A DNA stretch of 64,000 bases from the IMG/VR virus record IMGVR_UViG_3300037245_001419, positions 124,001 through 188,000 of that record; one strand, written 5' to 3'. A program made the position numbers and the translations under genes. The notes under the pieces were generated by a model, which was given only the letters and a program-made list of their open reading frames with translations, did not search any database and was not told the origin of the DNA. Below are positions 1 to 64,000 of the stretch, piece after piece. Numbering within the stretch: position 1 is the stretch's first letter; every line of letters begins with the position of its first letter.

Positions 1-2
1 CA

Positions 3-1997
3 GAGACTTCAGTTTACCCCTTAAGTGCAGACGGTGACAATACAAAAACATATAATAGAATAGTATACCCAACTAAAGATAATATTATAAAAGAGTTATT
101 CCCAGCGACAGTTTTTAATAGTGATCCTTTACACTTACTACGTAAAGGCCCTGGTGCAAATGTGAGAATACTAGAATACTACCCTATTAGCGTTCCATTT
201 AGAGATCAAGTTCTTGCACTAGGAACTTCTGCAGAAAGCTTAACAGACGTTAGAGCAGCAGAATTTTGGAAGTATACAGTTAATACTTTTACTGCAACTA
301 CAATGGATCTAAATATGTTATCATCAGATTTCGATTCATCAACAGCGACATGGAATACTGAAGTTGACAACGTTAGCGCCAATATGTCAGACACTAATTT
401 TACAGGTTTATCAGTCCATGACAATCTTGAATTTGCAAGATGGGAAATAACAGACAAAGACATTATTAAATCATGGATGATTCCAACCACATCAGCAAAT
501 AATAAAGGCGTAGTTACAAAGTATGAAGTTGAATCTTCACCAGTTACAGAAGGCCCATATTTTTCGTCGTTGGAAACAACATTGGGAAATGAAACTAGAC
601 CAGCATTTGTTATTAACACTAATTTTATTCTAGGTGGTGAACAAATTTGGACTGGTGCAATAAATTCTAACTGGTCTAATCCTGGAAACTGGCAAAATAA
701 TGAAATACCAAGCATAGGATCAGTAGCAGCTTTTGATGGTGGTGTGTCAACAGTCCCATGTGTATTAGACTCAAACCAATCAGTATATAACCTAACATCA
801 AATGCAGGTAGTGGAAGTATAAACTTATCGTCATTCGATTTGACAATTGAGGGTAGTATTTGTGACTTTAATGGATTCAGTTCATTGACACAAGAAACAG
901 GAGGCAAATTAATATTAATAAACTCATGCGTATTAAATCTAGGTCAAGAATTTGCTACCGCATCTTTGCAAACATTGGAAATAACAGAAAATGCACATGT
1001 AAATTATTTCGCAGATAAATCTCTGAGATTGACTGAAAACTTTAATGTCAGTGGTACATTTATGATGCATTCTAATCTTACATTAGATGGGGCGCAATCA
1101 TCGTTTGGTGAAAATGCAATTATAGATTCTGAAAGATCTGGTTCTACAGCATTGTACACAATAACATTATTCGGTGGTTCACTTTCAAACACAGGCACTT
1201 TAAATACTAAAGTTCATTATACTTTTTCTGATAATGTAATAACTGGAAGATTTTATGGGGGAAAAGTATCAGTATCTAACGATGGCAGTCCTTTCGCTTC
1301 AACTACAACTATGACATTTGGAGATGGACAACATACATACCTTGATGGCCTCTTTATTAATAGCTCTCAACAAGGTAGCTTATTAGTAATAGATGCCTCA
1401 GCCAACGACCCAGATATATTAATGTTACAGGGATCAGGATTACTTACAATAGCAACAGGTTTTCCACCTGAAGATGAACTTATATTTTTAATGGGATCAA
1501 AAGATTGGATAATATCTACAGACCAACTAGATTTAGCATTTGTAGATAGTTTCGATTTAGGTGGAGGTGGTGGTTTTTACGTAAATGGTGATACTACTAG
1601 TATAATGTCCCCACTAACAGATATCATAATGCCACCATTAACAATAAATTCATCAACTGAAGTAATTGATATTAATAATAACATATACACACAAAACTTT
1701 ACAATGAATATAGGGTCAACAGTTAATTTTAATCACTTTAATATTAGTGCAGTTGATGCAATCAATATATCAGGAAATTCAGACTCAGTAAATCTATTAT
1801 CTGGAACTTCTCTCGCAGCATCTAACATAAATATTGTTGGAGATCCTTTAGATTATATAGACTTATCGACTGAAGAGTTTTGGTATATAAGTGCATCAGA
1901 TACATTAGATGTTGTTCATGTTGATTTAAAATCTTCAGATGCATCTGGTGGTGTAACTGGTATAGCAATAAGATCAAATGATTTGGGAGAACCATAA
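3..1997 (+). CDS. Virion baseplate/tail-associated protein with beta-helix adhesin-like region (5' truncated)
   Basis: Frame is open from base 3 (ETSVYPLSADG...), so the track start at 162 is internal. Contains WTGAINSNWSNPGNW and beta-strand-rich repeats. TAATG overlap with the next baseplate gene. Confidence 0.6.
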   Translation, partial: ETSVYPLSADGDNTKTYNRIVYPTKDNIIKELFPATVFNSDPLHLLRKGPGANVRILEYYPISVPFRDQVLALGTSAESLTDVRAAEFWKYTVNTFTATTMDLNMLSSDFDSSTATWNTEVDNVSANMSDTNFTGLSVHDNLEFARWEITDKDIIKSWMIPTTSANNKGVVTKYEVESSPVTEGPYFSSLETTLGNETRPAFVINTNFILGGEQIWTGAINSNWSNPGNWQNNEIPSIGSVAAFDGGVSTVPCVLDSNQSVYNLTSNAGSGSINLSSFDLTIEGSICDFNGFSSLTQETGGKLILINSCVLNLGQEFATASLQTLEITENAHVNYFADKSLRLTENFNVSGTFMMHSNLTLDGAQSSFGENAIIDSERSGSTALYTITLFGGSLSNTGTLNTKVHYTFSDNVITGRFYGGKVSVSNDGSPFASTTTMTFGDGQHTYLDGLFINSSQQGSLLVIDASANDPDILMLQGSGLLTIATGFPPEDELIFLMGSKDWIISTDQLDLAFVDSFDLGGGGGFYVNGDTTSIMSPLTDIIMPPLTINSSTEVIDINNNIYTQNFTMNIGSTVNFNHFNISAVDAINISGNSDSVNLLSGTSLAASNINIVGDPLDYIDLSTEEFWYISASDTLDVVHVDLKSSDASGGVTGIAIRSNDLGEP

Positions 1998-3196
1998 TGC
2001 CACAAAATATTAATTGGGATTTCCAACAGAATACAGACATATATCCACCAGTAATTACATTTTCTAATTCTCAACCAGAATCTAAAATGATTATAGAGGG
2101 TACAGGATCTGTACATGTTAGAATAAAAGATAGTAACCCTATTGGGACAAGTATTAATATTATCACTTCCGCTGGATTTGTCCTTACATCGGAAAGTTTA
2201 GGTGAAATAGATTACAGCAGTTTTGTTGAAGTTGCTGTAAATGATGTCGAGTTCGATGTCATTAACATTTCAGCAAGTGGTGACGTTATAGTTTCAGCAA
2301 GTGATATCTATGACAACAGCACAACAGCAGCTGACGGTAAATGGTACTTTAGTTGTGTAGACCCTTTAGATGATTCTTTAGATAATAACAGACTTATAAA
2401 CTTAACAAACTTCTTACCTCAACACTTGGTTGAATCTGAAGTGTTTGATTTTATGAAGTTCTTTCAAGACTATGAAAATACAATGTATGAAGTTGGTAAT
2501 GATTGTGAAGGTCATTGTCATATATCTATCCTTAAAAAGATAGAAAGGCTAACCACATTACACGACGCAGATACGATAGATGAAGAATATATCCAATTTC
2601 TAGCCTCTTTTATGGGATATGATGGACTGGACGTAAACAGAACTGACATTGGATCGTTTAGAGTTGGTGATGTCGATGCAGATGATATTGATAACCTTAC
2701 ACCGGATCAAATTTGTACCTTAGAAAAACAAGAGGGAGAATACCTACGATTTGTAGTAAGAAACTTACCAAACTGGTATAGAATAAAAACTACAGATAAT
2801 GCGGTCAAGATAGCATTATTTTCATTTGGTATCATCGGAGAGCTTGAAACACTTTTTACAAATGACTATGATGAAAACTGGCTTGCTGAAGATAAAAAAG
2901 ATGGTGTTGATATATCAACTGAATTTGGCGTAAATCGTCAAGACTATTTTCCATCACCACACTTTGTAATCGTAGTAGATACTAAAATAACCCTCCCAAA
3001 CTGGATCAATAATATTGATCGAGTAAAAGACGCTGTTAATTCAATAAGACCCATAAATACTGTATTTGAAGGTATAAACTCTCGATACGATATGGATCTT
3101 ATAACAGTAGGTCTTAATGGTAATGGTGCCCAAGCTGGCGTAATGATCAAAAACAACATTCAAGTAGCGTGGAACAAACCATCAGCTAATTTATAA
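1997..3196 (+). CDS. Baseplate wedge protein (Tail_P2_I-like)
   Basis: FLPQHL...YIQFLASFMGYD...NLPNWYRIKTTDNAVKIALFSFG...AVNSIRPINT matches the P2 gpI-type baseplate pattern; lies upstream of the tail fibre. Confidence 0.7.
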   Translation: MPQNINWDFQQNTDIYPPVITFSNSQPESKMIIEGTGSVHVRIKDSNPIGTSINIITSAGFVLTSESLGEIDYSSFVEVAVNDVEFDVINISASGDVIVSASDIYDNSTTAADGKWYFSCVDPLDDSLDNNRLINLTNFLPQHLVESEVFDFMKFFQDYENTMYEVGNDCEGHCHISILKKIERLTTLHDADTIDEEYIQFLASFMGYDGLDVNRTDIGSFRVGDVDADDIDNLTPDQICTLEKQEGEYLRFVVRNLPNWYRIKTTDNAVKIALFSFGIIGELETLFTNDYDENWLAEDKKDGVDISTEFGVNRQDYFPSPHFVIVVDTKITLPNWINNIDRVKDAVNSIRPINTVFEGINSRYDMDLITVGLNGNGAQAGVMIKNNIQVAWNKPSANL

Positions 3197-3236
3197 ATAA
3201 TAATAAATACAATAAGATATTGACCAGGAGTTATAC

Positions 3237-6200
3237 ATGGCAGATGTTATAATCACATCAGCAGGATTGGATGCAGTAATTAATCAATCATTACCGAAGT
3301 TTTCCATTAAATATTTTTTGCCTATATATGACCAAAGAATAGATCCTGAAATACATACAGCACTAAGTGCAGGGCTTGCCACAGACGTGATCCCTTTGTT
3401 AAACGCAGCATCTAGTGCAGATACACACGAAACATTAATAGGTGAAAAACTATGGAACTTTGAAAATATAGGTTTCACCTCTGCGTACGATTTGAATGAT
3501 AGCGAATACTTTGTGTATGAAGAATCAGGTACTTCAGTTAACCTTGTAACTGGACTTGTTCAAACAACATCTCAATCAGATACAGCACCTATAAACATTT
3601 TAGTAGATAACGCAGATCCACTTATTATTCACCCACTAAGCAATATGGTGAGTGGAACCAATATACCGGAAGCAAAATATAATAATGTTCCTGGTGATTT
3701 TTTCTACAACTCGCCTGTAGAGATAATCTCATCTGCATCAGAAGTATCACAGATTGCAGATAGAGATCTATTATGGGGTGGGGTAGTATATGCCCCAGCA
3801 AACCCAACACCAGACAATCAGATTGCGACATTTCAAGCAACTGTTGGTATAAAGAACGGTAGCCTTAAATTTAACAAGGGCGCTTTTTATATACAGAAAT
3901 TGCTTAGTGATGGAACAACAGATAACACGTATAATCCAGTGTTATTTGGTGAAGTATTATTCAATAAGACTCAATATGTTAGAACTGATGGTAATGGATC
4001 AGGATCAGTAGATATAACTCTAGCATTAGATTTTATTATAGACCCAGGAAATGAATTATTTATAGCTACAGATGACTGGGTTAAAACACCGCCAGTATCA
4101 GGCGCTCAGAACGGCTTATTTTATCACGGTGATGTAGCTATAGGTACATCAGGATTTAGTGGCTCATGGGAACCTAGAGCTGGTTTAGAGATAACAAAAG
4201 AAAATGAACCACAACTAAAGTTAACCAAAGATTATACTTCTAAATCTGCTACATTTGAAGTATTAGATTCTGGTGCATTGCACATAGAAACATCAGGATC
4301 AGCACCAAATTTATCATTTGGTTTTGGAACCTCTGCGAGTGGCAATGCTTCAATAGCTATGGGTTATGAGACATCAGCAGATGACTTTGCGTCATTTGCA
4401 ACAGGATATAACACTGCAGCACTTAGTGTGCATGATACCGCAATGGGCTATGTTACTCTTGCATACGGATCTAATTCATTTGCAATTTGTGATAGAACCA
4501 TAGCAGAAGGTGGTAATAGTGTTGCAATGGGATCTCTAGCTGTTGCAGCAGGTCTTACTTCTTTTTGTCATGGGAGTAATGTATTTACATCAGCACCTAG
4601 AAGTGCTATTATTGGCGCTTCTTCTAGTATCATATCAGCTACAGGATCTGGTAGTTCTATATTGGGAGGCCAAAACCATAGCATAGATAATAATTTTAGT
4701 GTAATTGCATCTGGTGCACGATGTAATATAATTAGTGGTGGTCAATACGGATCTATATTTGGTAGTTGGAGCAGTTCTATTTCTGCAGAGTCTGAATATT
4801 CTTCTATAATTAGTGGTCAATTAAATACAATTGAAAACAACTCTTTGAGATCTACCATAATAAACGGTCGTAATAATACAATTAATTTTAACTGTACTGA
4901 TGCAACAATCATTGGCGGTCAAGATCATATTATAGATAATGGAGTGGAAGGTTCATCTATTATTGGTGGCTTTAATAATTTAATATCACAAGATGCAGAA
5001 AATTCATCAATTCTAGGTGGTGAAAATAACTTTAACTATGGTTTCAACTCTTCTGTAGTTGGTGGTAAACAAAACCTCATATCAACAGATGCATTATTTA
5101 GCTCAGTAATAGGTGGTCAACATAATGCAATTAAATCTACCAACAATAATTCACAAATTATTGGCGGTCAGTATAATACTATTGAAGATGGAGCCAGTGG
5201 ACAAAATATTATAATATCTGGTAAATTGAACACTATAAAGGATTATCCAACTGGTGGACTTAACAGTAATTATGGATTTATATCTAGCTCTGTTTATGCA
5301 AGCTCTTTTGGTTATAGCAATTCGATGATTAATGCTAGTTATTCTGTAGTATATGGTCACTCTAATAACGTAATAGGGCCTTATAATACTATAGGTACAG
5401 ATGCTGGTGCTGATAGTATATCTCGTTTTAGTAATGTAATTGGAGAGGGTAACTCAGTATCTGCATCTAACAATCTTGCTATCGTTGGGTCGTATACTGA
5501 TTTTAAAGACATAAGTAACTCAACAATAATTGGGGATAATAACTGGGGATGGTGGCAGAAAGATGTTGCTGGTATTCCACCTTCATTTACATATGATAAA
5601 AGTCATATGTTTGGTGATCATAACTCTGTATACGGCAATACCGTAAGCGCACCTGACAACAAATCATATATATTTGGAGAAGATAATTTCCAATACGGGT
5701 CAAATGGAATGCTGTTAGGATTTGGCCTTCACCCTGGAACATTAGGATTTGATGAAGGTTCTGGAAACTGGACTTCTCCTTCGAAATCTCATGCAGCTAG
5801 TCATTATTTTGACGCTATAACAATTGGTTGTGAACAAATAAATGCAACAGTATCACCATCAGTTAATTATCTCAATCTTTATATGCCTCAAGGTTATATT
5901 GATCAGTATGCAGGTAATGACATAACAATACGTGCAGAAAATAATGTGAACATCACTTCAGACTCTGGTGACATTGTTCTAACCCCTAATAACAATGTCA
6001 GTATAGACGGTGATCTTAATGTTACTGGATCAATTACCACTGGTGGCGGCATACAAACTGTTCACCGACAGTTCATAACACAAAATACCGGAACTAGAGA
6101 TCTTAACTTTGCTATAGGCGTACCACTGTGGGACGATATAAATATTATTTCATTCGATTGTATGCTAGGATCTGAAAGTGATGACATATCTGCAGCAGAC

Positions 6201-6389
6201 CTCAGATGGATTCCTGGTGGGTTTACTGGCGGTGGCCCAGCACCACAGGTTGCAGGGTACAAATTTTTTAATTGGACTGCCCATAAAAATGGATCAGGTT
6301 TTCCTGAAATAAAGATTCAAGATAGAGGGCCGGATGTGAACAAAGCCGACACACCGTATTTAATATCTATGACATATGTATTAATATAA
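3237..6389 (+). CDS. Long tail fibre / receptor-binding protein with YadA-like and SIIGG repeats
   Basis: 1050 aa. N-terminal DVIITSAGLDA attachment motif, YadA-head-like repeats (ASIAMGY, DTAMGY, SVAMG), then many S(S/T)IIGGxxN repeats. Late promoter upstream. Confidence 0.75.
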   Translation: MADVIITSAGLDAVINQSLPKFSIKYFLPIYDQRIDPEIHTALSAGLATDVIPLLNAASSADTHETLIGEKLWNFENIGFTSAYDLNDSEYFVYEESGTSVNLVTGLVQTTSQSDTAPINILVDNADPLIIHPLSNMVSGTNIPEAKYNNVPGDFFYNSPVEIISSASEVSQIADRDLLWGGVVYAPANPTPDNQIATFQATVGIKNGSLKFNKGAFYIQKLLSDGTTDNTYNPVLFGEVLFNKTQYVRTDGNGSGSVDITLALDFIIDPGNELFIATDDWVKTPPVSGAQNGLFYHGDVAIGTSGFSGSWEPRAGLEITKENEPQLKLTKDYTSKSATFEVLDSGALHIETSGSAPNLSFGFGTSASGNASIAMGYETSADDFASFATGYNTAALSVHDTAMGYVTLAYGSNSFAICDRTIAEGGNSVAMGSLAVAAGLTSFCHGSNVFTSAPRSAIIGASSSIISATGSGSSILGGQNHSIDNNFSVIASGARCNIISGGQYGSIFGSWSSSISAESEYSSIISGQLNTIENNSLRSTIINGRNNTINFNCTDATIIGGQDHIIDNGVEGSSIIGGFNNLISQDAENSSILGGENNFNYGFNSSVVGGKQNLISTDALFSSVIGGQHNAIKSTNNNSQIIGGQYNTIEDGASGQNIIISGKLNTIKDYPTGGLNSNYGFISSSVYASSFGYSNSMINASYSVVYGHSNNVIGPYNTIGTDAGADSISRFSNVIGEGNSVSASNNLAIVGSYTDFKDISNSTIIGDNNWGWWQKDVAGIPPSFTYDKSHMFGDHNSVYGNTVSAPDNKSYIFGEDNFQYGSNGMLLGFGLHPGTLGFDEGSGNWTSPSKSHAASHYFDAITIGCEQINATVSPSVNYLNLYMPQGYIDQYAGNDITIRAENNVNITSDSGDIVLTPNNNVSIDGDLNVTGSITTGGGIQTVHRQFITQNTGTRDLNFAIGVPLWDDINIISFDCMLGSESDDISAADLRWIPGGFTGGGPAPQVAGYKFFNWTAHKNGSGFPEIKIQDRGPDVNKADTPYLISMTYVLI

Positions 6390-6452
6390 ATAAAAATAAA
6401 AGGTTGCTTGAAATATAGCAACCTTCTTTAAATTGAAAACAAAGGAATTGAA

Positions 6453-6884
6453 ATGATTGAATTAACACACGAAGAGTGGTTTAAAATCTATATGATTTTA
6501 GATAATCTCGAACCATCACAAAAATACCACAAAAACTTTTTATTATTTGTAGAATCATGGAAACAGATACTGCAATACACAATGAAAGTTTATGTATCAG
6601 CATCAGAATCCATCCAATACGATCCAGATTCAGATTTTTACCAGTATAAAGAAGCATTCTTATCACTAGACAATGATGAAGAAGCCATCAGCGAATTAAA
6701 TAAAAGTCACTTAGACCTTATCCAAGAAGTCAACTCATTAAATAACGAGATAACTGCAATAGTTAAATCTGTAGTATCCTTTCAAAACATATTAATACCA
6801 AGACACCTTGTACCAGAATTAGACGAAGAAATAATGCAAGTACTATCAGTATTAATAGAGGGGTACGAAGATGAAAAAAATTAA
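6453..6884 (+). CDS. Hypothetical helical protein (possible fibre assembly factor)
   Basis: ORF directly after the tail fibre under late promoter 6385; function inferred from position only. Confidence 0.5.
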   Translation: MIELTHEEWFKIYMILDNLEPSQKYHKNFLLFVESWKQILQYTMKVYVSASESIQYDPDSDFYQYKEAFLSLDNDEEAISELNKSHLDLIQEVNSLNNEITAIVKSVVSFQNILIPRHLVPELDEEIMQVLSVLIEGYEDEKN

Positions 6885-7350
6885 AATAACCAGAAGAATG
6901 TTTATGAGAATGTATATGTTATTTTTCATGACATCATTTCATAATAAAGATGGAATGTTCCAATACTATTTAACTAAAAATATTACGTTAATGGAAGATG
7001 AACATGAACGACTCGTCAAGCTAAATAACGCAGGTCTAGTATCTCCTAAAATGCAAGAGTATATCGTCAAGAAAGAAGCCATGGTGAAAGAATGGATTGA
7101 CAACGGGAACGTTATAGATGACTTGATTAAGCATAAAGAGTTTAAAGAATTACTTAATACATATAAAGATGAAATCTATAACTATGATGTTAATAATAAT
7201 AAAATAAATTCATTCTTGATTGAGGAAGATGAGTACGAATTAGTACCAATTCCATATCGTTATATCCCATCTGAAGTAGAACGAGAACTATTTGAATTTT
7301 TATATATGATCATTGAAGAAGATATTGGTCATCTTATTGGGAGAGCTTAA
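6871..7350 (+). CDS. Hypothetical protein
   Basis: ORF overlapping the previous one; shares an IP(R/Y)..P.E C-terminal pattern with 6453-6884. Confidence 0.5.
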   Translation: MKKIKITRRMFMRMYMLFFMTSFHNKDGMFQYYLTKNITLMEDEHERLVKLNNAGLVSPKMQEYIVKKEAMVKEWIDNGNVIDDLIKHKEFKELLNTYKDEIYNYDVNNNKINSFLIEEDEYELVPIPYRYIPSEVERELFEFLYMIIEEDIGHLIGRA

Positions 7351-7352
7351 TT

Positions 7353-8156
7353 ATGATTAACTACAATGAACTACTAGAAACTTCAAAACAAAAGTTTCAA
7401 GAGAATAACGGTAATGTATTTACTGAGTATTATAACTTCAATAAAGAAGGATCAAATGCTATCGCAATCAACAATATACATAATTTTGATTCTATCCCAA
7501 TAACAGATCATCAAAAAGAATTATGTAGTAAGATCACATTGGCAACTTCAATAATGAATCGTGAATCCCATTTGATGGAATCACTTAAGACCTGGATTAA
7601 ATTTCCATTTAAGAAGATTGTCATAGTTGATTGGTCTAGCGACAAACCGATAACTGAAAGCATCAAAGAACATTATGGTATTGATTATAAAACTTTAGAT
7701 GAACGAATAGAAATTCATCGTGTGTCAGATCAAAAATATTACGAACATGCTTTAGCTCGTAATGAGAAAATGAAACACACAGAAGGATGGGTACTCAGTA
7801 TCGACTCAGATATATTGCTATCTCCAAGATTCGGAAGATGTATCTGTCTAGGCGATAATAAAAAACTCATTTACAAAAACGATAGAAATAAAAATGACAA
7901 AGCTCTATATGGAACAACATTATTTCATAAAGACGAGTTTGATGCAGTGGGTGGTTGCAATACAAAATTCCATGGTTGGGGGTCAGAAGACACTACTCTA
8001 TTTGCAGATATGATTGACAACGGATGTAAGACTAGACTGTTAGTCGCTCATACAATGTTTCATATCCCTCACAGTGATTATGAGCGAGCAATTAATACCA
8101 AGCATGACGACATTTATGAAAGTTTAGCTAATAATAACGCCAGATTGGTAGAATAA
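7353..8156 (+). CDS. Glycosyltransferase (GT2 / GT7 C-terminal type)
   Basis: IVIVDWSS, SIDSD (DxD) and GGCNTKFHGWGSED (galactosyltransferase C-terminal motif). Confidence 0.85.
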   Translation: MINYNELLETSKQKFQENNGNVFTEYYNFNKEGSNAIAINNIHNFDSIPITDHQKELCSKITLATSIMNRESHLMESLKTWIKFPFKKIVIVDWSSDKPITESIKEHYGIDYKTLDERIEIHRVSDQKYYEHALARNEKMKHTEGWVLSIDSDILLSPRFGRCICLGDNKKLIYKNDRNKNDKALYGTTLFHKDEFDAVGGCNTKFHGWGSEDTTLFADMIDNGCKTRLLVAHTMFHIPHSDYERAINTKHDDIYESLANNNARLVE

Positions 8157-8165
8157 AAGCCCTTT

Positions 8166-8217
8166 TGTACTTTAGTCAATAAAAATTATTGACTAAAGTA
8201 CATTTTGTTTATATACT
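8166..8217 (+). promoter_or_regulatory. 17-bp-arm palindrome overlapping a sigma70 promoter for the glycosylation island
   Basis: TGTACTTTAGTCAATAA-aaa-TTATTGACTAAAGTACA at 8166-8202; TTGACT(8189)-17 nt-TATACT(8212). Confidence 0.7.
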
Positions 8218-8236
8218 GAGTTAATAACTTGAATTA

Positions 8237-8986
8237 ATGTGTCGGAGCATTATGAATATTGAAAAGATACAGGAAGATTCCCTTGAGATAATCATCCCAT
8301 TATACAATTTAGGTCATCACCTAAAGGAATGTCTCACTTCAGTTTACAATAGTGAATCATCCCTACAATTTACAGTGACAATAGTCGATGACTGCAGCAC
8401 TGACGACTCTCTTGCAGTAGCTAGAAAATTAGCAATGGAACTAATTGATCACCCAGGACACAGACTCACTTCAGTTTACTCGAACCCGAAAAACGTACAC
8501 TTGTCAGCCACTAGAAATATTGCTTTAGCTCGTACATCATCTACGCTAATCATATGTCTTGATGCAGACGACATGATTCCACCAAATTACATTGAAGACA
8601 ATTATAAAAACATTTTAGAGCATGATGTAGATATTTCTTACACCAACTCACAATGCTTTGGTACATCATCACAGTTATTAACCTGGCCTGAGTTCAGTAT
8701 AGACCTAATTCGAGAGTCCCCATTCATCAATTGTTCTGCAATGTATAAACGAAACGTATGGGACAAGGCAGGGCCGTATGATGAGACTATGAAGTTAGGT
8801 TGGGAAGACTACGACTTCTGGCTTTCAGCAGCGAAGAGAGGCTTCAAGTTTAGGAAATGCAACACTACTTATTTAGCCTACAGACAATCAGAATCATCCA
8901 TGATCAACACTACAAATGAACAAGCAAATCAATTTAAGATCCGTGAACATTTAAGAGAAAAGCACCCAGCTTTTTATAGAGGTTAA
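8237..8986 (+). CDS. Glycosyltransferase family 2
   Basis: IIIPLYN, IVDDCSTD, SATRNIAL, CLDADD, GWEDYDFWL. Likely start at ATG 8252. Confidence 0.92.
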   Translation: MCRSIMNIEKIQEDSLEIIIPLYNLGHHLKECLTSVYNSESSLQFTVTIVDDCSTDDSLAVARKLAMELIDHPGHRLTSVYSNPKNVHLSATRNIALARTSSTLIICLDADDMIPPNYIEDNYKNILEHDVDISYTNSQCFGTSSQLLTWPEFSIDLIRESPFINCSAMYKRNVWDKAGPYDETMKLGWEDYDFWLSAAKRGFKFRKCNTTYLAYRQSESSMINTTNEQANQFKIREHLREKHPAFYRG

Positions 8987-8987
8987 T

Positions 8988-9188
8988 ATGTCAGAAAATA
9001 TTTATGATATGAAATTGCACGATGAAATAAGCTTAAATAGTTTTGTCACAATTCGTCGAGTACCTGGTGGTTGGCTTTATATAGACTTTAGTTCTTGCTC
9101 ACCAAACTCTTCTGTTACATCTACATTTGTACCATCCAACTCGGAATTTACAGGATATAACCAGGACAAAAATGAAAAACATGAATAA
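8988..9188 (+). CDS. Small hypothetical protein
   Basis: 66 aa ORF (RRVPGGWLY) tightly packed in the operon. Confidence 0.55.
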   Translation: MSENIYDMKLHDEISLNSFVTIRRVPGGWLYIDFSSCSPNSSVTSTFVPSNSEFTGYNQDKNEKHE

Positions 9189-9918
9189 TATTATACAAAG
9201 CCTATGGATAGGCCCAAAACTGTCAGTGATGGAACAACTATGCATCAAATCATTCTTAGCAAACGGACACGAGTTCCACCTTTACTGCTACAATGAAATA
9301 GAGAATGTCCCAGAAGGTACAACTATATGCGACGGTAACGAGATTCTACCAGAATCAGAAGTATTTTCATATCAAGTGGGGCCTGGAAAAGGTTCGTACT
9401 CAGCATTCTCAAACTACTTTAGATATAAAATGCTAGAAATGAAAGGTGGATGGTGGGTGGATACTGACATCATTTGCCTAAAACCATTTGATCACAAAGG
9501 TGAATTCGTATTCAGCTCTGAGATTACACACGAAAACACGCAACACACCACAAGTTCAGTAATCAAAGCCCCAGCAGGAAATGACTTTAGTTACTACTGC
9601 TATAATATCTGTGCAGATCAAGATAAAAAGACTCTTGAATGGGGTACAGTTGGCCCTAAATTAGTCAAAGGAGCAGTAGAGTTCTTCGAAATGGAAGCAT
9701 ATGTTCAAGAACCCCATGTTTTTTGCCCTCTAGGATACCAACACGCCCCTTTAATTGTACAAGAAGGCATTGACATTGACTTCCCAGAAGAGACCTATGC
9801 GGTGCACCTATGGAACGAAATGTGGAGACGGCACGGCATCGACAAAGAAAAGAAATACGATGAGTCAACAATATACGAACAACTAAAGTCACGTTACGGA
9901 GTAACCAATGATAACTGA
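9169..9918 (+). CDS. Glycosyltransferase family 32-like (DxD sugar-binding)
   Basis: IIQSLWIG, AFSNYFRY, GGWWVDTD, WGTVGP, YAVHLWNEMW. Confidence 0.88.
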   Translation, partial: KMKNMNNIIQSLWIGPKLSVMEQLCIKSFLANGHEFHLYCYNEIENVPEGTTICDGNEILPESEVFSYQVGPGKGSYSAFSNYFRYKMLEMKGGWWVDTDIICLKPFDHKGEFVFSSEITHENTQHTTSSVIKAPAGNDFSYYCYNICADQDKKTLEWGTVGPKLVKGAVEFFEMEAYVQEPHVFCPLGYQHAPLIVQEGIDIDFPEETYAVHLWNEMWRRHGIDKEKKYDESTIYEQLKSRYGVTNDN

Positions 9919-10372
9919 AGTAAAAGCCCCCAATAAATATACTCATTCTAACCTGTTTTTGGCTGGATCAATTGAAAATGGTAAAGCCGAAGAATGGCAA
10001 CAAAGATTTCTTACAGACATGCGAAAGAAATTTACAGTCAACCCAGAAACAAATTTTTTAGTACTCAATCCACGTAGAGACAACTGGTCATTTTGTAGCA
10101 CTGAAATGGAGAAACAAGTATCATGGGAGCTTGATGGACTAGCATCTTCAGATTACATCGCCATGTACTTTGATCCTGATACAATTTCTCCAATTAGCCT
10201 CCTTGAATTAGGGCTATTCGCAACGGAAAAGATCTTCATATGTTGCTCACCTAGATACTATAGATATACTAACATAAAAGTATTATGTCAAAAAGCCGGA
10301 CTTCCTTTATTTGCTGAAGAAGAAGAATGGAGAGATGCAATTTTCCAAGCTATGACCGAGGAGTATTCATGA
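9908..10372 (+). CDS. Nucleoside 2-deoxyribosyltransferase-like protein
   Basis: LFLAGSI...WQ...LNPRR...QVSWELDGL...SPISLLELGL. Confidence 0.85.
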   Translation: MITEVKAPNKYTHSNLFLAGSIENGKAEEWQQRFLTDMRKKFTVNPETNFLVLNPRRDNWSFCSTEMEKQVSWELDGLASSDYIAMYFDPDTISPISLLELGLFATEKIFICCSPRYYRYTNIKVLCQKAGLPLFAEEEEWRDAIFQAMTEEYS

Positions 10373-11400
10373 ACATTTTATACCTAGTGGACAAAAAATA
10401 TTACGACACCAAGATGTCAAGAATTCGTTTCCGAACCATGGAAGCAATCGAAGAATTATGTGATGATTCGCCAGATAATAAATTTTACTGGTATGGCCCA
10501 GGTTGGAACGGATGGGACATACTGAAGACAGCATCAGAAAACATTAAAGATGCATTTGATGGTAATTCAAATCACATAAACCTTATAGTAGCATATAAAC
10601 CTTTAGATATCTACAAGGCAGATGAACTCCATAAAGAATATAAATGCTGCTTAAATTATAATGAAATGTATGATGTTGATTGGACTAAAAAAGAGATCAA
10701 ATATTTTGGTGCGACATTAGTTATCTGTCACCACTATAACGACTGGGAAAAATTTAATCATTATCCATCATTAAATGCGATAGAGTTCCATTACATTCCA
10801 CACTCAGCAGATGAGAAAGCATTTAAGCAATGGAGCTTTGACGGTGTACAGCTACCAAAAATATATGATGTCATGTTAGTGGGTGCATATAATGTATCTA
10901 ATAAATTTGGCAACATATACCCCTTACGTGACAGGCTATCAAAGCTACTTCCAAAGATAGCACCCAAATATAGATGGGGTATATTTAACCATCCATCATA
11001 TGAAAGAGAAGACGCTAATTCAAATCAGTACGCAGAGTTTTTCAGTAAAGCTTTAAATTCTACCAGGATTGCCGTATGCGACTCTTCTATATTTAAGTAT
11101 AGATTAGGCAAGTACATTGAAGTTCCTGCAAGCGGAACTGTATTAGCAGCAGATATGCCGATGACACATCCAGTAGACCAAGAAGCCCTTAAAAATGTCA
11201 TAATCGACATAAATATGGATATGTCAGATCAAGAAATTATAGATACTATAGCAGAATACTTAGAAGACGATACTAAGTATAACCTAAAGGTAAAGAATGG
11301 ATTGGAATATGCTAAAGCATTTACATGCGAATCATACGCCACTAAATTCTTAGATATAATTACGGATTTATATGAAGATACAAATACACACCCTCAATAA
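10369..11400 (+). CDS. GT-B glycosyltransferase (CgeB/YkvP-like)
   Basis: YDVMLVG...YPLRDRL...KYIEVPASGTVL. ATG 10369 follows GAGGAG. Confidence 0.75.
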   Translation: MNILYLVDKKYYDTKMSRIRFRTMEAIEELCDDSPDNKFYWYGPGWNGWDILKTASENIKDAFDGNSNHINLIVAYKPLDIYKADELHKEYKCCLNYNEMYDVDWTKKEIKYFGATLVICHHYNDWEKFNHYPSLNAIEFHYIPHSADEKAFKQWSFDGVQLPKIYDVMLVGAYNVSNKFGNIYPLRDRLSKLLPKIAPKYRWGIFNHPSYEREDANSNQYAEFFSKALNSTRIAVCDSSIFKYRLGKYIEVPASGTVLAADMPMTHPVDQEALKNVIIDINMDMSDQEIIDTIAEYLEDDTKYNLKVKNGLEYAKAFTCESYATKFLDIITDLYEDTNTHPQ

Positions 11401-11815
11401 TAATTTAGCTAAACTTAATGAAATATTAATATATGATAGCAAAGCAGATGAGTATCGACACATTAGTCGTAGCATTAAACCAGATGTTGTATGGTGCTTA
11501 TCAATAGAGGACTGGAAGTCTTTAGGTATAGACACGCTGAAGATACATAAGATAGTATTCAGTATGTATATATCAGACAAATACGAATTTAGTAGAAAAG
11601 AGTTTTTATTTAGAGACAACTTTGCAGCAGCATATCATGTTGTAGATGAAGAGACGAAAGAGCTAATTGAAAAATTGTCATTTAAACCTGTATACCTTAT
11701 TCCATATGAAGAAGATAATATAGATACATTTGATAGAACTGTAATTGAAAACTTTAAAACATCCAAAACTTTTCATAAAAAAATAATGGATATATTTAAA
11801 GAACTTAAAGAGTAA
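11372..11815 (+). CDS. Hypothetical protein in the glycosylation operon
   Basis: ORF overlaps its neighbours in the operon. Confidence 0.55.
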   Translation: MKIQIHTLNNNLAKLNEILIYDSKADEYRHISRSIKPDVVWCLSIEDWKSLGIDTLKIHKIVFSMYISDKYEFSRKEFLFRDNFAAAYHVVDEETKELIEKLSFKPVYLIPYEEDNIDTFDRTVIENFKTSKTFHKKIMDIFKELKE

Positions 11816-11816
11816 T

Positions 11817-12686
11817 ATGAGAAGGGTAGTATTTACATCGGAAAGATCTAACATGGCGACTGCAGGTTCTTTTTACCTGCGTGCAGTCCAAGTGTACATG
11901 GCATTGCAGAGACATGGCATAAAAGCTTTTATGGAGTCCCCTGAAAAATTAGCTACACAGTCAGGAAACATTATATTCTTTATAAAACCTATTGAAAATA
12001 GCATGGAAAAGATTGAAACACTATGCGAGAATAACACAGTAATTTTAGATCCTTTAGATTTCATACCAATATTTAAAGACCTACCTCCTGGATTAGTACA
12101 TGGTTGCTTATTCAACAATAATAAAGCTAGAAATAAGTTTATTCATTTGTTTAAAAATAAAGAAATGTGTCCAGTTATCTATCATCACATAGACTTACGA
12201 TTTCGGAGCGCAACGAATCCACCAGACGAACTAAAGTTTTTATACTTAGGCACTAACTCTGAAAGAAAAGTATATGCTTACAATGAGTTCGACGATATTG
12301 ATTACAAATCAATTAATGGCAATCCTTCAGATTTTAACCAGTACACAGATCTTATAGGAAAGTACAACTGTCACTATATTGTTAACGGTTTAAAAGACGC
12401 TAAACGAAGATCATACGAGCCTTTCACAAAGTTAGCAATGGCATCTATTAATCACAGTCCCGTAATAACATATAAGAAAGATCACATTGAAATATTAGGA
12501 GAATACTATCCTTATTATATAACTAGTAAAGATATAGGTTCTGTAAAAAATATGATAAACTACATAAAAAAGACTTATAAAACTAAAGTATGGAATGATG
12601 CAGTCTCTATAATGAAAGATGCTAAAGAGAAGTTTTTACTTGGTAATACAATTCATACATATATAGATATTATAAAAAAACATTAA
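11817..12686 (+). CDS. Putative GT-B glycosyltransferase
   Basis: GSFYLRA...KP...ILDPLD...YHHID...KLAMA pattern; operon context. Confidence 0.5.
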   Translation: MRRVVFTSERSNMATAGSFYLRAVQVYMALQRHGIKAFMESPEKLATQSGNIIFFIKPIENSMEKIETLCENNTVILDPLDFIPIFKDLPPGLVHGCLFNNNKARNKFIHLFKNKEMCPVIYHHIDLRFRSATNPPDELKFLYLGTNSERKVYAYNEFDDIDYKSINGNPSDFNQYTDLIGKYNCHYIVNGLKDAKRRSYEPFTKLAMASINHSPVITYKKDHIEILGEYYPYYITSKDIGSVKNMINYIKKTYKTKVWNDAVSIMKDAKEKFLLGNTIHTYIDIIKKH

Positions 12687-12718
12687 GGATAAATTGAAAT
12701 GAAAGTTTATATAGTGTC

Positions 12719-13631
12719 CGACATTGTTGACGGGCCGATGGGCGGTCGCAATCAACTAGTAAAATTTTTAATACACCTACTCAAACAAAAAAATGTATAC
12801 ACCGATAATGTGAAAGATGCAGACATAATCTTATTTGATTCTTGGCATAGATACAACGATGTCATAGAGCTTAAAAAAATATATGAAGACAAGATATTTG
12901 TGCATCGATTAGATGGCCCTATAAAACTATATAATAATATGGATGATAACAGGGACGATATAATATACGCTATGAATGGAAGAATTGCTTCAGCTACTAT
13001 ATTCCAATCTGAATACTCAAAACATAATAATGAGGAGATGGGACTATTAATAGACAAGCCATTCATAGTCGCCAACAATGTTGCAGACAGTAGATACTTC
13101 TATAGAAATAAAGATATTACAGAAGAAAAAGATTCATCTGGTAGAATAGAAATAATATCTACTTCATTTTCAAGTAACTACAAGAAAGGTTTTGACGTAT
13201 ATGAATACCTCGATAACAACCTGGACTTCGACACCTACAATTATACATTCATTGGAAACAGCCCTGTCAAATTTAAAAATATAATACACAAACCGCCAAT
13301 GAATAGCTTAGATCTGGGCAATGAGCTTCGAAACAGCGACTTATATATTTCGGCATCATTGAACGACCCCTGTTCCAACTCTTTAATAGAAGCTAAAGCA
13401 TGCGGTCTCCCAGTAATTGCACGAAACTCAGGTGGTCATCCTGAGATCGTCGGCAAAGGTAGTTTATTATTTAACGATACTGATAATATACTAGAAATTA
13501 TCAACGAAACATACGATAACTTAGTCACACTAATGTATGAAATAACCTCAAGAACTCCTAAAGATTTCATCGAACAATATATACAGTTTTTCACAGACCT
13601 ATTAAATCAGTCAAGGAACAACAATGATTAA
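12719..13631 (+). CDS. Glycosyltransferase family 4
   Basis: GPMGG, IFQSEY, DLYISASLNDPCSNSLIEAKACGLPVI, SGGHPEIV (EX7E-type motif). Confidence 0.9.
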
Positions 13632-14211
13632 TAAACCACTTATGGCTAACGACGATTTTATTAAAAAAGAAGCTAAGAAACATTCTTCTGAGAAGAAAAG
13701 AATAGTAACAATGTCTAAGAATGTTATTAGAAATGAACATGCAGAAATAATCAAAAAAATTAACGTAAAAAGAATGTTATGTATTGGTTGTAGACATGAT
13801 TCAGAAATAGTTTCATTTAACAAGAATGGATTCAGTGCGTCAGGTATCGACGTTGCAATAGAGACAGACCTTATCAAGCGTATGAACGCTCACGATATAA
13901 AAGAAACTTTTTCTGAAAATGAATTTGATGTTGTGTACTCTTCACATTCATTGGAACATATGTATGATCCTAAATTAGTGTTAGAAGGTATCAAGAAAAT
14001 AAGTAAACATGGCGTGTTTATTGTTCTCCCAATACAAATAAATGGTCAGCCATCTCATTCGCACCCCACAATGTTTGATGTGATGTTAAACCCACCACAA
14101 AGACTAAAAAAAGACAATCCTGTTTTAGACGACTTTAGTTGTCTTGGAGAATTTAAGGTGTCGTATTATAAAAAATCTTATGATGAAATAATTATGTATT
14201 TAACTTGGTAA
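13624..14211 (+). CDS. Class I SAM-dependent methyltransferase
   Basis: MLCIGCR...GID...FDVVYSSHSLEH. Confidence 0.85.
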   Translation: MINKPLMANDDFIKKEAKKHSSEKKRIVTMSKNVIRNEHAEIIKKINVKRMLCIGCRHDSEIVSFNKNGFSASGIDVAIETDLIKRMNAHDIKETFSENEFDVVYSSHSLEHMYDPKLVLEGIKKISKHGVFIVLPIQINGQPSHSHPTMFDVMLNPPQRLKKDNPVLDDFSCLGEFKVSYYKKSYDEIIMYLTW

Positions 14212-14217
14212 TAATTT

Positions 14218-14943
14218 ATGAAAATAGGTTGTATAATCAGATCCGTTGGTGAACGGACAGAAAATTTATGTATAGACTCTGTTGAACAATACATCAGTGA
14301 TGTTAATATAATAAAAAATGTTAGTCCATTTCACAAGGCTGTAGATCAAATGTTTGAGTATGCAGCTAAACAAGATTGGGACTGGTACATTGGTCTCGAT
14401 GCAGACGTAATACTTGCACCAGGTTGGTACGACACTTTAGTTAACTACCTCACTCATTTAGAAGGGAATGTTTTTAGAATAGACTTTCAGATTAAAGATA
14501 AGTTTGTTGACCCATTATTATGGGGGGTGCATGTTTATAATAATACCCACACTTCCTTATTAAGAGATGTATTGAAAAAAACTACACATCTAAATAAACC
14601 TGAGAGTGCCATTGTACACCAATTAAGAACCCACGCAAAGGCAATCAACGCCACTGGGATACTATTAGGATACCATGGATACCACCAATACAAGAAAGAC
14701 ATATTTAATAGATTTGCATTAAGAGCAACCCGTAACCCTGAGTGGTTAGAAAAATATAAATTGTTTAAACACTACGATGAAGATACAGCCATTGGAAAAC
14801 AAGGATGGAAGTATGGTCGAAAAAATATAAAAAAGATTGACTTCATGGACTACAATAATAAGAAAGACTTTGAGAACGAGTATCCACCTCTTAAAATAAC
14901 ACTTGAAGAATTCTATAAAGAAATAAAGGAGAGCAATGTTTAA
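14218..14943 (+). CDS. Putative GT-A glycosyltransferase
   Basis: IIRSVGERTE...WYIGLDADV (DxD). Confidence 0.6.
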   Translation: MKIGCIIRSVGERTENLCIDSVEQYISDVNIIKNVSPFHKAVDQMFEYAAKQDWDWYIGLDADVILAPGWYDTLVNYLTHLEGNVFRIDFQIKDKFVDPLLWGVHVYNNTHTSLLRDVLKKTTHLNKPESAIVHQLRTHAKAINATGILLGYHGYHQYKKDIFNRFALRATRNPEWLEKYKLFKHYDEDTAIGKQGWKYGRKNIKKIDFMDYNNKKDFENEYPPLKITLEEFYKEIKESNV

Positions 14944-15520
14944 GTCTACTCTTGATAAAATAAAACACAAAGATACTTACGGCCCAACAACTTCTCGAAA
15001 ATTTAAAGAAGATATGATAGAAATTCTTATGGATAAACCCTGGAATGGAGACATACTAGAAGTAGGAATATTTACAGGTGAGACCACTCTCATTTTAGCA
15101 AAAATTGCAGAGAAGTTAAATAAAAAAGTATACGCATTTGAACAAAACAGTTCGTACATTAACCAAACACAGAGACTTCTAAAAGCTCATAATATAACTA
15201 ATGTAGAAATACAATTGAAAGATGTATATACGCAAGAATGGACAGTTGAAAATATAGGCTGTACGTTTATTGATTGTGTTCATACGCAAATGCATATTAG
15301 ACAAGACATACATAATACAAAATCAGTCATGTCAGGCAAAGGCTTTGTTTTTGTCCATGATTATGGGTTGATTGATGAACATGGTCAAAGTATAAAGCCA
15401 TATATAGATATATGTGAAATAACAAAGATCGTTAGGTTTATGGGTGAAGAATCCGATTGGGATAAAGTCCCGTATGGTAAAATTGTTGACTGGGAAGCAG
15501 CCCAATTGGAATTTATATAA
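14936..15520 (+). CDS. SAM-dependent methyltransferase (Methyltransf_24-like)
   Basis: ILEVGIFTGET...FIDCVH...VFVHDY. Confidence 0.82.
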   Translation: MFKSTLDKIKHKDTYGPTTSRKFKEDMIEILMDKPWNGDILEVGIFTGETTLILAKIAEKLNKKVYAFEQNSSYINQTQRLLKAHNITNVEIQLKDVYTQEWTVENIGCTFIDCVHTQMHIRQDIHNTKSVMSGKGFVFVHDYGLIDEHGQSIKPYIDICEITKIVRFMGEESDWDKVPYGKIVDWEAAQLEFI

Positions 15521-15532
15521 CAAGGAGTATAT

Positions 15533-16441
15533 ATGAAAATATTAGTAACAGGTGGCTTAGGCTTTATAGGGTCAAACTTAGTAGATAAACTATGTGAAGA
15601 TCTTAACAATGATGTATATGTAATGGATAATTTGTCACGGGGTGACGAGATTAGAGCAAACATCAAAGCAACTACATATTCAGTAGATATTCGGGACGAA
15701 CCAGATGTAAATTTCTTTTTCCCCAATGGTCTAGACGTAATAGTCCATTTAGCAGCCTTAGCACGCATACAGCCGTCTTTCGAAGAACCCGTAGAGACAT
15801 GTTCTGTTAATATAGAAGGCACGCAGAAGGTACTCGAAATGGCCCGTAAACTGAAGTGTAAGGTTGTATACGCAGGTTCTAGTTCTGCACTTGGCGATCC
15901 TCATATTAATCCTTATTCATCATCCAAATATATGGGTGAACAAATGGTTGAAGCATACTATAAATGTTTCGATGTTCCAGGAGTTATAACCCGTTTCTAT
16001 AATGTATACGGAAATCGTAACGTCCAGGATGAAAAAATGGGTAATCTATTAGGAATATTACAAAAACAATACCTAGAAGACAAGCCCCTTACTTTAGTTG
16101 AAGATTGTAAGTCAAAAAAGAGAGATTTTACTTCAGTTAATGATATATGTGCCGGATTGATGCTCGCTGCAAGTCTAGATGGAGAGAAAATGAAAGCTCA
16201 GATATATAATTTGGGTAGAGGGTCGAACTTATCGGTCTATGAGGTTGGTATGTTCTTCAAAAAGTACTCTAAAAAGGATATAGTGATCGAATATTTACCT
16301 AAGAGAAAGGGAGAACAGGCAACGTCTTTAGCTGACCTGAAGAAATCACACTCTGAGTTGGGGTTCTACCCCGAAGAAAATATGGAAGATTATATACAAA
16401 ATTGGATTGAAATGAAGGAGATTGATGATGTCAATTTATAA
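15533..16441 (+). CDS. NAD-dependent NDP-sugar epimerase/dehydratase
   Basis: ILVTGGLGFIGS, HLAA, YSSSK (YxxxK), RFYNVYG, RDFT. Confidence 0.93.
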   Translation: MKILVTGGLGFIGSNLVDKLCEDLNNDVYVMDNLSRGDEIRANIKATTYSVDIRDEPDVNFFFPNGLDVIVHLAALARIQPSFEEPVETCSVNIEGTQKVLEMARKLKCKVVYAGSSSALGDPHINPYSSSKYMGEQMVEAYYKCFDVPGVITRFYNVYGNRNVQDEKMGNLLGILQKQYLEDKPLTLVEDCKSKKRDFTSVNDICAGLMLAASLDGEKMKAQIYNLGRGSNLSVYEVGMFFKKYSKKDIVIEYLPKRKGEQATSLADLKKSHSELGFYPEENMEDYIQNWIEMKEIDDVNL

Positions 16442-17210
16442 AAGATTAGATTTTAGCGGTTTGAATGGTTATGGAATAGCAGGTATGGGTTTTGTAGGCT
16501 CAGCTGTATTCAATACCTTTAATAATAAAGATTTTATTGTAGTATACGACAAATATAAAAAACATTTAGACAATAAACTGCCCATATTGAAAAAATGTAC
16601 ATACATATTTGCATGTCTACCCACCCCTATGGGTAAAAATGGCAAACAAGATTTCTCTGCATATCATACATTCTTTAAAGAGATTGAAGGGTATGAAGGT
16701 ATAGTTATTGTAAAAAGTACAGTATTATACTCAAATATAAAACCATACCTTGATAATTTCAACATAGTTATGAATCCAGAGTTTCTTAATCAGAATTCCG
16801 CATACTCTGACATGGAAAATGAGAAGGTAGTTATACTTGGTGGTGAAATTGACCTGGTAACTAAAGTAAAAAAACTTTATCAGAATAGCATGGGCAAAAA
16901 AGATGTATCATTTGAGATGTGCTCTATTGAAGAATCTATTAATATTAAGTATTTACATAACAACTACCACGCATATAAGGTATTGTTCTGGAATATGGTA
17001 TATGAAGTCACTGGAAATCACCGCAAAATCTTTGATGTGTACTCTAAACTCACTGGTAATACTCATGAGATGGCTAACGTAGCCTCAGATGGTAAGCTAG
17101 GATACGGTGGTGCATGCTTCCCGAAAGACGTAAACGCATTTTTTCATGAACATAACCACGAACTTAGCGAATTCATGAACAAATATAACGACCGTTTAAG
17201 AGGCGAATAA
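16422..17210 (+). CDS. UDP-glucose/GDP-mannose dehydrogenase family, lacking the C-terminal domain
   Basis: GMGFVG, CLPTP, KSTV, NPEFL, GYGGACFPKD (catalytic Cys); ends about 25 aa later. Confidence 0.88.
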   Translation: MMMSIYKRLDFSGLNGYGIAGMGFVGSAVFNTFNNKDFIVVYDKYKKHLDNKLPILKKCTYIFACLPTPMGKNGKQDFSAYHTFFKEIEGYEGIVIVKSTVLYSNIKPYLDNFNIVMNPEFLNQNSAYSDMENEKVVILGGEIDLVTKVKKLYQNSMGKKDVSFEMCSIEESINIKYLHNNYHAYKVLFWNMVYEVTGNHRKIFDVYSKLTGNTHEMANVASDGKLGYGGACFPKDVNAFFHEHNHELSEFMNKYNDRLRGE

Positions 17211-17262
17211 CTAAAGTAAACCCATAATATAAATACTTCAAACCATTTTGGAGTGTTTGTAT

Positions 17263-17787
17263 ATGGGTTTCCCTAACGCTTTTAGTTCCGACAAGTTTCA
17301 ATTAAGATTTAGCAACATACCTACTGTCGGTGACAAGAAGGTAGACACTAGACTATTTGATTTATATGTCAAATCAATCATTGTATCAGATATTAACGAA
17401 GAGTTAGTTAACTCTGACATCTTTAATTTTCAGATAAGACATCCTATATCTAGAGCGAATGAAAATCTCAATCAGCTCATCATAGAATTTGTGTTAGATG
17501 AAGATTTCGAGAACTACTTCACGTTCTTTAATTTCATGCAACAAGAGAGATACCTGTACACTGAGAACACACCATCACAACCAAACGATGTTTTTAGACT
17601 TAATAATATAAAAACAATCGCCCTGGAACTACTGGATAATCAAGGCAGAGTTAAAAAAAGCCTGGACTTTACAGAAGCATATATTACATCCCTTAATTCA
17701 CTCAATTTAATTATGGGACTGTCAGAACAAGTAACATTTAATGCGTCATTTCAATACGAGCAGATATTGTTTAGAGAGAACGATTAA
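17263..17787 (+). CDS. T4 gp3-like tail terminator / tube-fold protein
   Basis: FQLRFSNIP...IEFVLDEDFENYF...LELLDN...FTEAYITSL; late promoter at 17228. Confidence 0.7.
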   Translation: MGFPNAFSSDKFQLRFSNIPTVGDKKVDTRLFDLYVKSIIVSDINEELVNSDIFNFQIRHPISRANENLNQLIIEFVLDEDFENYFTFFNFMQQERYLYTENTPSQPNDVFRLNNIKTIALELLDNQGRVKKSLDFTEAYITSLNSLNLIMGLSEQVTFNASFQYEQILFREND

Positions 17788-17816
17788 AATGTGAAAATTT
17801 TATAAATATTAAAAAA

Positions 17817-18227
17817 TTGATTGAAGAGGACTATATGGAAACTATAGATAATTTGATAGAGTTTGAACCTTTGACTGATCTTAAGATCATCAAAGAAACT
17901 CTAGGCAGAATGGGTATCGCCAACAAGAAAGATAAAATATTATACCCGACAGCGTACATTTATGGAAACTTCGATAAGATGTACCTGGCACATTTCAAAC
18001 AACTGTTCCTTCTATCCCGTAAAGATGCGTATCCAAATGTATCAAGCGAAGACATAGAGAGACTAAACAGTATAGCTTTCTGCTTAGAAAGTTGGGGCCT
18101 TATTAAAATAATAAACGAAAGCATCGAACCCCACAACAAATTTATATTCGTTCTCCCATTTGAAGAAAAAGTAAACTGGGAAATATCACATAAATTCAAC
18201 ATTAAATCACTAAAATTTGCGAGGTAG
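17817..18227 (+). CDS. regA: T4-like translational repressor RegA
   Basis: IKETLGRMGIANKKDKILY...HFKQL...RLNSIAFCLESWGLIKI closely follows T4 RegA. Confidence 0.93.
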   Translation: MIEEDYMETIDNLIEFEPLTDLKIIKETLGRMGIANKKDKILYPTAYIYGNFDKMYLAHFKQLFLLSRKDAYPNVSSEDIERLNSIAFCLESWGLIKIINESIEPHNKFIFVLPFEEKVNWEISHKFNIKSLKFAR

Positions 18228-18228
18228 C

Positions 18229-18372
18229 ATGAAAAGTTATGGCTTATTTGACGACGACGAGAATGGTTTAGAAGACGGTATGGGAATACCAAAATACGAT
18301 AATATATTTGGTGAAGAACCGGAAGAAGAGACAGAAGAATTAGATTTTTCACACGATGATGAGAATTTATAA
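18229..18372 (+). CDS. 47-aa acidic peptide (not in the ORF track)
   Basis: GAGGT SD, then MKSYGLFDDDENGLEDGMGIPKYDNIFGEEPEEETEELDFSHDDENL. Confidence 0.55.
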   Translation: MKSYGLFDDDENGLEDGMGIPKYDNIFGEEPEEETEELDFSHDDENL

Positions 18373-18397
18373 ATAATAGAATAAAGCGGAGGGACGA

Positions 18398-18904
18398 ATG
18401 CCTTATTTTAACGAATACATAAAAACATTACTTGAGAACGATGAAAATTGTGTTTTTATCAATGAAGACGACATTCAGAATTATGATCTGTCACAAATGG
18501 ATGAGAGAATCATTAAACAGAGAGTTGTTAGAGGTGGTAAAAGAAAGTTTAAATTTCAAACGAGTAAGGCTGGATTCAAAGTTTTAGTAAACAAAGAAGG
18601 CGTACCGAAAGAAGTTTTAATTCCACCCAAAGAAAGAAAAGCAAGAGAAATTTCACAGAAACGAGCTGCAAGACTAAGAAAAGTTAAGCAAGATCCGGCA
18701 CAAGAAAAAAGAGCTGCATCAATCAAACGATCTGAGATCATCCATAAGACTTCTTCAGAAAAGAAGCAAGATGAGCTACTTAAGAAGAAAAGAGATAAAG
18801 AAAAAGAAGATAAAGAAAGACAAAAACGCTTAACAGGTGGTGGTGGTACTAAGCCAAGCGACACCAAGAGAGAATCTTTCTCAGGAGTATACTATGGGAT
18901 TTAG
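18398..18904 (+). CDS. Prohead core protein, gp68-like
   Basis: Acidic N-terminus followed by basic RVVRGGK...GFK...ERKAR...KRAAR...KRAASIKRS, resembling T4-like gp68 core proteins. Confidence 0.55.
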   Translation: MPYFNEYIKTLLENDENCVFINEDDIQNYDLSQMDERIIKQRVVRGGKRKFKFQTSKAGFKVLVNKEGVPKEVLIPPKERKAREISQKRAARLRKVKQDPAQEKRAASIKRSEIIHKTSSEKKQDELLKKKRDKEKEDKERQKRLTGGGGTKPSDTKRESFSGVYYGI

Positions 18905-19073
18905 ACAATTTTTTTACGTTGAAACTAAATCACCAAAAACCAGTGGTACACGCTTTGGATTTGCTCACGTCATTAGACACCCTGCCACATCTAGTAAAGA
19001 GAATGGTAACGGCAATGGTGAAGGTGATAGTGGTAGCGATGGTGGTGGTGATGGTGGCGGTGGGGGCGAGTAA
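18894..19073 (+). CDS. Small putative internal head protein
   Basis: AGGAG then ATG 18894: MGFRQFFYVE..., Gly-rich tail. Confidence 0.55.
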   Translation: MGFRQFFYVETKSPKTSGTRFGFAHVIRHPATSSKENGNGNGEGDSGSDGGGDGGGGGE

Positions 19074-19075
19074 CT

Positions 19076-19594
19076 GTGAACTTTAAAGATTTTTATAGCA
19101 TAGACCCAGTAATAGTTAATCTCTCTGAAGCACTTCAGATGGACGAAGAAACTGTTGCAGATCTGCGTTCATCTACAGATTCTGGAAGAAAGAAAAGATC
19201 TGGCCCAGTGGGTTCATTTTTTGAGAATGTATCAGCTAATTGGACGGTTATGTATACCTCTACTGCAGTAACTACACCAGGCGTAAGCCGTTGGACTCAA
19301 TATATTCAACCAGTAAATTTACCTGGACTGCGAGCATCACTAGATGAAGTGAGAGCATCATTTAATGGTGACGTTTTGGCGCATTGTACGTGTCCAGATT
19401 ATCGTTACAGGCTCGAATATTATGCAACACAAGATAGTTGGAATTATGGATCTGGGCAATCGACACCACCAAATGTAACAAATCCACCACCACCTCAGTA
19501 TGGAAAACTATGCAAGCATCTGGTAAATAGCATGGGTGTTATCAAAGGATCAACACCTACGATATTAAGCAATTACAGAAAGAAATTTTTATAG
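19076..19594 (+). CDS. SWIM zinc-finger protein
   Basis: HCTCPDYRYR...GKLCKHL (CxC...CxH). Confidence 0.8.
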   Translation: MNFKDFYSIDPVIVNLSEALQMDEETVADLRSSTDSGRKKRSGPVGSFFENVSANWTVMYTSTAVTTPGVSRWTQYIQPVNLPGLRASLDEVRASFNGDVLAHCTCPDYRYRLEYYATQDSWNYGSGQSTPPNVTNPPPPQYGKLCKHLVNSMGVIKGSTPTILSNYRKKFL

Positions 19595-19603
19595 GAGTAT
19601 TGA

Positions 19604-19858
19604 ATGAGTTTTTTTGAATTTTTAAATGAGAAAAGATTACTAGAAGAATTGGGAAACTTCCCAGACATAGCACTCAAAGCAGGTCGTAAGAAAAAATTCT
19701 TAGTAGTTGAATATAGTGAATGTGATGGTGGAATTAAGTTAAAATCCAACCAAGGCAAAGTTTTAGCTGAACATGACGTAGGGCAATTCCTACATGCAGA
19801 TCTACTTTGTCACTTCCTTGAGGCTCACGACCATCAAGTAAAACTAAAAGAGATATAA
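19604..19858 (+). CDS. Small putative internal head protein
   Basis: MSFFEFLNE N-terminus; AGGAG SD. Confidence 0.5.
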   Translation: MSFFEFLNEKRLLEELGNFPDIALKAGRKKKFLVVEYSECDGGIKLKSNQGKVLAEHDVGQFLHADLLCHFLEAHDHQVKLKEI

Positions 19859-19900
19859 ATAGTAACAGATTGATTGAATAATTCGGGAGGATAATTTAAT

Positions 19901-20221
19901 ATGAGTTTTAGACAATTTTTTTATGAAGGCATGGCCGTTCTTAATGATAGACAAAGCAAACTAGAAGCATCACCATACCCACGAGTGGGGAGAACTTCTT
20001 ATAATGCAGTCGATGAGAATACATGGTCTGGTCACGATGCACACGCACATGGATTTAATCTAGATGAGAACGGTAACGGTAAAACAGATAGCTTCGGTAA
20101 CGTAAGCGGAAAAGATACCCACTACCATGAAGTTAGAGGATGGGCAGTATTGCCAGCCAATAACCACGCTCACGGACTTACAGACAAATCTATCAGCGAT
20201 AAGAACTTCAAGAACAGCTAA
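19901..20221 (+). CDS. His-rich YmaF-like protein, putative internal head protein
   Basis: MSFRQFFYE start; repeated HxH motifs (HAH, HYH, HAH); late promoter at 19854. Confidence 0.55.
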   Translation: MSFRQFFYEGMAVLNDRQSKLEASPYPRVGRTSYNAVDENTWSGHDAHAHGFNLDENGNGKTDSFGNVSGKDTHYHEVRGWAVLPANNHAHGLTDKSISDKNFKNS

Positions 20222-20357
20222 GGATTAAAGTAATCACCTTCAGATGGTATTTCTTTATCCCACGGCCAATAGACATGAAAATTATCTGGTATGTAATGAA
20301 TGCCAGGTATTAAACTTATGGAAATCACTATGTGATTTTCGTTTGTGATTATACACA

Positions 20358-20783
20358 TTATTTTTTATCTCCTGTCCAAGTATCCCATTCTTTCCAACGT
20401 GTAAAATTAATATGTATTTCTTTTTCAGAGAAATACTTTAGTTTTAGTTGGCATATTTCTTCAAGGCCGTCAATACGAGAGTAATTCAACGCACATCCCT
20501 TGCTACTACAAATATCCTTCAGCTTACTCAATTGATTTTGAGGTATACCAAGTGTATAGTAATAGTCTCCACTATAACGCAACGCCCACGCATGCCTATC
20601 ACCATCTTCACCTGATCTAACTAAAGTAATTTTATCAGTCAACCCATACTTATAATTACCAATCAACAAACTAAAGTTCATACTACTATTACTATAACCA
20701 GACGGTTTACCTTCAAAATGAGTGTTAAATATATTTCCGTATAAGTATTTGAGCACTACTTTTCTTTTATCTAACTTTGCCAT
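20358..20783 (-). CDS. Paralogue family X member
   Basis: MAKLDKRKV start; C-terminal ICSSKGCALNYSRIDGLEEICQLKLKYF. Confidence 0.75.
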   Translation of the reverse strand: MAKLDKRKVVLKYLYGNIFNTHFEGKPSGYSNSSMNFSLLIGNYKYGLTDKITLVRSGEDGDRHAWALRYSGDYYYTLGIPQNQLSKLKDICSSKGCALNYSRIDGLEEICQLKLKYFSEKEIHINFTRWKEWDTWTGDKK

Positions 20784-20786
20784 ACA

Positions 20787-21173
20787 TTACCAGGTTTTAA
20801 ATTCTACTTCTTTATCTGCAAAATACTTTAGTTTGATTGCACAAATCGCTTCGAGACCTTCTTCTCTTGATAGCAGCATAGCCTTGTTCCTATCCTTCAA
20901 TATCTCTTCTGCCATTTTAACCTTATCTAAATGTATCTCAAAAGCAAACCAATAAGGCGTACACCCATACGTAGCACGCACAGGATTATATAACAACCCT
21001 TTACTTACTCTAATTCCACTAAGCTTTACCAGCTCATATTTATCAGTTAAAACATAACTATAATTGCCGATACGTAAACTGTAGTATGTCATCCTAGAGT
21101 ATATGTTACCTCTATACGCATACCCATGTAAACGATGTACCCGTACTTTTCTTTTATCAAGCTTTGCCATCAA
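20787..21173 (-). CDS. Paralogue family X member
   Basis: MAKLDKRKV start; AMLLSREEGLEAICAIKLKYF. Confidence 0.75.
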   Translation of the reverse strand: MMAKLDKRKVRVHRLHGYAYRGNIYSRMTYYSLRIGNYSYVLTDKYELVKLSGIRVSKGLLYNPVRATYGCTPYWFAFEIHLDKVKMAEEILKDRNKAMLLSREEGLEAICAIKLKYFADKEVEFKTW

Positions 21174-21507
21174 ATATTATCTCCGTATTGGGAAAACACT
21201 TTAGTTTGCACTCACAGAAATCCACTATCTTATTATCATTATCTCGTGAATGAAGAACAGCATATCGTGAGTGCTCACAAATCTTTTTAACTATATCTAA
21301 CTTAGCCTCTGAGAATGAAAATGTATGAGACCTTCTTACAGACCATTGATTGTCATGAACAGTCATAGATGGACGACGAGTTACATTTCCTTTATGGTAA
21401 TCATATAATACGTTATCTATTAATAATCTGAAGTAGTGATTGTCATGAAATACATTGATGCCGTTATCGTGTAAAAACTTAAGTTTAACTATCTTTTTCT
21501 TTGTCAT
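21157..21507 (-). CDS. Paralogue family X member
   Basis: ICEHSRYAVLHSRDNDNKIVDFCECKLKCF. Confidence 0.75.
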   Translation of the reverse strand: MTKKKIVKLKFLHDNGINVFHDNHYFRLLIDNVLYDYHKGNVTRRPSMTVHDNQWSVRRSHTFSFSEAKLDIVKKICEHSRYAVLHSRDNDNKIVDFCECKLKCFPNTEIIFDGKA

Positions 21508-21784
21508 ACATTTTTATTCGGTGTGGATAAAGCTTTTTCAAATCATCTAACGTTTCATGCATTTGCTGCAAAAGCTCTCGACCTTTGGTAGGCTTAAAAC
21601 AACCCATTTTAGTTTTTTCTTCGTCTGATTTACGAATGCCATTTTCATCCCACCATATCTCTAACATTCTATCATTACCATCTTTACACACTCTATCATA
21701 TACAAGTTTATGATTTACAAATCTGTCATTGCAACATTCATAAGAATCACATTCGTTACAACCACCAGTAATTTCTTCACTCAT
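21485..21784 (-). CDS. Cys-containing hypothetical protein
   Basis: CNECDSYECC motif; overlaps its neighbours. Confidence 0.6.
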   Translation of the reverse strand: MSEEITGGCNECDSYECCNDRFVNHKLVYDRVCKDGNDRMLEIWWDENGIRKSDEEKTKMGCFKPTKGRELLQQMHETLDDLKKLYPHRIKMYDKEKDS

Positions 21785-22476
21785 TTGTTTTTCCTCCGTT
21801 TTTTGCCGCCAGGTAACGTTTTAAAAGAGTAATCATAGAACCCCTTAGAATCTCGTATGACTTCATCAGATCCAACAGGAACTGTCCCTTGTGACTCCAA
21901 CGCCAACTCATTATTAAGATACATATGCAGCTCTTGCATTGCAGTATATGGATCTAGAACTCTAACGAAATCTAAAGGTTTCAACTCAGGATTAACTTCT
22001 AATCCATATTTGGAATCACGCCAATAATGATCATGAATTACCCTAAAGATAGGCACTTTATATTTTAAAAATAATGATTGAAGAAACTTATTATTGCGCA
22101 TCTTCTCATATGCATTTTTATATGAATAATTATCTCTAATATGATGTCGCCTACCCTCCTTTGAGTATTCAGCAAAGAATATATCCATTTCATCAGAATC
22201 AAATATATACCGATCTTTAGTATGATAATTTGAAGACACTACTTTCACATAAGGATATATCACTCCGGCAAAACCGATAGCTTCAATCTCATGAATAGTA
22301 TTGGATTTATTCCAATCATCCCAATATATACAGTGATCATCCCATGTGAATATTTCCAACTTATGTAGAGCATTTTCAATTATTTCAGTTTTACGTTCAT
22401 ACACTGGCACAACCTCGTCTTGAAACATGTTCAAGACGGAGTCGTAGTAATCAGTAAACTTGGAATAGATCCTCAT
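21781..22476 (-). CDS. Conserved phage hypothetical protein
   Basis: MRIYSKFTDYYD...DPYTAMQEL...KGF..YSFK, a pattern familiar from large myophages. Confidence 0.65.
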   Translation of the reverse strand: MRIYSKFTDYYDSVLNMFQDEVVPVYERKTEIIENALHKLEIFTWDDHCIYWDDWNKSNTIHEIEAIGFAGVIYPYVKVVSSNYHTKDRYIFDSDEMDIFFAEYSKEGRRHHIRDNYSYKNAYEKMRNNKFLQSLFLKYKVPIFRVIHDHYWRDSKYGLEVNPELKPLDFVRVLDPYTAMQELHMYLNNELALESQGTVPVGSDEVIRDSKGFYDYSFKTLPGGKKRRKNK

Positions 22477-22958
22477 TACTTTTCATCCATAAACTTTTTA
22501 CGAACATCCATCAGACATATACCCAATAGATTTTTTCCCTTCCAGTTTTTCCGGTCAAATCTTTTCGGGTCATGCTCATCCAAACCGATACCCCAAATCT
22601 TATCAACAGGGGAAGCTTCAACAAGTTCTTTATCACCAGTATCAAACATATACTTTTTTAGTTGCTCGTTCTGACCGAACTTAGCTATGTTCGCATCGAT
22701 AACAATTTTAATGCGGTGCTTATTCCACTCAGCATCATTAAAGCCTTCAACCATACGACCATGCATTTTTTGATCCCATGGATTTTTAGCTTCGAGTATC
22801 ATAGCGAGTCGTTCGTCATCATTAAAGACCCGTGCCTTACCTGCCATCATGTATTGCTCTGCAGTTAAGTATGTAACTCCATCAACGACAAATTCTGATT
22901 TGAACCACTGGCTAAAAGGGCCACCGTAAAAGAAATGAAAATTGTTAGGCTTAGTCAT
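22476..22958 (-). CDS. NADAR (YbiA-like) family protein
   Basis: FSQWF...TAEQYMMAGKA...KFGQN...LVEASPVDKIWGIG...GKNLLG. Confidence 0.93.
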   Translation of the reverse strand: MTKPNNFHFFYGGPFSQWFKSEFVVDGVTYLTAEQYMMAGKARVFNDDERLAMILEAKNPWDQKMHGRMVEGFNDAEWNKHRIKIVIDANIAKFGQNEQLKKYMFDTGDKELVEASPVDKIWGIGLDEHDPKRFDRKNWKGKNLLGICLMDVRKKFMDEK

Positions 22959-23439
22959 TAGTTTTTCCTCCAAGTAATGTTTCTGCTTCAACCAGTGTGG
23001 CATTCTTGTCCCATATGACAACGGTAACATCTTCTCCTCCTAGTTCTTCATTAATAATTAGTTCTATAATTTCCCAGTCACCTCTTGCAAGACCAGCACC
23101 TATTTTAGGCATGCCAATCTTCTTGCCAGAGAACAACTTTTTAATACATCTCATTGCACCACGAACAGCATCGTAGTCAATGTTTATGTTTTGCCTGTTA
23201 CAACCAAACTGTGTGTAAGAGTTTATAACTGTTGGCTTAGTTTTCATAGTGTATGTAATCGTACCCAACTTACTTCTATCACCCTTAATAGTTGCTTTAT
23301 CCTTTTCCCAGGCTTCAGGGAAACTTTCTTTAATCTGTGGCGCAATACCAGACCCCATGTTACAGAAGCAGTTACAGCCATGTGTAATAGCATCAAACTG
23401 AAGTGCATCTTTTACGAGGTCTCCTTTAATATACTTCAT
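22951..23439 (-). CDS. Macrodomain (ADP-ribosylhydrolase) protein
   Basis: KGDL...HGCNCFCNMGSGIAPQIK...INSYTQ...PKIGAGLARGDW. Confidence 0.92.
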   Translation of the reverse strand: MKYIKGDLVKDALQFDAITHGCNCFCNMGSGIAPQIKESFPEAWEKDKATIKGDRSKLGTITYTMKTKPTVINSYTQFGCNRQNINIDYDAVRGAMRCIKKLFSGKKIGMPKIGAGLARGDWEIIELIINEELGGEDVTVVIWDKNATLVEAETLLGGKTND

Positions 23440-23918
23440 TTACCCTTCTTGTAGTTAAAAAATTTGTCAATGTCTTTTTCTTCACCCTGATCTCTGAACA
23501 TGTTAATAGATGATATAAGGTCTTCGTAACTATCAACTAGGTAGTTATGCTTAATTTTAACATCAAATGGTATAACGTGTTTTGGGAAAAACTTTAGTTT
23601 AATCTTCGAGAATAGGTTCACTTCATCAGATTTATGTCTGTGGATAAGAGCCATGTTAGTGGACGTACATATCTCAGAAACCGCAGTTAAGTCATCAGCA
23701 CTAAACATAAATGTATAATGGAAAGAAGACGACGACCCATACCAACGTTGCTTAGACCTATCCTCATAAGTTTTAGCATCGTACCGCACAAGATTGTCAT
23801 TCAACATCATGTATTTGTAGTTGCCAACCAACAAGTTAAAATGAACCCCATCTTTTGAATCACGAGGATGGCTTAGCAGCCATCTTAAATTAATTTTTCT
23901 ATCATCAAGATTAGCCAT
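23436..23918 (-). CDS. Paralogue family X member
   Basis: MANLDDRKI start; ICTSTNMALIHRH...FSKIKLKFF. Confidence 0.7.
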   Translation of the reverse strand: MANLDDRKINLRWLLSHPRDSKDGVHFNLLVGNYKYMMLNDNLVRYDAKTYEDRSKQRWYGSSSSFHYTFMFSADDLTAVSEICTSTNMALIHRHKSDEVNLFSKIKLKFFPKHVIPFDVKIKHNYLVDSYEDLISSINMFRDQGEEKDIDKFFNYKKGK

Positions 23919-24369
23919 TTTCAGCCTCCTTAGATTTTTTAGTTGCTAGATACTCAAGAGAGTATTTAATGTTATCGGTTACTTCAGTTACATTAGAAAA
24001 CAACATGTCTACCTTGTGGTAGTTATTATCATAAATCTTGTATAGCCGAAGACCGTCATCAAATATAATTAATGAATGCTGAGGGTATTGCTTCAATATT
24101 GTTTCAGTGTACTTCAAATCCATTAACGTCTGGTCTAGGTATGCTGCCTCGTGATTCTCCTCAAGTGTGTAATGCATGGGGGAACTATCACGTACTTTTT
24201 CACGCTTAATGTTTTCACATTTATTTTTAGTAATACGTTGTTGTATGCCAAAGCTGTTACCACGCTTATCAATAAGCACAAAGTTCATCTTAACACGAGT
24301 GTGTATTAAGTTATAACACGCTGAAAGCATCTTAGATGATTCGCTTAGTGTAAAATACCGTTCTGTCAT
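23911..24369 (-). CDS. Hypothetical protein
   Basis: ORF in the operon. Confidence 0.6.
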   Translation of the reverse strand: MTERYFTLSESSKMLSACYNLIHTRVKMNFVLIDKRGNSFGIQQRITKNKCENIKREKVRDSSPMHYTLEENHEAAYLDQTLMDLKYTETILKQYPQHSLIIFDDGLRLYKIYDNNYHKVDMLFSNVTEVTDNIKYSLEYLATKKSKEAENG

Positions 24370-24590
24370 GTTTCACCCTCATAAGAGTTTATTATGTTTA
24401 CCGCCTCTTCCATGCTATACGTTGGACTAGACTCACTGTCTCTATTTTTATCCATCCTAGCTACTTTCCAATAGTCCGCAGTTCTAGAATTCTCAATATC
24501 ATCTTCGGTTATTGTGCGTAATGCATCATTTAACCCAATCTGGCCGATCTTATAACACAAGTCATAGTCGGTTAACTTTTTTACATCCAA
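24366..24590 (-). CDS. Hypothetical protein
   Basis: ORF in the operon. Confidence 0.5.
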   Translation of the reverse strand: MDVKKLTDYDLCYKIGQIGLNDALRTITEDDIENSRTADYWKVARMDKNRDSESSPTYSMEEAVNIINSYEGET

Positions 24591-24618
24591 TCCATTGACC
24601 TCTCCAACCCAGTGATTA

Positions 24619-24855
24619 TTATTCTTCCACGCTCTCTTTTACTACTTTAGTTTGATCTTCCTGACTGTCAATATACAGCTGAAGCATACCACCGACAACG
24701 GCATCAAATGATACACTATAACCATCACATACAGTCATGATATGATCTATAGTTTCGTCGCTTATAGTAACATCTATCTCTGATACTTTAGTCATGGATA
24801 GATGTTTTTCATACAATTTAAAGTATGATTTTTCTGGTACTTTTGGTGTATCCAT
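24619..24855 (-). CDS. Hypothetical protein
   Basis: ORF in the operon. Confidence 0.55.
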   Translation of the reverse strand: MDTPKVPEKSYFKLYEKHLSMTKVSEIDVTISDETIDHIMTVCDGYSVSFDAVVGGMLQLYIDSQEDQTKVVKESVEE

Positions 24856-25262
24856 TAATGCTCCTTCTCAGTGACTTCATCAACGAATTCCCATTTTTTG
24901 TCGGATGTATTGAATCTGTATATCATAACATCTTGATACTCAACTGCAATCTCAAGTATACCACTACGTATCATTTTACCGCTAGTGATTGATTCGAAAT
25001 ACGCAAGTATCTCATCAACATCACTATAGTCTCTGAGATCACCATAGAAGATAACCGCACGACATGCAAGAGCGTTCTCAGTACCTGTCTTGATAAGCTT
25101 GTATTCCAGGCTACCTTCACTACCACACGGCAGTATAGTGTCTTCTACATCATTCTCCCATGTAGATATTTCACCTAGTTCTTTTTCTGTTATGATGGGT
25201 ATACCTAGGGCAGGTATTCCGTCATATCTAATTGATGCATTTACATGAGTCCATTGGGACAT
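24855..25262 (-). CDS. Conserved phage hypothetical protein
   Basis: MSQWTHVNASIR...LPCGSEGSL...GDLRDY. Confidence 0.65.
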   Translation of the reverse strand: MSQWTHVNASIRYDGIPALGIPIITEKELGEISTWENDVEDTILPCGSEGSLEYKLIKTGTENALACRAVIFYGDLRDYSDVDEILAYFESITSGKMIRSGILEIAVEYQDVMIYRFNTSDKKWEFVDEVTEKEH

Positions 25263-25263
25263 A

Positions 25264-25545
25264 TTATTCCTCGTCTTTGTTGAATATTTCTATAACCTGT
25301 TTTACCTTGTCGATCATATGAAGATCATCGCAATAAAATACCCCATCACCAACAAACTCACGCTGTTGAGTAAGATAAAAGTCAGGAACTTTATCCACTT
25401 TAGTTACTTCCTTCAAGACATTAGCTAAAGCAATCATTTTATACTTATCATCCATTTTTGTATCTTCACATACATCAGTACAAGAAGTAAAAGCTAAAGC
25501 ACCGATTATTAACTGTGCTTCTTTTTTAGTAATTTCTATTTTCAT
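25264..25545 (-). CDS. Hypothetical protein
   Basis: First gene of the minus-strand block. Confidence 0.55.
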   Translation of the reverse strand: MKIEITKKEAQLIIGALAFTSCTDVCEDTKMDDKYKMIALANVLKEVTKVDKVPDFYLTQQREFVGDGVFYCDDLHMIDKVKQVIEIFNKDEE

Positions 25546-25617
25546 AAGTTATTTCACAAAAGTGGCGTATATGTAATAAAATAACAAAATAAAAGTTATT
25601 GTCAATGTATTTTTTTA

Positions 25618-25646
25618 TTGAAATTAATAATTATATTTACTATACT
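25618..25646 (+). promoter_or_regulatory. sigma70-type promoter for the + strand block
   Basis: TTGAAA-17 nt-TATACT upstream of GGAG and ATG 25682. Confidence 0.6.
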
Positions 25647-25681
25647 TATTATATAATATATGTACTAAGATTGGAGTTAAT

Positions 25682-25882
25682 ATGATTATTTGTGTTGAGT
25701 GTCACACAGAGATGAAAGTTGAGAAAAATGGTGTTGTTGTCCGCTATGGTGGAAACCACTGTTACTCAGGAGACAGTTGGAAATGCCCTACATGCGGTAA
25801 AATGGTAATCAATTGCAATAACAGCCCGTACCCTTCAGATGAACCTTTAGATCCGAAACACGATATCGAAATGAATCAATGA
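25682..25882 (+). CDS. Zinc-ribbon protein
   Basis: CVEC...CPTC. Confidence 0.7.
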   Translation: MIICVECHTEMKVEKNGVVVRYGGNHCYSGDSWKCPTCGKMVINCNNSPYPSDEPLDPKHDIEMNQ

Positions 25883-26901
25883 TAAAAATAGTAGATGACT
25901 TACTGTACATGATTCGCCAGTTGAAAGCAGTTGAATTGTCAATAGACAAGCTAGACATTATAGAGAAATATCCTCAATGTAGAAATTTATTGGAGATAAC
26001 CTATAATCCTTTTAAGCACTTCGCAGTTGGTACAAAACAGATAGATAAAGAGTTAGAATCTACTTTAGTTGATATTCCGAAAATAGATAAGCCGTACATC
26101 ATGATCCATCACTTCTACAATTTTTTAAACGATTCGTTGCTTAACAAAAGATACAGTCGTTCTGTAGGAATCAAAGCGATAAAGAGATGGTGTACAATAT
26201 TTCCCGAATATGAGACCCTTATTATCAACATTTTCAATAAGAACTTGAAGTGTGGAATAGATGCTCAGCTTATCAATTGTATCTATCCGAAACTTATACC
26301 AATGTTTAACCCTACACGACCCAAAATTTGGGATACGATGTGTCCTAAGAGGGTCTTTTCTGAGTACGTTACAATGGAGAAGGTTGAGGGCGAACTGGTC
26401 TACATGAGCATTAGAAACCGAAAGGTGAACATATATAGCAAGCACACCATACCTATTGTCACATTGAATTACCTTAAGGATGAAGTACAGTCATTTATCG
26501 ACATTACTGATATTGATAATATCATGATTGAAGGTCATGTATTCATAGGCAACCAGAGCTTTGATGAGTCTCACCAGAGCATCGTTAGAGGCAGTAAGAA
26601 GTTAACTAATATAATATTTAAAGTGTATGACATACTAACCCTCGATGAGTTCGAGGTGTATTACGACGAGTCAAAAAAATACACAGATCGACATAAGAGA
26701 TTCGCAGAGATGGGTTTCTCTAATTTAAGTATGATACAAGTCGTACCATACCAGCAGTATGATCCAAACGGTGAACACATACTATCACACATGAAAACAA
26801 CAATTTCCGATAACAATTGGAAAGGAGCAATTCTTCGTAAGAACATACCTTACGACATTAAAATTTCGTATAACATAATTAAAGTATACCCCAATTCGTA
26901 A
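25879..26901 (+). CDS. Degenerate ATP-dependent DNA ligase (T4 gp30-like), no OB domain
   Basis: N-terminal DBD-like region (YNP, NLKCGI..LIN.IYP.LIP); motif I EKVEG; IIIa VYDIL; motif IV KGAIL (E to K); stop after motif V. Confidence 0.7.
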   Translation: MIKIVDDLLYMIRQLKAVELSIDKLDIIEKYPQCRNLLEITYNPFKHFAVGTKQIDKELESTLVDIPKIDKPYIMIHHFYNFLNDSLLNKRYSRSVGIKAIKRWCTIFPEYETLIINIFNKNLKCGIDAQLINCIYPKLIPMFNPTRPKIWDTMCPKRVFSEYVTMEKVEGELVYMSIRNRKVNIYSKHTIPIVTLNYLKDEVQSFIDITDIDNIMIEGHVFIGNQSFDESHQSIVRGSKKLTNIIFKVYDILTLDEFEVYYDESKKYTDRHKRFAEMGFSNLSMIQVVPYQQYDPNGEHILSHMKTTISDNNWKGAILRKNIPYDIKISYNIIKVYPNS

Positions 26902-26917
26902 TTTTACGGAGGTAAAT

Positions 26918-27406
26918 ATGAAAACAATAATTAGTACAGGACTTCGAGGCGCAAGCCAAGGAGCTGTAGGAGCAGCATTTATTAATGAGATAGCTGTAGA
27001 TGGATATTGTCCAAAAGGATTTATCTTGCCAACAGGCAAGCAACCAGAACTCGCATCAATGGGACTCAAAGAGCATGAGTCAGACTCGGTTGTAGAGTGT
27101 TTTGAAGATAACATGAACGCATCAGACGGCACAATATTTTTCTTTATGGAGAGCCTGGTAGACCAACTCGATAAAGAGTTAATGGACATCGTTGAAGCGT
27201 CAAACACACCATCACTACTGATAGACCTTGATAGCCCTTTGGACGTAAGAATCGTTGAGAAATTTATCCAGAAAAATGACATAGAGACCTTGCACGTAGA
27301 CGGCTGTCAAGACTCGCCCCACGATAAAACCATATATAAGTTTGTGTGTGGATATGTAACTAAAGTAGTTAAGAACCTAAAACATGAGGCTTTATTCGAG
27401 CACTAG
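26918..27406 (+). CDS. SLOG / molybdenum-carrier-like protein, divergent
   Basis: IIS.G..GA...A...GYCPKG...N...SDGT...LHVDG. Confidence 0.7.
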   Translation: MKTIISTGLRGASQGAVGAAFINEIAVDGYCPKGFILPTGKQPELASMGLKEHESDSVVECFEDNMNASDGTIFFFMESLVDQLDKELMDIVEASNTPSLLIDLDSPLDVRIVEKFIQKNDIETLHVDGCQDSPHDKTIYKFVCGYVTKVVKNLKHEALFEH

Positions 27407-27413
27407 GAGCAAC

Positions 27414-27902
27414 ATGAGCAAACCCTCACTACTAAGAAAAGAGATGGAAGACAGACGTATAGAGATGAAAGGAAAATTAAATGCAGTTGAAGTAGAATTA
27501 GTACAGATACCAAATACCCACTTTAAGTCTGAAGAATGTCAACGTCTAAACTCCACAAAGAGATTATTAATTAAAGAACTAAACAAATTAACTATAGGGA
27601 TTAAGAATATCATGGAACTCGAATCAGACCCTAATGTAGTAAAACAAATGGATGACATCTATAAAAAACTTGAATCTGGCGAGATGTCACCATCTGACTT
27701 GCAGAACATGGTAGTCAAGATGGAGGGCGGTGTTGAAAATGACGATGATACCCCAGACTGGCTAACTGAAGTAGACGATGATGAGAATGAAGATTCAGAC
27801 ACTATTGAACCAAAAAAAGAGGAAGAGGACGAAAAAGGAGTAAATACCGCTTCAGACGATGATATATCTCAATCTGTAGACGATCTACTCGACAATTTAT
27901 AA
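27414..27902 (+). CDS. Coiled-coil protein with acidic tail
   Basis: AGGAG then MSKPS; D/E-rich C-terminus. Confidence 0.6.
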   Translation: MSKPSLLRKEMEDRRIEMKGKLNAVEVELVQIPNTHFKSEECQRLNSTKRLLIKELNKLTIGIKNIMELESDPNVVKQMDDIYKKLESGEMSPSDLQNMVVKMEGGVENDDDTPDWLTEVDDDENEDSDTIEPKKEEEDEKGVNTASDDDISQSVDDLLDNL

Positions 27903-27937
27903 ATAATTTCATAAACACCATATATCTAGGAGACAAG

Positions 27938-28339
27938 ATGAAAATAATCTGGAAAGATATAAAAGGGTTTGAAGGAATTTATAAAATATCAAATACTGGC
28001 AGAGTAGTTCACAGTAAAACTCAAGCAGAACTCACAGGGCCGGACGTTACCTTAACTAAGAACAATACACGTTCAAAAGTTAAGATAACAAATATTATGA
28101 AGACTCACTACCCAGAGTTATTCGTAGTAAAAGAAATAGTTACAGATACTTTAGTTGAGACTTTAGTTGATGTGTTAGTGAAGGACATAACAGGCGAACA
28201 AAAACTTCTTGTCTTGTCCATCGAAGGAATTGAGTACACTTCTTATAGAGAAGCATCCGACAAATTGAACTTGAAAACGTCTACCATAAAGAGACGGGTC
28301 AACTCAAAAAAGTTCGAGGCTTACTTAAGCTTAGAGTAA
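27938..28339 (+). CDS. NUMOD4 DNA-binding protein lacking the HNH nuclease
   Basis: WKDIKGFEGIYKISNTGRV; C-terminal YTSYREASDKLNL HTH-like motif; no HNH motif. Confidence 0.75.
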   Translation: MKIIWKDIKGFEGIYKISNTGRVVHSKTQAELTGPDVTLTKNNTRSKVKITNIMKTHYPELFVVKEIVTDTLVETLVDVLVKDITGEQKLLVLSIEGIEYTSYREASDKLNLKTSTIKRRVNSKKFEAYLSLE

Positions 28340-28356
28340 CAATTTTTTCGGGAGAC

Positions 28357-28653
28357 ATGGTCATGATTATGAAAATTAATCATTATGACTTTCTAACAAC
28401 ATATCAACTAGATGATAGGTCTAGCTGGTATTTGTCTCTAAAACCAGAAAAGATGCAAAGAATAAATACGATTGTATACAGCGTATGTACATCTAATAGT
28501 TTAGCTCTTCTGTATTCGAAGTTCGAATCTAAAGAGTTTAAATATTTGAGTAACGATATAAACGAGTTGTGTAAAATAAAGCTAAAACACAGTGAACCTA
28601 TATTCATTGAAAGGAAATATAATTATGAGCAAAAAAAAAACATTCGGGATTGA
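28357..28653 (+). CDS. Paralogue family X member
   Basis: VCTSNSLALLYSK...INELCKIKLKH. Confidence 0.65.
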   Translation: MVMIMKINHYDFLTTYQLDDRSSWYLSLKPEKMQRINTIVYSVCTSNSLALLYSKFESKEFKYLSNDINELCKIKLKHSEPIFIERKYNYEQKKNIRD

Positions 28654-29122
28654 CGATTACATTAATAAAGACCTGAAGCAGCTAGGTAAAGAAGAGGATA
28701 CAACTTCTAAAAAAGCACCCAAGCTTACTATGTTACGCTATATGGTAACGCCTAGACAATTCAATCAAAACTTTGGTGAAAACAAACCAAATCTAGTTCA
28801 GCCTGTAGAAGAATTCAACATGAATAACGATGTGTACAACATGGTTTATGTTCTATTCAATCATGACAAAGAGATTTGGAGAATGTTTACCACCATGGAA
28901 TCACAAGAGACTGTAGAGCTTATCAGAGATAATAAAGCTGGCCGTGTCGAGTTGATATGCCGTGAGAACTATCACGCTATCGTTAGACTTAAAGATGACA
29001 ACAAAAAAATTCAAGAGCTTGCTGACTTCAAAAGAAAGTATAAGCAAAATATCGATGTGTATCATCTTGAATTAGACTTCGCACAAGGTGTAAAGAAGTT
29101 CGTCGGTCAAGAAATAGCATAA
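28625..29122 (+). CDS. Hypothetical protein
   Basis: ORF MSKKKTF... Confidence 0.6.
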   Translation: MSKKKTFGIDDYINKDLKQLGKEEDTTSKKAPKLTMLRYMVTPRQFNQNFGENKPNLVQPVEEFNMNNDVYNMVYVLFNHDKEIWRMFTTMESQETVELIRDNKAGRVELICRENYHAIVRLKDDNKKIQELADFKRKYKQNIDVYHLELDFAQGVKKFVGQEIA

Positions 29123-29442
29123 TGAAAACGGTCGTAAAATACGGATTCGACGACCATGGGAATAAGATAGAACCAGAAAATGTCGATGGAACCTTAAATG
29201 GTTCCGTTGGTATTTTATACTATGATATTAATGAAGGTCTTGATAGATTCACATTTTACCACCACGATGAAATAGAATTAGCACAAGATATAATGGAATC
29301 TGGCAACTTGATTTCGTCTATATTAAACATCCGCAATAATAATAAATACATTTGTAGGTTGTGTGAATGGAGACTAAAGAATCGTAAGATTAAATTAGTA
29401 TATGGTGATGAGAAATCCTATAACCCAAGTCTGTCTTGTTAA
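29122..29442 (+). CDS. Probable paralogue family X member
   Basis: SSILNIRNNNKYICRLCEWRLKN. Confidence 0.55.
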   Translation: MKTVVKYGFDDHGNKIEPENVDGTLNGSVGILYYDINEGLDRFTFYHHDEIELAQDIMESGNLISSILNIRNNNKYICRLCEWRLKNRKIKLVYGDEKSYNPSLSC

Positions 29443-29782
29443 GATACAAAAAATTTATACTGAAACACGATCAGTAGAGTATTTTCTTAAGGGTAAAATT
29501 ACAGACGTATACAACTCAAAAAATTTCGATAACAGATTAAAAGCCTCATTTATAACTAACGATACTGGTTATAAATGGGGCTTCTTTCGTCACACCTACA
29601 GCGAAGAATTCTTTGAGCTTGTCACAGATATATGCTCCAACAATGCAATCGCAATAATCAACATGCAACATGAAGAAAAGTTTATAAGGAAGCTGGCTTG
29701 GTACAAACTGAAGTACAGGTCGTGTATTCCTATTAAGGAAAAGATAGTATTACAAACTCAAAAAAACAGACTCATGAATTAA
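29402..29782 (+). CDS. Paralogue family X member
   Basis: DICSNNAIAIINMQHEEKFIRKLAWYKLKY. Confidence 0.65.
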   Translation: MVMRNPITQVCLVKIQKIYTETRSVEYFLKGKITDVYNSKNFDNRLKASFITNDTGYKWGFFRHTYSEEFFELVTDICSNNAIAIINMQHEEKFIRKLAWYKLKYRSCIPIKEKIVLQTQKNRLMN

Positions 29783-29784
29783 GA

Positions 29785-30018
29785 ATGTTCGTTACTATTC
29801 TTGTCAATTCAGTTTTGTTTAAACTGGTTAAATACGATGGGGATAAATTTGCAAATAAACTTCAGTTTCAAGTAATCAAATCAGACATACCTAAGATAAT
29901 TTCGATATGTAAAAACAATGCTGCAGCCTTGATACATTCAAGAGATGATAGTGAACAGATAAGAAAATTTTGTGTGATTAAGCTTAAGCATAAAGAGATG
30001 ATTAAGATATTTTATTAA
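29785..30018 (+). CDS. Paralogue family X member (minimal)
   Basis: SICKNNAAALIHSRDDSEQIRKFCVIKLKH. Confidence 0.7.
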   Translation: MFVTILVNSVLFKLVKYDGDKFANKLQFQVIKSDIPKIISICKNNAAALIHSRDDSEQIRKFCVIKLKHKEMIKIFY

Positions 30019-30050
30019 GGGAGAGGATGCGAGTGACACCCTCTCCCTTA
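30016..30050. terminator. GC-rich hairpin between convergent blocks
   Basis: TAAGGGAGAGG...CCTCTCCCTTA. Confidence 0.7.
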
Positions 30051-30070
30051 CACTGACCGAGGGTAAGAGG

Positions 30071-30418
30071 TCAGTGTTGAGGCTCTTCTTTACAATGTTT
30101 AACACGCCCACGCAAGTCTGTCATGACGATAAAATTTTCTCTTCCATAAGACTTGTATAGGTAATAATTAACTTTATTTTTACAAACTATAATGGTATTT
30201 TGTTGTTTCTCAACATGAACATGCATTAACCCATGATGAGTATGTTCACCATTTACATTATCGACTGTCCTATTTTTGACACTTAAAGGAGATTCTACTG
30301 AATATAAAATAAGACCCCACAAAATTAAACCTATAAATGCAAAAATAATAGAATATTTTTTAAGTTTGTCACTCTCTTCTTTATTAACATCAAACATATA
30401 TTTTAAATACCCTATCAT
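30071..30418 (-). CDS. Membrane-anchored hypothetical protein
   Basis: TM segment YSIIFAFIGLILWGLILY. Confidence 0.6.
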   Translation of the reverse strand: MIGYLKYMFDVNKEESDKLKKYSIIFAFIGLILWGLILYSVESPLSVKNRTVDNVNGEHTHHGLMHVHVEKQQNTIIVCKNKVNYYLYKSYGRENFIVMTDLRGRVKHCKEEPQH

Positions 30419-30430
30419 CAGTCACACCAA

Positions 30431-30652
30431 TTACTTGCCACGTCTTTTACGTCTTTCTCTTTTCTCTCGATTCTTTCTTTTGCCAGTAAATATCTTACCT
30501 AGCTCTGATCGGTTGTCATGCTTGCTGACTTGCATTAACTCTTCCTGTTTTGCTGTCATCTGCTCTCTATGCACTCGTTCATAACGCTCAGGGTCTAACC
30601 CTTTCATTTCTTCTTTGCTGAATTGCTCAATCATTCCTGTTCTTGTATCCAT
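30431..30652 (-). CDS. Basic hypothetical protein
   Basis: Arg/Lys-rich C-terminus; AGGAG SD. Confidence 0.6.
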   Translation of the reverse strand: MDTRTGMIEQFSKEEMKGLDPERYERVHREQMTAKQEELMQVSKHDNRSELGKIFTGKRKNREKRERRKRRGK

Positions 30653-30663
30653 ACTTTACTCCT

Positions 30664-31032
30664 TTAACACCAACACGATTCTAAACTTATTTTACTTAAT
30701 GTTTCTTTATCTGTAACTACTTCTACTTCGATATTAAGTAACTTTCGTATATCGAACCCTTCTTTTCTTCTAAATGCCCTTGCCCAATAACCAACTTCGG
30801 AAGCTCGTATGAGAAGCTTGTTGTTATCAGCTATTTCTATTTCATTAACAGAAAAATAATGCACTTCTTTTTCATAGCACATTTTTAATTTGTCATTTTG
30901 CTTTAAAGTATCTTCTGAATGAAATTCTATTACACATCCATCTAAACCAATCATTCGTCCAGACCGTCTGTCACGCTCAGCAACTTTTATAGAAGCATTA
31001 ATTATTTTCATGACTCCTCTTCCCCTATCCAC
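30664..31032 (-). CDS. Hypothetical protein
   Basis: ORF in the operon. Confidence 0.55.
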   Translation of the reverse strand: MDRGRGVMKIINASIKVAERDRRSGRMIGLDGCVIEFHSEDTLKQNDKLKMCYEKEVHYFSVNEIEIADNNKLLIRASEVGYWARAFRRKEGFDIRKLLNIEVEVVTDKETLSKISLESCWC

Positions 31033-31553
31033 TTCCTGTCTTGCAACAATTTAATAATCTCTTCTGCACTAGGTGACTTAGGCATCGGCTTCCACAAAAT
31101 GATCGGGTCGCATCGCTCTATACGATTTTCAGTGAGTTTTCCATCTTTTTCGAAACCATACGCACTAGTCATTTTAAACCCGTCTTTTTTACGAAAAAAC
31201 TCTTGATGTACGCTGGGCCTGTTTAACATAGTACCAGTCCAACAAGGATCATAATCAATAGCCAAAACATATGTACCAAATCTACCTTCTTGAATTTCTG
31301 GTAGTTGATCATCAACGAATATCCACTCGTCTTTTACCTTGTCCGCTATTGCTTCAGCTATGATTTCATCAGACCGTTTCTTTCTAGCTTCCCATGCTGA
31401 ACCACCACAATCCTTACAAACCATTTTGTCGTGAAATTTAATTGGAATTATGAAAGCACTGGAAGAAATACAATGTGGATTGCCGCACTTGTAATAAACT
31501 TCTTCGGCTGCCAGTTCTTCTTTTACGATGGCTAGTATTTCTTCTTTATTCAT
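31008..31553 (-). CDS. Zinc-finger + DUF551-like protein
   Basis: Start MNKEE; CGNPHC...CKDC; WIFVDDQLPE...WKPMPKSP. Confidence 0.65.
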   Translation of the reverse strand: MNKEEILAIVKEELAAEEVYYKCGNPHCISSSAFIIPIKFHDKMVCKDCGGSAWEARKKRSDEIIAEAIADKVKDEWIFVDDQLPEIQEGRFGTYVLAIDYDPCWTGTMLNRPSVHQEFFRKKDGFKMTSAYGFEKDGKLTENRIERCDPIILWKPMPKSPSAEEIIKLLQDRKWIGEEES

Positions 31554-31839
31554 AAGCAATAGGATATTGAGATTTAGGCTTGCACTGTATGATCTTGCTG
31601 TCTGTACCAAACTTTGCAGATAAAGAAAATATGTGGACACCAGCACTATAAACATATGTAACACCGTCTATACAAGCTGTTTTGCTATAGTGCTCTATTT
31701 GATTAATAAGTCTTTCCTCAGCTCTTTCACGTTCTTTTTTTGAATCGAAACCTTCGCACGCAACAGCGCAGAATAATGCAACTATCAATATCACGATTAA
31801 TGATAGTTGCAGATTAGGATGATCATTAATACACATCAA
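31546..31839 (-). CDS. Membrane-anchored hypothetical protein
   Basis: N-terminal TM; C-terminus (CIDGVTYVY...KIIQC) resembles that of 30071-30418. Confidence 0.55.
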   Translation of the reverse strand: MMCINDHPNLQLSLIVILIVALFCAVACEGFDSKKERERAEERLINQIEHYSKTACIDGVTYVYSAGVHIFSLSAKFGTDSKIIQCKPKSQYPIAYE

Positions 31840-32105
31840 TTAAACTCATCAGGAACAGTAACTAACAGAGCATTCCCTATTATACAATCCATGTTAAAAT
31901 ATTTCCTAACATATTCAGTAGCCCTCAGATTGATTTGTTGGTCTTGTTTTAATCTACTCTCTTCATCAACCAGAAGAACTGTGTCTTCGTCAATAGTGAT
32001 CGCTTCCACCATCTCACAACCTATCAAATCGTAGTATGATTTCAGATGATCTTCACCAATTTCAACTGAAGTAACTTCACCATTTGTATTGTACAAAGTC
32101 GCCAT
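31836..32105 (-). CDS. DUF3846-like protein
   Basis: YYDLIGCEMVE...LVDEE...N.RAT...IIGNALLV. Confidence 0.7.
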   Translation of the reverse strand: MATLYNTNGEVTSVEIGEDHLKSYYDLIGCEMVEAITIDEDTVLLVDEESRLKQDQQINLRATEYVRKYFNMDCIIGNALLVTVPDEFN

Positions 32106-32202
32106 GTTATTTCCTTTTTATTTGCGTTCCCACATTAAATATAACTAAAAAATATTAATTGTGTTATACTTTTTTAATAACAGATAAAAACGGAGTAAGA
32201 TT

Positions 32203-32547
32203 TTGATAACTAAAGTACATAAAACCGTATTAAGAGTGGCAGATATAACTGACACGGACGTTGATGAGCGCTTATATAATTATGTCAGATATAAATCTGA
32301 CGATATGGAGTTCACTACACATGCAGTATTTGACGGTATTGTAGAGGAAATATTAACTAACAAGAGCTTTGCAATCTTGTATTCAAGGGATAGAGACAAA
32401 AACATTCGTGACTTGGTGAATTACTCAATGAGAAACAAATGCGAGTTTGAATTGGTAAAGGAAGAAGCCGTGTCTTGCCATGTAGACATGTATGACTGGG
32501 AATCTTTATATGTGTCAACATTTTCAGAGACTGCTTTAGCTGTCTAA
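32203..32547 (+). CDS. Paralogue family X member
   Basis: EEILTNKSFAILYSRDRDKNIRDLVNYSMRN; GGAG SD. Confidence 0.6.
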   Translation: MITKVHKTVLRVADITDTDVDERLYNYVRYKSDDMEFTTHAVFDGIVEEILTNKSFAILYSRDRDKNIRDLVNYSMRNKCEFELVKEEAVSCHVDMYDWESLYVSTFSETALAV

Positions 32548-32619
32548 GATGCTGTGTATTGCTGTTTTAAGGTGTCTCTAAGGCACTTTCTCTCAGCCTT
32601 GGTGTTTAGCTATAGATAC

Positions 32620-32671
32620 AAAAAAACCCCTGCCATTTATCAATAGTTAAGTCAACAGGGCAGGGGTTTTT
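32620..32671. terminator. Bidirectional terminator
   Basis: AAAAAACCCCTGCC...GGCAGGGGTTTTT. Confidence 0.75.
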
Positions 32672-32688
32672 CAATAGGGTTGTTGCTA

Positions 32689-33261
32689 TTAAGCAACAGC
32701 CTTTTGAGCCCGACTTTTCTTTAAAGACCTGTTTTCTTTTTCAAGCTTTGCAATATTAGCCTTCATTGTGTCATGTTCATCAGCACGACTAATATCTTCC
32801 ATAACAGCGACAATGCTACTAGGGGTTTCTTCAATCTCTTTAGCAAGCTTATCAGATTCAATCTTTTTACGCATTACTGAATTAATTAACTCTTTATGCT
32901 CTTTGGTGAAGCTATCAGAACCTTTTGTAAGCTCGTATAACGCCATGAATTTGCTAAGATCGAAACGTCCTTCACCTTTAGGCATGCTGTATACAGGCTT
33001 GCTGTAATCCGAACCTATAGCAAACTGAGCCTTGATCTCTTGTGCGCTATAGCCTTGATCAGCCATGAGAACAACTGCATCTCTTCTCGTTTTAGCTTCT
33101 TCGATTGTTTCCATTGTACCAAAATAATCTTGAGTTTTGCCAACTTTTTTAATTATACGAAACTTACCATTCCAGTCTACAATATATTTCATCGTAGGGT
33201 CTTTTTTTGCTTTTTTTTCTTGGGAGGCGATTGCGTTTTCTGATTTGTTAGATGCGCTCAT
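32689..33261 (-). CDS. AP2-like DNA-binding domain protein with coiled-coil tail
   Basis: KYIVDWNGKFRIIKKVGKTQDYFGTMETIEEAKTRRD. Confidence 0.7.
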   Translation of the reverse strand: MSASNKSENAIASQEKKAKKDPTMKYIVDWNGKFRIIKKVGKTQDYFGTMETIEEAKTRRDAVVLMADQGYSAQEIKAQFAIGSDYSKPVYSMPKGEGRFDLSKFMALYELTKGSDSFTKEHKELINSVMRKKIESDKLAKEIEETPSSIVAVMEDISRADEHDTMKANIAKLEKENRSLKKSRAQKAVA

Positions 33262-33495
33262 GTTTACCTTTCCTTTTGAGTAAATTATCTTTCTTTACTA
33301 AAGATAGAATATAATTACTAAGAAGTCAAATATTATTTACAGAAATAATATTTTTTATGCATTTTTATTATTAAGATGAAATAGTACATATTATTTTTCG
33401 CTGTCTTTCAGCTTTTTAAGCTCTAAATACCAATGTAATACAGTTTCTTTGATTTTCTTTGGAGTTTTTTTAATAGACATATTATACCTTAAACG

Positions 33496-33524
33496 AAAAA
33501 AGGAGTGCCGAAGCACTCCCTTTT
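33496..33524 (-). terminator. Intrinsic terminator
   Basis: AAAAAGGAGTGC-CGAA-GCACTCCCTTTT. Confidence 0.75.
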
Positions 33525-33525
33525 A

Positions 33526-34242
33526 TTACACAGCTAATTTTTTTTCAGCTCGTGTTAGTCGATTTTGAAGTGACTTCTTATCCTTCGCCAGAACCTTTGC
33601 TTCATTCTTATAGAATAGTAGTTCAGCATGAGGTAAATGTTCTTCCAGACGACTGTTAAGACGGTCTATAGTACCATTGATGGTGTCGAGGTCATCAAAG
33701 ATTTCATCAAAACGCTTAGTATCCTGTTCTGACATATCCAGAGACTTAAGGGTCGCATACATGTTTGAGAATTGTTTGAGACTTTCAGCATTGAGACTTG
33801 TAAAAGATACCAGTTGAGTTTCTGTATTTGCAGTAACATCAATATTCTCAGACTCTAACACACCAGAGTCGGCACTGGTAGATTGTGTTTCAGTCGCTAG
33901 GATTTCTTCGGGTGGTATAAAATCTGAATAATCAGAAGTTTCATCTGCAGAGCTTGCAGACCCTTCAGCTTCAGCAACTTTCTCACTTAACGATTCTAAG
34001 AAAAGCTTTGCCACTTTTAACTTAGAGAAGTCCATTGATCTAATCTGTGTTTTGATCACATCAACATCATTCCCTGCATCAAGCATAGCAACAGTAACAT
34101 CACGCATACGTTGAACCTGTTTCAATGCGTTGTCTTTCTTATGATTCACACTTCCGAAGTAAATCTGCTTACCTTCAATAGTCCTTATAATTTGATAGCA
34201 TGTAAGCATCTTTGTAATGTATTTCATATTCTTTTTACTCAT
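33526..34242 (-). CDS. AP2-like DNA-binding domain protein (paralogue of 32689)
   Basis: KYITKMLTCYQIIRTIEGKQIYFGSV...KQVQRMRD; acidic linker; coiled-coil end. Confidence 0.6.
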   Translation of the reverse strand: MSKKNMKYITKMLTCYQIIRTIEGKQIYFGSVNHKKDNALKQVQRMRDVTVAMLDAGNDVDVIKTQIRSMDFSKLKVAKLFLESLSEKVAEAEGSASSADETSDYSDFIPPEEILATETQSTSADSGVLESENIDVTANTETQLVSFTSLNAESLKQFSNMYATLKSLDMSEQDTKRFDEIFDDLDTINGTIDRLNSRLEEHLPHAELLFYKNEAKVLAKDKKSLQNRLTRAEKKLAV

Positions 34243-34261
34243 ATGGCATTCCTTTTATTTG

Positions 34262-34660
34262 TTATTGTGTTTTTGTATTGTAGTTAAGTAATTCTCCGTT
34301 ACCTTCTTGTCTAAACAGAAGGTATTCCGCTTGATCAACAACAGTTTTTCTGTTTTTAGTTGATAGCTGTGCGTATAGATTGTTAATTTTTGATTTCTCT
34401 GAAGTCTTAGTGATGTACCCAATAAGTTCATTCACATCGACATTATAAACATTTGCCAAGTCTACTAAAATCATAATAGAAGGTTTCTGCTTATCGTTCT
34501 CATATGCTGACAATGTTGGAGGTTGGACGTGTATAGCATCAGCAACCTCTTCTTGTGTTAAACCTCGATTGATACGAATCTTTTTAAGGATAGTACCAAA
34601 ATCATATTCAACACCGTACTCAACCTTGTTTCTTTTTATCTTAGTTTTAGCTTTAGCCAT
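34262..34660 (-). CDS. XRE-family HTH transcriptional regulator (cI/SinR-like)
   Basis: FGTILKKIRINRGLTQEEVADAIHVQPPTLSAYENDKQKPS...LANVYNV. Confidence 0.92.
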   Translation of the reverse strand: MAKAKTKIKRNKVEYGVEYDFGTILKKIRINRGLTQEEVADAIHVQPPTLSAYENDKQKPSIMILVDLANVYNVDVNELIGYITKTSEKSKINNLYAQLSTKNRKTVVDQAEYLLFRQEGNGELLNYNTKTQ

Positions 34661-34896
34661 TTTCAAATTCCTTGTTGAATTGTTCTCTCGTATAAATGTG
34701 CTCCAACTCCATCTTATTACATTTAATAATAACTTTCTTACTATCAAATATAACTATAAAACTAATATCTGTCAAGTTATTTTCTAAGTTATATAGTTTC
34801 TTAGCTAATATTTCTGCGCTAATGACCGATCTATATTGCTTTATATACCTCACACCTAACAGGTTAATAACGTGTGTTACCTCCTGTATAGATACT

Positions 34897-35265
34897 TTAG
34901 TTAGCCAAATTAAGAGTGTCTTCCATTTCGTTAATCTTATCATTTGTATAGTCTCCGAGTGCCTTAATAGTTTGGCTGACTACATCCTGTACATCTTTAA
35001 CATCCATAACATTTTCATGGTGAAACTCTATTGCAATCAAAGCATACATAATACTCTGCAATGAGTTATTAGTAGTTTCAATATTGAGATTAATATATTC
35101 TGTATTCCAACCGTCTTTACCAAAGATGCATGATAGTTCAAAGTCATGTTTCTTCGATAGTTCTTCTGCTTTAGCTAAAAGCTTGTGACACTTTTCCAAT
35201 GCAGACTTTTTAGCAAAGCTTTTTTCTGCATTAATTTTCGCATATATCCGTTTACTTTTTCTCAT
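34897..35265 (-). CDS. Hypothetical protein
   Basis: Start MRKSK after a CAGGA SD. Confidence 0.55.
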   Translation of the reverse strand: MRKSKRIYAKINAEKSFAKKSALEKCHKLLAKAEELSKKHDFELSCIFGKDGWNTEYINLNIETTNNSLQSIMYALIAIEFHHENVMDVKDVQDVVSQTIKALGDYTNDKINEMEDTLNLAN

Positions 35266-35388
35266 CGTGTTTTCCTGCTCTAGCCGTTTTGTAACAAATA
35301 GTGGAGCAAGTATCGTGTATAAACGGCTTGCTCCCATACTTGTTAATTGATTCACTTACATTGAAGTCTGCCTTACATACTTTGCAAA

Positions 35389-36246
35389 TCAATCATCATC
35401 CTCTTCATCTTCTTTGTATTTGTACTCACCATCTACCAATTCATAGTAATCTTTATTACTGGGAATAACTTCAAACGCAAGCTCGTAAGCCTCAATAGAA
35501 CAATTTTCTGGAATAACTTCAGTTGATAATTTACCTTCATCATACGTTAAGCGACCACAATTGCAACCAGTGTCCTCATCTGCATATACATATTCAATTA
35601 ATACAGTTGGAAATTTTTCAGCCATTTTACCAATCATGTCTGGCACACTGCTCCATGCAGTTTGAATTTCAAAAATAATTTCGGTTGCAGAATCATGTTT
35701 TTTACATGAGTATGAATTCCACTTAGTACCCCAATTTTTAATAGCCCAATCATACCATGTTGTATGACCATATTTTGCCTTATTGTCAATGTATTGTTGA
35801 CCAACCTTTAAAGCTTTTTGTTGGTCTTCTTCAGACAATCCCGCAAACCGCTTACGCAATTCTTCATCACCTAAAAATGTACTCCCACCAGTACCATTTA
35901 TGATATACTGCCCAAGTTCACCCTGTGATCCAGAAGAGATATTAAGCTCTTCTGGCATAGGAATAATTTTATTGAAATCTGGAAAACGTGTCCATGCTTC
36001 AGTCATAAGAGGCTCATAATCTTCGGGAACACCTATAGCTGTATCACCACCCTTAATTTGAAACTCCTTAGTCTTTTCGTCAAGCCACCCATAACCATGA
36101 TCCGTACCAATCTTTTTGTATATAAGACGTTCGTCATAACCTCTATCGTGTTCAGACTTATAGTGAGTACTGTATTGAGCGACCAGTTTATCAATTTCGA
36201 TCTGTTCACCAGATAGTTTAAGTATGTTTGTTATGTGATTTGGCAT
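35389..36246 (-). CDS. DUF1281/YubB ferredoxin-like domain protein
   Basis: MPNH..N...DFNKIIPMPEEL...WYDWAIKNWGTKWN...TAWS. Confidence 0.85.
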   Translation of the reverse strand: MPNHITNILKLSGEQIEIDKLVAQYSTHYKSEHDRGYDERLIYKKIGTDHGYGWLDEKTKEFQIKGGDTAIGVPEDYEPLMTEAWTRFPDFNKIIPMPEELNISSGSQGELGQYIINGTGGSTFLGDEELRKRFAGLSEEDQQKALKVGQQYIDNKAKYGHTTWYDWAIKNWGTKWNSYSCKKHDSATEIIFEIQTAWSSVPDMIGKMAEKFPTVLIEYVYADEDTGCNCGRLTYDEGKLSTEVIPENCSIEAYELAFEVIPSNKDYYELVDGEYKYKEDEEDDD

Positions 36247-36298
36247 TTTTACTCCTTTAATTATCTATTATTAAAGTTAACTAATTAACTAAAGTATG

Positions 36299-36679
36299 TC
36301 AATAGAATTTACGTATCCCTAAAACTTTTTGTATTTCTTCTAATTTGTCATCACACCCATCAGTATAGGCTTCATTTTTTACGTTGCTCATTATAACTTT
36401 GATGCGAGGTAATAATTTCGATGGAGTTATTTTTCTCAATATAAGACGATCCAACCACTCTTGTATGGCATTAACCTTAACATTCTTATTTAACAGGCCA
36501 GTAAGGTGTTCACCTTCTTTAGTATCCTTATAGATGGTGATACCTAAATCAAGAATACAATCATCGCACCAGTAACTTTGTGAGTTTTGTGAAATAGTTG
36601 TTATCTCATGACTAACACCACCTGCCGAATTCATCTTTCTACCGTTAGGTTCACCAATTATAATATCATCCCATGACAT
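36299..36679 (-). CDS. Hypothetical protein
   Basis: ORF with GGA SD. Confidence 0.6.
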   Translation of the reverse strand: MSWDDIIIGEPNGRKMNSAGGVSHEITTISQNSQSYWCDDCILDLGITIYKDTKEGEHLTGLLNKNVKVNAIQEWLDRLILRKITPSKLLPRIKVIMSNVKNEAYTDGCDDKLEEIQKVLGIRKFY

Positions 36680-36684
36680 AATCC

Positions 36685-37764
36685 CTACTTTACTAAATAT
36701 TGTTTCTGGTTAATCTCTTCTAGCATGCCCTTACCCTTTGTGTATGGCTCGATCCACTTCATACGTCGATCAGTCATTTTAATACCACAAGCTTGACTAC
36801 GCCAATGACCTCTTACAAGCCATTTGGGACACGACACAACGTTCTTTAAGTTTGTCAGGCAACTATACTCATCATCAGTCAAACGTCTGTTAGAACCTAT
36901 TACAATGCGACCTATCTTAGACAAATCTTTGTTCTTTTCAGCTACTTTAGTTGCTTCTTTTAACCGATTAGCTTTAGTCTTTTTCTTCTTAGTAACATAT
37001 CGCTTAGCAGGGGTATGATTAAACGATTCCATTGAGCAGATATATAACAGAGAATTGATAATGAAACTATAATGCCTTCTGTATATTGTTTCGTCATCAT
37101 TAAAGTCAATGTCGGTCATTTTTTTATCTTTAGATGTTTTACGGGCTAATAATACATCGTCAAGACTTAGTTGGATCATATCTTCAACTGAAGTACAGTT
37201 AAGTCTTAATGACATTCCAGACTGTTCCAACATACGTTGATCGCCCTTTCGCCCTTCTCCGAACGATTGGGCAAGGATAGAGTTTTCAGCTTCATTGTAT
37301 GTCAATACAATGTCTTTAAAAACCATAACTAAATCACCACTAGCTTGAACCTCTAGTGAAGGGATAGACAACACCATGTTATCAAAAGGCATTTTAATTA
37401 ATTCTGGATTGATATTTTTTATCTCTGTATTAACAAGCTTAAAGAATAAGTCTTCAGTTATATTAAACACTTTTGCTTTACGCATACCCAGATATATTGA
37501 TGCAAAAGTAGATTCAAACAATGGATTGTTATGAAAAAACATATCCCCATATACTTTGATCATTGCAAAACTACAAAACAGCAAACGACTAATGTCAGTA
37601 GGGTATGATTCATTGACAAATTTGTTGCCAAACGCATCGGCCCTTTCATCTGATATTGCAGGAAGAGCTTCATCCATTTGAGCTATAATATCTATACCTT
37701 TATCCTTAAAGTATTCGCATATCTCTTCAATGTGTAAAGGTTCAAATTTCTTAGCTTCCATCAA
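36685..37764 (-). CDS. Conserved phage protein with C-terminal VRGHWR motif
   Basis: KWLVRGHWRSQACG...KWIEPYTKG. Confidence 0.7.
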   Translation of the reverse strand: MMEAKKFEPLHIEEICEYFKDKGIDIIAQMDEALPAISDERADAFGNKFVNESYPTDISRLLFCSFAMIKVYGDMFFHNNPLFESTFASIYLGMRKAKVFNITEDLFFKLVNTEIKNINPELIKMPFDNMVLSIPSLEVQASGDLVMVFKDIVLTYNEAENSILAQSFGEGRKGDQRMLEQSGMSLRLNCTSVEDMIQLSLDDVLLARKTSKDKKMTDIDFNDDETIYRRHYSFIINSLLYICSMESFNHTPAKRYVTKKKKTKANRLKEATKVAEKNKDLSKIGRIVIGSNRRLTDDEYSCLTNLKNVVSCPKWLVRGHWRSQACGIKMTDRRMKWIEPYTKGKGMLEEINQKQYLVK

Positions 37765-37765
37765 T

Positions 37766-38326
37766 TTATCCTACAATAAACTTTGTTTCGGTTTCAATTT
37801 TGACTTGTGCTTCGATAGCCTTAAGAAGAACTTTTGCATCAAAGTTTTTCTTTGGCTCGATAAATGAAGTACCCTCATTCCACGTCTCAACACAAATCTT
37901 ATTGCTGGTAACAATGATCTTACCAGCGTCGCCAGTTTCTTCACCAGAGTAGAGAATCGTACCATCTAACTGCCTATCTAAAGGCATGAAAACTTTTGTT
38001 ATGAGGTATTCTATCCACTCAGTATAAGCATAGAACTTTTCACTACCACCCCACTCTAAAGTTGTACCATCTTCAGAAATTTCCCACCTTAACCAAAGAC
38101 TAGGTTGTGTTCTAGGGGGTTGATTATAATCAGCTATATTGAGTTCATTGTCTTGACCTGCAAAACCCTTACCAATATAGAACTCGCCCTGTACTCCATA
38201 AATTGATTCGTCAACATTTCTAGCCATTCTACGAGTATCCGCAAGCTTGTTAAGAAACACTACTTGTTGTGGTTCCAGTGCAGGTGTTATAGTCATTTTG
38301 CCTTCAAAATCAGTAGTATATCCCAT
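37766..38326 (-). CDS. Conserved phage hypothetical (MGYTTDF family)
   Basis: MGYTTDFEG...QP...WL.W...W.G.EKFY.Y.EW..YLI. Confidence 0.7.
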   Translation of the reverse strand: MGYTTDFEGKMTITPALEPQQVVFLNKLADTRRMARNVDESIYGVQGEFYIGKGFAGQDNELNIADYNQPPRTQPSLWLRWEISEDGTTLEWGGSEKFYAYTEWIEYLITKVFMPLDRQLDGTILYSGEETGDAGKIIVTSNKICVETWNEGTSFIEPKKNFDAKVLLKAIEAQVKIETETKFIVG

Positions 38327-38415
38327 GCGTTCTCCTTAAGTTTTAATAAAAGATAGTTATTTAGTTAATTTTTGTCTATACTTTAGTTAATATTATTCAT
38401 AAAATATAACTAAAG

Positions 38416-38679
38416 CTACTTGTGTTCAGCTCGTATCTTTTCAGCTAATAAAGACTGTTTTTCGGGAGAAAAGAACACATCATCATGTGGTATCTGTTCA
38501 GCAGCTTGATCTTGAACTTCATCTAAAAAATGAATTATCCCATTAAGAGTATCATCCTCCGCTTTAGTCAAGTCATTAGATCTACTCAACAACTCAAGTA
38601 TAATAAGCTTTTGACCGCTTAGCATCTCCCAGTCCATGTGCTTTAGTTCTACATTTACTACTTTATTAATGTTTGCCAT
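38416..38679 (-). CDS. Hypothetical protein
   Basis: Own promoter; GGAG SD. Confidence 0.6.
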   Translation of the reverse strand: MANINKVVNVELKHMDWEMLSGQKLIILELLSRSNDLTKAEDDTLNGIIHFLDEVQDQAAEQIPHDDVFFSPEKQSLLAEKIRAEHK

Positions 38680-38763
38680 GTTATTCTCCGTTGCTTATCT
38701 ATTATATAAGATAGCTAATTAACTAAGTCTTGTCAACAAAAAAAGATGGAATTAACCACCTTT

Positions 38764-38982
38764 TTAAAAAACCATCTTTGGTTCTGTCATTGGGAACTGT
38801 TTACTAGTTTTTGTAATTTTGTACAGCTCAAAATGAACTATAAACTCTTTATGACAGTCAGGGTTTAAACACGCCACACACCACTCAACGCCACCATGAG
38901 ACATACTGAACATAGGGGCGCTGACCCCTTGAGTACGCTTGTCATTACCACAGTGCGGACACTTGACTACTTTAGTTTTCAT
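38764..38982 (-). CDS. Zinc-ribbon protein
   Basis: CPHC...CLNPDC. Confidence 0.6.
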   Translation of the reverse strand: MKTKVVKCPHCGNDKRTQGVSAPMFSMSHGGVEWCVACLNPDCHKEFIVHFELYKITKTSKQFPMTEPKMVF

Positions 38983-39232
38983 CGTTAACCTTTACCGTAT
39001 GCCTATCTATTGATACACGCTTGATATTGCGGAAACCTAAAGTATATTCTGCTTCAGCTTGAACGTCTATCTCTTCTTCATAGTTACTTTCGAGATAGTG
39101 CTGTTTTTTCACTGTTGCGTACTCGTAAGCAGTTTTAATCGCTTCCGTCACTTCAGCTACTGTTTCAGTACCTTCAGCCATGTAAAGCCCTAAGGCTTCA
39201 CCGTTTGCATTTACTACTTCAATTAAGTGCAT
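38972..39232 (-). CDS. Hypothetical protein
   Basis: ORF in a three-gene unit. Confidence 0.55.
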   Translation of the reverse strand: MHLIEVVNANGEALGLYMAEGTETVAEVTEAIKTAYEYATVKKQHYLESNYEEEIDVQAEAEYTLGFRNIKRVSIDRHTVKVNDEN

Positions 39233-39414
39233 GATTTTACTTCCTTCTCGACAACGCCATAGTCGTTACTCTCTTGCTCATAATCATAAGAGATTGGACA
39301 TTCTTCATCAACACAAGGGTCACATACAAAATATTCACCATCAGAAAATATACATGCATTGTCATAATTGACTACTAATCCACATTGTGCACATTTAACA
39401 GTTTGTATTTTCAT
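39223..39414 (-). CDS. Zinc-finger-like protein
   Basis: CAQC...CDPC. Confidence 0.6.
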   Translation of the reverse strand: MKIQTVKCAQCGLVVNYDNACIFSDGEYFVCDPCVDEECPISYDYEQESNDYGVVEKEVKSCT

Positions 39415-39477
39415 ATGATCTCCTTGTTATCTATTATTAAAGATAGTTAATTAACTAAGCGTTGTCAATGTAAAAGA

Positions 39478-40242
39478 TTAGATTTTCCCAGATTTATCAT
39501 ACTGAAGTTGTTTCATATCAGCAAATGCATCAGCATCTTCTTTATTGAACACAATGCCGACAACTTCATCATTAGTAGTAGTAAATTCACCAGTAAATCT
39601 TATCTCAAAATTTACATCAGTTTCTACAACATAAAAAATTGACAGATACTTTTTTTGCAATTCTTTCATGTCACAAATTTTTGAACCCTTTAGGTAAAGC
39701 CCTTCATCGTCTGGACAAACATCATGTAGTCGCTGTACCAAGCCTTCAATGATAGTTGTTTGAGATAGCTTCTTAAGGTCTGCCTTATCAAATGCAACTT
39801 CAATGTTACAACTATCACATCCGGCATCTTCTTTTCCAGAGTGGCCACCATCGGGACTATTTGGATCGTGAAGATAAATGTCAATATGAATATCTTTAGC
39901 TTTTTTAAGAATGTCTTCATCTGAAGTTCCTGTAACGTCCCATGAATGAGTAACTTGAGCTTCAGTAACTTGATAGTATACTGTTTTTGTAAACTTCCTT
40001 GGCGTAGGGGTATGGGTCTCTTGCTCACCTACCAAGCCCCACTCTTCTGATTCTCTGATAGCAGACCATGTAGAATAGCTGTTCTTAAAGTGGTTCGTGA
40101 TAACAGCATCATCTAAACACTTGTCGCACAGATCAACAGTTTCATTTGTTTCTTGAATTAGAGTGCCGTGTATACTGCCTTCGTGTGATTCTAAATCTAC
40201 ACCAGTGTTTTGTAGGTCGTTTAAGTGTTTACAAATTCTCAT
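39478..40242 (-). CDS. Hypothetical protein
   Basis: Own promoter; GGAG SD. Confidence 0.65.
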   Translation of the reverse strand: MRICKHLNDLQNTGVDLESHEGSIHGTLIQETNETVDLCDKCLDDAVITNHFKNSYSTWSAIRESEEWGLVGEQETHTPTPRKFTKTVYYQVTEAQVTHSWDVTGTSDEDILKKAKDIHIDIYLHDPNSPDGGHSGKEDAGCDSCNIEVAFDKADLKKLSQTTIIEGLVQRLHDVCPDDEGLYLKGSKICDMKELQKKYLSIFYVVETDVNFEIRFTGEFTTTNDEVVGIVFNKEDADAFADMKQLQYDKSGKI

Positions 40243-40307
40243 AATAGTTTCTCCGTTGAGGTCTTTAATAAAGATAGTTAATTAACTAAGAGCTGTCAAG
40301 TTAAATA

Positions 40308-40806
40308 TTACCATTCCCAAAGAATAGCAACATCTTTGTGTTGTTCTTTTACAGAAACGTATGTACGGTTATCATCAGACCTATTCAACATGTCGTCAAC
40401 ATTCGCCCAATTGTTAATAATCAATTTGTCAGAATCATCCACAAATGGAATGTCTTTGTGGTGCTCAAACAATTTTCCTAAAGTAGGAAAAGAAAATTGG
40501 TGTTGTTTCTGAAATTTTTCAAAGTCTGCATCAACTTGTTCTTCAAACTTTGGTATGTGCTTGAAAACATAGTCAGCTAAAAAATGTATCACTGAAATTT
40601 TAACAACAGCACCATGTGTGATAGCAGTAATACTATCAACAGCATTGTATATGTCATCACCAGTTTGATAAGCTTCACCGCTCCAATTCTCGATACTTTT
40701 TATGTCAGCATCAATCGCATCAACTTTACCTTTGAGTATTTCTACAAGGGCTTCAATAGTTGGGTCGTTTGATACTTCTAAAATTTTGTTAAGTACAGTT
40801 ATCATA
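40308..40806 (-). CDS. Hypothetical protein
   Basis: GGAG then MITVLNK. Confidence 0.6.
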
Positions 40807-40819
40807 TTTTCTCCATCGA

Positions 40820-40966
40820 TTAATAACATTGGCATTCAACATCATCATTACAGCAATGATTGAGCCACATTTCACAACATGAACACCAATCCATTAACCC
40901 ACCACAAGCACAGCAATATTCATCGCCTTCTTCATATTCATAGTGTAATTTATAGTCTTCATTCAT
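40820..40966 (-). CDS. 48-aa metallothionein-like Cys-rich peptide (not in the ORF track)
   Basis: MNEDYKLHYEYEEGDEYCCACGGLMDWCSCCEMWLNHCCNDDVECQCY; 10 Cys; ATG lies 7 nt after the -10 box. Confidence 0.6.
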   Translation of the reverse strand: MNEDYKLHYEYEEGDEYCCACGGLMDWCSCCEMWLNHCCNDDVECQCY

Positions 40967-41195
40967 ATTATATAAGATAGTTAATTAGTTAAGTATTGTC
41001 AAGTATTCTTTATACAATTAATACAATATTTTTTTCCTTTAACGACACCACCCAAATGAGATTTCACGGGGTAGTATCGTTTAAACGGAATTTTACTTTG
41101 ACAATTGTAACATGAAAATAACTCTGTAAGTTTTCTAGCCTTTCTAATAACATATCTTATAGGCTCCCTTAGTGCAGAGTTATTAACAGTCATTA

Positions 41196-41714
41196 CTATT
41201 CGTCCATTTCTTCAATTACTTCATCTTGTGGGAACTCAGGTTTTCGAATTTCAATAAACAGTTCATCAATAGACTTCTGAGTTTTTCGAGACTTAAGACA
41301 ATGTAGAACATACAGCTCATACCCTTCTCTAAGCTCACCTCTATCACCATCACTGGTAAAGCTCAGTGCATCACCCAAATGGTGTTTGTACACACACAAT
41401 GAGGCAACAACAATAGCATCGTAATTCTTCCGAGCAGTTTTACAGAACGCAAATTGACCATCCCATTCCTCTTCAAATACCATGCCCTCATGACTTTCAT
41501 CACCAATACCATTGAACGCTACATATTTTTTATCAGCATCAATTACAGGGTTAGTATCTTTTGTACCATGACCATCAGCCAATATATTAGGCATATCTTT
41601 ATTGGCCCATTTCAAAAACGATCTTACAGCTTTAATAGAAGACATTTTCTTTGCATCTGTTAAAGGCTTGCTTCCCTCTTCCCAGTAGTGTGTATAACCC
41701 ATGTTATTCTCCAA
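41196..41714 (-). CDS. Conserved phage hypothetical (MGYTHYW family)
   Basis: MGYTHYW...FNG.G...HE...FCKTARKNYD..V.A.L...SDGD. Confidence 0.7.
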   Translation of the reverse strand: MENNMGYTHYWEEGSKPLTDAKKMSSIKAVRSFLKWANKDMPNILADGHGTKDTNPVIDADKKYVAFNGIGDESHEGMVFEEEWDGQFAFCKTARKNYDAIVVASLCVYKHHLGDALSFTSDGDRGELREGYELYVLHCLKSRKTQKSIDELFIEIRKPEFPQDEVIEEMDE

Positions 41715-41999
41715 TGTTATAGTTAATGTTTCTTATACTTAAGTTAGTTAAATAGCTAACCAATGTCAACAAAAAAACCCATTAAAATTAATTAATGGGT
41801 TTAAATTTACTTTAGTTTACAATCTAAAGACGAATATACTTATCTGAAAACTCTGATTCATATGTAGATTTCCATCCACAACTAGGGCATATAAATTGCC
41901 CAGACTCTTTTTTAGTTCGTGGCATCTTACGACAATTAACACTCCCACAATAAGGACGGTAATTAGGGTCGGCTATAATATTTTCCCGAACTATGCTCA

Positions 42000-42386
42000 C
42001 TATTTAGCCTTCCTTAATTCGTCACACTTTTCCCAACAAACACTTTCAGTCACATCTTTAATAACTTCAAATGCTTCATTCAATTTATCTAATGCGTCAT
42101 AGTATTTTTCATTAAACTTATCCATAGGGGCGTTTACTTTAGTTGATAGAATCGCTTCTGCTCTTCTGTCAGCAGTGGTATCCATTTGATTCCATAATTC
42201 GTCGAAAAAGAATTTAGGATTAACATCAATACCATCAATCTGCATGGTAATATCATATGACTTGTTGGATTTATTTTTGTCTAACCATTCACCGTTAAGT
42301 TCTTTAAGCATACCAACAGCTTGTAAAAAGAAGTGACCCATAAGCTCTTTATTGTTGTGCAATAGTTCTTCTCTATCAAATTTCAT
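42000..42386 (-). CDS. Hypothetical protein
   Basis: TAATG-coupled to the cca gene. Confidence 0.6.
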   Translation of the reverse strand: MKFDREELLHNNKELMGHFFLQAVGMLKELNGEWLDKNKSNKSYDITMQIDGIDVNPKFFFDELWNQMDTTADRRAEAILSTKVNAPMDKFNEKYYDALDKLNEAFEVIKDVTESVCWEKCDELRKAK

Positions 42387-43753
42387 TACGCCTCCAAACT
42401 AAAGTTTTTTATGTAGTCTCTGATTGCATCCATGTTGTCAAGGTCAACCATGTTGTCGTATATCCATTGCTTAGTACCTTTAATGATAACCCCAAGCTCT
42501 TTACAGGGTTTATCAATACCAGTAATTTCCATTACAAGCTTACCAGATACAAGTTTATCAACAGGCATATTGTTACGGTTAACAGGGTCGTTATACTTCT
42601 TAATAACAAAGTTAACATACTCCATCTTATTATCCCATGCCGATTGAGGAGATAGCTGTTCACCCCTGCACATTTCATCACAAAACGCAACCTTTACTAG
42701 TGCATCCCAGTTCACATTGTCAGTGAGAGTAATCAGCTTTGATACTCTCATTCCCTTCAGTCTATGGAATTTCATATGATTAACACAAGGGTAAACTAAA
42801 GTAGCCCTAGTCTTATTATCGATTTTAAGGCGGTCACAGATGGCGTTAACAATAGCCTCCCCTGCACCCTCATGGCAGTGATAAGTGTTCTTACCGTCCT
42901 TTACAACGTGCGTAAGAGCCTTTCCTACATCGTGTAATAGTATAGCCATGTTGATAACAGGATTTTCTTCTTTATTAACAGCTAAAGCACTCATAGTATG
43001 CAACCATGCGTTTGCACCTTCTGGATGTGAACTTAAATCATGGGGAAATTGATCTAATATGTCAACTTCTGGTAAGATATACTTCAGTAGGTTAGAAGTT
43101 TTCAATAACTCTAATGCATATGCAAAGCGTTCGCCAGTCTGTTCAGCCATTTTAAACAGCTCTTTTGCGATACGTTCTTGAGCTACTTTAGTTATGTTGT
43201 GGGCGAGTTCTTGAATGGCTTCCATTGTATCATTTTCGATTACAAAATCCATTCTACTTGCAAATCGAATAGCTCTTAACATTCTTAAATAGTCTTCAGC
43301 AAACCGCTCTTTAGGGTCTCCAACAGTTCTAATAATTTGATTTTTAATATCACATTTACCATTATGATAATCAATTACACCATAGTCTTTTCTTAAACCC
43401 ATAGAATTAATAGTAAAATCTCTTCTTTTAGTATCCTCTTCAAAGGTTACACCCAGTACTACATTGTCCGGTCTTCTACCATCAGAATATTCACCATCAG
43501 TTCTGAATTGAGCAACCTCAAAGTGATCGTCTTTATATTCTACAACAACAATACCAAAGACTTTGTTCTTACCAATATCATGAGTGGGGAATAACGATTC
43601 TATCTTATCCATGGGAACATTGGTTGCAATATCAATATCAGATGCAATTCTATTCATCAATGAATCTCTAACAGCACCACCAACAATATAAGCTTCCCCA
43701 TACTCTGATAGAAGTTTTATTATTTCCATTCCTTTAGATAATGCATTACTCAT
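42386..43753 (-). CDS. cca: CCA tRNA nucleotidyltransferase with HD domain
   Basis: YIVGGAVRD, DIDIAT, EVAQFR.D, EDTKRRDFTINSM, FAEDYLRMLRAIRFA, ERIAKEL, LLHDVGK. Confidence 0.93.
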   Translation of the reverse strand: MSNALSKGMEIIKLLSEYGEAYIVGGAVRDSLMNRIASDIDIATNVPMDKIESLFPTHDIGKNKVFGIVVVEYKDDHFEVAQFRTDGEYSDGRRPDNVVLGVTFEEDTKRRDFTINSMGLRKDYGVIDYHNGKCDIKNQIIRTVGDPKERFAEDYLRMLRAIRFASRMDFVIENDTMEAIQELAHNITKVAQERIAKELFKMAEQTGERFAYALELLKTSNLLKYILPEVDILDQFPHDLSSHPEGANAWLHTMSALAVNKEENPVINMAILLHDVGKALTHVVKDGKNTYHCHEGAGEAIVNAICDRLKIDNKTRATLVYPCVNHMKFHRLKGMRVSKLITLTDNVNWDALVKVAFCDEMCRGEQLSPQSAWDNKMEYVNFVIKKYNDPVNRNNMPVDKLVSGKLVMEITGIDKPCKELGVIIKGTKQWIYDNMVDLDNMDAIRDYIKNFSLEA

Positions 43754-43784
43754 ACTACCTCACAATTAACAGTTAATATCTTCA

Positions 43785-44030
43785 TTAATGCTCTATTCCA
43801 TAACGGAAGGTTTTTCGTTGTATTAAAATATAACCCAAAAACAGATTTTTACATTCATAACCAGCATATCTATAACTTCCACCTTCCCATTTGGATTTAG
43901 CTTCTTTTATACATGATTCGTAAGATAAGGAATTACTTTTTTTTCCTTTATTAACGAAATTAGAATTACTTTTTACGGCACAGCCAACTAAAGTAACCGA
44001 TATGAGTAAACATAATATTATATATTTCAT
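43785..44030 (-). CDS. Small lipoprotein
   Basis: MKY + hydrophobic stretch + lipobox LVGC. Confidence 0.7.
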   Translation of the reverse strand: MKYIILCLLISVTLVGCAVKSNSNFVNKGKKSNSLSYESCIKEAKSKWEGGSYRYAGYECKNLFLGYILIQRKTFRYGIEH

Positions 44031-44117
44031 TTTATTCCTTCTATATGATTACATTATTAAAGTTAGTTAATTAAATAAGTTATGTCAATATAAAACTGAA
44101 GTATTTGGCGAATTGAT

Positions 44118-44753
44118 CTAATAAGATTTTTTTATTTTTTTCAACTTATAGCGTCCTTCGATATTTTTTGGAAAATTTGCGAAGTAATTTAATAAAACTT
44201 TTTGACTGGAATTATTCCATATTTTCTTATCTATGCCTATTTTACCTTCCCAAGCCTTATATGAATTAGAAACTCTATTTACTGGATACATATCTAACCA
44301 AACATGTTTTGTATTGATAATACGTTCGTATGGAACATAAGAAGTTGTTTTTGTAGTTGTCTTATAATTTTTATTTTTATAGATTGATACATCAACTTCA
44401 CCTAATTTTGTCTGGTTGGGAGTATTCAATTTACCCTTAGTTGTACTGTAGTTAGTTACGGGTCTAACTCCTGTTTGTTTTGTAGTTGATTCGCTTGTAC
44501 TAACAAACATAAGATAATCAGCCTTTAAGGTTTTAGTATATACTTGAAACCCTAAACCATTCATTGCTTCGTATACATCATAAACCAAATTTCTGTCTTC
44601 AATACTACTATTATCCAAAGTAACAATTAGGATTTTAGAATCTTGGTTAATAGATATAGATTTGTCCGATCGGCCTAAAAAATATGCAGATTTTGTTTTA
44701 TGGTGAGTACAGTTCATTAATAACAATGTGAGTAGTAATAATAGAATTTTCAT
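44118..44753 (-). CDS. Lipoprotein (DUF4136-like fold possible)
   Basis: MKILLLLLTLLLMNC signal; ADYLMFV...WEGKI. Confidence 0.65.
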   Translation of the reverse strand: MKILLLLLTLLLMNCTHHKTKSAYFLGRSDKSISINQDSKILIVTLDNSSIEDRNLVYDVYEAMNGLGFQVYTKTLKADYLMFVSTSESTTKQTGVRPVTNYSTTKGKLNTPNQTKLGEVDVSIYKNKNYKTTTKTTSYVPYERIINTKHVWLDMYPVNRVSNSYKAWEGKIGIDKKIWNNSSQKVLLNYFANFPKNIEGRYKLKKIKKSY

Positions 44754-44756
44754 AAT

Positions 44757-45542
44757 TTAGTTCTCCTTGTTAAAAGAAATATGTTGGCACGGATATACTT
44801 TAGTTTCATCGGATGAGCTATAGTAGTATAAACTCCCTATGACAACAATGCTATCGAATTGTGATATTGCAGATATACTAGCATACAGATGATGATCACT
44901 AAGGTCGTAAGTACTATAATCTCTTGTTCTATCGAACTCCATTAGTTCACCGTCTAGATAGCGGATATAGTCGTCGTATATTGTTAACGGGTGCTTAAGG
45001 AGTAAATAAGATTCATCACCAATAAAAGCTTCAACTAAAGTATCTGGTAAAAACATCAGTTCCTTATTTTCTAGTTCACCTTTTACAGAGTGAAAATAAT
45101 ATTTCAAAACAGAATCACCAATAAGCATAGCAACATCATATTCTGTTGTAGAATCGTATTCGTCGCTGTACACTGTAAGGCTAAAGAATGTTGTATCACC
45201 AAACGTTGTATCAAATACCATATTCCCTAGACTAAGTGTTGTATCAATAGTGAATCCTTCAGATTTGTGATGTATGCTAGTGTAATTTGCATAGTCTGTT
45301 GAGTCATCTGCATTCCAATATCTAGGGTTATTATCTAGACCAAATTCGACAGGATAAAAGCCGATAGAATCGGATATTACCAGTTCCCAATTATGTTTTA
45401 CTGTACCGTCTACAATTTCTGATTCTGAACAGTAGCCATGTATAATAGGGTCTTGTTTAGGCTTAGATGAATATGTTATTTTGTCGGAGCACCCAACTAA
45501 AGTAATCGACAACACTAGTAGTGTCATAATACATAATTTCAT
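44757..45542 (-). CDS. Lipoprotein
   Basis: MKLCIMTLLVLSITLVGC lipobox. Confidence 0.7.
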   Translation of the reverse strand: MKLCIMTLLVLSITLVGCSDKITYSSKPKQDPIIHGYCSESEIVDGTVKHNWELVISDSIGFYPVEFGLDNNPRYWNADDSTDYANYTSIHHKSEGFTIDTTLSLGNMVFDTTFGDTTFFSLTVYSDEYDSTTEYDVAMLIGDSVLKYYFHSVKGELENKELMFLPDTLVEAFIGDESYLLLKHPLTIYDDYIRYLDGELMEFDRTRDYSTYDLSDHHLYASISAISQFDSIVVIGSLYYYSSSDETKVYPCQHISFNKEN

Positions 45543-45543
45543 A

Positions 45544-45849
45544 TTACCAAGAACTTTTTGCTAATATACGAGAAGAACTTTGATTGACAATTGATACTAC
45601 AATTGAAGAACCTACTCGTTTCACATAAACATCCTTAATCAAATTTGCCATATCTTCAAGTTCTTCTTTAGATGAATCGTATTGAGAACTTGATAGCTGA
45701 ACCCACAGAGAATTATTTCCAGCATAATAACACTCTATAACTGGCGAGTTTGATATTATATAATCTCCAAATTCTTTCTGTGTTGATGAAGGTGTGTATG
45801 CATACGTCATAGAGACTAAACATATGGTAATAAATATTATTTTTAACAT
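45544..45849 (-). CDS. Secreted/periplasmic protein
   Basis: Sec signal MLKIIFITICLVSMTYA. Confidence 0.6.
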   Translation of the reverse strand: MLKIIFITICLVSMTYAYTPSSTQKEFGDYIISNSPVIECYYAGNNSLWVQLSSSQYDSSKEELEDMANLIKDVYVKRVGSSIVVSIVNQSSSRILAKSSW

Positions 45850-45947
45850 GGTATATCCTTTTTGTTACTAAATTTAATTAATTATACATAAATTGTCTAT
45901 AAAAACTGAAGTACCCTCTCAAATACTTCAGTTTTGCTGTCTGCAAT

Positions 45948-46253
45948 TTACTTTTCAACACCAAAAACTAAATCACCACCATCGAATAATCTAGGTAGGT
46001 TGTGGGTTTCATCGATCAGAAAATTTGAATCGTCTCTAATGTCAATAGCATAAACTTCTTGTTTATCCCATCGATCTCTTACAAACACATTAGATACAAT
46101 ATGAAAAGATTCGTCAGATTCAACAGTTATACAAACTGCATTAGAATCTGAAGAACATTGTTCACAACTTTGTTGACTGTGAGGCTTAGCACCTCCACAA
46201 TTTCTAGCTTCACTGCAATTTCTTCTCATAGCACAAATAACTTCATCACTCAT
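45948..46253 (-). CDS. Cys-rich hypothetical protein
   Basis: Six Cys in the N-terminal 41 aa. Confidence 0.6.
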   Translation of the reverse strand: MSDEVICAMRRNCSEARNCGGAKPHSQQSCEQCSSDSNAVCITVESDESFHIVSNVFVRDRWDKQEVYAIDIRDDSNFLIDETHNLPRLFDGGDLVFGVEK

Positions 46254-46340
46254 AGATTCTCCGTTTGATTATATAACTAATATAGCTAAATAGATAAGTT
46301 ACGTCAACAGTTTTTGTGTAAGTTCTGTTATTTGTTACTT

Positions 46341-46370
46341 AAAAAAATACCCCCTCCGTCGAGGGGGATT
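46341..46370 (-). terminator. Intrinsic terminator after the tRNA-like gene
   Basis: Minus strand: ATCCCCCTC-GACG-GAGGGGGTAT-TTTTTTT. Confidence 0.85.
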
Positions 46371-46372
46371 AT

Positions 46373-46494
46373 TCAATTAGATGGGATTCAAACCCATACA
46401 TTCCCACACTATAGACCTTTGCCAAAGATAACCCTTTGTAGTCAATAATGTGTTGGCTCTAAACCAGATACGCTATCAGTTGCGCCACTAATTA
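46373..46494 (-). tRNA. tRNA-like gene (anticodon UAG, Leu) interrupted by a ~49-nt hairpin insert; no encoded CCA
   Basis: Acceptor TAATTAG/CTAATTG + A73; D arm GCGC-AACTGATA-GCGT; anticodon arm TCTGG-TTTAGAG-CCA[insert]GG; T arm ATGGG-TTTGAAT-CCCAT. Confidence 0.7.
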
Positions 46495-47124
46495 AATATC
46501 AAAACCATAATCCCATTTAGCTTTCTGCTCTGCTATCCATTCAGATAAAGAAAAGTCAAGTTCTTTATCCTCATCTTTATTTACTGGTCTCTCAAACGCC
46601 TTCAGCTTTACCATAAGCTTTCTAAGGTCTTCAGATACACCACCAAACCAATCTTTTGCTTGATTTATATCACCATCTTTAAATGACTTCTCAACACCTT
46701 CCATACACTTACGCAAATAAGAAAAAGAATGTATGAACTCTTGCATCACTTCACCCTTATGGGTTTTCGGGTGTGCAGACTCAACCACTTGACCATATTG
46801 TGCACCATAAGTAAGAATGCTACCAACTAAAGTTTCAATAGGCTTTCTACCTTGATCTACATCACTGAAAGCAACGTGATCTTTTTGTAAATTAACAGGT
46901 AGTGGGTAAGAATAAGATAGACCACCGTTGTGACCTTTAAACTCATCCATAAGACCTTTTTCATCAACCTTGTCACATTCAAATTCGTCATGATTTTTAA
47001 CCGCTTCAGCATACCCTTTAGGCTCTACAGAGATATCCCAGTACTTCTTTAGATACTCTAGTATTGCTTCAGCATGGAATTCAAAATTCTTTACTTTAGT
47101 TTCTTTTGATATGTCATAAGCCAT
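46492..47124 (-). CDS. Hypothetical protein
   Basis: 210 aa ORF whose TAA overlaps nt 1-3 of the tRNA-like element. Confidence 0.65.
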   Translation of the reverse strand: MAYDISKETKVKNFEFHAEAILEYLKKYWDISVEPKGYAEAVKNHDEFECDKVDEKGLMDEFKGHNGGLSYSYPLPVNLQKDHVAFSDVDQGRKPIETLVGSILTYGAQYGQVVESAHPKTHKGEVMQEFIHSFSYLRKCMEGVEKSFKDGDINQAKDWFGGVSEDLRKLMVKLKAFERPVNKDEDKELDFSLSEWIAEQKAKWDYGFDI

Positions 47125-47327
47125 TATAAATCCTCATTTAATTCAAGGTACTCAACTTCTCTGTAGTTCCAATACCATGTACGTTCAGCAGATAGTTGTC
47201 TGCTTAACCATAAAGTCAAGTCTCTTTCAGATTCTTCCAATAATTCGGGATCGTCACTCATTCCGGCACGACCTATAGCACTAAGCACGTTAAAGCGTAC
47301 TTTTTTAGTGATACGTCTTTTAGCCAT
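47124..47327 (-). CDS. Hypothetical protein
   Basis: TAATG coupling at both ends. Confidence 0.55.
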   Translation of the reverse strand: MAKRRITKKVRFNVLSAIGRAGMSDDPELLEESERDLTLWLSRQLSAERTWYWNYREVEYLELNEDL

Positions 47328-47632
47328 TAGAAAAAGTCCTTTATGTCACCTTCAGTGAAAATACTATCAATAGGGTAAGGCAAATCGTCTTTACTATTAA
47401 CCCCCCAACTATCACAAAACAACAAACAGTCAGTACCATACTCTTTTTTAATCTGTTCTTTAACTGAAGTAATGTTTTCTTTAGCCCATTTCTTACAGAT
47501 TTCAATATCGGTATCCATAAAAACACTCATTGTACCATACTGTTCACCAGTGTCAACAGCCACTTCAAACCATACACACAAATAACCTTGTTTTTCTATT
47601 TGAGTGTGAATAAAATTGTTTTGAGCTATCAT
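47327..47632 (-). CDS. Hypothetical protein, paralogue of the N-terminal domain of 47698-48375
   Basis: WFEVAV...G.T..F.D.D...CKKWA...LFCD.W is shared. Confidence 0.65.
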   Translation of the reverse strand: MIAQNNFIHTQIEKQGYLCVWFEVAVDTGEQYGTMSVFMDTDIEICKKWAKENITSVKEQIKKEYGTDCLLFCDSWGVNSKDDLPYPIDSIFTEGDIKDFF

Positions 47633-47697
47633 ATTATTCTCCGAGTGCTTATCTATTATTAAAGATAGTTAATTAACTAACCTTTGTCAAGTGTTTT

Positions 47698-48375
47698 TTA
47701 TTTTACAAATATGTTTTCATTGTGGGCTTTATAATAAGCTTTATAATAAGCTTTAATCTTATCCTTATTGGCCTCTCGATAAGCTTTAATCTTATCCTTA
47801 TTGGCCTCTCGATAAGCTTTATTATAAGCTTTAATCTTATCCTTATTGGCCTCTCGATAAGCTTTAATCTTATCCTTATTGTTCTCTCGACAATCTTTAT
47901 GATAAGCTTTAATCTTATCCTTATTGGCCTTTTGATAATCTTTCTGGAAAGCTTTAATCTTATCCTTATTGGCTTCTCGATAATCTTTCTGGGAAGCTTT
48001 AATCTTATCCTTATTGGCTTCTCGATAATCTTTCTGGGAAGCTTTAATCTTATCCTTATTTTTGGCATAATAATCTTTATTATATGCTTTATTATAATCT
48101 TTAATCTTATCTATTAATTTTGGATTGTAATTAAAAATTGCTTCTCCATGCGTCTGTACACTTGACTCTGTCTTCATAGTCCACTCATCACAAAATAAAT
48201 ATCCCTCTTCTTTGTAAGACTCTTTATTGTCATCAGCCCATTTTTTACAAACATCAAGGTCATCGTCACTAAAAATAGTTTCTGTACCACCACCATTTTC
48301 ATCATCATCGTCATACCATGAAATAGCTACTTCATACCATGAATAAGGATATACTACTTTTTCTTCATCTGCCAT
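47698..48375 (-). CDS. Protein with Lys-rich tandem repeats (NKDKIKA...YREA)
   Basis: About 10 imperfect repeats in the C-terminal half. Confidence 0.75.
   Translation of the reverse strand: MADEEKVVYPYSWYEVAISWYDDDDENGGGTETIFSDDDLDVCKKWADDNKESYKEEGYLFCDEWTMKTESSVQTHGEAIFNYNPKLIDKIKDYNKAYNKDYYAKNKDKIKASQKDYREANKDKIKASQKDYREANKDKIKAFQKDYQKANKDKIKAYHKDCRENNKDKIKAYREANKDKIKAYNKAYREANKDKIKAYREANKDKIKAYYKAYYKAHNENIFVK
47720..48110. repeat. Coding tandem repeat (27/39-bp units)
   Basis: AAGCTTTAATCTTATCCTTATT core repeated about 9 times. Confidence 0.9.
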
Positions 48376-48543
48376 TACATTCCATCCGAATCAAAATTAA
48401 TGTCAACCTGTCCATCAATGTCGTCGTCAACCATAGAGAATTCCACACGACCACCTGTAGTTTGATCGTATGCATAGATAGGGACTGTTTTGTCTTCCAC
48501 TTGTTGTAGTTCGTCAATCATATCTTGTACAGTTTTAATCATA
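48376..48543 (-). CDS. Small acidic protein (not in the ORF track)
   Basis: MIKTVQDMIDELQQVEDKTVPIYAYDQTTGGRVEFSMVDDDIDGQVDINFDSDGM; GGAG SD and own promoter. Confidence 0.55.
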
Positions 48544-48786
48544 ATGTTCTCCGTGTTCTTACCTATTATTAAAGATAGTTAATTAACTAAAGTCTGTCTA
48601 TAAAAAAATCATCATTAAGAATAAAATTAAGATAGACACATAATAAACTAGGCTCAATTTAGTATTGTATCGTATTCGCTTATAAGTACCGACTATAACT
48701 ATTATACAACACATTATTTGCAACAGTAAGTCGATACTTTTAATAATTTTTAATACATAATCTAAATATTCCATAAATAATCCTTA

Positions 48787-49026
48787 TTAATATATTTCGA
48801 TTACAGAGCCTAATGTAACACATTCAGCAATTTCTAGTTTGTCTCTAGCCAATAGTTCTTTTGCATTGATTGAACTGCATACTTCTGTTCTTAATCCTTT
48901 AACATTAGCAGTCCAAGAATATGCACCTGATCCAAGCATATGTATTCCTGCATAAGTTCTGCTAAAATTAACAAGCTCCCAACCAGTGTCTTTTTTGATT
49001 TTTTCTGCCAGCTTTTTAAAACTCAT
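48787..49026 (-). CDS. Early hypothetical protein
   Basis: Own dyad promoter and SD. Confidence 0.6.
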   Translation of the reverse strand: MSFKKLAEKIKKDTGWELVNFSRTYAGIHMLGSGAYSWTANVKGLRTEVCSSINAKELLARDKLEIAECVTLGSVIEIY

Positions 49027-49081
49027 ACAGGCTCCTTATCTATTATATAATATAGTTAATTAACTAAACATTGTCAACAAA

Positions 49082-49528
49082 TTATTTATATACATTATGC
49101 CAGTTATCTCTATCACCTCTATTATCATCTAACATCCTGTCTATAATAATTTTGTGACCTATACTAGTAATATTTGCAATGATATATCCCATATTATAAT
49201 CATTAAACATGCCTTCATTAATAAGCAGGTCATAGTTTACACACATCCAATACATACTTTCAACCGTGATTGTGAATGAATCACTATAGTTCTTACAATT
49301 GTGTGTAATATTGACATATTCACGCCAGAAATTTTGGATAAATACGTTATTATCAAGGTACACTATGTTAAATATAGTAATTAAATCATAACCTTCAGCA
49401 GTCCCATTAATTATATCCTTAAAATCAATATAATCAAGTTTTTCACCCCAGTTAAAGGTGTCACAGCTTCTTATATAAGCTATAGTAACAGCTAAACTAC
49501 AGCTTAATTTTTCATCCATAAGGTTCAT
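49082..49528 (-). CDS. Early hypothetical protein
   Basis: Own dyad promoter and SD. Confidence 0.6.
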   Translation of the reverse strand: MNLMDEKLSCSLAVTIAYIRSCDTFNWGEKLDYIDFKDIINGTAEGYDLITIFNIVYLDNNVFIQNFWREYVNITHNCKNYSDSFTITVESMYWMCVNYDLLINEGMFNDYNMGYIIANITSIGHKIIIDRMLDDNRGDRDNWHNVYK

Positions 49529-49654
49529 GGTTAACTCCTTATTGTATCTATTATTAAAGATAGCTTATTAACTAAAGTATGTCAACGAAAAAAACTGAAG
49601 TATAAAAGAAAAATGGGTAAGATTCCTAATATACTTCAGTCTGCATTGGAGTGT

Positions 49655-50098
49655 CTATTTAAACATATCTATGTAATCGACACTAGATATACCTACATAC
49701 CGTGCATAGTTGTAGCCCTCTGTATTGATATACAGAGTCAACTTATCTTTAGATTCAAGCTTAACCACTTCAGCATAACAAAACTTTCTAAACTCATTAG
49801 AAAGTTTTTCATTTGAAAACCAAAATTTACCTTCAGCATCTTGTTTACAAATCTCTTTGTAAATGTCAGGGTCAATGTCAGTACCTTCTACATCTTGCCC
49901 TCCAATATTATCCCATATTGGATTGTCAGATAACAAACTATTTGTAATCAAATTGTAATCAGTGCTGTCAACAGTTAAAGTTTTCATAACTCTAGCTTTG
50001 GCGCTTGAATAACCTTCTTTCAAAGCTTTATTATTATCTCTAAGACTGTCATTCTTATTTAGACTAGGAAATCTTACATTTACAAGTTCAATAGACAT
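49655..50098 (-). CDS. Early hypothetical protein
   Basis: Own promoter; ends TEGYNYARYVG. Confidence 0.65.
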   Translation of the reverse strand: MSIELVNVRFPSLNKNDSLRDNNKALKEGYSSAKARVMKTLTVDSTDYNLITNSLLSDNPIWDNIGGQDVEGTDIDPDIYKEICKQDAEGKFWFSNEKLSNEFRKFCYAEVVKLESKDKLTLYINTEGYNYARYVGISSVDYIDMFK

Positions 50099-50157
50099 TT
50101 TAATTACTCCACTTGTTATCTATTATTAAAGATAGTTAATTAGCTAATCACTGTCAA

Positions 50158-50809
50158 CTAAAAAGATATACATTTTGAAAATTTTGTTTCATCGACAATA
50201 TTCATCACTATGAAAACATTTACATCGTCAAATGAAGGGCTTAAGCGAACACAACCATTGCTAACGTCAAGTGTTCTGTTTTCAAAGTCAATAGATAACA
50301 CTATACAACGTTGTGGGTCGGGCGTTCGGTTTTTAAACTCACATTCGTAAGGTATTTGTAAGTGGCCGTACAGCCTTGTGAGATTGGCCTTGTTTATGTA
50401 TGGTTTATCCATGTTTCCACCATCCGCTATAATCCTGCTCTTCACCATCAACTAAAACTGAAGTATGCAATTCACCTTCAGTATAACCGTGTTGAATCAT
50501 TTGGTTTGCACGTTCAACAGCTTGTGTTCTAAAATGGTCTGCATGTTCTTTTAACACACAACACTCAACATCAAACCAATTATATGAAACCTTACCTTGC
50601 ATTGTACAATTCATGTGTTAATCCTTAATTAGCTTATCTTGCATTTTTCCACAACGTGAACACGTTCTACGTTGTCTTAGTTCTTCACCTTTATAAGTCT
50701 TACCTCTCATTTCTTTTGGGGCTAAAATTCCCCCTATGAATGAATAAGACTCAATGTATTGTTTCCATTTACTCCACTGGTGAAATAATATACACACAAA
50801 ATACTCCAT
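50158..50809 (-). CDS. Three small early ORFs (50158-50410, 50405-50614, 50618-50809)
   Basis: Coupled ORFs under the promoter at 50830; 50618 has a C..FHQW...C.RC zinc-ribbon pattern. Confidence 0.5.
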
Positions 50810-50843
50810 TGCTTAACTATTATTAAAGATAGTTAATTAACTA

Positions 50844-51155
50844 TTAATAGTCAACCTTTATATCACCAATTTCTGCAATATCACCTAATTTATAGAGTAC
50901 TCTATTTTTGTATGCATCATCTAAAGTGATTCCATCAGAGGTTTTAGAAACCTTGTTTAGAGTTATTGAAATACTAGTGATAATATCGCCATTAACAGGA
51001 CTTTTAAAGAATATAACATTCAAACTACACTTAAAACCTTTGTGTGGTGCAACCGCAACATATAGTTGACCACCTAAGATTTCCCTTTTAACGTCCTCTA
51101 AGGTCTTTTGATGAATCTCACACCCTATAGGCTCTTGAATACTAAATACTGCCAT
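50844..51155 (-). CDS. Early hypothetical protein
   Basis: ORF with GAGG SD. Confidence 0.55.
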   Translation of the reverse strand: MAVFSIQEPIGCEIHQKTLEDVKREILGGQLYVAVAPHKGFKCSLNVIFFKSPVNGDIITSISITLNKVSKTSDGITLDDAYKNRVLYKLGDIAEIGDIKVDY

Positions 51156-51322
51156 TATTTACCCTCTTTAATTTCAATATCATTATCACCTGTATCAAGT
51201 GCTCTTCCCAAGTTCTTACAAATGTCAATAGCTGCTTCTTTTTCAGATACACGCTGTATAAATTCGCCATTAATTTTAATTTCCCATTCGTAATTATGAG
51301 TATACTCAATAAAAAAATTCAT

Positions 51323-51985
51323 TTATTCATCATCCTTAGCTTTGATAGCTTCTAAAACATCAGAAGGGGTAGCCTTTTCATCAAAGGTATAGTAATCACA
51401 TAAACTGTTATTACCGCCCCAATCAGCAACATGATCATAGTCTTCTTTTGTATCACACTCATTGTCATAAATGAATTCCAGTATACATGAAATTTGCGTT
51501 TCATCACTCTTTAAATTATCAGCAACTAAAGTCTTATACCAATCTTTAGCTTCATTAGAATACAACGGGCAAAACCCGTCACTAGACGTAAATTTTGCGG
51601 TGAGATAATCTTGAAAGTCTTCATTGTGGTCTTCAATATATTCTACAATCTTTGCATAGTTATTGTTGGTTATAATAATTTCAACATATATTTGGTCTGT
51701 AGAATAATTGTAGTATTTTGGGGATTTAACCTTTTGAAATTTCATTGAGGTTATGAAACCACCATCTACCAATTCAGTTTCAACTTCACCTGCATAGTAT
51801 TTGGCTATTGATTCTTGATATTTCTTTTGGTCAAAATTTAAGTAGTCAAAATTAATGTCAATACCAAAATGTTCACTTTCACTGGTCAAATGACATTCCC
51901 AATCACCACCCCAGGCAGTCTCATAGAATCCTGAAAATGATGGACATACACCATCTACTACTTTAGTTTCTGTTATATAAACCAT
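51323..51985 (-). CDS. Conserved phage early protein (FSGFYET family)
   Basis: FSGFYE..W...SPKYYNYSTD.I...FTSSDGF. Confidence 0.65.
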   Translation of the reverse strand: MVYITETKVVDGVCPSFSGFYETAWGGDWECHLTSESEHFGIDINFDYLNFDQKKYQESIAKYYAGEVETELVDGGFITSMKFQKVKSPKYYNYSTDQIYVEIIITNNNYAKIVEYIEDHNEDFQDYLTAKFTSSDGFCPLYSNEAKDWYKTLVADNLKSDETQISCILEFIYDNECDTKEDYDHVADWGGNNSLCDYYTFDEKATPSDVLEAIKAKDDE

Positions 51986-52038
51986 GTTAATACTCCGTTA
52001 CTTCCTTATTATAAAGATAGTTAATTAACTAAGCCATG

Positions 52039-52239
52039 TCAAGTGTTTTTATGGTAAGGATACAAATTTAATTCTTTTTTTATTTCATCTGTATTTAAAC
52101 CCTGCTCAATAAGAACCTCTACCTTATCTAATACATCGCAAGCCTCTTGTCTGGTATCATACGTACCAAAATATTGCACCGCTTTATCAACAGTTTTTAA
52201 TACTCTAAACTTGTATTCCCATGTTATAATATTTCTCAT
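52039..52239 (-). CDS. Stand-alone AP2-like domain protein
   Basis: KFRVLKTVDKAVQYFGTYDTRQEA; aligns with the N-terminus of 32689. Confidence 0.65.
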   Translation of the reverse strand: MRNIITWEYKFRVLKTVDKAVQYFGTYDTRQEACDVLDKVEVLIEQGLNTDEIKKELNLYPYHKNT

Positions 52240-52280
52240 TCTGGTTGCTCAGTTTATTCGTTATTATATAATATAGTTAA

Positions 52281-53184
52281 TTAACTAAGTCTTGTCAAGG
52301 GTTTTTCTAGCTTAAATGTTTTTGGGTCATAATAAGTATCTAACAACTCAATGCTAAAGCGTTCACTTTCATTGCCATGAGCCTTATCCCAACTATTATT
52401 ACTAACTTGATCGTCTGTTAAAAAAACTCTATAAACTCTACCCTGCAAACTCTTTTCAGATACCCATTTTGAACCGCTATAACCTGTACCATCCCTACCA
52501 TAAGAAAACACACATAGAAAAGCCCTTCCTGTTCTATCATCTAAATTGTCTCTATCAAATTCTGCCTTTAATCTGATAGCTAAATCAATAGACTTTAGTT
52601 TGTCCTTATTCATATCACCCCCAAAAAAATTCAAATCCACACGTCTGGAAAAAGTAAACACCATTACAACTAAAGTATTTTATTTCATCACCAGTCGAAT
52701 CTCTGTACTGCTCCCATGTTTCACCGTCATCTAAAATATCAGCTTTGTACATATCGACGTTCTTTAAAAAATGATCCTCACTGCATGGGCGCTTATGTTT
52801 CATTAAGCGCTTCCACCACCGCTCCCAGTGTGAAGAGTCACGTCTTAATTTGTCGCACTGTCCAAGATACTTTAGTTTGGGTGTTGAAACAATAACATAT
52901 TCAATTGTAACATGTTCGGGTATTGTATATTGCTCGTTTGTATATCCATAATTCCGTGTTGTTTTAAACTCATGGGTAATCGTACGGTCACAATTTTTAT
53001 ACTCAATGATAGGGTACTCTATACCACAAATACAATGTGTTTGGACTTGCTTGTTTATAGTAACTTTACAAGATTTTGGGTCAATATGTATATATTCGTC
53101 ACACTTACACTTAAGTGAGTGATATACTATCAACTGTTTTTTAGCATCATGTGTGACATTTCTATGAATGTAAAATCCTGCCAT
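52281..53184 (-). CDS. Two early hypothetical ORFs (52281-52612, 52615-53184)
   Basis: 52615 carries CxC...CxC and ends YFFQTCGFEFFW. Confidence 0.5.
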
Positions 53185-53185
53185 A

Positions 53186-53446
53186 TTATATTGCCTCCAT
53201 CATATCACACAATCCAGTTACTTCAAAAAATAAAAATTGGCTCACTTTATCAGTAGTCATATTCGTTCGCTCGACAAGGGATTTAAAATCATTTACACCA
53301 TTAATAGTTTCTTTGATTAAAGCAATTTTAACAGGGTGTATTTCATCTTTCAAACGTTTCTTTAACTTTTTTAAGGTTTTACCTATAGCATCGTTCGCTA
53401 TTGGTTCATCCTTTTGATTGATAGACATATTAATAATATATGACAT
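53186..53446 (-). CDS. Early protein, paralogue of 55026-55229
   Basis: TLKKL...V.IALIK..I..V..FK.L..R....DK.S.FL..E.T.LCD..AI/V. Confidence 0.7.
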   Translation of the reverse strand: MSYIINMSINQKDEPIANDAIGKTLKKLKKRLKDEIHPVKIALIKETINGVNDFKSLVERTNMTTDKVSQFLFFEVTGLCDMMEAI

Positions 53447-53671
53447 AAGTTTATTTACTCCTTATCTTACCTATTATTAAAGATAGCTTATTAACTAAAG
53501 TATGTCAACCATTTTTCTTTAAACCAGAATAAAAACTTTCCTATTTGTTTTCCTATTTCCCACCATATAACACAATACACACAAAAAACCACAATACATA
53601 TTATACCAAATGGTATATAGATAACGCACATACCTAAGAATTCTAGTAAACTTAAATCGCTCAACATACAA

Positions 53672-54374
53672 TTACCAAAAGAAAGGTATTACAATAGGTG
53701 CTTTAGCTTGTGACCAATCAATAGTACGTCTATTACCTACAAAGATACCCATTGATATACCCCATATACCCATTACAGGCAAATGAAAATATAAGAAGTT
53801 TTCGTGCAACGGTATACCTGCTTTCCAACAAATAAACATACCTATATGCATGCCAATTACAAAAAACGTTAAACAAATCATTTTTAACATATAACACTTC
53901 CTTTTAATACAATTAAATTTGCACTCAATGTATTTCGCTTCTCTTCAACTTGTTGTCTTGTTAGGTTATTACTATTCAAGTCATTAATTATCCATAGAGT
54001 ATTAAAATACATATCCCATACATCTGGTGATAAATTACAAGCCTTCATATTTCGCACTTCAATAGAATCGTTATAAGCTTTTACATTACTAATAGTTTTG
54101 GTTACACTATTGTACATAAATATCATGAACACCATGAACGCAACTAACAACACACCTACAATATATTCACCCATTAGTTAACCTCTTCATATACTTTAGT
54201 TAAAATCTTATCAACATACCGCTCTATGTTAGTTTCATCAACCCCTATTATGTTTAGTGATTTGACAGTGTTGTATTTGAGTATGTAGTGTCGAGTGTCT
54301 TTTTTACGTATCTTTGCAAATTTTAAATGCTCAATACGTTCTCTTACTACACATAACCCATTATATCCAACCAT
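53672..54374 (-). CDS. Three small ORFs, two of them membrane proteins (53672-53890, 53884-54174, 54174-54374)
   Basis: Hydrophobic segments; coupled under the promoter at 54407. Confidence 0.5.
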
Positions 54375-54417
54375 GTTTAACTCCTTACCTTACCTATTAT
54401 TAAACATAGCTAATTAA

Positions 54418-54615
54418 CTAAGCATTGTCAACAGAAAAAGTGATAGTTTTACAAATAGTACATATTGCTCTACCATTACCGCCCATTTCTTGAGAATGAC
54501 TTTTTGGGCACGTACACATATTAAGTGCATCCTGTTCTAGTTTTCTAGATTTTGCATTAAGCTTGTGAGCTTCATTTATCATTGCAGTAACTTTTTTAAT
54601 ATCTGATTGTCTCAT
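54418..54615 (-). CDS. Zinc-binding protein, paralogue of the C-terminus of 58028-58417
   Basis: A.KL....R..E..A..MCTCP...IC..C. Confidence 0.7.
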   Translation of the reverse strand: MRQSDIKKVTAMINEAHKLNAKSRKLEQDALNMCTCPKSHSQEMGGNGRAICTICKTITFSVDNA

Positions 54616-54625
54616 GTTTTCCTTT

Positions 54626-55045
54626 TTAAGCTAGTACATAGCCCAAGAATAAATTGTTAAGGGAGTGGTTTAATTGAACGTCTTTAGAGACTGTAGGGGA
54701 CATTAGAGGACATTCTTTGTCGTGCTCTATGTCATAGCAAGCGTGTAATAATTCATGGTACACAACATGCTTTAATATTTCTGGTTTGGCTACTGTATTT
54801 TCTGGAATCCATATTATATTGCCATTACGAACACCCATACCCAAACACTCATTAGAAGCATGAGCGATACGTACTTTAACAGTGGGTAGTATGATCTTAT
54901 AGTCTGCTAAAAATGATTTAAGATAGGTTATGTGAACCTTAACGATATTAGCCAGTTTTGTCCGTTCTTTAGATTTAGGCATTAACTTTAATGTTACACC
55001 GTCACAACTTGTTGCACTTGCCATATTAAACAGCGTCCAGTGTAT
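54626..55045 (-). CDS. HExxH zinc metallopeptidase-like protein
   Basis: HVVYHELLHACYDIEH...CPLM. Confidence 0.75.
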   Translation of the reverse strand: MHWTLFNMASATSCDGVTLKLMPKSKERTKLANIVKVHITYLKSFLADYKIILPTVKVRIAHASNECLGMGVRNGNIIWIPENTVAKPEILKHVVYHELLHACYDIEHDKECPLMSPTVSKDVQLNHSLNNLFLGYVLA

Positions 55046-55229
55046 CACATAGTGTTGTTGTTTCATCCATTAAGAATGCACTGATTTTATCTGAAGAAAA
55101 TTTACATCTATCTGATAGCTGTTTAAATTCTTCTACACTTATGATAGCTTTTTTGATTAGAGCAATGCGAACATAGTCGCACTCATAGCTCAATTTTTCT
55201 CTTAATTTCTTTAACGTCCGTTCAATCAT
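55026..55229 (-). CDS. Early protein, paralogue of 53186-53446
   Basis: Same motif pattern as 53186; AGGAGTGCCAA-ATG. Confidence 0.7.
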   Translation of the reverse strand: MIERTLKKLREKLSYECDYVRIALIKKAIISVEEFKQLSDRCKFSSDKISAFLMDETTTLCDTLDAV

Positions 55230-55336
55230 TTGGCACTCCTACCGTTATCTATTAATAAATATAGCTTATTAGCTAATCATTGTCAACAAAAAAGAGGTAC
55301 ACTAATTAATTTTAGTGTACCTCTTTTCGGTCGGAG

Positions 55337-55549
55337 TTAAAAATCCTCTATTTCGCTGTCTGTGCCTTCTAAAGCTTCTTGTATAATATGATATTCGTTT
55401 TCACTCATACCTTTATCGACACCCAAGGTTTTAAACACTTCAGCCATTGATAACATTTCATCAATACAAGAATTGCGTAAAAATTCTTTTGCGTGTCCAC
55501 ACTCTTCCAAAGACTCTTTAACAGATTCTACTAGTTCAGCTCTATTCAT
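55337..55549 (-). CDS. Early hypothetical protein
   Basis: Start MNRAELV, TAATG-coupled. Confidence 0.6.
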   Translation of the reverse strand: MNRAELVESVKESLEECGHAKEFLRNSCIDEMLSMAEVFKTLGVDKGMSENEYHIIQEALEGTDSEIEDF

Positions 55550-55659
55550 TAGTTTTTCCAATTTTTAAAAAGTTTATGTGCAATGAGTTGAATTGCAAAA
55601 CCTGATACAATACCTAGTATAGTAAAGGTTACATCTACATGATACCCAAACAATTCCAT
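55549..55659 (-). CDS. 36-aa single-TM peptide (not in the ORF track)
   Basis: MELFGYHVDVTFTILGIVSGFAIQLIAHKLFKNWKN; TAATG coupling at both ends. Confidence 0.6.
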   Translation of the reverse strand: MELFGYHVDVTFTILGIVSGFAIQLIAHKLFKNWKN

Positions 55660-56835
55660 TATTTTTTAAATTGGTAACAAATATTATTAGCTACTGTTAA
55701 ACCGCCACATTTAATAGGGTCTCTAACAAGTTTACAACAACCTTGATAAATAAGCTTGTCTAGTATCCGTTTGATACTTTTCTTCTTATTCTGTATGAGA
55801 GCACTCTCCATATAAGTAGGGACTTTAGGCTCTTTAAAGATAATACCAAATATTTGGCTGATTGAAAAGATAGTATCATTCGTAAAGATGATAGTTCTTA
55901 CTTTTCCGTACAATTCATCATTTGGTATACGATAACTCAAATTAACTTGACTATCCTTAAAGTATTGATCCTTGACATAATTAGGTTTTGTTTGTTCTTT
56001 ATGCATTGTTACTCCTTACCGTTTCTATTATTAAAGATAGTTAATTAGCTATCCTTTGTCAACAACTAAATGTTAAAATCTTAAAGAGTATTTGAAAATG
56101 TCAGCTATGCTGTTAAGCTTATTTGATTTTTTGGTTAGGTCTTCAATAGTTATCAATTGATTACATAGTTCAGATAAATCGGTTGGTGAAATATCGTCGG
56201 TTTCATATAAAGTAATATTCTCTTTATACAGATCTCTCAGTTTTGCAAATGATAAAAATATTGTGGCATGTTTCGCTGTTATATGCTTTATGATTTGCTT
56301 ATCACCCTGCATAATTTGAAAGAATGGGTATATTAAATCTACACCAAAATGAGACTCTTCTATTAAAACATGGACACCGTCAAAGTATTCTCCAATGATA
56401 GCATATTTGAAAGAAGGTGTTATATCGACTACTTCATTGCAGTAAACTATTGCGTAACACTTCTTAATTTCAAATGTTTTTTTCATAAATTATTCCTACA
56501 GTTTAACTATTATAAAGATAGATAGTTAATTAGTTATGTACTGTCAACAACTAAAGTAATATTTTAACAATGTAAAATACAATTTTACGTTTAAAGTCAA
56601 TTGGGTATAAATGGTTGATTGTAATTAACACCATGCTTTTATAGCTCTCTTTTATGGTAATGGTCGGTGCACAAACATGATGATCTTTTACAATATCGTT
56701 TCTAATGAGTGTTATACCTGCTTGAACGTCCGATAAATAAGAGCCTTCTTTAGTTTGTGCCTTAACCAGTTTAGGTGCTTTACGGTCTCTGTGAGCTGTT
56801 TTAATTGCCTGTATAATGTTCTTAATAATATCCAT
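55659..56835 (-). CDS. Three early hypothetical ORFs (55659-56006, 56073-56486, 56551-56835)
   Basis: Each preceded by its own promoter or hairpin element. Confidence 0.55.
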
Positions 56836-56909
56836 GTTTACCTATAAAGAAACTGAAGTATACTATAAACGGAATAACATATAGTATACTTCAGTCGGTC
56901 GGGTCGGAG

Positions 56910-57548
56910 TTAATATTGTGATTTGCCTGTAACAATGTTTCTTATCGTTTCATTTTGGGTTAGATCAGGTTCTGCTGTATCAATTAAACCCCACCATGAT
57001 CCAAACTTAGTCTCTAAAATTATTTCGTTGTGTTCCTTGAGTGCCTTGAGTATGTGGTCACTAACTAAATACCATCGCTTAACCGTGTAACTTTCTGAAT
57101 CTAGACCCTTTAGAGTGGTTAGTTTGTCTTCTATCGTGGATTCAATATCCTCTTTTTCATCTAAACAAGTTCTTACATTTGAAACGTCTTCAAGTAATTG
57201 TGTTAACTTGTCATCATTGGTCATAGTAGGTTCAATACAGTCCTCAATAGCTTCTAAATCGCTCTTCAGTTGATATACTTCAGTTGATACATTGTCTAAA
57301 TCCTGTACGTACTGTTCAATCAAATCTGTAACGTCATCATTGCTGAGTTGTTCACCTTCCCACATATAATACTCAGTATTGATAGCGTCATTTTCTAAAT
57401 GTGGATTACAATTAATTAAATATTCAACTAAAGTACTTTGATCTTTGTAAACCTCTTCTCTGATAAGTTCATAAATCCTGTAAACAATGTTACTCTCTTT
57501 AAATGATGCTTTAACTACTGCATTGCTTTCGTTTGTATGTGACATAAT
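56910..57548 (-). CDS. Acidic coiled-coil early protein with FGSWWG motif
   Basis: WYLVSD.I...L..H.E.ILE..FGSWWG. Confidence 0.65.
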   Translation of the reverse strand: MMSHTNESNAVVKASFKESNIVYRIYELIREEVYKDQSTLVEYLINCNPHLENDAINTEYYMWEGEQLSNDDVTDLIEQYVQDLDNVSTEVYQLKSDLEAIEDCIEPTMTNDDKLTQLLEDVSNVRTCLDEKEDIESTIEDKLTTLKGLDSESYTVKRWYLVSDHILKALKEHNEIILETKFGSWWGLIDTAEPDLTQNETIRNIVTGKSQY

Positions 57549-57653
57549 TTTCTCCAACTCTTAACCTGTATTAAATATAGCTAATTAGTTAACCCCTGTC
57601 AACAAAAAAAGAGATACACCAAAATTAATTAGTGTACCTCTTTTCGGTCGGAG

Positions 57654-57965
57654 TTATAGTCTTTCGTAATTTTCAATCTCACCATTTGAGACATAAAATT
57701 TAATTCTGTCAATCTCTTTTTTAGTTTCTTCAATACCAATACCCATAACTAAATTATCAGAGTAGTTTTTGAGGATTGCTACAATATACTTTAGTTTTTT
57801 GTTTAGCTTGTCGGTATCTCTTAACAATATTTCATCTTGTTCCAGTACATTAAATTGTTTACCTTCTGAAATAGTTGTATTAATTGTTTCTTGATTTATA
57901 GCTATACTACATTGCAATTCACAAATTAAATCTATTGCTGTTCTATTCGCTTTAATGCTACTCAT
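57654..57965 (-). CDS. Early cassette ORF
   Basis: AGGAGTGCCAAAC-ATG start; TAACTCCGACCG end. Confidence 0.65.
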   Translation of the reverse strand: MSSIKANRTAIDLICELQCSIAINQETINTTISEGKQFNVLEQDEILLRDTDKLNKKLKYIVAILKNYSDNLVMGIGIEETKKEIDRIKFYVSNGEIENYERL

Positions 57966-58027
57966 GTTTGGCACTCCTACCGTTATCTATTATTAAATAT
58001 AGCTTATTAACTAAAGTATGTCAACCC

Positions 58028-59028
58028 TTATTGTGATTTGTGACATACTAAACAAATATTATGACCTTCAATATAGATAAAACGTCTAGGGGGACACGTA
58101 CACATTTTTCTAGCTTCCGCTTCCATCTCTCTAGCTTGTTTAATTAGCTTTTGTGCAGTAACAAACATCCCTTTAATTTTATTAGCTTTATCGTCTGTCA
58201 TTTCACGTTTAAGCCATACTTCAGTTTGATTCTCTATTATGTCAATAACAGATAAACGTATACCCATACTATCATCATCAACCGTTACACTGTCAACATC
58301 TTGTCTATCAACATCTAACTCTAAGTTAAGATCATTATATACTTCTCTTAAGTGCATAGCTAAATCATGTTTGGCTATATCGGGGTAGTTTAACGGTAAT
58401 ACTATAGTTAAATTCATTCGTTGCTCCTACCGTTTAATCTGCAAAATTTGCTGTTATGGTATTACATTCAATATCGATTGTGATTTCAGTAAAGCCTAAA
58501 CCTTTAACATAGCCTTGATAAGTAGGTTTTTCTTTAAACTTTTCTACCGCTTCTTTACAAGTTTTACGTTGTTCAGTTGAGCACAAATATTCACCGTTCT
58601 TAAAGATGTTTATTTTTCTAGCCATTATTTACTCCAATTCTTAACCTGTATTAAAGATAGTTAATTAACTAAGCACTGTCAACAATAAAAGGTTTAAATT
58701 CACAAATATATTCTTTTTTAACCTCTTCAACTAAAGTCAAAAGCTCATTACTAAAGTAAGTACTATCATTTTGAGCCATTGAGTCAAGTGCCTTGACAAA
58801 TGTCAAAATAATTTGATCTTTGGTTGTGATACTTTTTCCAACTTCTAAAATACTTGTCTTAGTAGCAAGCAATAAATCTAAAACAGTGCTCTCCAGATTC
58901 TTACTGATAATATCATTAATATTAATATCGTCATACTTTTCAGAAAATCTTAGTATACAAGATATACCACTAATAGAATTGCTAATATGTGAACCACAAT
59001 TAGAGTCACTGATTGAACCAATATTCAT
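58028..59028 (-). CDS. Three early ORFs (58028-58417, 58434-58625, 58669-59028)
   Basis: Promoter/SD elements; 58028 ends in a MCTCP...CLVC zinc domain. Confidence 0.6.
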
Positions 59029-59132
59029 AATATACTCCCTGTATTAAATATAGTTAATTAACTAAGCAATGTCAACAAAAACTGAAGTATACCAAAAATA
59101 AATTAGTATACTTCAGTTTAGGCGGTTTGGAG

Positions 59133-59840
59133 TTATTCTTCTATTACTAACTGCATCACTTTAGCAAGTTTCAAAGATTGAGATACTGATAGCTTAGTAT
59201 TGTAAACCTCAATCTTGATAGTGTCATCTTTAACGTGAATACATAAAGAATTATTTTCATCTGAGTAATAATAATTTTTGTGTTCAATGTATCTACCATT
59301 GGGAAAAGCTATTGTAAGAGCCTCAACCGTTTCGGTCTTGAAATTTTTGATTTTAAGAGCTTCCTGCTCCTGTTTTTCTTTTACGTCCAGTTCCCATTGA
59401 TTTTCTCTATCTAACCATGTACACAAATCTGTAAGCTTTGTTTTAAGGGTAACAAGATTTTTAAGAAACAAATTGATGGTTTTAGGTCGTTCTTCTATTT
59501 CGTCACTGTATTGTTTTGAGTTGTTATTGAATTTAGCAACCCGATACAATGTAAACCTGGGGAATTGTTGACACGCACAAAAGAACTTATACTTACCATC
59601 TAAGACAAGTTCGTTTGAGTTGTCATTGTATTTTGGATTGTTTAACGTGCTTTCAATGGTAGTGAAAAATTGACTAAAGAATTGTCTGTATACTTCATTT
59701 TGTTCTAGTTCGCATAAATTATCCCAAACTCTCATTGAAGGATTTTTCACTAAATACTCAGCAATATCCGAGCGGTTTGGATATTTTTTAGTCATCATGT
59801 GAATTTTATTGACAGAAAGAATAGTTTCAAAAGATCTCAT
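59133..59840 (-). CDS. Early cassette ORF
   Basis: Conserved RBS unit; TAACTCCAAACCG end. Confidence 0.65.
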   Translation of the reverse strand: MRSFETILSVNKIHMMTKKYPNRSDIAEYLVKNPSMRVWDNLCELEQNEVYRQFFSQFFTTIESTLNNPKYNDNSNELVLDGKYKFFCACQQFPRFTLYRVAKFNNNSKQYSDEIEERPKTINLFLKNLVTLKTKLTDLCTWLDRENQWELDVKEKQEQEALKIKNFKTETVEALTIAFPNGRYIEHKNYYYSDENNSLCIHVKDDTIKIEVYNTKLSVSQSLKLAKVMQLVIEE

Positions 59841-59918
59841 GTTTGGCACTCCTACCGTTTATCTATTAATAAATATAGCTTATTAATTAATACCTGTCAA
59901 CAACTAAATCACTTTAGT

Positions 59919-60125
59919 TTATAATATTTCTTGTCTTATTATTTGATGCAATGTATTGTAGTCTCCTTTTCTATACCTTGCATCCGTATACAAAACCCCT
60001 TTGACTTTTCTTTTTGCCTCATGGTCATTATCAGCCATAAATGGTATTATGGTGTTTTTACTGACATTACCACCCATTACAACATCAAATTCTACAATAT
60101 TGTATGTTAATTCATAGTGATTCAT
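59919..60125 (-). CDS. Early cassette ORF
   Basis: AGGAGCGCCAAAC-ATG. Confidence 0.6.
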   Translation of the reverse strand: MNHYELTYNIVEFDVVMGGNVSKNTIIPFMADNDHEAKRKVKGVLYTDARYRKGDYNTLHQIIRQEIL

Positions 60126-60235
60126 GTTTGGCGCTCCTACCGTTATCTATTATTAAATATAGTTAATTAACTAACCCTTGTCAACAAAAAAAGAGATACA
60201 CCAAAATTAATTAGTGCACCTCTTTTCGGTCGGAG

Positions 60236-60523
60236 TTAAAAGTGTAAAAATAGTTTTGTTGTTTGCTCAAATGTACTAACCAATTGATCATTATAGATAT
60301 TTTCAAATCTATCAACTATCGGAGCGTTTTTGCCATGAATTTTAATGAAGTCGATATCATATAAATCCATGCCATTTAAAGTTATTTTACAGTAGTTTGA
60401 GTGACGACTACCCTTGAATCTAAACATTAGGGAGTTATCATCTTTTAAGAATTGTTTCACCCCCAAGAAGTGACTAATTCTTGATCCACCCAATTGCTCT
60501 AAAATTGTTTCTGCTACTTCCAT
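60236..60523 (-). CDS. Conserved phage early protein (VAETILEQLGG family)
   Basis: VAETILEQLGG...ITLNGMDLYD.DF...IY.DQL...FE..T.L. Confidence 0.7.
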   Translation of the reverse strand: MEVAETILEQLGGSRISHFLGVKQFLKDDNSLMFRFKGSRHSNYCKITLNGMDLYDIDFIKIHGKNAPIVDRFENIYNDQLVSTFEQTTKLFLHF

Positions 60524-60576
60524 TTGGTACTCCTACCGTTAACTTATATTAAATATAGTTAATTAACTAAAGTATG

Positions 60577-61627
60577 TCAAGCGTTTTTTAATGCAAAGTA
60601 AATTAAATCTTCAATAGTTTTGCAGTCCTCTATTAATGAGTAGATAGTGTGATTAATATCACTACTACTTATACCTTGACCACTACCCTCAAAATCGCTT
60701 TCAAGTTGTTTTGATGCAATGTCACGTATTGCTGTTTGTATTATCTTATTTGATGATCTATAGAGCTTAAAAACACGTTTCCAATTTTCGGCGTGTGTTA
60801 ATTCTTTAACAGGTCTTACAATATCACAAGTGATGCATTCACTCATTACTTCTTTAGGAAATGACTCTGTATTAAACATTTGTCCAACAAAATACTTTTT
60901 TATTTCAAAATCTGAACTATCACCATTAACTGAAGTTTTCCAACTGTGACCATTTTCACACGTAAGTGTTGCACTAATAAGATTTGACATATTTGGTACT
61001 CCTACCGTTTATCTATTAATAAATATAGCTTATTAATTAACCGTTGTCAATGGATTATACAAATTAATAATTAATTTTATAACCTTTTCTTAAAATTATA
61101 TCTCTAACCAATTCCCTGTCTATTGTATCACCATCAAAATCTAGGTCGGGTAGTTCTTCAGCTCTAATTTCAATAGCTTCTCTAATATCACTATCTTTTA
61201 AACCGTCAATTGGATAAATCCCCTCTATAGAGTAAAAGCTATTAAAGTATTCTATAAACTTCTTTATACAATGTTCTTTTTTATCAGCCTCTGTCATACC
61301 ATTCAAAATCTCTAAAGTCATAATTGTAACCCGTTAGTTAACTATATAATAAATATAGCTTATTAATTAACCTTTGTCAATAAGTTTCTGTATTTCGTCG
61401 GTAATAATAATATTATTTTGTGACCTGTTTTTTTCCCAATGTGCACTGTCTGGCAATACACTATTTTTACCGTCATTTGTCCATATAGTATATTTTGACT
61501 TAAAAGGTTTTTCCTTTAAAACAATATTACCTTGTAATGGGAATGTAACCTCATTGTTACAACTATTAAATTTATTGTACCCATGGATAATAACTCTTTT
61601 GCCACCAACTGTTTTAGTCTCAATCAT
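60577..61627 (-). CDS. Three early ORFs (60577-60990, 61064-61321, 61367-61627)
   Basis: 60577 has a CENGHSW.T.VNG...C zinc ribbon; promoters at 61026 and 61356. Confidence 0.6.
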
Positions 61628-61700
61628 AATAAGCCTTTAAAAAAACTGAAGTACACTATACCAATGTCAAAAAATATAATGTACTTCAGTCGGGTCGGAG

Positions 61701-61964
61701 TTAAATTACTTTAGTTAGTGTATCGGTAAGGTACTGATTAAAATCCTTTACACTTATATCCATTAATGAGCCGTCAACTTCAACCCCGTCAACATAACAA
61801 CGTTGCACCCAAGTTCTATAACACTTCATAACAACATTTTTACCGTTCAACTCAAATTTTGGATAATACCAACTATCTTTGTCCTGTTTTCTCACGGTGT
61901 TAATGTGCTTTACCGCATCAATTACTGTTTTAATCGGGGTCAATGTAATTGCTTCTTTAATCAT
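61701..61964 (-). CDS. Early cassette ORF
   Basis: Conserved RBS unit; TAACTCCGACC end. Confidence 0.65.
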   Translation of the reverse strand: MIKEAITLTPIKTVIDAVKHINTVRKQDKDSWYYPKFELNGKNVVMKCYRTWVQRCYVDGVEVDGSLMDISVKDFNQYLTDTLTKVI

Positions 61965-62077
61965 GTTTGGCACTCCTACCGTTATCTATTAATAAATATA
62001 GCTAATTAACTAAGTACTGTCAACAAAAAAACTGAAGTATACCAAATAAATTCAATATACTTCAGTTTGGGTCGGAG

Positions 62078-62491
62078 TTAATTTCTAACTTCAAATCCAT
62101 TTGTTGATGGATTATATTCCATACGCTTAATATTTTTATGTTTAAGGTAGTTTAATAGCATTCCAAACTGTGTAGTCGCTTTATATTTAGCAGTGCAAGG
62201 GTGTTGCATTGCTTTGATCTTAAAGATCTCAAACCCTCTTATAAGCTTCTGAAAATCCACTATCTTATCATCACTATAATCAAATAATACTTTAGGGGCG
62301 TAAGGCATAAAATAGTCATCACTTGATTGAAACGTAAATTTGCATATTTCTACTAAACAGTGACGATTTTTATCAAATGATCTAATTAAAATAGAGTGCT
62401 CTCTAATATCCTTAAGAAATCGATTACTATGTGTACTACTTCCATAACTGAAGTAAATTTTCCCTAATTTCAATTGAACATAATCTAACAT
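62078..62491 (-). CDS. Early cassette ORF
   Basis: Conserved RBS unit; TAACTCCGACC end. Confidence 0.65.
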   Translation of the reverse strand: MLDYVQLKLGKIYFSYGSSTHSNRFLKDIREHSILIRSFDKNRHCLVEICKFTFQSSDDYFMPYAPKVLFDYSDDKIVDFQKLIRGFEIFKIKAMQHPCTAKYKATTQFGMLLNYLKHKNIKRMEYNPSTNGFEVRN

Positions 62492-62562
62492 TTTTTGGCA
62501 CTCCTACCGTTTATCTATTAATAAATATAGCTAATTAACTAAAGTATGTCAACCCCTAAACG

Positions 62563-63129
62563 CTAATAACCTTTATTTTTTAACATGGTTGAAATACCAC
62601 CTGTATTAGCTAAACCTTCTTTTTTAATTAGACCGTTAATACTTTTATTTAATCCTGTTATAGCTTGCTTTGCTTGACTTTCTATTATAGCCGTAAATAC
62701 TTCAGTTATAACCGTTTTTTTACGCTTTCCTACTTTGCCATTTCGAGCCATTTCAGCTACTCTATAAGCATAAAAATCATCAAGCTCCTTTATATCACCA
62801 CACTCATTAAGATACTTTGTAGATACCTTATTAGCCTTTAAAACTACTGTTATGTTCTTGAATACTTTAGTTTGTATAGTAACCATAAATAACCCCTAAA
62901 TACAATTAACTAACATTTTCTTAAGCTTCTTTCTTACTTCAGTTTTGCCGAAAAAATCCCCTTTAATGTGACCTTTTGGTGCCAGTGATATACTAAATTG
63001 AATATTATTAGGTATATCATTACATTTAGTATGTTTACGTATGTATTTTACTCTCAATAAATGACCCTGTTTAGTATCAATCATTTTAGTAATAACATGC
63101 TTTGTTTTGGTACGTGTAACAGTTTCCAT
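62563..63129 (-). CDS. Two early hypothetical ORFs (62563-62886, 62896-63129)
   Basis: GGGG-type SDs; compact ORFs. Confidence 0.55.
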
Positions 63130-63141
63130 TTTAAGCCCCTT

Positions 63142-63999
63142 TTAAGCTACTATTTTACATCTGGTTATTTTGGTCTGCTTTTGTTCTTTGTAGGTGCTGT
63201 GCTCTTTTATAGTCCCTGTAATAGTACCTTTTGTGCCATTGTCAAAAAACTTATTTGTAGACCATGAAAAGATATAATTTTCTTTAGATTGAATAGTGTA
63301 AATAAAAGTAGTACCATATTTTGTATCAAAAGAACTTACCCTTATTATTTCACATTCAAAAGATATTTTGTCTTTAACCGCTCCAAAAAATTCATTGACG
63401 GTTACTTTAGTTTCTTTTTTCTTGATTAACTCAGTACCGTTTAATAGGTAATCAAAAACAGAATAAACAACTAAACCCTTTTTAGTACTCATAGTAGTGA
63501 GTGATAAGAATATATTACGGGTAAATTCTGAATTGTCGGTTTTGATTTTATTTGTCCAGTATTCATAAAACGAATCAATATTAAACAGCTTTATAACCGC
63601 TTCAAAATCATCTATCTTTTGAACTACAATAGCGTTTACTATATCTATTGTAGTCATACCGTTATTATCGGGTTTTGCTTTTGAGTAATACCGCTTATCG
63701 TTATAGATGACATAAAAAGCTTTGTTTAAAATTTCATCAATACATTCAACGTGTTTAAAATATTCTACCTCTTCTAAATTCTGAATACTTACAAACAGCT
63801 TTGTATAGTTATCTAACTGCATTGCAATATTAACACCAAAATACTCTTTTGCACAACTACTGGCAATTTGAATAATCTCTTTTGTTTCGGTATCTTGAAA
63901 CAAGTGTACTTTTTTACGGTCTCGAATAGTATTACAGTGATCACAGTAAAATTTAACATCAAAGTAGCTACTCAAATCAAGATCATTGTCACTTCTAAA
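63142..63999 (-). CDS. Conserved large-phage protein with zinc-binding and C-terminal OB-like region (5' truncated)
   Basis: CDHC...R.R...IASSC; FFG.V.DK...TKYGTT...WST...TGTIKEH..Y...KQT..TRCK. Frame is open to the window edge. Confidence 0.65.
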   Translation of the reverse strand, partial: FRSDNDLDLSSYFDVKFYCDHCNTIRDRKKVHLFQDTETKEIIQIASSCAKEYFGVNIAMQLDNYTKLFVSIQNLEEVEYFKHVECIDEILNKAFYVIYNDKRYYSKAKPDNNGMTTIDIVNAIVVQKIDDFEAVIKLFNIDSFYEYWTNKIKTDNSEFTRNIFLSLTTMSTKKGLVVYSVFDYLLNGTELIKKKETKVTVNEFFGAVKDKISFECEIIRVSSFDTKYGTTFIYTIQSKENYIFSWSTNKFFDNGTKGTITGTIKEHSTYKEQKQTKITRCKIVA

Positions 64000-64000
64000 A

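What the first reader, a model, noticed from the sequence alone, without database searches (positions are those of the whole stretch)
20358..32547. Unnamed paralogue family (at least 9 genes) with a shared C-terminal IC...AL.(Y/H)SR...I..(L/F)C..KLK module and hypervariable N-termini
Seen in 20358, 20787, 21157, 23436 (minus) and 28357, 29122, 29402, 29785, 32203 (plus), e.g. ICKNNAAALIHSRDDSEQIRKFCVIKLKH versus ICEHSRYAVLHSRDNDNKIVDFCECKLKC. Three also start MA(K/N)LD(K/D)RK. The N-terminal parts are aromatic beta-rich and diverge widely. 62078 may be a remote member. Inference: a constant docking domain that binds one partner (host or phage protein) with variable target-recognition heads, i.e. 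an adaptor or anti-defence gene family expanded by duplication.
Basis: partly seen in the sequence, partly recalled or inferred. Interest (0 to 1): 0.68.

Follow-up and report, generated by a model that had tools for sequence, protein, structure and literature searches.

The report
New small-protein family in T4-like phage
An uncultivated T4-like phage carries 15 copies of a previously undescribed small-protein family that shares a conserved three-helix end behind very different front halves. The family is real, old and conserved in related phages, but what it does is still unknown.

Summary
All nine listed genes pass a leave-one-out profile test. So do a tenth in the window (28625-29122 +) and five elsewhere in the 211.8-kb genome (E 1.7e-14 to 3.5e-4; members score at least 31 bits, the best non-member 8.5; no hits in shuffled ORFs). 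The "62078" ORF is not a member.

The genome is an uncultivated T4-like phage. An exhaustive profile search found about 60 further cluster representatives. Every context examined was a metagenomic T4-like phage contig, and most carried several copies.

Pfam, PHROGs, PDB sequences, Foldseek, VIA-align and the ESM Atlas give no credible match. AlphaFold models (pTM 0.72-0.74) show one compact beta-beta-beta/alpha-alpha-alpha/beta domain. The conserved positions are mostly core hydrophobics plus three basic residues.

The front halves share no detectable sequence similarity between subfamilies, but they are not hypervariable:
- Each paralogue has a well-supported orthologue in a related phage.
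- Non-synonymous divergence matches that of the neighbouring enzyme genes.
- A 99.8 %-identical strain shows no clustering of changes in the heads.

The genes lie in tightly packed operons that lack T4 late-promoter motifs, next to NADAR and Macro genes.

Best reading: non-enzymatic, early-expressed binding proteins for host takeover or counter-defence. The adaptor idea is untested and only partly supported.

The parts
20358..20783 (-). Family member, 141 aa, MAKLDKRK-type; last gene of the leftward operon
   Evidence: ORF; leave-one-out E 4.1e-11; 74.7 bits with the 78-sequence profile
20787..21170 (-). Family member, 127 aa from the ATG (MAKLDKRK). The ORF list extends it to a TTG at 21173.
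   Evidence: leave-one-out E 6.4e-8. Its 5' end is 25/27 nt identical to that of the 20358 gene (repeat D5).
21157..21507 (-). Family member, 116 aa; the protein used for the first structure model
   Evidence: Leave-one-out E 2.9e-13. AlphaFold pLDDT 79, pTM 0.74; the module has pLDDT 93-96.
23436..23918 (-). Family member, 160 aa, MANLDDRK start, with an extra 44-aa C-terminal tail. It lies immediately upstream of the Macro gene (4-nt overlap).
   Evidence: Leave-one-out E 1.7e-14; orthologue L004:4523-5023 is 64 % identical
28357..28653 (+). Family member, 98 aa, with a 7-residue insertion in the loop between helices 2 and 3
   Evidence: Leave-one-out E 4.3e-6; orthologue L004:8967-9254 is 76 % identical
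28625..29122 (+).
   Evidence: Leave-one-out E 4.2e-7; the database form P0013 starts at MSKKK; orthologue L004:9199-9726 is 71 % identical
29122..29442 (+). Family member, 106 aa, acidic (pI 5.5); the most divergent of the plus-strand cluster
   Evidence: Leave-one-out E 1.7e-5; paired with L004:9726-10019 with support 97/93
29402..29782 (+). Family member, 126 aa; overlaps the preceding member by 41 nt
   Evidence: Leave-one-out E 1e-10; orthologue P0003 = L004:10001-10375 is 62 % identical
29785..30018 (+). Minimal family member, 77 aa; defines the core domain (three strands, three helices, one strand)
   Evidence: Leave-one-out E 8e-14; AlphaFold with 93 sequences gives pLDDT 84.8, pTM 0.72
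32203..32547 (+). Family member, 114 aa, acidic (pI 4.8), with a degenerate KLK motif. It is a solitary gene behind a TGnTATACT extended -10-like site.
   Evidence: Leave-one-out E 6.7e-9; orthologue L004:11783-12091 has support 100/97; upstream sequence
25546..25681 (.). AT-rich divergent intergenic region with sigma-70-like hexamers on both strands. It is the likely start of the leftward (25545 to 20358) and rightward (25682 to 30018) operons that hold nine of the ten members.
   Evidence: The hexamer scan as a whole is not above shuffled expectation, so this is inference.
30019..30070 (.). GC-rich hairpin (GGGAGAGG...CCTCTCCC) between convergent genes; the likely end of the rightward operon
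   Evidence: Sequence read directly

Best explanation
These genes form a previously undescribed family of small (77-176 aa), cytoplasmic, non-enzymatic proteins. The family appears restricted to a clade of uncultivated T4-like phages.

**Anatomy.** Each member is built on one compact domain of about 75 aa. A paralogue-specific N-terminal beta-sheet packs against a conserved C-terminal unit of three helices and a final strand. It also carries three conserved basic residues.

**Evolution.** The copies arose by old duplications, and related phages keep each one separately. That implies distinct, non-redundant jobs.

**Expression (inferred).** They are transcribed in tightly packed operons without late promoters, in the accessory (hyperplastic) part of the genome, beside counter-defence-type enzymes.

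**Most likely mechanism.** Early in infection each paralogue binds a different host or phage macromolecule through its own sheet surface on a common scaffold, serving host takeover or counter-defence.

**Shown versus inferred.** Shown: family membership, distribution, purifying selection and gene arrangement. Predicted: the fold. Inferred: early expression, the binding role and the biological purpose.
For: **Family is real**
- Leave-one-out E 1.7e-14 to 3.5e-4, a clean score gap and no hits in shuffled ORFs.

**Distribution**
- 80 hits at E <= 1e-3 among 1.84 billion proteins, about 60 of them not from this phage. All but two are small (55-237 aa).
- Sources for the ten clusters looked up are JGI, ENA and Logan only.
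- Contexts examined are T4-like. L008 has UvsW, UvsX, gp32, gp41, gp46 and gp47; L009 has RegA. Copy numbers are 11 in L004, 6 in L006, 6 in L010, 3 in L008 and 3 in L009.
- The window's own genome is T4-like, 50-81 % identical to L008 replication proteins.

**No known family or fold**
- Pfam and PHROGs give nothing, and neither do PDB sequences.
- Foldseek E >= 0.18, VIA-align best Z 3.1 and 4.6, Atlas TM < 0.5.

**One domain**
- pTM 0.74 and 0.72 for two different members.
- Conserved positions are hydrophobic core, plus K/R53 (88 % basic), K66 (74 %) and K68 (72 %).
- No conserved catalytic-type residues. The two 'conserved' Cys positions are freely replaced by L, I, A or S.

**Old, separately kept paralogues under purifying selection**
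- Nine starred orthologue pairs.
- pN 0.13-0.43 against 0.20-0.28 for NADAR, Macro, ligase and cpYpsA.

**Expression class**
- TATAAATA occurs seven times on the + strand at 3-20 kb but only once (before the NUMOD4 gene) in 20.3-33 kb.
- Genes overlap or abut, and the two operons diverge from an AT-rich region.

**Neighbourhood**
- NADAR and Macro. NADAR is a demonstrated counter-defence enzyme in T4-like phages (PMC11825919).
- The order Macro, then a protein of about 240 aa, then a MAK-type member is kept in L011/L012.
Against: - No experiment or expression data.
- The promoter scan is not above shuffled expectation (54 sites against 60.7 +/- 7.1). 'Early' therefore rests mainly on the absence of late motifs and on gene packing.
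- The N-terminal sheet is modelled with only moderate confidence (pLDDT 41-85 in model 1, 66-79 in model 2). The single-domain reading could be an AlphaFold packing artefact.
- The zinc-ribbon members lack the final strand. They show that the helical unit can sit behind a quite different front part, which favours a portable module.
- Proximity to counter-defence genes is guilt by association.
Confidence: 0.5

Rival explanations
1. The C-terminal three-helix unit is an autonomous docking module that binds one common hub, host or phage. The unrelated front parts recruit different targets to that hub. This would be analogous to families that combine a constant C-terminal docking box with variable recognition domains.
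For: - The module is the only part shared by all members, and N-part profiles do not cross subfamilies.
- It occurs behind zinc-ribbon-like heads that lack the final strand.
- It occurs in front of L7/L12-C-terminal-like tails or long proline-rich tails.
- Three basic residues are conserved in an otherwise core-type conservation pattern.
Against: - Both models give one compact domain with high pTM.
- Most conservation is buried-type hydrophobic.
- No partner is known and none could be tested.
Confidence: 0.2
2. The members are small nucleic-acid-binding or ribosome/translation-associated regulators. Examples would be modulators of early-to-middle gene expression, mRNA or translation factors.
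For: - 10 of the 15 members are basic (pI 8.8-9.7), and the mean pI of the module is 8.7.
- K/R residues are conserved.
- Three members have zinc-ribbon-like heads.
- Four remote members carry a tail resembling the factor-binding helix-turn-helix of the L7/L12 C-terminal domain, at 19-24 bits.
- An L12-like protein lies next to an HD_4 gene in L006.
Against: - Four members are clearly acidic (pI 4.5-6.2).
- Helix 3 is largely buried, so it is not a typical recognition helix.
- The L12-like tails stay below Pfam's cut-off of 25.9 bits, and none of the 15 members of this genome has one.
- No nucleic-acid-binding family was matched.
Confidence: 0.13
3. The shared module is a self-association surface, so that paralogues form homo- or hetero-oligomers. 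Translational coupling of adjacent genes would then supply matched amounts.
For: Adjacent members overlap by 14-41 nt, which is compatible with coupled translation.
Against: There is no positive evidence. The one homodimer job gave no verdict, which counts neither way. The monomer models are self-contained.
Confidence: 0.05
4. The module is a single, degenerate DUF4116-type alpha-solenoid repeat unit, so the family would be an offshoot of that known repeat family.
For: - The family profile hit a DUF4116 repeat protein, P0036, in five stretches.
- hhalign of the module against P0036 repeat units gives 82 % probability over 25 columns.
- DUF4116 has been modelled as an alpha-solenoid (PMC8078820).
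Against: - No member hits PF13475 in Pfam scans, even at E <= 1.
- The PF13475 model finds no member in the phage genome at E <= 10.
- The unit is never repeated in this family.
- The P0036 score is a sum over repeats.
Confidence: 0.04

Closest known systems
Variable accessory genes of the hyperplastic regions of T4-like phages (Comeau, Arbiol and Krisch 2014, PMC4122927)
   Same: The same genomic setting. Runs of small, phylogenetically variable genes of unknown function sit between blocks of conserved T4 core genes. Copy number changes between related phages (3 against 5 tandem MAK-type genes).
   Different: - Here the small genes belong to one recognisable family of 15 copies.
- They are packed without the promoter/stem-loop (PeSL) elements described in that paper. 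No repeated intergenic motif was found.
- Most copies are stably inherited one-to-one rather than swapped.
DUF4116 (Pfam PF13475) helical repeat
   Same: A similar residue pattern over about 25 positions: hydrophobic, x, x, N, x, x, A-L, then a polar loop, then an I-x-x-L helix. hhalign probability is 82 %.
   Different: - The Pfam model does not detect any member.
- There is a single unit instead of tandem repeats.
- The unit is joined to a beta-sheet and a terminal strand.
- The function of DUF4116 is itself unknown.
Ribosomal protein L7/L12 C-terminal domain (Pfam PF00542)
   Same: Four remote family members (P0034, P0050, P0055, P0066) end in a segment of about 30 aa that matches positions 5-43 of the 67-position model.
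   Different: - This concerns an extra tail, not the family module.
- Scores of 19-24 bits are below the 25.9-bit cut-off.
- No member of this genome has such a tail.
T4 internal proteins, which share a short conserved targeting sequence on otherwise unrelated bodies (from my own knowledge, not tested here)
   Same: A short conserved segment joined to unrelated remainders, in a polymorphic locus of T4-type phages. The MAKLDKRK start is also conserved at the DNA level (25/27 nt).
   Different: - The segment shared by the whole family is C-terminal and part of a folded domain.
- No protease-site-like motif was seen.
- The genes lack late promoters.
- No homology was found.
Small phage anti-defence proteins, such as anti-CRISPR-type binders
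   Same: Small size, no catalytic motifs, location among counter-defence-type genes (NADAR and Macro), and an orthologue of a protein that carries a Pfam AcrVA2-like hit in L004.
   Different: - No sequence or structural match to any such protein. AcrIF5 and AcrIF24 appear only at Z 2.1-2.5, which is noise.
- Evolution is slow and orthologous rather than patchy.

Membership tests
DUF4116 (PF13475) | Match to the Pfam model above its gathering score (24.9 bits) | tested here: not met
   No member is listed at E <= 1 or E <= 0.01 (78 members). The model run against the whole phage genome at E <= 10 hits only one unrelated place, at 11.6 bits.
DUF4116 (PF13475) | Tandem repetition of the 22-residue helical unit | tested here: not met
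   Each member has a single unit. The true DUF4116 protein P0036 has nine.
DUF4116 (PF13475) | Profile-profile similarity of the unit | tested here: inconclusive
   hhalign gives 82 % probability over 25 columns with 12 % identity, against a template built from one protein's repeats.
Ribosomal L7/L12 C-terminal domain (PF00542) | Match above the 25.9-bit gathering score | tested here: not met
   Only the tails of four remote members match, at 19.1-24.2 bits. None of the ten window members matches.
Any PHROG family of phage proteins | Significant match to a PHROG profile | tested here: not met
   The best E-values are 0.021-0.98, each to a different family of unknown function.
Any solved fold (PDB) or predicted viral fold (BFVD) | Structural match clearly above background | tested here: not met
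   Foldseek best E is 1.1 and 0.42 (pdb) and 0.18 (BFVD). VIA-align best Z is 3.1 and 4.6, below the tool's stated typical background of 7-8. Atlas TM < 0.5.
T4-like phage accessory (hyperplastic-region) early genes | Location between conserved T4 core blocks in a T4-like genome, with small tightly packed ORFs and no late promoter | tested here: met
   T4 core homologues are present in the genome. TATAAATA is absent from the clusters. For gene packing.
T4-like phage accessory (hyperplastic-region) early genes | Transcription early in infection | not testable with these tools
The promoter scan is not above shuffled expectation.
Two-part adaptors with a constant docking domain | The constant part is an autonomous domain that binds one common partner | not testable with these tools
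   The models show one compact domain.

The most novel reading that the evidence does not exclude
The three-helix unit is a portable docking module. It plugs many unrelated heads (beta-sheet heads, zinc ribbons) and tails (L7/L12-like factor-binding segments) into a single host hub. A T4-like phage would then carry a combinatorial set of 15 adaptors that redirect one host machine to many targets. This is a logic known from eukaryotic viruses but not described for phages.
Probability: 0.15. Interest if true: 0.78.

Novelty: new variant of a known kind. Interest (0 to 1): 0.5.

Why it matters
T4-like phages are among the best-studied and most abundant viruses, yet most of their small accessory genes have no known function.

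This work defines a family with a clear signature, 15 copies in one genome and about 60 further cluster representatives in metagenomic T4-like contigs. No sequence family or fold match was found, and confident structure models are available. That gives a concrete, tractable entry point:
- one 77-aa minimal member to solve;
- three conserved basic residues to mutate;
- a natural set of orthologous paralogues to screen for partners.

If the members prove to be binders of host machinery or of defence proteins, the family would add a new scaffold to the phage counter-defence repertoire. If they share one partner, it would be a new kind of phage adaptor system.

Tried and rejected
**Searches that found nothing**
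- Megablast of 13 kb, and tblastn of four proteins, against 50,697 GenBank phage records gave no match. No deposited phage could therefore be used.
With an orthologue pair it found only the same phage again, as L005.
- ESM Atlas feature searches gave no usable hit. The Atlas's own model of the 77-aa protein is poor, with pLDDT 0.43.
- The profile search against PDB sequences gave only chance-level rows, best E 0.04 to a designed scaffold.

**Tests without a result**
- Complex prediction on two copies of the 77-aa member gave no verdict (score 0.08, mark 0.42). It counts neither for nor against self-association.
I did not try to reach reads by any other route, and read laying was not used.
- The sigma-70 promoter scan found no more sites than in shuffles, so it is used only descriptively.

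**Ideas rejected**
- A chance motif or non-coding ORFs. Rejected by the leave-one-out test, shuffles, orthologue conservation and pN well below pS.
- Recent duplication. DNA repeats are limited to two short conserved motifs.
- A zinc-binding role for the two module cysteines. Both positions are freely replaced by hydrophobic or small residues.
- Another genetic code was never needed.

Full report
**1. What is there**

The window is bases 124001-188000 of a single 211,777-bp record. It is an IMG/VR virus genome that CheckV estimates to be 93 % complete, with about 34 % GC.

A tenth ORF in the window, 28592/28625-29122 +, shows it too.

An iterative profile search over all 1,260 ORFs of at least 35 aa in the genome converged on 15 members. 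Ten are in the window. Five lie at genome coordinates 52613-52918, 59590-60015, 72396-72728, 72730-73155 and 73278-73751, all on the minus strand. There were no hits in residue-shuffled ORFs.

In a leave-one-out test every member was found by a profile that had never seen it, at E 1.7e-14 to 3.5e-4. With a broader profile the members score 31-78 bits and the best non-member 8.5 bits.

**2. What kind of genome**

- Hallmark proteins taken from a related contig (L008: neck protein, UvsW, gp46, gp47, DNA polymerase, UvsX, gp41) hit the genome at 62.5-84.7 kb with 50-81 % identity. This is an uncultivated T4-like phage.
- It has 23 tRNAs and a tmRNA.
- No deposited phage matches by megablast or tblastn.

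**3. Relatives**

- The word-indexed search found one foreign homologue, P0003.
- P0003 lies on L004, a 56.6-kb JGI contig that is syntenic with the window: NADAR, Macro, ligase, cpYpsA, NUMOD4 and the CCA-adding enzyme. L004 has 11 family members in 20 kb.
- The exhaustive profile search of 1.84 billion representatives gave 80 hits at E <= 1e-3, 21 of them at <= 1e-10. About 60 are not from this phage. Apart from two long proteins discussed in section 4 (P0036, P0076), they are small (55-237 aa).
- The ten clusters looked up come only from metagenome sources.
- In these hits the same module, roughly I..IC...N..ALLn.(K/R)h....IR.LC..KLKy.....I.I, follows 7-118 N-terminal residues and precedes 0-147 tail residues.
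- The longer contigs examined are T4-like. L008 has UvsW, UvsX, gp32, gp41, gp46 and gp47, and L009 has RegA. They are again multi-copy: L006 has 6, L010 has 6, L008 has 3 and L009 has 3.

**4. Known families and folds**

- Pfam and PHROGs give nothing significant for the members.
- A profile search of PDB sequences gives nothing.
- Two AlphaFold models are confident. The 116-aa member with 26 sequences has pLDDT 79 and pTM 0.74, with the module at pLDDT 93-96. The 77-aa member with 93 sequences has pLDDT 84.8 and pTM 0.72.
- Both show an N-terminal antiparallel sheet, three helices and a final strand in one compact domain.
- Foldseek (PDB, BFVD), VIA-align over 48,161 representative chains and the ESM Atlas give no match above background. 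The best Z values are 3.1 and 4.6, the best Foldseek E is 0.18, and TM stays below 0.5.

Two leads were followed.

(a) *DUF4116.* The family profile touched P0036, a confirmed DUF4116 repeat protein. hhalign of the module against its repeat units gives 82 % probability over 25 columns. However, the Pfam model detects no member, either in direct scans or when run over the genome, and the unit is never repeated. Membership is therefore not supported. The other long hit, P0076 (848 aa, six stretches), shows no significant Pfam match.

(b) *L7/L12-like tails.* Four remote members have an extra C-terminal tail that resembles the helix-turn-helix of the ribosomal L7/L12 C-terminal domain. The scores are 19-24 bits against a cut-off of 25.9. 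None of this genome's members has such a tail.

**5. Constant module, variable heads?**

- *Conservation pattern.* Mapped on the 77-aa member, 16 of the 19 well-conserved positions are hydrophobic core positions, including the two 'Cys' columns, which are freely replaced by L, I, A or S. The conserved polar positions are three basic residues: position 53 (88 % basic), 66 (74 %) and 68 (72 %).
- *Heads between subfamilies.* With the module removed, profiles of the N-terminal parts of one subfamily do not find those of the others (best E 7.5).
- *Zinc-ribbon heads.* Three members, lying between the gp47 and gp46 homologues in this phage and in L008, have CxxC...CxxC zinc-ribbon-like heads and lack the final strand.
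- *Not hypervariable.* Clear orthologues (window against L004) are 58-69 % identical in the head and 72-82 % in the module.
- *Old paralogues.* A maximum-likelihood tree gives nine strongly supported window-L004/L008 orthologue pairs. Only the tandem MAKLDKRK-type array differs in number, 3 against 5.
- *Selection.* Synonymous sites are saturated. pN is 0.13-0.43, the same range as the neighbouring NADAR, Macro, ligase and cpYpsA genes.
- *Strain comparison.* A 99.8 %-identical strain (L005) differs at 40 positions in 18.5 kb. Seven of these are in family genes, and five of the seven are in the extra tail of 23436-23918.
- *No recent duplication.* DNA-level repeats are confined to the MAKLDKRK start (25/27 nt between two neighbours) and the KLKYF stretch.

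**6. Arrangement and expression class**

- Nine of the ten window members lie in two operon-like runs that diverge from the AT-rich region 25546-25681. One runs leftward to 20358; the other runs rightward to 30018 and ends at a GC-rich hairpin (30019-30070).
- Within the runs, genes overlap or abut.
- The T4 late-promoter motif TATAAATA occurs seven times on the + strand at 3-20 kb. In 20.3-33 kb it occurs only once, just before the NUMOD4 gene.
- The generic sigma-70 scan is not above shuffled expectation.
- Early or middle expression is therefore an inference.
- Neighbours include NADAR and Macro. NADAR is an orphan-antitoxin counter-defence enzyme in T4-like phages (PMC11825919).
- The order Macro, then a protein of about 240 aa, then a MAK-type member recurs in L011/L012.
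- The setting matches the hyperplastic regions of T4-like genomes (PMC4122927).

**7. Interpretation**

The evidence supports a new family of small non-enzymatic proteins on a domain with no fold match in the libraries searched, kept as many old, individually conserved paralogues in a clade of T4-like phages.

My best reading (0.5) is that these are early accessory binding proteins. The helical unit is the common scaffold and each head provides its own binding surface.

The rivals are:
- a nucleic-acid or translation-associated role (0.13);
- self-association (0.05);
- a DUF4116 offshoot (0.04).

The homodimer job gave no verdict and counts neither way.

**8. Verdict**

- It is a new protein family of a known kind of phage feature. 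Interest is moderate (0.5), and would be higher if a common partner or a defence target were found.

Noticed in passing
window 22476-23030 (-) and 22951-23439 (-): Adjacent NADAR (Pfam E 3.7e-51) and Macro (E 4.6e-6) genes sit in the middle of the leftward family operon. NADAR is a published counter-defence enzyme against DarTG1 in T4-like phages (PMC11825919). The pair is kept in L004, and a Macro gene is kept in L011.
   Followed up: partly
window 36685-37764 (-): A 359-aa protein that is 47 % identical to the L004 protein carrying a precomputed Pfam AcrVA2-like hit. The window protein itself gave no such hit at E <= 0.01.
   Followed up: partly
window 21781-22476 (-): A 231-aa protein of unknown function (phrog_4243, E 4.2e-10). 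In the window, L004 and L011/L012 a protein of this size (222-241 aa) lies between the Macro/NADAR genes and MAK-type family members. I did not compare these proteins directly. This may be a conserved gene neighbourhood.
   Followed up: no
window 20757-20783 and 21144-21170: The first 27 nt of two neighbouring family genes (coding MAKLDKRKV) are 25/27 identical, although the proteins are only about 35 % identical overall. The cause could be gene conversion, a recombination point or a constraint on the translation start.
   Followed up: no
window 20002-20119 and 23341-23469: Differences from the 99.8 %-identical strain L005 are clustered in two short tracts, mostly synonymous. This suggests small recombination patches rather than evenly spread mutation.
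   Followed up: no
window 3192, 6137, 6385, 17228, 17801, 18368, 19854, 27898 (+): T4-type late-promoter motif TATAAATA. It is frequent before the + strand genes at 3-20 kb. The only copy in the family region lies 40 nt before the NUMOD4 (homing-endonuclease-like) gene at 27938-28339.
   Followed up: partly
genome 22846-47040 (outside the window): 23 tRNA genes and a tmRNA (tag ANNTFAVAA), all on the minus strand. The window holds a CCA-adding enzyme at 42386-43753 (-) but no tRNA gene.
   Followed up: no
L006:4616-5059 (+): A 147-aa phage protein passes Pfam's cut-off for the ribosomal L7/L12 C-terminal domain (31.6 bits). It lies next to an HD_4 (RelA/SpoT-type hydrolase) gene and is surrounded by family members.
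   Followed up: partly
window 26918-27406 (+) and 25879-26901 (+): A circularly permuted YpsA (SLOG) protein (E 1.2e-15) lies directly after an ATP-dependent DNA ligase. cpYpsA also lies near family members in L004 and L009.
   Followed up: no
window 21485-21784 (-) and 25682-25882 (+): Two further small cysteine-rich ORFs inside the operons: 99 aa with CNECDSYECC, and 66 aa with two CxxC pairs. Neither matches a family in PHROGs.
   Followed up: no

What the first reader, a model, noticed from the sequence alone, without database searches (positions are those of the whole stretch)
36261..62552. ~34 early promoters share a 14-bp perfect dyad (TAGTTAATTAACTA) between -35 and -10: a large single-operator regulon
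Seen: almost every transcription unit from 36 kb to the window end begins TTGACA-N17-TAT(C/A)TT. The spacer holds TAGTTAATTAACTA (12 perfect copies, about 20 variants). Variation is symmetric (TAGCT on the left mirrored by AGCTA on the right; half-site TAGYTAA), as expected for a homodimeric binder rather than simple copying. Established: T4-type PeSL cassettes (promoter, stem-loop, SD) promote modular gene shuffling (Arbiol et al. 2010), but sigma70 spacers are normally unconstrained. Inference: one phage protein switches dozens of early genes off together (shut-off timer or carrier-state/pseudolysogeny switch). The XRE repressor (34262) and AP2-like proteins just downstream are candidates.
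Basis: partly seen in the sequence, partly recalled or inferred. Interest (0 to 1): 0.8.

Follow-up and report, generated by a model that had tools for sequence, protein, structure and literature searches.

The report
Shared palindromic operator in phage early promoters
A roughly 210-250 kb phage from marine sediment drives dozens of unrelated early genes from near-identical host-type promoters that all carry the same 14-bp palindrome between the -35 and -10 boxes, most likely the landing site of one phage repressor that switches the whole early gene set off together.

Summary
The window holds 12 perfect copies of TAGTTAATTAACTA (0 expected). It holds 34 minus-strand promoters of the form TTGACA-N4-TTAGTTAATTAACTAT(C/A)TT. 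The array runs on past the window, to about 45 promoters over about 36 kb.

Conservation is position-specific. Mean pairwise identity among copies is 0.92 for the -35, 0.28 for the four bases after it, 0.83 for the dyad, 0.87 for the -10 and 0.36 for the flanks. The downstream genes are unrelated to each other.

A second, syntenic phage species (orthologous proteins 32-67% identical) has at least 21 promoters with the same dyad. There the dyad (0.89) is better conserved than the -35 (0.77).

This rules out simple recent copying and points to a symmetric DNA binder.

The only recognisable DNA-binding protein in the region is an XRE/Cro-type protein at 34262-34660. It is syntenic in both phages and its recognition helix is invariant. 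Its own promoter carries a conserved "broken" right half-site. Binding has not been tested.

The closest known systems are Aca-type repression of anti-CRISPR promoters, the shared early regulatory sequence of archaeal virus SIRV2, and PeSL cassettes. I rate it a new variant of a known kind.

The parts
34747..34775 (-). Promoter of the XRE gene. The -35 is perfect. The dyad is degenerate: the left half TAGTT is kept, and the right half reads AGTTA instead of AACTA.
   Evidence: The same broken right half is kept in two diverged orthologous loci (L032; phage B).
34262..34660 (-). XRE/Cro-CI-type helix-turn-helix protein of 132 aa. It is the candidate dyad binder and sits at the distal end of the early array.
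   Evidence: PF01381 E=1e-16. PHROG transcriptional repressor families. The start codon was fixed by reading the sequence. Orthologs are 64% and 55% identical, with an invariant recognition helix QPPTLSxYE. The HTH core is modelled at pLDDT above 90 and resembles SinR, ImmR, DdrO and C-proteins.
33301..33329 (-). Promoter-like site with a strongly degenerate dyad, upstream of gene 32689-33261 and downstream of the XRE operon.
   Evidence: The orthologous site in phage B is degenerate as well (L242 position 11409).
36274..36302 (-). Early promoter with dyad variant. N4 = TACT, which forms the 10-mer TACTTTAGTT.
38350..38378 (-). Early promoter with dyad variant (-35 is TAGACA).
38708..38736 (-). 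Early promoter with dyad variant.
   Evidence: Orthologous pair with phage B.
39440..39468 (-). Early promoter with perfect dyad.
40271..40299 (-). Early promoter with perfect dyad.
40974..41002 (-). Early promoter with dyad variant.
41741..41769 (-). Early promoter with dyad variant, preceded by a terminator hairpin.
44060..44088 (-). Early promoter with dyad variant. It is one end point of the strain indel.
45871..45899 (-). Degenerate promoter-like site (-35 is TAGACA). It is the other end point of the strain indel.
46279..46307 (-). Early promoter with dyad variant.
47662..47690 (-). Early promoter with perfect dyad.
48572..48600 (-). Early promoter with perfect dyad (-35 is TAGACA).
49049..49077 (-). 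Early promoter with perfect dyad.
49557..49585 (-). Early promoter with dyad variant.
50129..50157 (-). Early promoter with dyad variant.
50826..50854 (-). Early promoter with perfect dyad (-35 is TTGACT).
52014..52042 (-). Early promoter with perfect dyad.
52270..52298 (-). Early promoter with perfect dyad.
53480..53508 (-). Early promoter with dyad variant.
54403..54431 (-). Early promoter with dyad variant.
55258..55286 (-). Early promoter with dyad variant, preceded by a terminator hairpin.
56034..56062 (-). Early promoter with dyad variant.
56519..56547 (-). Early promoter with dyad variant.
57574..57602 (-). Early promoter with dyad variant, preceded by a terminator hairpin.
57996..58024 (-). 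Early promoter with dyad variant.
58654..58682 (-). Early promoter with perfect dyad.
59047..59075 (-). Early promoter with perfect dyad, preceded by a terminator made of an inverted pair of the 10-mer.
59872..59900 (-). Early promoter with dyad variant.
60156..60184 (-). Early promoter with perfect dyad.
60552..60580 (-). Early promoter with perfect dyad.
61022..61050 (-). Early promoter with dyad variant.
61352..61380 (-). Early promoter with dyad variant.
61995..62023 (-). Early promoter with dyad variant, preceded by the terminator at 62029-62068.
62524..62552 (-). Early promoter with dyad variant. It is the last one inside the window; about 10 more follow beyond the window end.
36685..37761 (-). 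AcrVA2-like protein gene inside the regulon, about 2 kb upstream of the XRE gene.
   Evidence: Precomputed Pfam PF26125. The same family is listed in phage B. My own Pfam scan did not list it, so the assignment is tentative.
44103..45858 (.). Segment present in the window but absent from a 98.6-99.8% identical strain (L004). Both end points lie in a terminator-arm/T-run/-35 cassette.

Best explanation
The 14-bp palindrome is an operator. It lies at about -25 to -12 relative to the predicted transcription start, inside the 17-bp spacer of strong host-sigma70/sigmaA-type promoters. A symmetric (dimeric) phage-encoded DNA-binding protein is proposed to sit on it and exclude RNA polymerase. The most likely binder is the XRE/Cro-type protein encoded at 34262-34660.

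That protein is itself made from an early-type promoter. As it accumulates, it would turn down about 45 early transcription units (about 70 mostly orphan genes, including an AcrVA2-like gene) in a coordinated way. This is a genome-scale negative-feedback shut-off, like Aca control of anti-CRISPR promoters. The XRE gene's own promoter has a conserved defective right half-site. It would therefore be repressed less and keep the regulator supplied.

The promoter-operator unit is often joined to an upstream terminator. It also behaves as a portable cassette, so that newly acquired genes are plugged into the same timed regulon.

Shown: the motif, its position-specific and cross-species conservation, its palindromic profile, the synteny of the XRE gene and the conservation of its helix. 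Inferred: protein binding, the identity of the binder, and the sign and timing of regulation.
For: 1. Position-specific constraint within one genome. Mean pairwise identity among 42 copies is 0.92 for the -35, 0.28 for N4, 0.83 for the dyad, 0.87 for the -10, 0.36 for the upstream flank and 0.36 for positions 42-60. The downstream genes are essentially unrelated: only 4 weak paralogous pairs among 107 predicted genes.
2. Palindrome. The consensus is a perfect 7+7 dyad. From the window's base composition, the chance that 7 pairs are complementary is about 0.275^7, or about 1e-4. T1, A2 and T5 are invariant in both halves (42/42). On the right the TA belongs to the -10, but on the left it has no known polymerase role.
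3. Cross-species footprint. Phage B (contig Ga0484852_0000042) is syntenic, with orthologs 32-67% identical. It has at least 21 promoters with the same dyad. In B, identity is 0.89 for the dyad against 0.77 for the -35 and 0.32-0.38 for the flanks. In orthologous promoter pairs only the -35 to -10 block aligns.
4. The dyad occurs only in promoters. No further TAGYTAATTARCTA exists outside them, and single half-sites are not enriched.
5. It is not a general host promoter feature. The promoter-plus-dyad pattern has 0 hits in 185,579 species genomes and 0 hits in the metagenome contig set.
6. Candidate binder. XRE is the only DNA-binding family hit among about 80 proteins scanned. It is syntenic in A, B and L032 and its recognition helix is invariant. 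Its fold matches dimeric palindrome-binding repressors. Its own promoter has the same defective right half-site in all three phages.
7. Precedent. Aca HTH proteins repress strong early promoters through an inverted repeat inside the core promoter (PMC9410906). In SIRV2, 11 of 13 early genes share one regulatory sequence thought to be bound by Aca8 (PMC11065993).
Against: There is no binding, expression or transcript data. No RNA run holds this phage. The host is unknown.

The three XRE orthologs share both the helix and the operator, so there is no covariation that ties this protein to this site. HTH cores are usually the best-conserved part of such proteins anyway.

The C-terminal half of the XRE model, the presumed dimerisation part, has low confidence (pLDDT below 50).

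One of the 45 small early proteins has a weak hit to a PHROG 'DNA binding protein' family (E=9e-4). I could not identify which protein it is, so another early protein could be the binder.

The right arm of the dyad overlaps the -10, so part of its conservation is promoter function.

The -10 is always TAT(C/A)TT followed by T, and never TATAAT. This shows there are further constraints that I do not understand.
Confidence: 0.55

Rival explanations
1. The dyad is a protein-binding site, but the binder is not the XRE protein. It could be another early orphan protein, a protein injected with the DNA, or a host regulator or nucleoid protein. The effect could be something other than timed shut-off, for example anti-silencing, activation, or coupling to host physiology.
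For: Nothing ties XRE to the site except proximity, synteny and fold. About 70 early proteins have no recognisable family. One has a weak hit to a 'DNA binding protein' PHROG. The pentamer AACTA/TAGTT of the dyad also forms part of a very abundant 10-mer, AACTRAAGTA, that some other factor must read.
Against: A site that fills an optimal 17-bp spacer is the classic position for steric repression, not activation. MerR-type activators use 19-20 bp spacers (established knowledge). The promoter-plus-dyad pattern is absent from all representative bacterial genomes, so it is not a recognisable host regulon signature. The conserved defective operator at the XRE gene's own promoter is most simply explained if XRE is part of the circuit.
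Confidence: 0.2
2. There is no dedicated binder. The conserved 30-45 bp block is kept uniform by copying and gene conversion among cassettes, because it serves as the homology patch for PeSL-like modular shuffling. The palindrome is incidental.
For: A strain-level indel (44103-45858) ends in a terminator/T-run/-35 cassette on both sides. There are subfamilies of cassettes with a shared N4 (TACT, 8 copies) or a shared 5' leader. One promoter differs between strains by a block of changes inside the dyad, as if swapped. The PeSL literature proposes this role (PMC2839356, PMC4122927).
Against: Conversion or copying would homogenise contiguous tracts. Yet the four bases in the middle of the block are random (0.28) while their neighbours are 0.83-0.92. 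The same dyad is held in a species with about 45% protein identity, where the flanks, the leaders and even the -35 have drifted. A perfect palindrome with a mirrored invariance pattern is not predicted. The recombination role can coexist with an operator role.
Confidence: 0.1
3. The whole -35 to +7 block is an extended promoter read asymmetrically by the transcription machinery itself. That machinery could be the host holoenzyme with unusual spacer preferences, or a polymerase modified or escorted by a phage factor. The spacer sequence would set promoter strength.
For: Spacer length is fixed at 17. The -10 is invariably TAT(C/A)TT plus T. Positions 29-41 (discriminator and start region) are also conserved in phage A. 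Strong phage promoters such as those of T5 are known to share sequence outside the hexamers (my own knowledge, not checked here).
Against: RNA polymerase contacts are not two-fold symmetric, so they do not predict a perfect palindrome or the mirrored invariant T, A and T. There is no extended -10 TG. The downstream block is not conserved in phage B whereas the dyad is. The pattern is absent from bacterial genomes.
Confidence: 0.1

Closest known systems
Aca (anti-CRISPR-associated) HTH repressors and their acr-aca promoters (Shehreen et al. 2022, PMC9410906)
   Same: Strong consensus -35/-10 early promoters carry an inverted repeat inside the core promoter. A small HTH protein made from the same early programme binds it and damps transcription. 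A second, similar repeat is sometimes found just downstream. Here an AcrVA2-like gene lies within the regulon, about 2 kb from the HTH gene.
   Different: Aca systems control one operon, and the aca gene sits directly behind the acr gene. Here one operator is repeated in about 45 separate promoters over about 36 kb. The HTH gene has its own promoter with a weakened operator. Membership of any Aca sequence family could not be tested.
Shared early regulatory sequence of archaeal virus SIRV2 and relatives (Bhoobalan-Chitty et al. 2024, PMC11065993)
   Same: Many small, unrelated, early, terminally clustered genes share one highly similar regulatory sequence. That sequence is thought to be shut off by a small wHTH protein (Aca8). 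[quoted passage not shown]
   Different: That system is archaeal (BRE/TATA promoters), covers 11 of 13 early genes and has a different regulator fold. Here the promoters are bacterial sigma70-type, the operator is a defined 14-bp palindrome in the spacer, and there are about four times as many units.
PeSL (promoter-early stem-loop) cassettes of T4-type phages (Arbiol et al. 2010, PMC2839356; Comeau et al. 2014, PMC4122927)
   Same: Repeated composite terminator plus near-consensus sigma70 promoter units flank orphan genes in a plastic region. An indel between close strains has its end points in the cassettes.
   Different: In the passages I retrieved from these papers by term search, 'spacer' and 'palindrom' do not occur, and no repressor is discussed. 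They stress the upstream stem-loop and recombination. This phage shows no detectable kinship to T4-type phages.
Multi-site immunity repressors of temperate phages: mycobacteriophage L5 gp71 operators/stoperators (PMC9283540); P1 C1 and phiC31 conserved inverted repeats (my own knowledge, not checked here)
   Same: One phage repressor recognises more than 20 copies of one short site spread over the genome and silences many transcription units at once.
   Different: L5-type sites are asymmetric 13-mers bound by a monomer. They are orientation-dependent and mostly lie between genes, where they stop elongation. Here the site is a symmetric dyad placed inside each promoter spacer. No lysogeny functions were seen.
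Lambda/434/P22 CI-Cro operators, and engineered promoters with lac or tet operators in the spacer (established knowledge)
   Same: A 14-17 bp dyad bound by an HTH dimer overlaps the -35/-10 region and excludes polymerase. The protein belongs to the same HTH_3 (XRE) superfamily.
   Different: Those systems have 3-6 operators at one or two control regions. Here the operator is multiplied across a whole gene class.
SPO1 host-takeover module (PMC6873191)
   Same: A cluster of small early genes, each or in short operons, with very strong host-type promoters and strong ribosome-binding sites.
   Different: The SPO1 module has 26 genes in 12.4 kb. SPO1 early shut-off is attributed to polymerase-binding proteins and sigma replacement, not to a shared operator (my own knowledge). 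There is no sequence relationship.

Membership tests
XRE/Cro-CI helix-turn-helix repressor with dyad operator | HTH_3 (PF01381) DNA-binding domain | tested here: met
   PF01381 E=1.1e-16 for residues 54-108 of the long ORF. The five-helix core is modelled at pLDDT above 90. Best structural matches are SinR, C.BclI, C.AhdI, DdrO, ImmR and 434 repressor.
XRE/Cro-CI helix-turn-helix repressor with dyad operator | 14-18 bp two-fold symmetric operator overlapping the regulated promoter | tested here: met
   A perfect 7+7 palindrome lies at spacer positions 11-24 of 42 promoters, with a mirrored invariance pattern.
XRE/Cro-CI helix-turn-helix repressor with dyad operator | Protein dimerises and binds that operator | not testable with these tools
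   The C-terminal 50 residues are modelled with pLDDT below 50. No protein-DNA modelling or assay is available.
XRE/Cro-CI helix-turn-helix repressor with dyad operator | Part of a lysogeny switch (integrase, divergent cro-like gene) | tested here: not met
   No integrase, recombinase or partition family appeared among the proteins scanned in the window. The rest of the 212-249 kb genome was not examined.
Aca-type repression of anti-defence promoters | Inverted repeat inside a strong consensus core promoter | tested here: met
   compared with PMC9410906 section 18.
Aca-type repression of anti-defence promoters | HTH gene directly downstream of, and co-transcribed with, a known anti-CRISPR gene | tested here: not met
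   The AcrVA2-like gene (36685-37761) and the XRE gene (34262-34660) are separated by three genes and two promoters (36302, 34775).
Aca-type repression of anti-defence promoters | Sequence membership in an Aca1-Aca13 family | not testable with these tools
   None of the libraries contains Aca models. The best NCBIfam hit is the RstR repressor family, below its cut-off (49.8 against 80 bits).
Aca-type repression of anti-defence promoters | Cognate promoter repressed by the protein | not testable with these tools
   This needs a reporter assay.
PeSL cassettes (T4-type phages) | Repeated near-consensus sigma70 early promoters in a region rich in orphan genes | tested here: met
PeSL cassettes (T4-type phages) | Stem-loop/terminator joined to the promoter | tested here: inconclusive
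   Clear hairpin plus T-run lies directly upstream of some promoters (for example 62029-62068; 41769, 55286, 57602, 59075 and 60184), but not of all of them.
PeSL cassettes (T4-type phages) | Indels between close relatives with end points in the cassettes | tested here: met
   The segment 44103-45858 is absent from L004. Both ends read ACTTCAGTTTT(T)ATA followed by a -35 box.
PeSL cassettes (T4-type phages) | Host genome is a T4-type myovirus | tested here: not met
   No megablast match to 50,697 phage records. No tblastn match for the 1050-aa protein. No PHROG hits for the large structural-region proteins. Core marker genes outside the window were not examined.
L5-type operator/stoperator regulon | More than 20 copies of one repressor site across the genome | tested here: met
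   42-47 copies.
L5-type operator/stoperator regulon | Asymmetric site, orientation-dependent, mostly intergenic, blocking elongation | tested here: not met
   The site is a palindrome and always lies inside a promoter spacer. No copies occur outside promoters within the window. The only promoter-less near-dyads (two) lie beyond the window end, in the gene-less region upstream of the array (PMC9283540).

The most novel reading that the evidence does not exclude
The promoter-operator-(terminator) unit would be a portable 'plug-in' that lets a jumbo phage lineage add any newly captured gene to one timed, self-limiting early (largely anti-defence) regulon. The same short word AACTA/TAGTT would be the unit of a wider phage-specific DNA code. 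It appears inverted in the operator. It appears next to the related pentamer AAGTA/TACTT in the hyper-abundant 10-mer AACTRAAGTA (about 1.3 per kb, on both strands, even inside genes, and paired to form terminators). It appears as a direct repeat in the regulator's own promoter. Under this reading, one or two phage proteins would read these arrangements to coordinate early shut-off, termination and perhaps genome-wide marking of phage DNA.
Probability: 0.12. Interest if true: 0.85.

Novelty: new variant of a known kind. Interest (0 to 1): 0.62.

Why it matters
If one repressor really controls about 45 promoters, this is the largest single-operator regulon I know of in a phage. It would be a bacterial counterpart of the shared early regulatory sequence recently used to find anti-defence genes in archaeal viruses.

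The motif immediately labels about 70 mostly orphan genes in phage A, and dozens more in phage B, as one co-regulated early class. That class includes an AcrVA2-like gene, so it gives a ready candidate list for host-takeover and anti-defence functions.

The circuit is directly testable in a heterologous host because the promoters are consensus sigma70 type: one 132-aa protein, one 14-bp site, and one naturally weakened variant.

It also shows how regulatory cassettes can combine timing control with modular gene shuffling. The compact, tight promoter-operator pair could be useful as a synthetic-biology part.

Tried and rejected
1. Looking for close annotated relatives. Megablast of 28 kb against INPHARED gave nothing, and tblastn of the 1050-aa protein gave nothing.
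2. Pattern scans for other genomes with the promoter. The strict pattern found only the source contig and a 99% identical strain in IMG/VR, and nothing in the metagenome or genome collections. The degenerate and -35-less patterns gave only single chance hits, mostly in extremely AT-rich DNA.
3. Relatives via early proteins. The tRNA nucleotidyltransferase and a 254-aa orphan found only the same species. DUF1281 homologs led to unrelated large phages without such promoters. The useful relative (phage B) came from the exhaustive search with the XRE protein.
4. RNA evidence. Only two DNA runs from marine sediment hold the sequence and no RNA run does.
5. Left/right covariation of dyad variants. 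None was found.
6. Strain-level SNP depletion in promoters. There are too few differences (about 110 in 15 kb, clustered in genes) to say anything.
7. A second dyad, TATCT-N8-AGATA, and a 'third half-site' TAGATAA at the transcription start. The latter is conserved at a fixed position in phage A but not in phage B. I therefore do not count it as part of the operator.
8. Host identification through the abundant 10-mer arranged as hairpins. There were many single chance hits in diverse bacteria and no genome locus was dense in the motif.
9. Bacteroidota-type promoter reading (TAnnTTTG / TTTG). I rejected this because the spacing is wrong and the genes use strong GGAG ribosome-binding sites.
10. 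Identifying the small protein with the weak 'DNA binding protein' PHROG hit. Ten likely candidates were scanned and none was it.
11. AP2 domains near the XRE gene. None was found.

Full report
WHAT IS THERE

The window is part of IMG/VR contig IMGVR_UViG_3300037245_001419 (211,777 bp). The same phage also occurs on a 248,963-bp JGI contig, and the samples are marine sediment metagenomes. It has no close relative among 50,697 deposited phage genomes. Its large structural-region proteins have no PHROG family.

From about 34.8 kb to the window end, all genes lie on the minus strand. The perfect 14-mer TAGTTAATTAACTA occurs 12 times, against 0 expected. TTGACA-N17-TATNTT occurs 26 times, against 0.21 expected. 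All 26 are on the minus strand and all have a dyad-like spacer. With up to 5 mismatches to the 29-bp consensus there are 34 sites between 34775 and 62552. Each is followed within about 20-30 nt by GGAG and a start codon.

The array continues beyond the window, through L020 and L037, to the window-equivalent of about 70.8 kb. It then stops at a 1.8-kb gene-less region. In all there are 42 sites at up to 5 mismatches plus several more degenerate ones, over about 36 kb.

IS THE SPACER CONSTRAINED IN ITS OWN RIGHT?

Yes. Among the 42 copies, mean pairwise identity is as follows:
- -35 hexamer: 0.92
- four bases after the -35 (N4): 0.28, the level of unrelated AT-rich DNA
- dyad: 0.83 (0.81 without the two bases shared with the -10)
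- -10: 0.87
- upstream flank: 0.36
- positions 42-60: 0.36

The genes behind the promoters are unrelated to each other. There are only four weak paralogous pairs among 107 predicted genes. Simple duplication of gene-plus-promoter is therefore excluded. A contiguous conversion tract would not leave four random bases in its middle.

The consensus is a perfect 7+7 palindrome. From the base composition, that has a chance of about 1e-4. Half-site positions T1, A2 and T5 are invariant in 42/42 copies on both sides, and position 4 is Y on both sides. On the right, the TA is the start of the -10. On the left, the mirrored TA has no known polymerase function.

A variant on the left is not mirrored by the same variant on the right. 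Identical halves occur in 12/42 copies, with shuffle p=0.39.

The dyad is confined to promoters. There is no further TAGYTAATTARCTA outside them, and single half-sites are not enriched.

COMPARATIVE EVIDENCE

Pattern scans of IMG/VR, the metagenome set and 185,579 species genomes found the promoter only in this phage and a 99% identical strain.

The exhaustive protein search with the XRE protein gave one full-length relative at 55% identity (P0128). It lies on a 56.6-kb contig from the same sediment study. The gene order there is the same: tRNA nucleotidyltransferase, AcrVA2-like, XRE, NUMOD4, cpYpsA, ligase-sized gene, Macro, NADAR. I call this phage B.

Orthologous proteins of phage B are 32-67% identical to those of the window phage. 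DNA aligns only in patches, at 65-75%. Three overlapping loci give 39.7 kb of phage B, with at least 21 promoters carrying TTAGTTAATTAACTATATT.

In B, the dyad (0.89) and the -10 (0.94) are better conserved among copies than the -35 (0.77). The flanks are at 0.32-0.38. In seven orthologous promoter pairs, only the -35 to -10 block aligns between the species. This is a phylogenetic footprint on the dyad.

The block downstream of the -10 includes a TAGATAA 'third half-site' at the predicted transcription start. It is conserved at a fixed position in phage A even when the six bases before it differ. It is not conserved in B (0.43-0.47). I therefore leave it out of the operator.

WHO BINDS?

I scanned about 80 proteins of the window against Pfam, and some also against PHROGs and NCBIfam. 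The only DNA-binding regulator found is the XRE/Cro-CI-type protein.

- Its true start is at 34660, giving 132 aa.
- PF01381 scores E=1e-16.
- Its nearest phage relatives are CI-like or immunity repressors of Bacillota phages, at 30-40% identity.
- Its HTH core is modelled confidently and resembles SinR, ImmR, DdrO, C-proteins and 434 repressor, all of them dimeric palindrome binders.
- Its C-terminal third is modelled poorly.
- Three orthologs (A; L032 at 64%; B at 55%) have an invariant recognition helix QPPTLSxYE. This matches the unchanged operator, but it provides no covariation.

The XRE gene is the penultimate unit of the array. Its own promoter has a perfect -35, an intact left arm and an altered right arm (AGTTA instead of AACTA). 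This defect is kept in all three phages. The next promoter downstream (33329) is also degenerate in both species. A regulator whose own promoter escapes full repression fits a feedback design.

No AP2 domain was found near the XRE gene.

One of 45 small early proteins has a weak hit to a 'DNA binding protein' PHROG (E=9e-4). I could not locate which protein it is.

MECHANISM PROPOSED

The -10 occupies positions 23-28, so the transcription start is predicted at about position 35-36. The dyad then spans about -25 to -12 of an optimal 17-bp spacer. This is the position from which bound dimers exclude polymerase, as in lambda-type operators and engineered lac or tet promoters (established knowledge).

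The best-supported reading is as follows:
- Host polymerase fires all about 45 units at once on entry.
- The XRE protein, or another early protein, accumulates.
- It occupies the operators and shuts the class down together.
- The regulator's own weakened operator keeps it expressed.

This is the logic shown for Aca proteins at anti-CRISPR promoters, where an inverted repeat lies inside a strong core promoter (PMC9410906). It is also the logic proposed for Aca8 at the shared regulatory sequence of 11 of 13 SIRV2 early genes (PMC11065993).

Consistent with this reading, the regulon includes a gene that the collection's precomputed Pfam table calls AcrVA2-like, in both phages. My own Pfam scan did not return that family.

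Binding, the identity of the binder and the timing are all inferences.

CASSETTE BEHAVIOUR

Many promoters sit directly after a hairpin plus T-run. A 1.75-kb segment (44103-45858) is missing from a 99% identical strain, and both of its end points lie in terminator-arm/T-run/-35 sequence. There are subfamilies of cassettes that share N4 or the 5' leader. This matches the PeSL concept of composite terminator-promoter units that mediate modular shuffling (PMC2839356, PMC4122927). The phage is not detectably T4-like, however. In the PeSL passages I retrieved by term search, 'spacer' and 'palindrom' do not occur.

I regard the recombination role as real and additional. It is not an alternative to the operator role.

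RIVALS

- Another binder or another sign of regulation: 0.2.
- Concerted evolution only: 0.1. This is weakened by the random N4, by the cross-species footprint and by the palindrome.
- An extended polymerase-read promoter: 0.1. This is weakened by the two-fold symmetry, by the absence of the pattern from bacterial genomes and by the loss of the downstream block in B.

An unexplained point is that the -10 is always TAT(C/A)TT plus T and never TATAAT, in both phages.

NOVELTY

Multi-site repressors are known. In L5, more than twenty asymmetric 13-mers are bound by a monomer and mostly block elongation (PMC9283540). P1 C1 and phiC31 are further examples, from my own knowledge. Operator-in-promoter feedback is known from Aca and from CI/Cro. 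Shared early regulatory sequences are known from SIRV2.

Three things are new here:
- The combination and scale: one symmetric operator embedded in the spacer of about 45 consensus sigma70 promoters.
- Its conservation across two species of an otherwise unknown jumbo-phage lineage.
- Its fusion with shuffling cassettes.

I class it as a new variant of a known kind, with interest about 0.6.

SIDE OBSERVATION

The 10-mer AACTRAAGTA occurs 68 times in the window, against 0.87 expected. It occurs 97 times in the 72.5 kb available and 48 times in 39.7 kb of phage B. It lies on both strands, inside genes as well as between them. It has no flanking consensus, and it often occurs as inverted pairs that form the terminators in front of the promoters.

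Its reverse complement, TACTTTAGTT, overlaps N4 and the left arm of the dyad in 8 promoters. It shares the pentamer TAGTT/AACTA with the operator. No bacterial genome locus fetched is dense in it. I could not explain it.

Noticed in passing
whole window, e.g. 1655, 2345, 3530, 16090, 34893, 45904/45924, 59080/59109, 62030/62058; also L020, L037, and phage B loci L242/L244/L246: The 10-mer AACTRAAGTA is hugely over-represented. It occurs 68 times in the window against 0.87 expected, 97 times in 72.5 kb, and 48 times in 39.7 kb of the related phage B. It lies on both strands, and 37 copies are inside coding regions. It has no flanking consensus. It often forms inverted pairs that make up terminator hairpins. 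It shares the pentamer AACTA/TAGTT with the operator. The N4=TACT promoters contain it in full. Its function is unknown; possibilities are a uptake-sequence-like, Chi-like, modification or nicking site, or a protein-binding site.
   Followed up: partly
L037:8210-9990 (249-kb contig, just upstream of the first promoter of the array; beyond the window end): A gene-less region of about 1.8 kb bounds the promoter array. It is very dense in the 10-mer in both orientations. It also holds two promoter-less near-dyads (around L037 9629-9665). It could be an origin, a terminus or a control region.
   Followed up: no
window 44103-45858: This segment, with about three small genes, is present here but absent from a 98.6-99.8% identical strain (L004). 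Both junctions read ACTTCAGTTTT(T)ATA followed by a -35 box. That is recombination between terminator-promoter cassettes, as described for PeSLs.
   Followed up: yes
window 36685-37761 (-): The 358-aa protein is listed as PF26125 AcrVA2-like in the collection's precomputed table, and the same holds for its ortholog in phage B. The Pfam scan run here returned no family for it. The anti-CRISPR assignment is therefore tentative.
   Followed up: partly
window 22476-23030 (-) and 22951-23439 (-): Adjacent NADAR (E=4e-51) and Macro domain genes are conserved next to each other in phage B. Both families process ADP-ribose, which suggests reversal of ADP-ribosylation-based host defence.
   Followed up: no
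all promoters, positions 23-29 of the 29-bp unit (e.g. window 39440-39446): The -10 hexamer is always TATCTT or TATATT followed by T, and never TATAAT, in both phage species. The T at the fifth position is invariant. This is an extra constraint that promoter strength alone does not explain.
   Followed up: partly
positions 35-41 after each -35 start (e.g. window 39427-39433): TAGATAA resembles a third half-site (TAGNTAA). It sits at the predicted transcription start at a fixed distance, even when the six bases before it differ (TAATAA and AGTTCA families). It is conserved in phage A (about 0.61 pairwise identity over these positions) but not in phage B.
   Followed up: yes
window 42386-43753 (-): A tRNA nucleotidyltransferase (CCA-adding type, PF01743 plus PF12627) is encoded inside the early array, although no tRNA gene is present in the window. 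Its ortholog in phage B is 55% identical.
   Followed up: no
window 47698-48375 (-): BLAST self-hits at 47711-48103 (72-78% identity, offset by about 150-200 bp) indicate internal tandem repeats within this 225-aa orphan gene.
   Followed up: no
window 53186-53446 (-) and 55026-55229 (-): This is one of the very few paralogous pairs in the array (47% identity over 66 aa). Both proteins are small and lysine-rich. No family hit was found.
   Followed up: partly

What the first reader, a model, noticed from the sequence alone, without database searches (positions are those of the whole stretch)
46373..46494. tRNA gene interrupted by a 49-nt self-folding hairpin inside the anticodon stem, with a compensatory elbow pair
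Seen (minus strand): 7-bp acceptor stem with A73, and D and T arms. The universal G19:C56 elbow pair is replaced by A19:U56, a double change, and A15:U48 is kept. After C39-C40-A41 comes ACACATTATTGAC...GTCTATAGTGTG. It folds on itself (CACAUUAU/AUAGUGUG, then GAC/GUC, then an inner CAAAGG/UCUUUG hairpin). Deleting exactly these 49 nt restores a full anticodon stem (UCUGG/CCAGG), a 5-nt variable loop and a 73-nt tRNA. The anticodon is UAG (Leu) yet the variable loop is short, unlike class II tRNA-Leu. No CCA is encoded, a strong terminator follows, and a CCA-adding enzyme lies 2.6 kb downstream. The insert is too short for group I/II and does not form a canonical bulge-helix-bulge. Inference: either a novel small tRNA intron at position 41/42 or a tRNA-mimic ncRNA (decoy for anticodon nucleases or tRNA-sensing defences).
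Basis: partly seen in the sequence, partly recalled or inferred. Interest (0 to 1): 0.8.

Follow-up and report, generated by a model that had tools for sequence, protein, structure and literature searches.

The report
Phage tRNA gene with extra hairpin arm
A 249-kb marine-sediment phage carries a leucine-type tRNA gene interrupted by a 49-base hairpin; it is one of at least six over-long tRNA-like genes in a genome that also encodes the RNA ligase RtcB, Tpt1 and a CCA-adding enzyme, so it may mark an unknown way of processing or using tRNAs in a bacterial virus.

Summary
On the minus strand, 46494..46373 is a 122-nt tRNA-like gene (Rfam tRNA 32.3 bits, above threshold). It has intact acceptor, D and T arms, an A19:U56 elbow, anticodon UAG, A73 and no CCA. 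A self-folding 49-nt hairpin splits the 3' strand of the anticodon stem. Removing it gives a tRNA that ARAGORN accepts.

Walking about 55% of the phage genome changed the picture. The gene is not a one-off. At least five more elongated tRNA-like genes (111-157 nt) and one normal tRNA-Trp lie elsewhere. So do RtcB, Tpt1/KptA and the CCA-adding enzyme.

Only the flagged gene can be turned into a canonical tRNA by one clean excision. The five siblings have no intact anticodon hairpin. No bulge-helix-bulge motif, group I core, ribozyme family, insert-less allele, distant homologue or RNA data was found.

I lean (0.45) to a retained extra arm: a tRNA-Leu-derived RNA trimmed by RNase P and RNase Z and given CCA. 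The main rival (0.33) is a new protein-dependent intron sealed by the phage RtcB. The case is unresolved without RNA data.

The parts
46373..46494 (-). tRNA-like gene t1 (122 nt), tRNA-Leu-type D arm, anticodon UAG, A73, no CCA
   Evidence: Rfam RF00005 at 32.3 bits. Found by my structural scan with 0 hits in shuffles. MFE fold is a cloverleaf plus hairpin.
46454..46494 (-). 5' segment, nt 1-41: acceptor 5' strand, D arm, anticodon stem 5' strand, loop UUUAGAG, C39-A41
   Evidence: Sequence reading. ARAGORN cloverleaf after deletion.
46405..46453 (-). 49-nt self-folding hairpin (8 bp, U-U mismatch, 4 bp, asymmetric loop, 6 bp, GUUA loop) branching between nt 41 and 42
   Evidence: Fold of -15.4 kcal/mol, z=-3.8. 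Coordinates. No other copy in the window.
46373..46404 (-). 3' segment: G42 G43, variable loop AAUGU, T arm with U56, acceptor 3' strand, A73
46340..46367 (-). intrinsic terminator 5 nt after A73
   Evidence: Terminator scan: 7-bp stem with 6 G-C pairs, followed by a T run.
46492..47124 (-). upstream 210-aa orphan ORF whose stop codon TAA is nt 1-3 of the tRNA-like gene
   Evidence: no homologue; no structural lead.
47662..47690 (-). sigma-70-type promoter of a conserved phage family; drives the 101-aa, 67-aa and 210-aa ORFs and the tRNA-like gene as one unit
   Evidence: Alignment A4 of 14 copies shows an invariant TTGACA, a 17-nt spacer, TATCTT and a conserved leader.
42386..43753 (-). class II CCA-adding enzyme (tRNA nucleotidyltransferase), 2.6 kb downstream
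   Evidence: Pfam PolyA_pol 5.3e-30 plus PolyA_pol_RNAbd. PHROG 2244, 4.2e-76.

Best explanation
The element is a real, expressed tRNA-derived gene of the tRNA-Leu lineage in a roughly 249-kb T4-like jumbo phage of a bacterium. The 49-nt hairpin is most likely kept in the mature RNA as an extra helical arm.

**Shown**
- The gene is the last element of a transcription unit driven by a sigma-70-type promoter.
- A strong terminator follows it.
- Its acceptor, D and T arms are intact and the elbow pair is compensated.
- It encodes no CCA.
- The hairpin forms a near-perfect three-way junction with the two halves of the anticodon stem.
- Five sibling genes share the same plan.

**Inferred**
- RNase P cuts at nt 1. 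This also removes the stop codon of the upstream ORF from that transcript.
- RNase Z or exonucleases trim after A73, and the phage CCA-adding enzyme adds CCA.
- The result is a 125-nt tRNA-like RNA. Its conserved top half can engage tRNA-handling proteins, possibly including LeuRS, which does not read the anticodon.
- The bottom half carries the extra arm, either as a non-decoding tRNA mimic or scaffold, or less likely as a decoding tRNA with a displaced giant variable arm.
For: - **It is one of a family.** At least six elongated tRNA-like genes occur in one genome: t1 (122 nt); t2 L038:3406-3537 (132 nt, Rfam 35.7 bits); t3 to t6 at L040:10488-10644, 11033-11143, 12563-12680 and 18368-18515. 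All have canonical acceptor, D and T arms, and none encodes CCA.
- **The siblings cannot be spliced cleanly.** In t2 to t6 no single excision restores a canonical anticodon arm, and no intact anticodon hairpin exists. For them the extra sequence cannot be a simple intron.
- **The folds look alike.** The MFE folds of t1, t2, t3 and t6 show acceptor, D and T stems around large central hairpins. t5 shows acceptor-closed hairpins without a T arm, and t4 does not fold as a cloverleaf.
- **The D arms of t1, t4, t5 and t6 look like tRNA-Leu D arms**. tRNA-Leu normally carries a long extra arm.
- **No known intron signal.** There is no BHB motif beyond chance level, no group I or ribozyme family, and no insert-less DNA allele in two metagenomes.
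- **RNA-level selection is hinted.** The hairpin has 3 G-U pairs and no A-C pair, which fits pairing of the sense RNA.
- **Expression context** is a promoter family plus a terminator.
- **There is a precedent.** T4 rnaC is a stable phage RNA with a tRNA-like T arm and acceptor plus long hairpins.
Against: - t1, unlike its siblings, keeps a textbook anticodon loop (U33, purine 37) and the two G residues that complete a 5-bp stem. One exact excision yields a flawless class I tRNA. That is what an intron would look like.
- The genome encodes RtcB and Tpt1, enzymes of tRNA splicing elsewhere in life.
- No RNA data exist.
- There is no covariation, because all three strain variants are identical.
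- The function of such an RNA is not identified.
Confidence: 0.45

Rival explanations
1. The hairpin is a true intervening sequence of a new kind. An unidentified phage or host endonuclease cuts at the base of the hairpin and leaves 2',3'-cyclic phosphate and 5'-OH ends. The phage RtcB joins the halves and the phage CCA-adding enzyme completes a 76-nt tRNA that reads CUA and CUG. The sibling genes would carry several or irregular introns.
For: - Exact 49-nt removal gives a canonical tRNA that ARAGORN accepts. The body is pristine and the elbow pair compensated.
- RtcB (Pfam 1.4e-92), Tpt1 (3.8e-47) and the CCA-adding enzyme are in the same genome. A canonical tRNA-Trp sits between Tpt1 and RtcB.
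- ARAGORN in intron mode at its default threshold calls t2 to t6 as intron-bearing tRNAs.
- CUA is 16% of Leu codons in the phage.
- A related phage has a class-I-shaped tRNA with a Leu anticodon.
- Lak megaphage tRNA genes carry unexplained 79-93-nt intervening sequences (PMC6784885).
Against: - No BHB motif.
- No splicing endonuclease or Archease among the proteins near RtcB, or in the Pfam calls listed for the fetched loci (about 137 kb).
- The ARAGORN solutions for t3, t5 and t6 have poor stems or a pyrimidine at position 37.
- No single excision works for t2 to t6.
- Phage RtcB is usually read as tRNA repair (my own knowledge). Related phages with RtcB carry only normal tRNAs beside it.
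- Protein-dependent tRNA splicing is unknown in bacteria (established knowledge).
Confidence: 0.33
2. It is a recently disrupted tRNA gene: a palindromic sequence was inserted into a working tRNA-Leu-type gene, and the product has no function.
For: - Any insertion, once deleted, restores the gene, so exact restoration by itself proves nothing.
- The gene lies in a variable island that is absent from the nearest different phage. One X2 contig may lack the 1002-bp block that contains it.
- There are no homologues in any collection.
Against: - Six such genes in one genome argue against accident.
- Every stem and conserved base of the tRNA body is intact.
- The insert is not a repeat.
- G-U pairs rather than mismatches occur in the hairpin.
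- It has its own terminator.
Confidence: 0.1
3. It is a cis-acting 3' element of the upstream mRNA. The tRNA-like fold recruits RNase P, which cuts exactly at the stop codon of the 210-aa ORF and so controls that message. The RNA itself is a by-product.
For: - The stop codon TAA is nt 1-3 of the tRNA-like gene.
- ORF and tRNA-like gene form one block that is absent from the relative.
- t2 also sits 6 nt after an ORF.
Against: - A full D arm, anticodon loop and compensated elbow are more than an RNase P signal needs.
- t3 to t6 lie in intergenic gaps with no such overlap.
Confidence: 0.07

Closest known systems
'Enigmatic introns' in tRNA genes of Lak megaphages (Devoto et al. 2019, PMC6784885)
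   Same: Huge-phage tRNA genes that are too long. The extra sequence lies in the anticodon arm, has no group I features and no Rfam family, is identical among strains, and has no known mechanism. t5 here, like the Lak inserts, contains a T-arm-like hairpin.
   Different: Lak inserts are 79-93 nt at the canonical 37/38 site and affect 1-4 of about 30 tRNAs, and insert-less alleles exist. Here the insert is 49 nt, a single hairpin inside the stem at 41/42. Six of the seven tRNA-type genes found are elongated, and no insert-less allele was found.
Phage T4 stable RNAs species 1 and 2 (rnaC, rnaD)
   Same: Phage-encoded RNAs of about 120-140 nt lying among tRNA genes. rnaC has a canonical T arm and an acceptor-like stem plus long hairpins. 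Their function is still unknown (my own knowledge).
   Different: No sequence similarity. T4 rnaC scores only 17.5 bits, against tRNA-Sec, whereas t1 has all four arms and an anticodon loop.
Archaeal and eukaryal tRNA introns (BHB motif, EndA, RtcB)
   Same: A short protein-dependent type of intron, sometimes at non-canonical positions. RtcB is the ligase, and an RtcB gene is present here.
   Different: No BHB motif, no EndA found, and the host is bacterial by promoter, terminator and enzyme types.
Long variable arm of class II tRNAs (Leu, Ser, Tyr)
   Same: An extra helix on the same side of the molecule. The D arm looks Leu-like and the anticodon is a Leu anticodon.
   Different: The arm leaves the stem between 41 and 42, not between 45 and 46. 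It is 49 nt instead of roughly 13-21. Seven nucleotides, not about one to three as in typical class II tRNAs (my own knowledge), follow it before the T stem.
Bacterial tRNA group I introns
   Same: An intervening sequence in a tRNA-Leu-type gene of a bacterial system.
   Different: Group I introns are over 200 nt, sit in the anticodon loop and have a conserved core. None of this applies.

Membership tests
tRNA (Rfam RF00005) | Cloverleaf with acceptor, D and T arms and conserved tertiary bases, scoring above the curated threshold | tested here: met
   32.3 bits against a gathering score of 29. U8, A14, G18, A21, U33, G53, U54, U55, A58 and C61 are present.
tRNA (Rfam RF00005) | Uninterrupted 5-bp anticodon stem | tested here: not met
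   A 53-nt block is unaligned. ARAGORN at default finds nothing. Only 3 contiguous bp flank the loop.
tRNA (Rfam RF00005) | Mature 3' CCA and aminoacylation | not testable with these tools
   CCA is not encoded. A CCA-adding enzyme is present. No RNA runs were found.
BHB-type tRNA intron | Two 3-nt bulges separated by a 4-bp helix at the splice sites | tested here: not met
   My script finds only relaxed matches at chance frequency: 153 in 122 nt, and none strict at the junctions. The same holds for t2.
BHB-type tRNA intron | Splicing endonuclease (EndA family) available | tested here: inconclusive
   None among the strongest 25 of 38 Pfam families hit by 104 window ORFs, the listed Pfam calls of the fetched loci, or the RtcB neighbours. 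About 112 kb of the genome was not seen.
BHB-type tRNA intron | RtcB-type ligase available | tested here: met
   L041:12296-13399(-), Pfam RtcB 1.4e-92.
Group I intron in tRNA | Over 200 nt with a P3-P9 core, located in the anticodon loop | tested here: not met
   49 nt, located in the stem, with no Rfam match even at E<=10.
Small self-cleaving ribozymes | Match to a known ribozyme family | tested here: not met
   No Rfam hit at E<=10 in 46200-46700.
Class II tRNA variable arm | Arm inserted between positions 45 and 46, about 1-3 nt before the T stem | tested here: not met
   The arm lies between 41 and 42. GG plus AAUGU follow it.
Lak-type phage tRNA intervening sequence | Non-group-I insert in a huge-phage tRNA gene with no Rfam family | tested here: met
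   (249-kb contig). Compare.
Lak-type phage tRNA intervening sequence | Insert at 37/38, and alleles without it | tested here: not met
   The position is 41/42. No 49-nt-skipping contig in runs X1 or X2.
Mobile palindromic repeat | Further copies in the genome or elsewhere | tested here: not met
   No copy in the window. One unrelated IMG/VR hairpin with the same outer stem, at about the chance expectation.

The most novel reading that the evidence does not exclude
A bacterial virus runs a protein-dependent tRNA splicing pathway of its own. Hairpin-shaped or irregular intervening sequences without a BHB motif interrupt most of its tRNA genes. An unidentified endonuclease cuts them out, the phage RtcB joins the exons (with Tpt1 cleaning up any 2'-phosphate junctions), and the phage CCA-adding enzyme finishes the tRNAs. 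The phage tRNAs would then work only when the phage's own enzymes are present.
Probability: 0.3. Interest if true: 0.9.

Novelty: new variant of a known kind. Interest (0 to 1): 0.62.

Why it matters
Bacteria and their viruses are thought to lack protein-dependent tRNA splicing, and the only accepted tRNA introns there are self-splicing group I introns. Here a phage carries one canonical tRNA and at least six over-long tRNA-type genes, together with RtcB, Tpt1 and a CCA-adding enzyme.

That combination fits either of two outcomes:
- The first such splicing pathway in a bacterial system.
- A family of tRNA-shaped RNAs with new arms, an expanded version of the unexplained T4 species 1 and 2 RNAs.

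Either way it gives the 'enigmatic introns' of Lak megaphages a second, better-equipped test case. The flagged gene is the cleanest substrate for that test, because it has one hairpin, exact boundaries and a defined product.

Tried and rejected
**Homologues of the tRNA-like gene.** None were found beyond three near-identical strains.
- Phage GenBank collection by blastn.
- IMG/VR pattern scans.
- One metagenome scan and one GTDB genome scan with a D-loop plus anticodon-loop pattern. All extra hits were chance matches with no tRNA fold.
- So covariation could not be tested.

**The insert as a repeat.** No second copy in the window. One IMG/VR hairpin with the same outer stem (L016) lies in an unrelated contig, at about the chance expectation of 0.3.

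**RNA evidence.** No RNA run was listed.

**An insert-less allele.** Not seen in the contigs of two DNA runs.

**Neighbouring proteins.** The 210-aa upstream ORF and the other island ORFs have no Pfam, PHROG, NCBIfam or PADLOC family and no homologues.

**Shared motif between the t1 and t2 inserts.** The CACAU...UUGNC resemblance is not significant: the alignment scores below the shuffle mean.

**An endonuclease or Archease beside RtcB and Tpt1.** Nothing found.

**A second ligase.** The 340-aa ligase-like ORF at 25879..26901 matches only a PHROG DNA ligase family. It has no Pfam or PDB match and was not pursued.

**My own covariance model.** Built from 15 phage tRNAs, it is weaker than Rfam's and missed t1, t2 and t3.

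Full report
**1. What is at the coordinates**

Read on the minus strand, 46494..46373 is a 122-nt sequence with a 7-bp acceptor stem (UAAUUAG/CUAAUUG, U1-G72 wobble) and U8. The D arm is GCGC-AACUGAUA-GCGU. A 5' anticodon strand UCUGG is followed by the loop UUUAGAG and then CCA.

Next comes a 49-nt block, then GG, a 5-nt variable loop AAUGU, the T arm AUGGG-UUUGAAU-CCCAU, the 3' acceptor strand and A73.

Rfam's tRNA model matches the whole stretch end to end at 32.3 bits (threshold 29; E=0.0074 for the window) and skips 53 nt where the 3' anticodon strand should be. ARAGORN finds no tRNA in the window. It calls tRNA-Leu(tag) once 40-51 nt are deleted, and the exact 49-nt deletion gives a clean 73-nt cloverleaf.

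The 49-mer folds alone to -15.4 kcal/mol (z=-3.8). It has 8 bp, a U-U mismatch, 4 bp, an asymmetric loop, 6 bp and a GUUA loop. It contains three G-U pairs and no A-C pair, so pairing is kept in the sense RNA only.

A19 and U56 replace the usual G19-C56. A15 and U48, G18 and U55, and U54 and A58 are in place. No CCA is encoded, and a strong terminator starts 5 nt after A73. The only caveat is that excision one base to the left also restores a stem.

**2. Genome and expression context**

The window is part of a phage genome from marine sediment. It is held as contigs of 211,777 and 248,963 bp. Two of the fetched pieces (L034, L035) carry genes from both ends of the long contig, so the genome is circular or circularly permuted.

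The host is bacterial. The evidence:
- a class II CCA-adding enzyme;
- a T4 RegA-type translational repressor domain (Pfam PF01818, which I know as the T4 RegA family) and a gp25-type baseplate protein;
- hairpin-plus-T terminators;
- a family of at least 14 near-identical promoters with an invariant TTGACA, a 17-nt spacer and TATCTT.

One such promoter at about 47690 heads the unit made of a 101-aa ORF, a 67-aa ORF, a 210-aa ORF and the tRNA-like gene, ending at the terminator. The stop codon of the 210-aa ORF is nt 1-3 of the tRNA-like gene. The CCA-adding enzyme lies 2.6 kb downstream.

**3. Comparative evidence for this gene**

Three strain-level variants carry an identical gene. The flanks are 98.6-99.8% identical, so this says nothing about selection.

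The nearest different phage has a CCA enzyme 55% identical and is syntenic. It has no tRNA near that enzyme. The 210-aa ORF, the tRNA-like gene and four more ORFs form an island that this relative lacks.

Pattern scans of IMG/VR, the metagenome collection and the GTDB genomes gave only self hits and chance matches. No RNA run holds the sequence. The contigs of two DNA runs show no allele lacking the 49 nt. One contig may lack a 1002-bp block that includes the gene, but only 30 nt support one side of that joint.

**4. The rest of the genome changes the picture**

I walked the 249-kb contig with the contig look-ups and covered about 137 kb.

Rfam found a second over-long tRNA match, t2 (L038:3406-3537, 132 nt, 35.7 bits). 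My structural scan and ARAGORN in intron mode then found four more:
- t3, L040:10488-10644, 157 nt
- t4, L040:11033-11143, 111 nt
- t5, L040:12563-12680, 118 nt
- t6, L040:18368-18515, 148 nt

They also found one ordinary tRNA-Trp(CCA) of 77 nt at L041:11296-11372(-). The strict scan gives no hit in 20 shuffles of the window. A small covariance model of my own independently scores t5 at 28.4 bits and t4 at 16.9 bits.

t3 to t6 sit in intergenic gaps and t2 lies 6 nt after an ORF. All five have canonical acceptor, D and T arms, and none encodes CCA.

The tRNA-Trp lies between a Tpt1/KptA RNA 2'-phosphotransferase gene (Pfam 3.8e-47) and an RtcB RNA ligase gene (Pfam 1.4e-92). So the phage has RtcB, Tpt1 and a CCA-adding enzyme, and six of its seven detected tRNA-type genes are 111-157 nt long.

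**5. Intron or arm?**

For an intron:
- t1 becomes a flawless tRNA after one exact excision.
- The ligase that seals tRNA exons in archaea and animals is present.
- CUA makes up 16% of the phage's Leu codons.
- A related phage has a short-variable-loop tRNA with a Leu anticodon.

Against an intron:
- Neither t1 nor t2 has a BHB motif beyond chance level.
- Nothing matches a group I intron or a ribozyme family.
- No EndA-type nuclease or Archease was found.
- For t2 to t6, no single excision yields a canonical anticodon arm and no intact anticodon hairpin exists.
- ARAGORN's intron solutions for t3, t5 and t6 use arbitrary parts of longer helices or put a pyrimidine at position 37.

Predicted folds of t1, t2, t3 and t6 show one common plan. 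The acceptor, D and T arms are kept, and the region between the D and T arms is built out into one or two long hairpins. t5 fits this only in part and t4 not at all.

The D arms of t1, t4, t5 and t6 look like the tRNA-Leu pattern, that is, the tRNA class that already carries a long extra arm.

In t1 the junction has linkers of 0, 1 and 0 nt. By the usual rules for three-way junctions (established knowledge, not tested here), this should leave the two parts of the anticodon stem stacked and the hairpin pointing sideways.

The most economical single explanation for the family is therefore tRNA-derived RNAs with added arms, matured by RNase P, RNase Z and the CCA-adding enzyme. RtcB and Tpt1 would serve tRNA repair, as is usually assumed for phages (my own knowledge). 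Related phages with RtcB 55-78% identical carry only normal tRNAs next to it.

I give the retained-arm reading 0.45 and splicing 0.33. A dead gene gets 0.10, because six such genes with intact bodies argue against accident. A purely cis-acting RNase P signal for the upstream mRNA gets 0.07.

**6. Comparison with what is known**

The closest report is the 'enigmatic introns' of Lak megaphage tRNA genes. Those are 79-93 nt, sit at 37/38, have no Rfam family, are identical among strains and have no known mechanism.

The closest functional analogue is the pair of stable T4 RNAs, species 1 and 2. rnaC has a canonical T arm and acceptor plus long hairpins.

The element is not a member of the BHB, group I, ribozyme, class II variable-arm or repeat-element classes, because defining features were tested and not met.

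**7. Verdict**

It is a new variant of a poorly understood phenomenon, and a decisive RNA-level test is now well defined. What the 49-nt hairpin does remains unresolved.

Noticed in passing
L038:3406-3537; L040:10488-10644, 11033-11143, 12563-12680, 18368-18515; L041:11296-11372(-): Five further elongated tRNA-like genes (111-157 nt, no CCA, canonical acceptor, D and T arms) and one normal tRNA-Trp in the same phage genome, outside the window.
   Followed up: yes
L041:12296-13399(-) and L041:10001-10555(+): RtcB RNA ligase and Tpt1/KptA RNA 2'-phosphotransferase genes lie 1.7 kb apart and flank the tRNA-Trp. NUDIX, radical SAM, a CoaE-cytidylyltransferase fusion and NAD-dependent DNA ligase genes are nearby.
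   Followed up: partly
L038:7524-7994: A 470-nt non-coding stretch starts with a promoter-like TTGACA. It ends in a multi-hairpin RNA with a canonical T arm (ACAGG-UUCGAGU-CCUGU) and a 6-bp acceptor-like stem. It is possibly a seventh, more degenerate tRNA-like RNA and fell below the Rfam threshold.
   Followed up: partly
window, e.g. 47662-47690, 53454-53509, 60143-60200, 39423-39486, 50112-50176, 58625-58700, 55244-55301, 54371-54440, 36248-36302, 49531-49585, 61982-62031 (all minus strand): A family of at least 14 near-identical promoters, each in front of small minus-strand ORFs. Each has TTGACA, a 17-nt spacer, TATCTT, and then a conserved leader TAATAATAGATAA before the ribosome-binding site.
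   Followed up: partly
window 44103-45858: A 1.75-kb block (ORFs of 101, 261 and 211 aa, no known family) is absent from the strain contig IMGVR_UViG_3300043171_000184. In the 249-kb contig it is replaced by ORFs of 256 and 199 aa.
   Followed up: partly
window 46318-47319: One contig of DNA run X2 skips this 1002-bp block (most of the 67-aa ORF, the 210-aa ORF, the tRNA-like gene and the terminator). Only 30 nt support the shorter side, so it may be an artefact or another phage.
   Followed up: no
window 36685-37764(-); several window ORFs: An AcrVA2-like protein gene is present. Elsewhere in the window are a T4 RegA-type translational repressor domain, NADAR, nucleoside 2-deoxyribosyltransferase-like, cpYpsA/SLOG and NUMOD4 domains, and a cluster of sugar epimerase and glycosyltransferase genes.
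   Followed up: no
window 25879-26901(+): A 340-aa ORF matches only the PHROG family 'ATP-dependent DNA ligase' (1.9e-20), with no Pfam or PDB sequence match. Because the genome also has an NAD-dependent DNA ligase and Tpt1, this ORF could be an RNA ligase.
   Followed up: partly
L047:11490-11567: A related phage (RtcB 57% identical) encodes a 78-nt tRNA with anticodon UAA (Leu). It has a 4-nt variable loop and an encoded CCA, so it is a class-I-shaped tRNA with a Leu anticodon.
   Followed up: partly
L015:2322-2408 and 4108-4196 (IMGVR_UViG_3300023223_000669): An unrelated 183-kb phage, found through a chance pattern hit, has tRNA-Cys and tRNA-Asn genes of 87 and 89 nt with long, paired variable arms. 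That is unusual for these isotypes.
   Followed up: no
window 45948-46253(-): The 101-aa ORF just downstream of the terminator has a weak match (E=0.0023, 17.5 bits, far below the cut-off) to the ADP-ribosyltransferase subunit ArtA. This is probably not meaningful.
   Followed up: no
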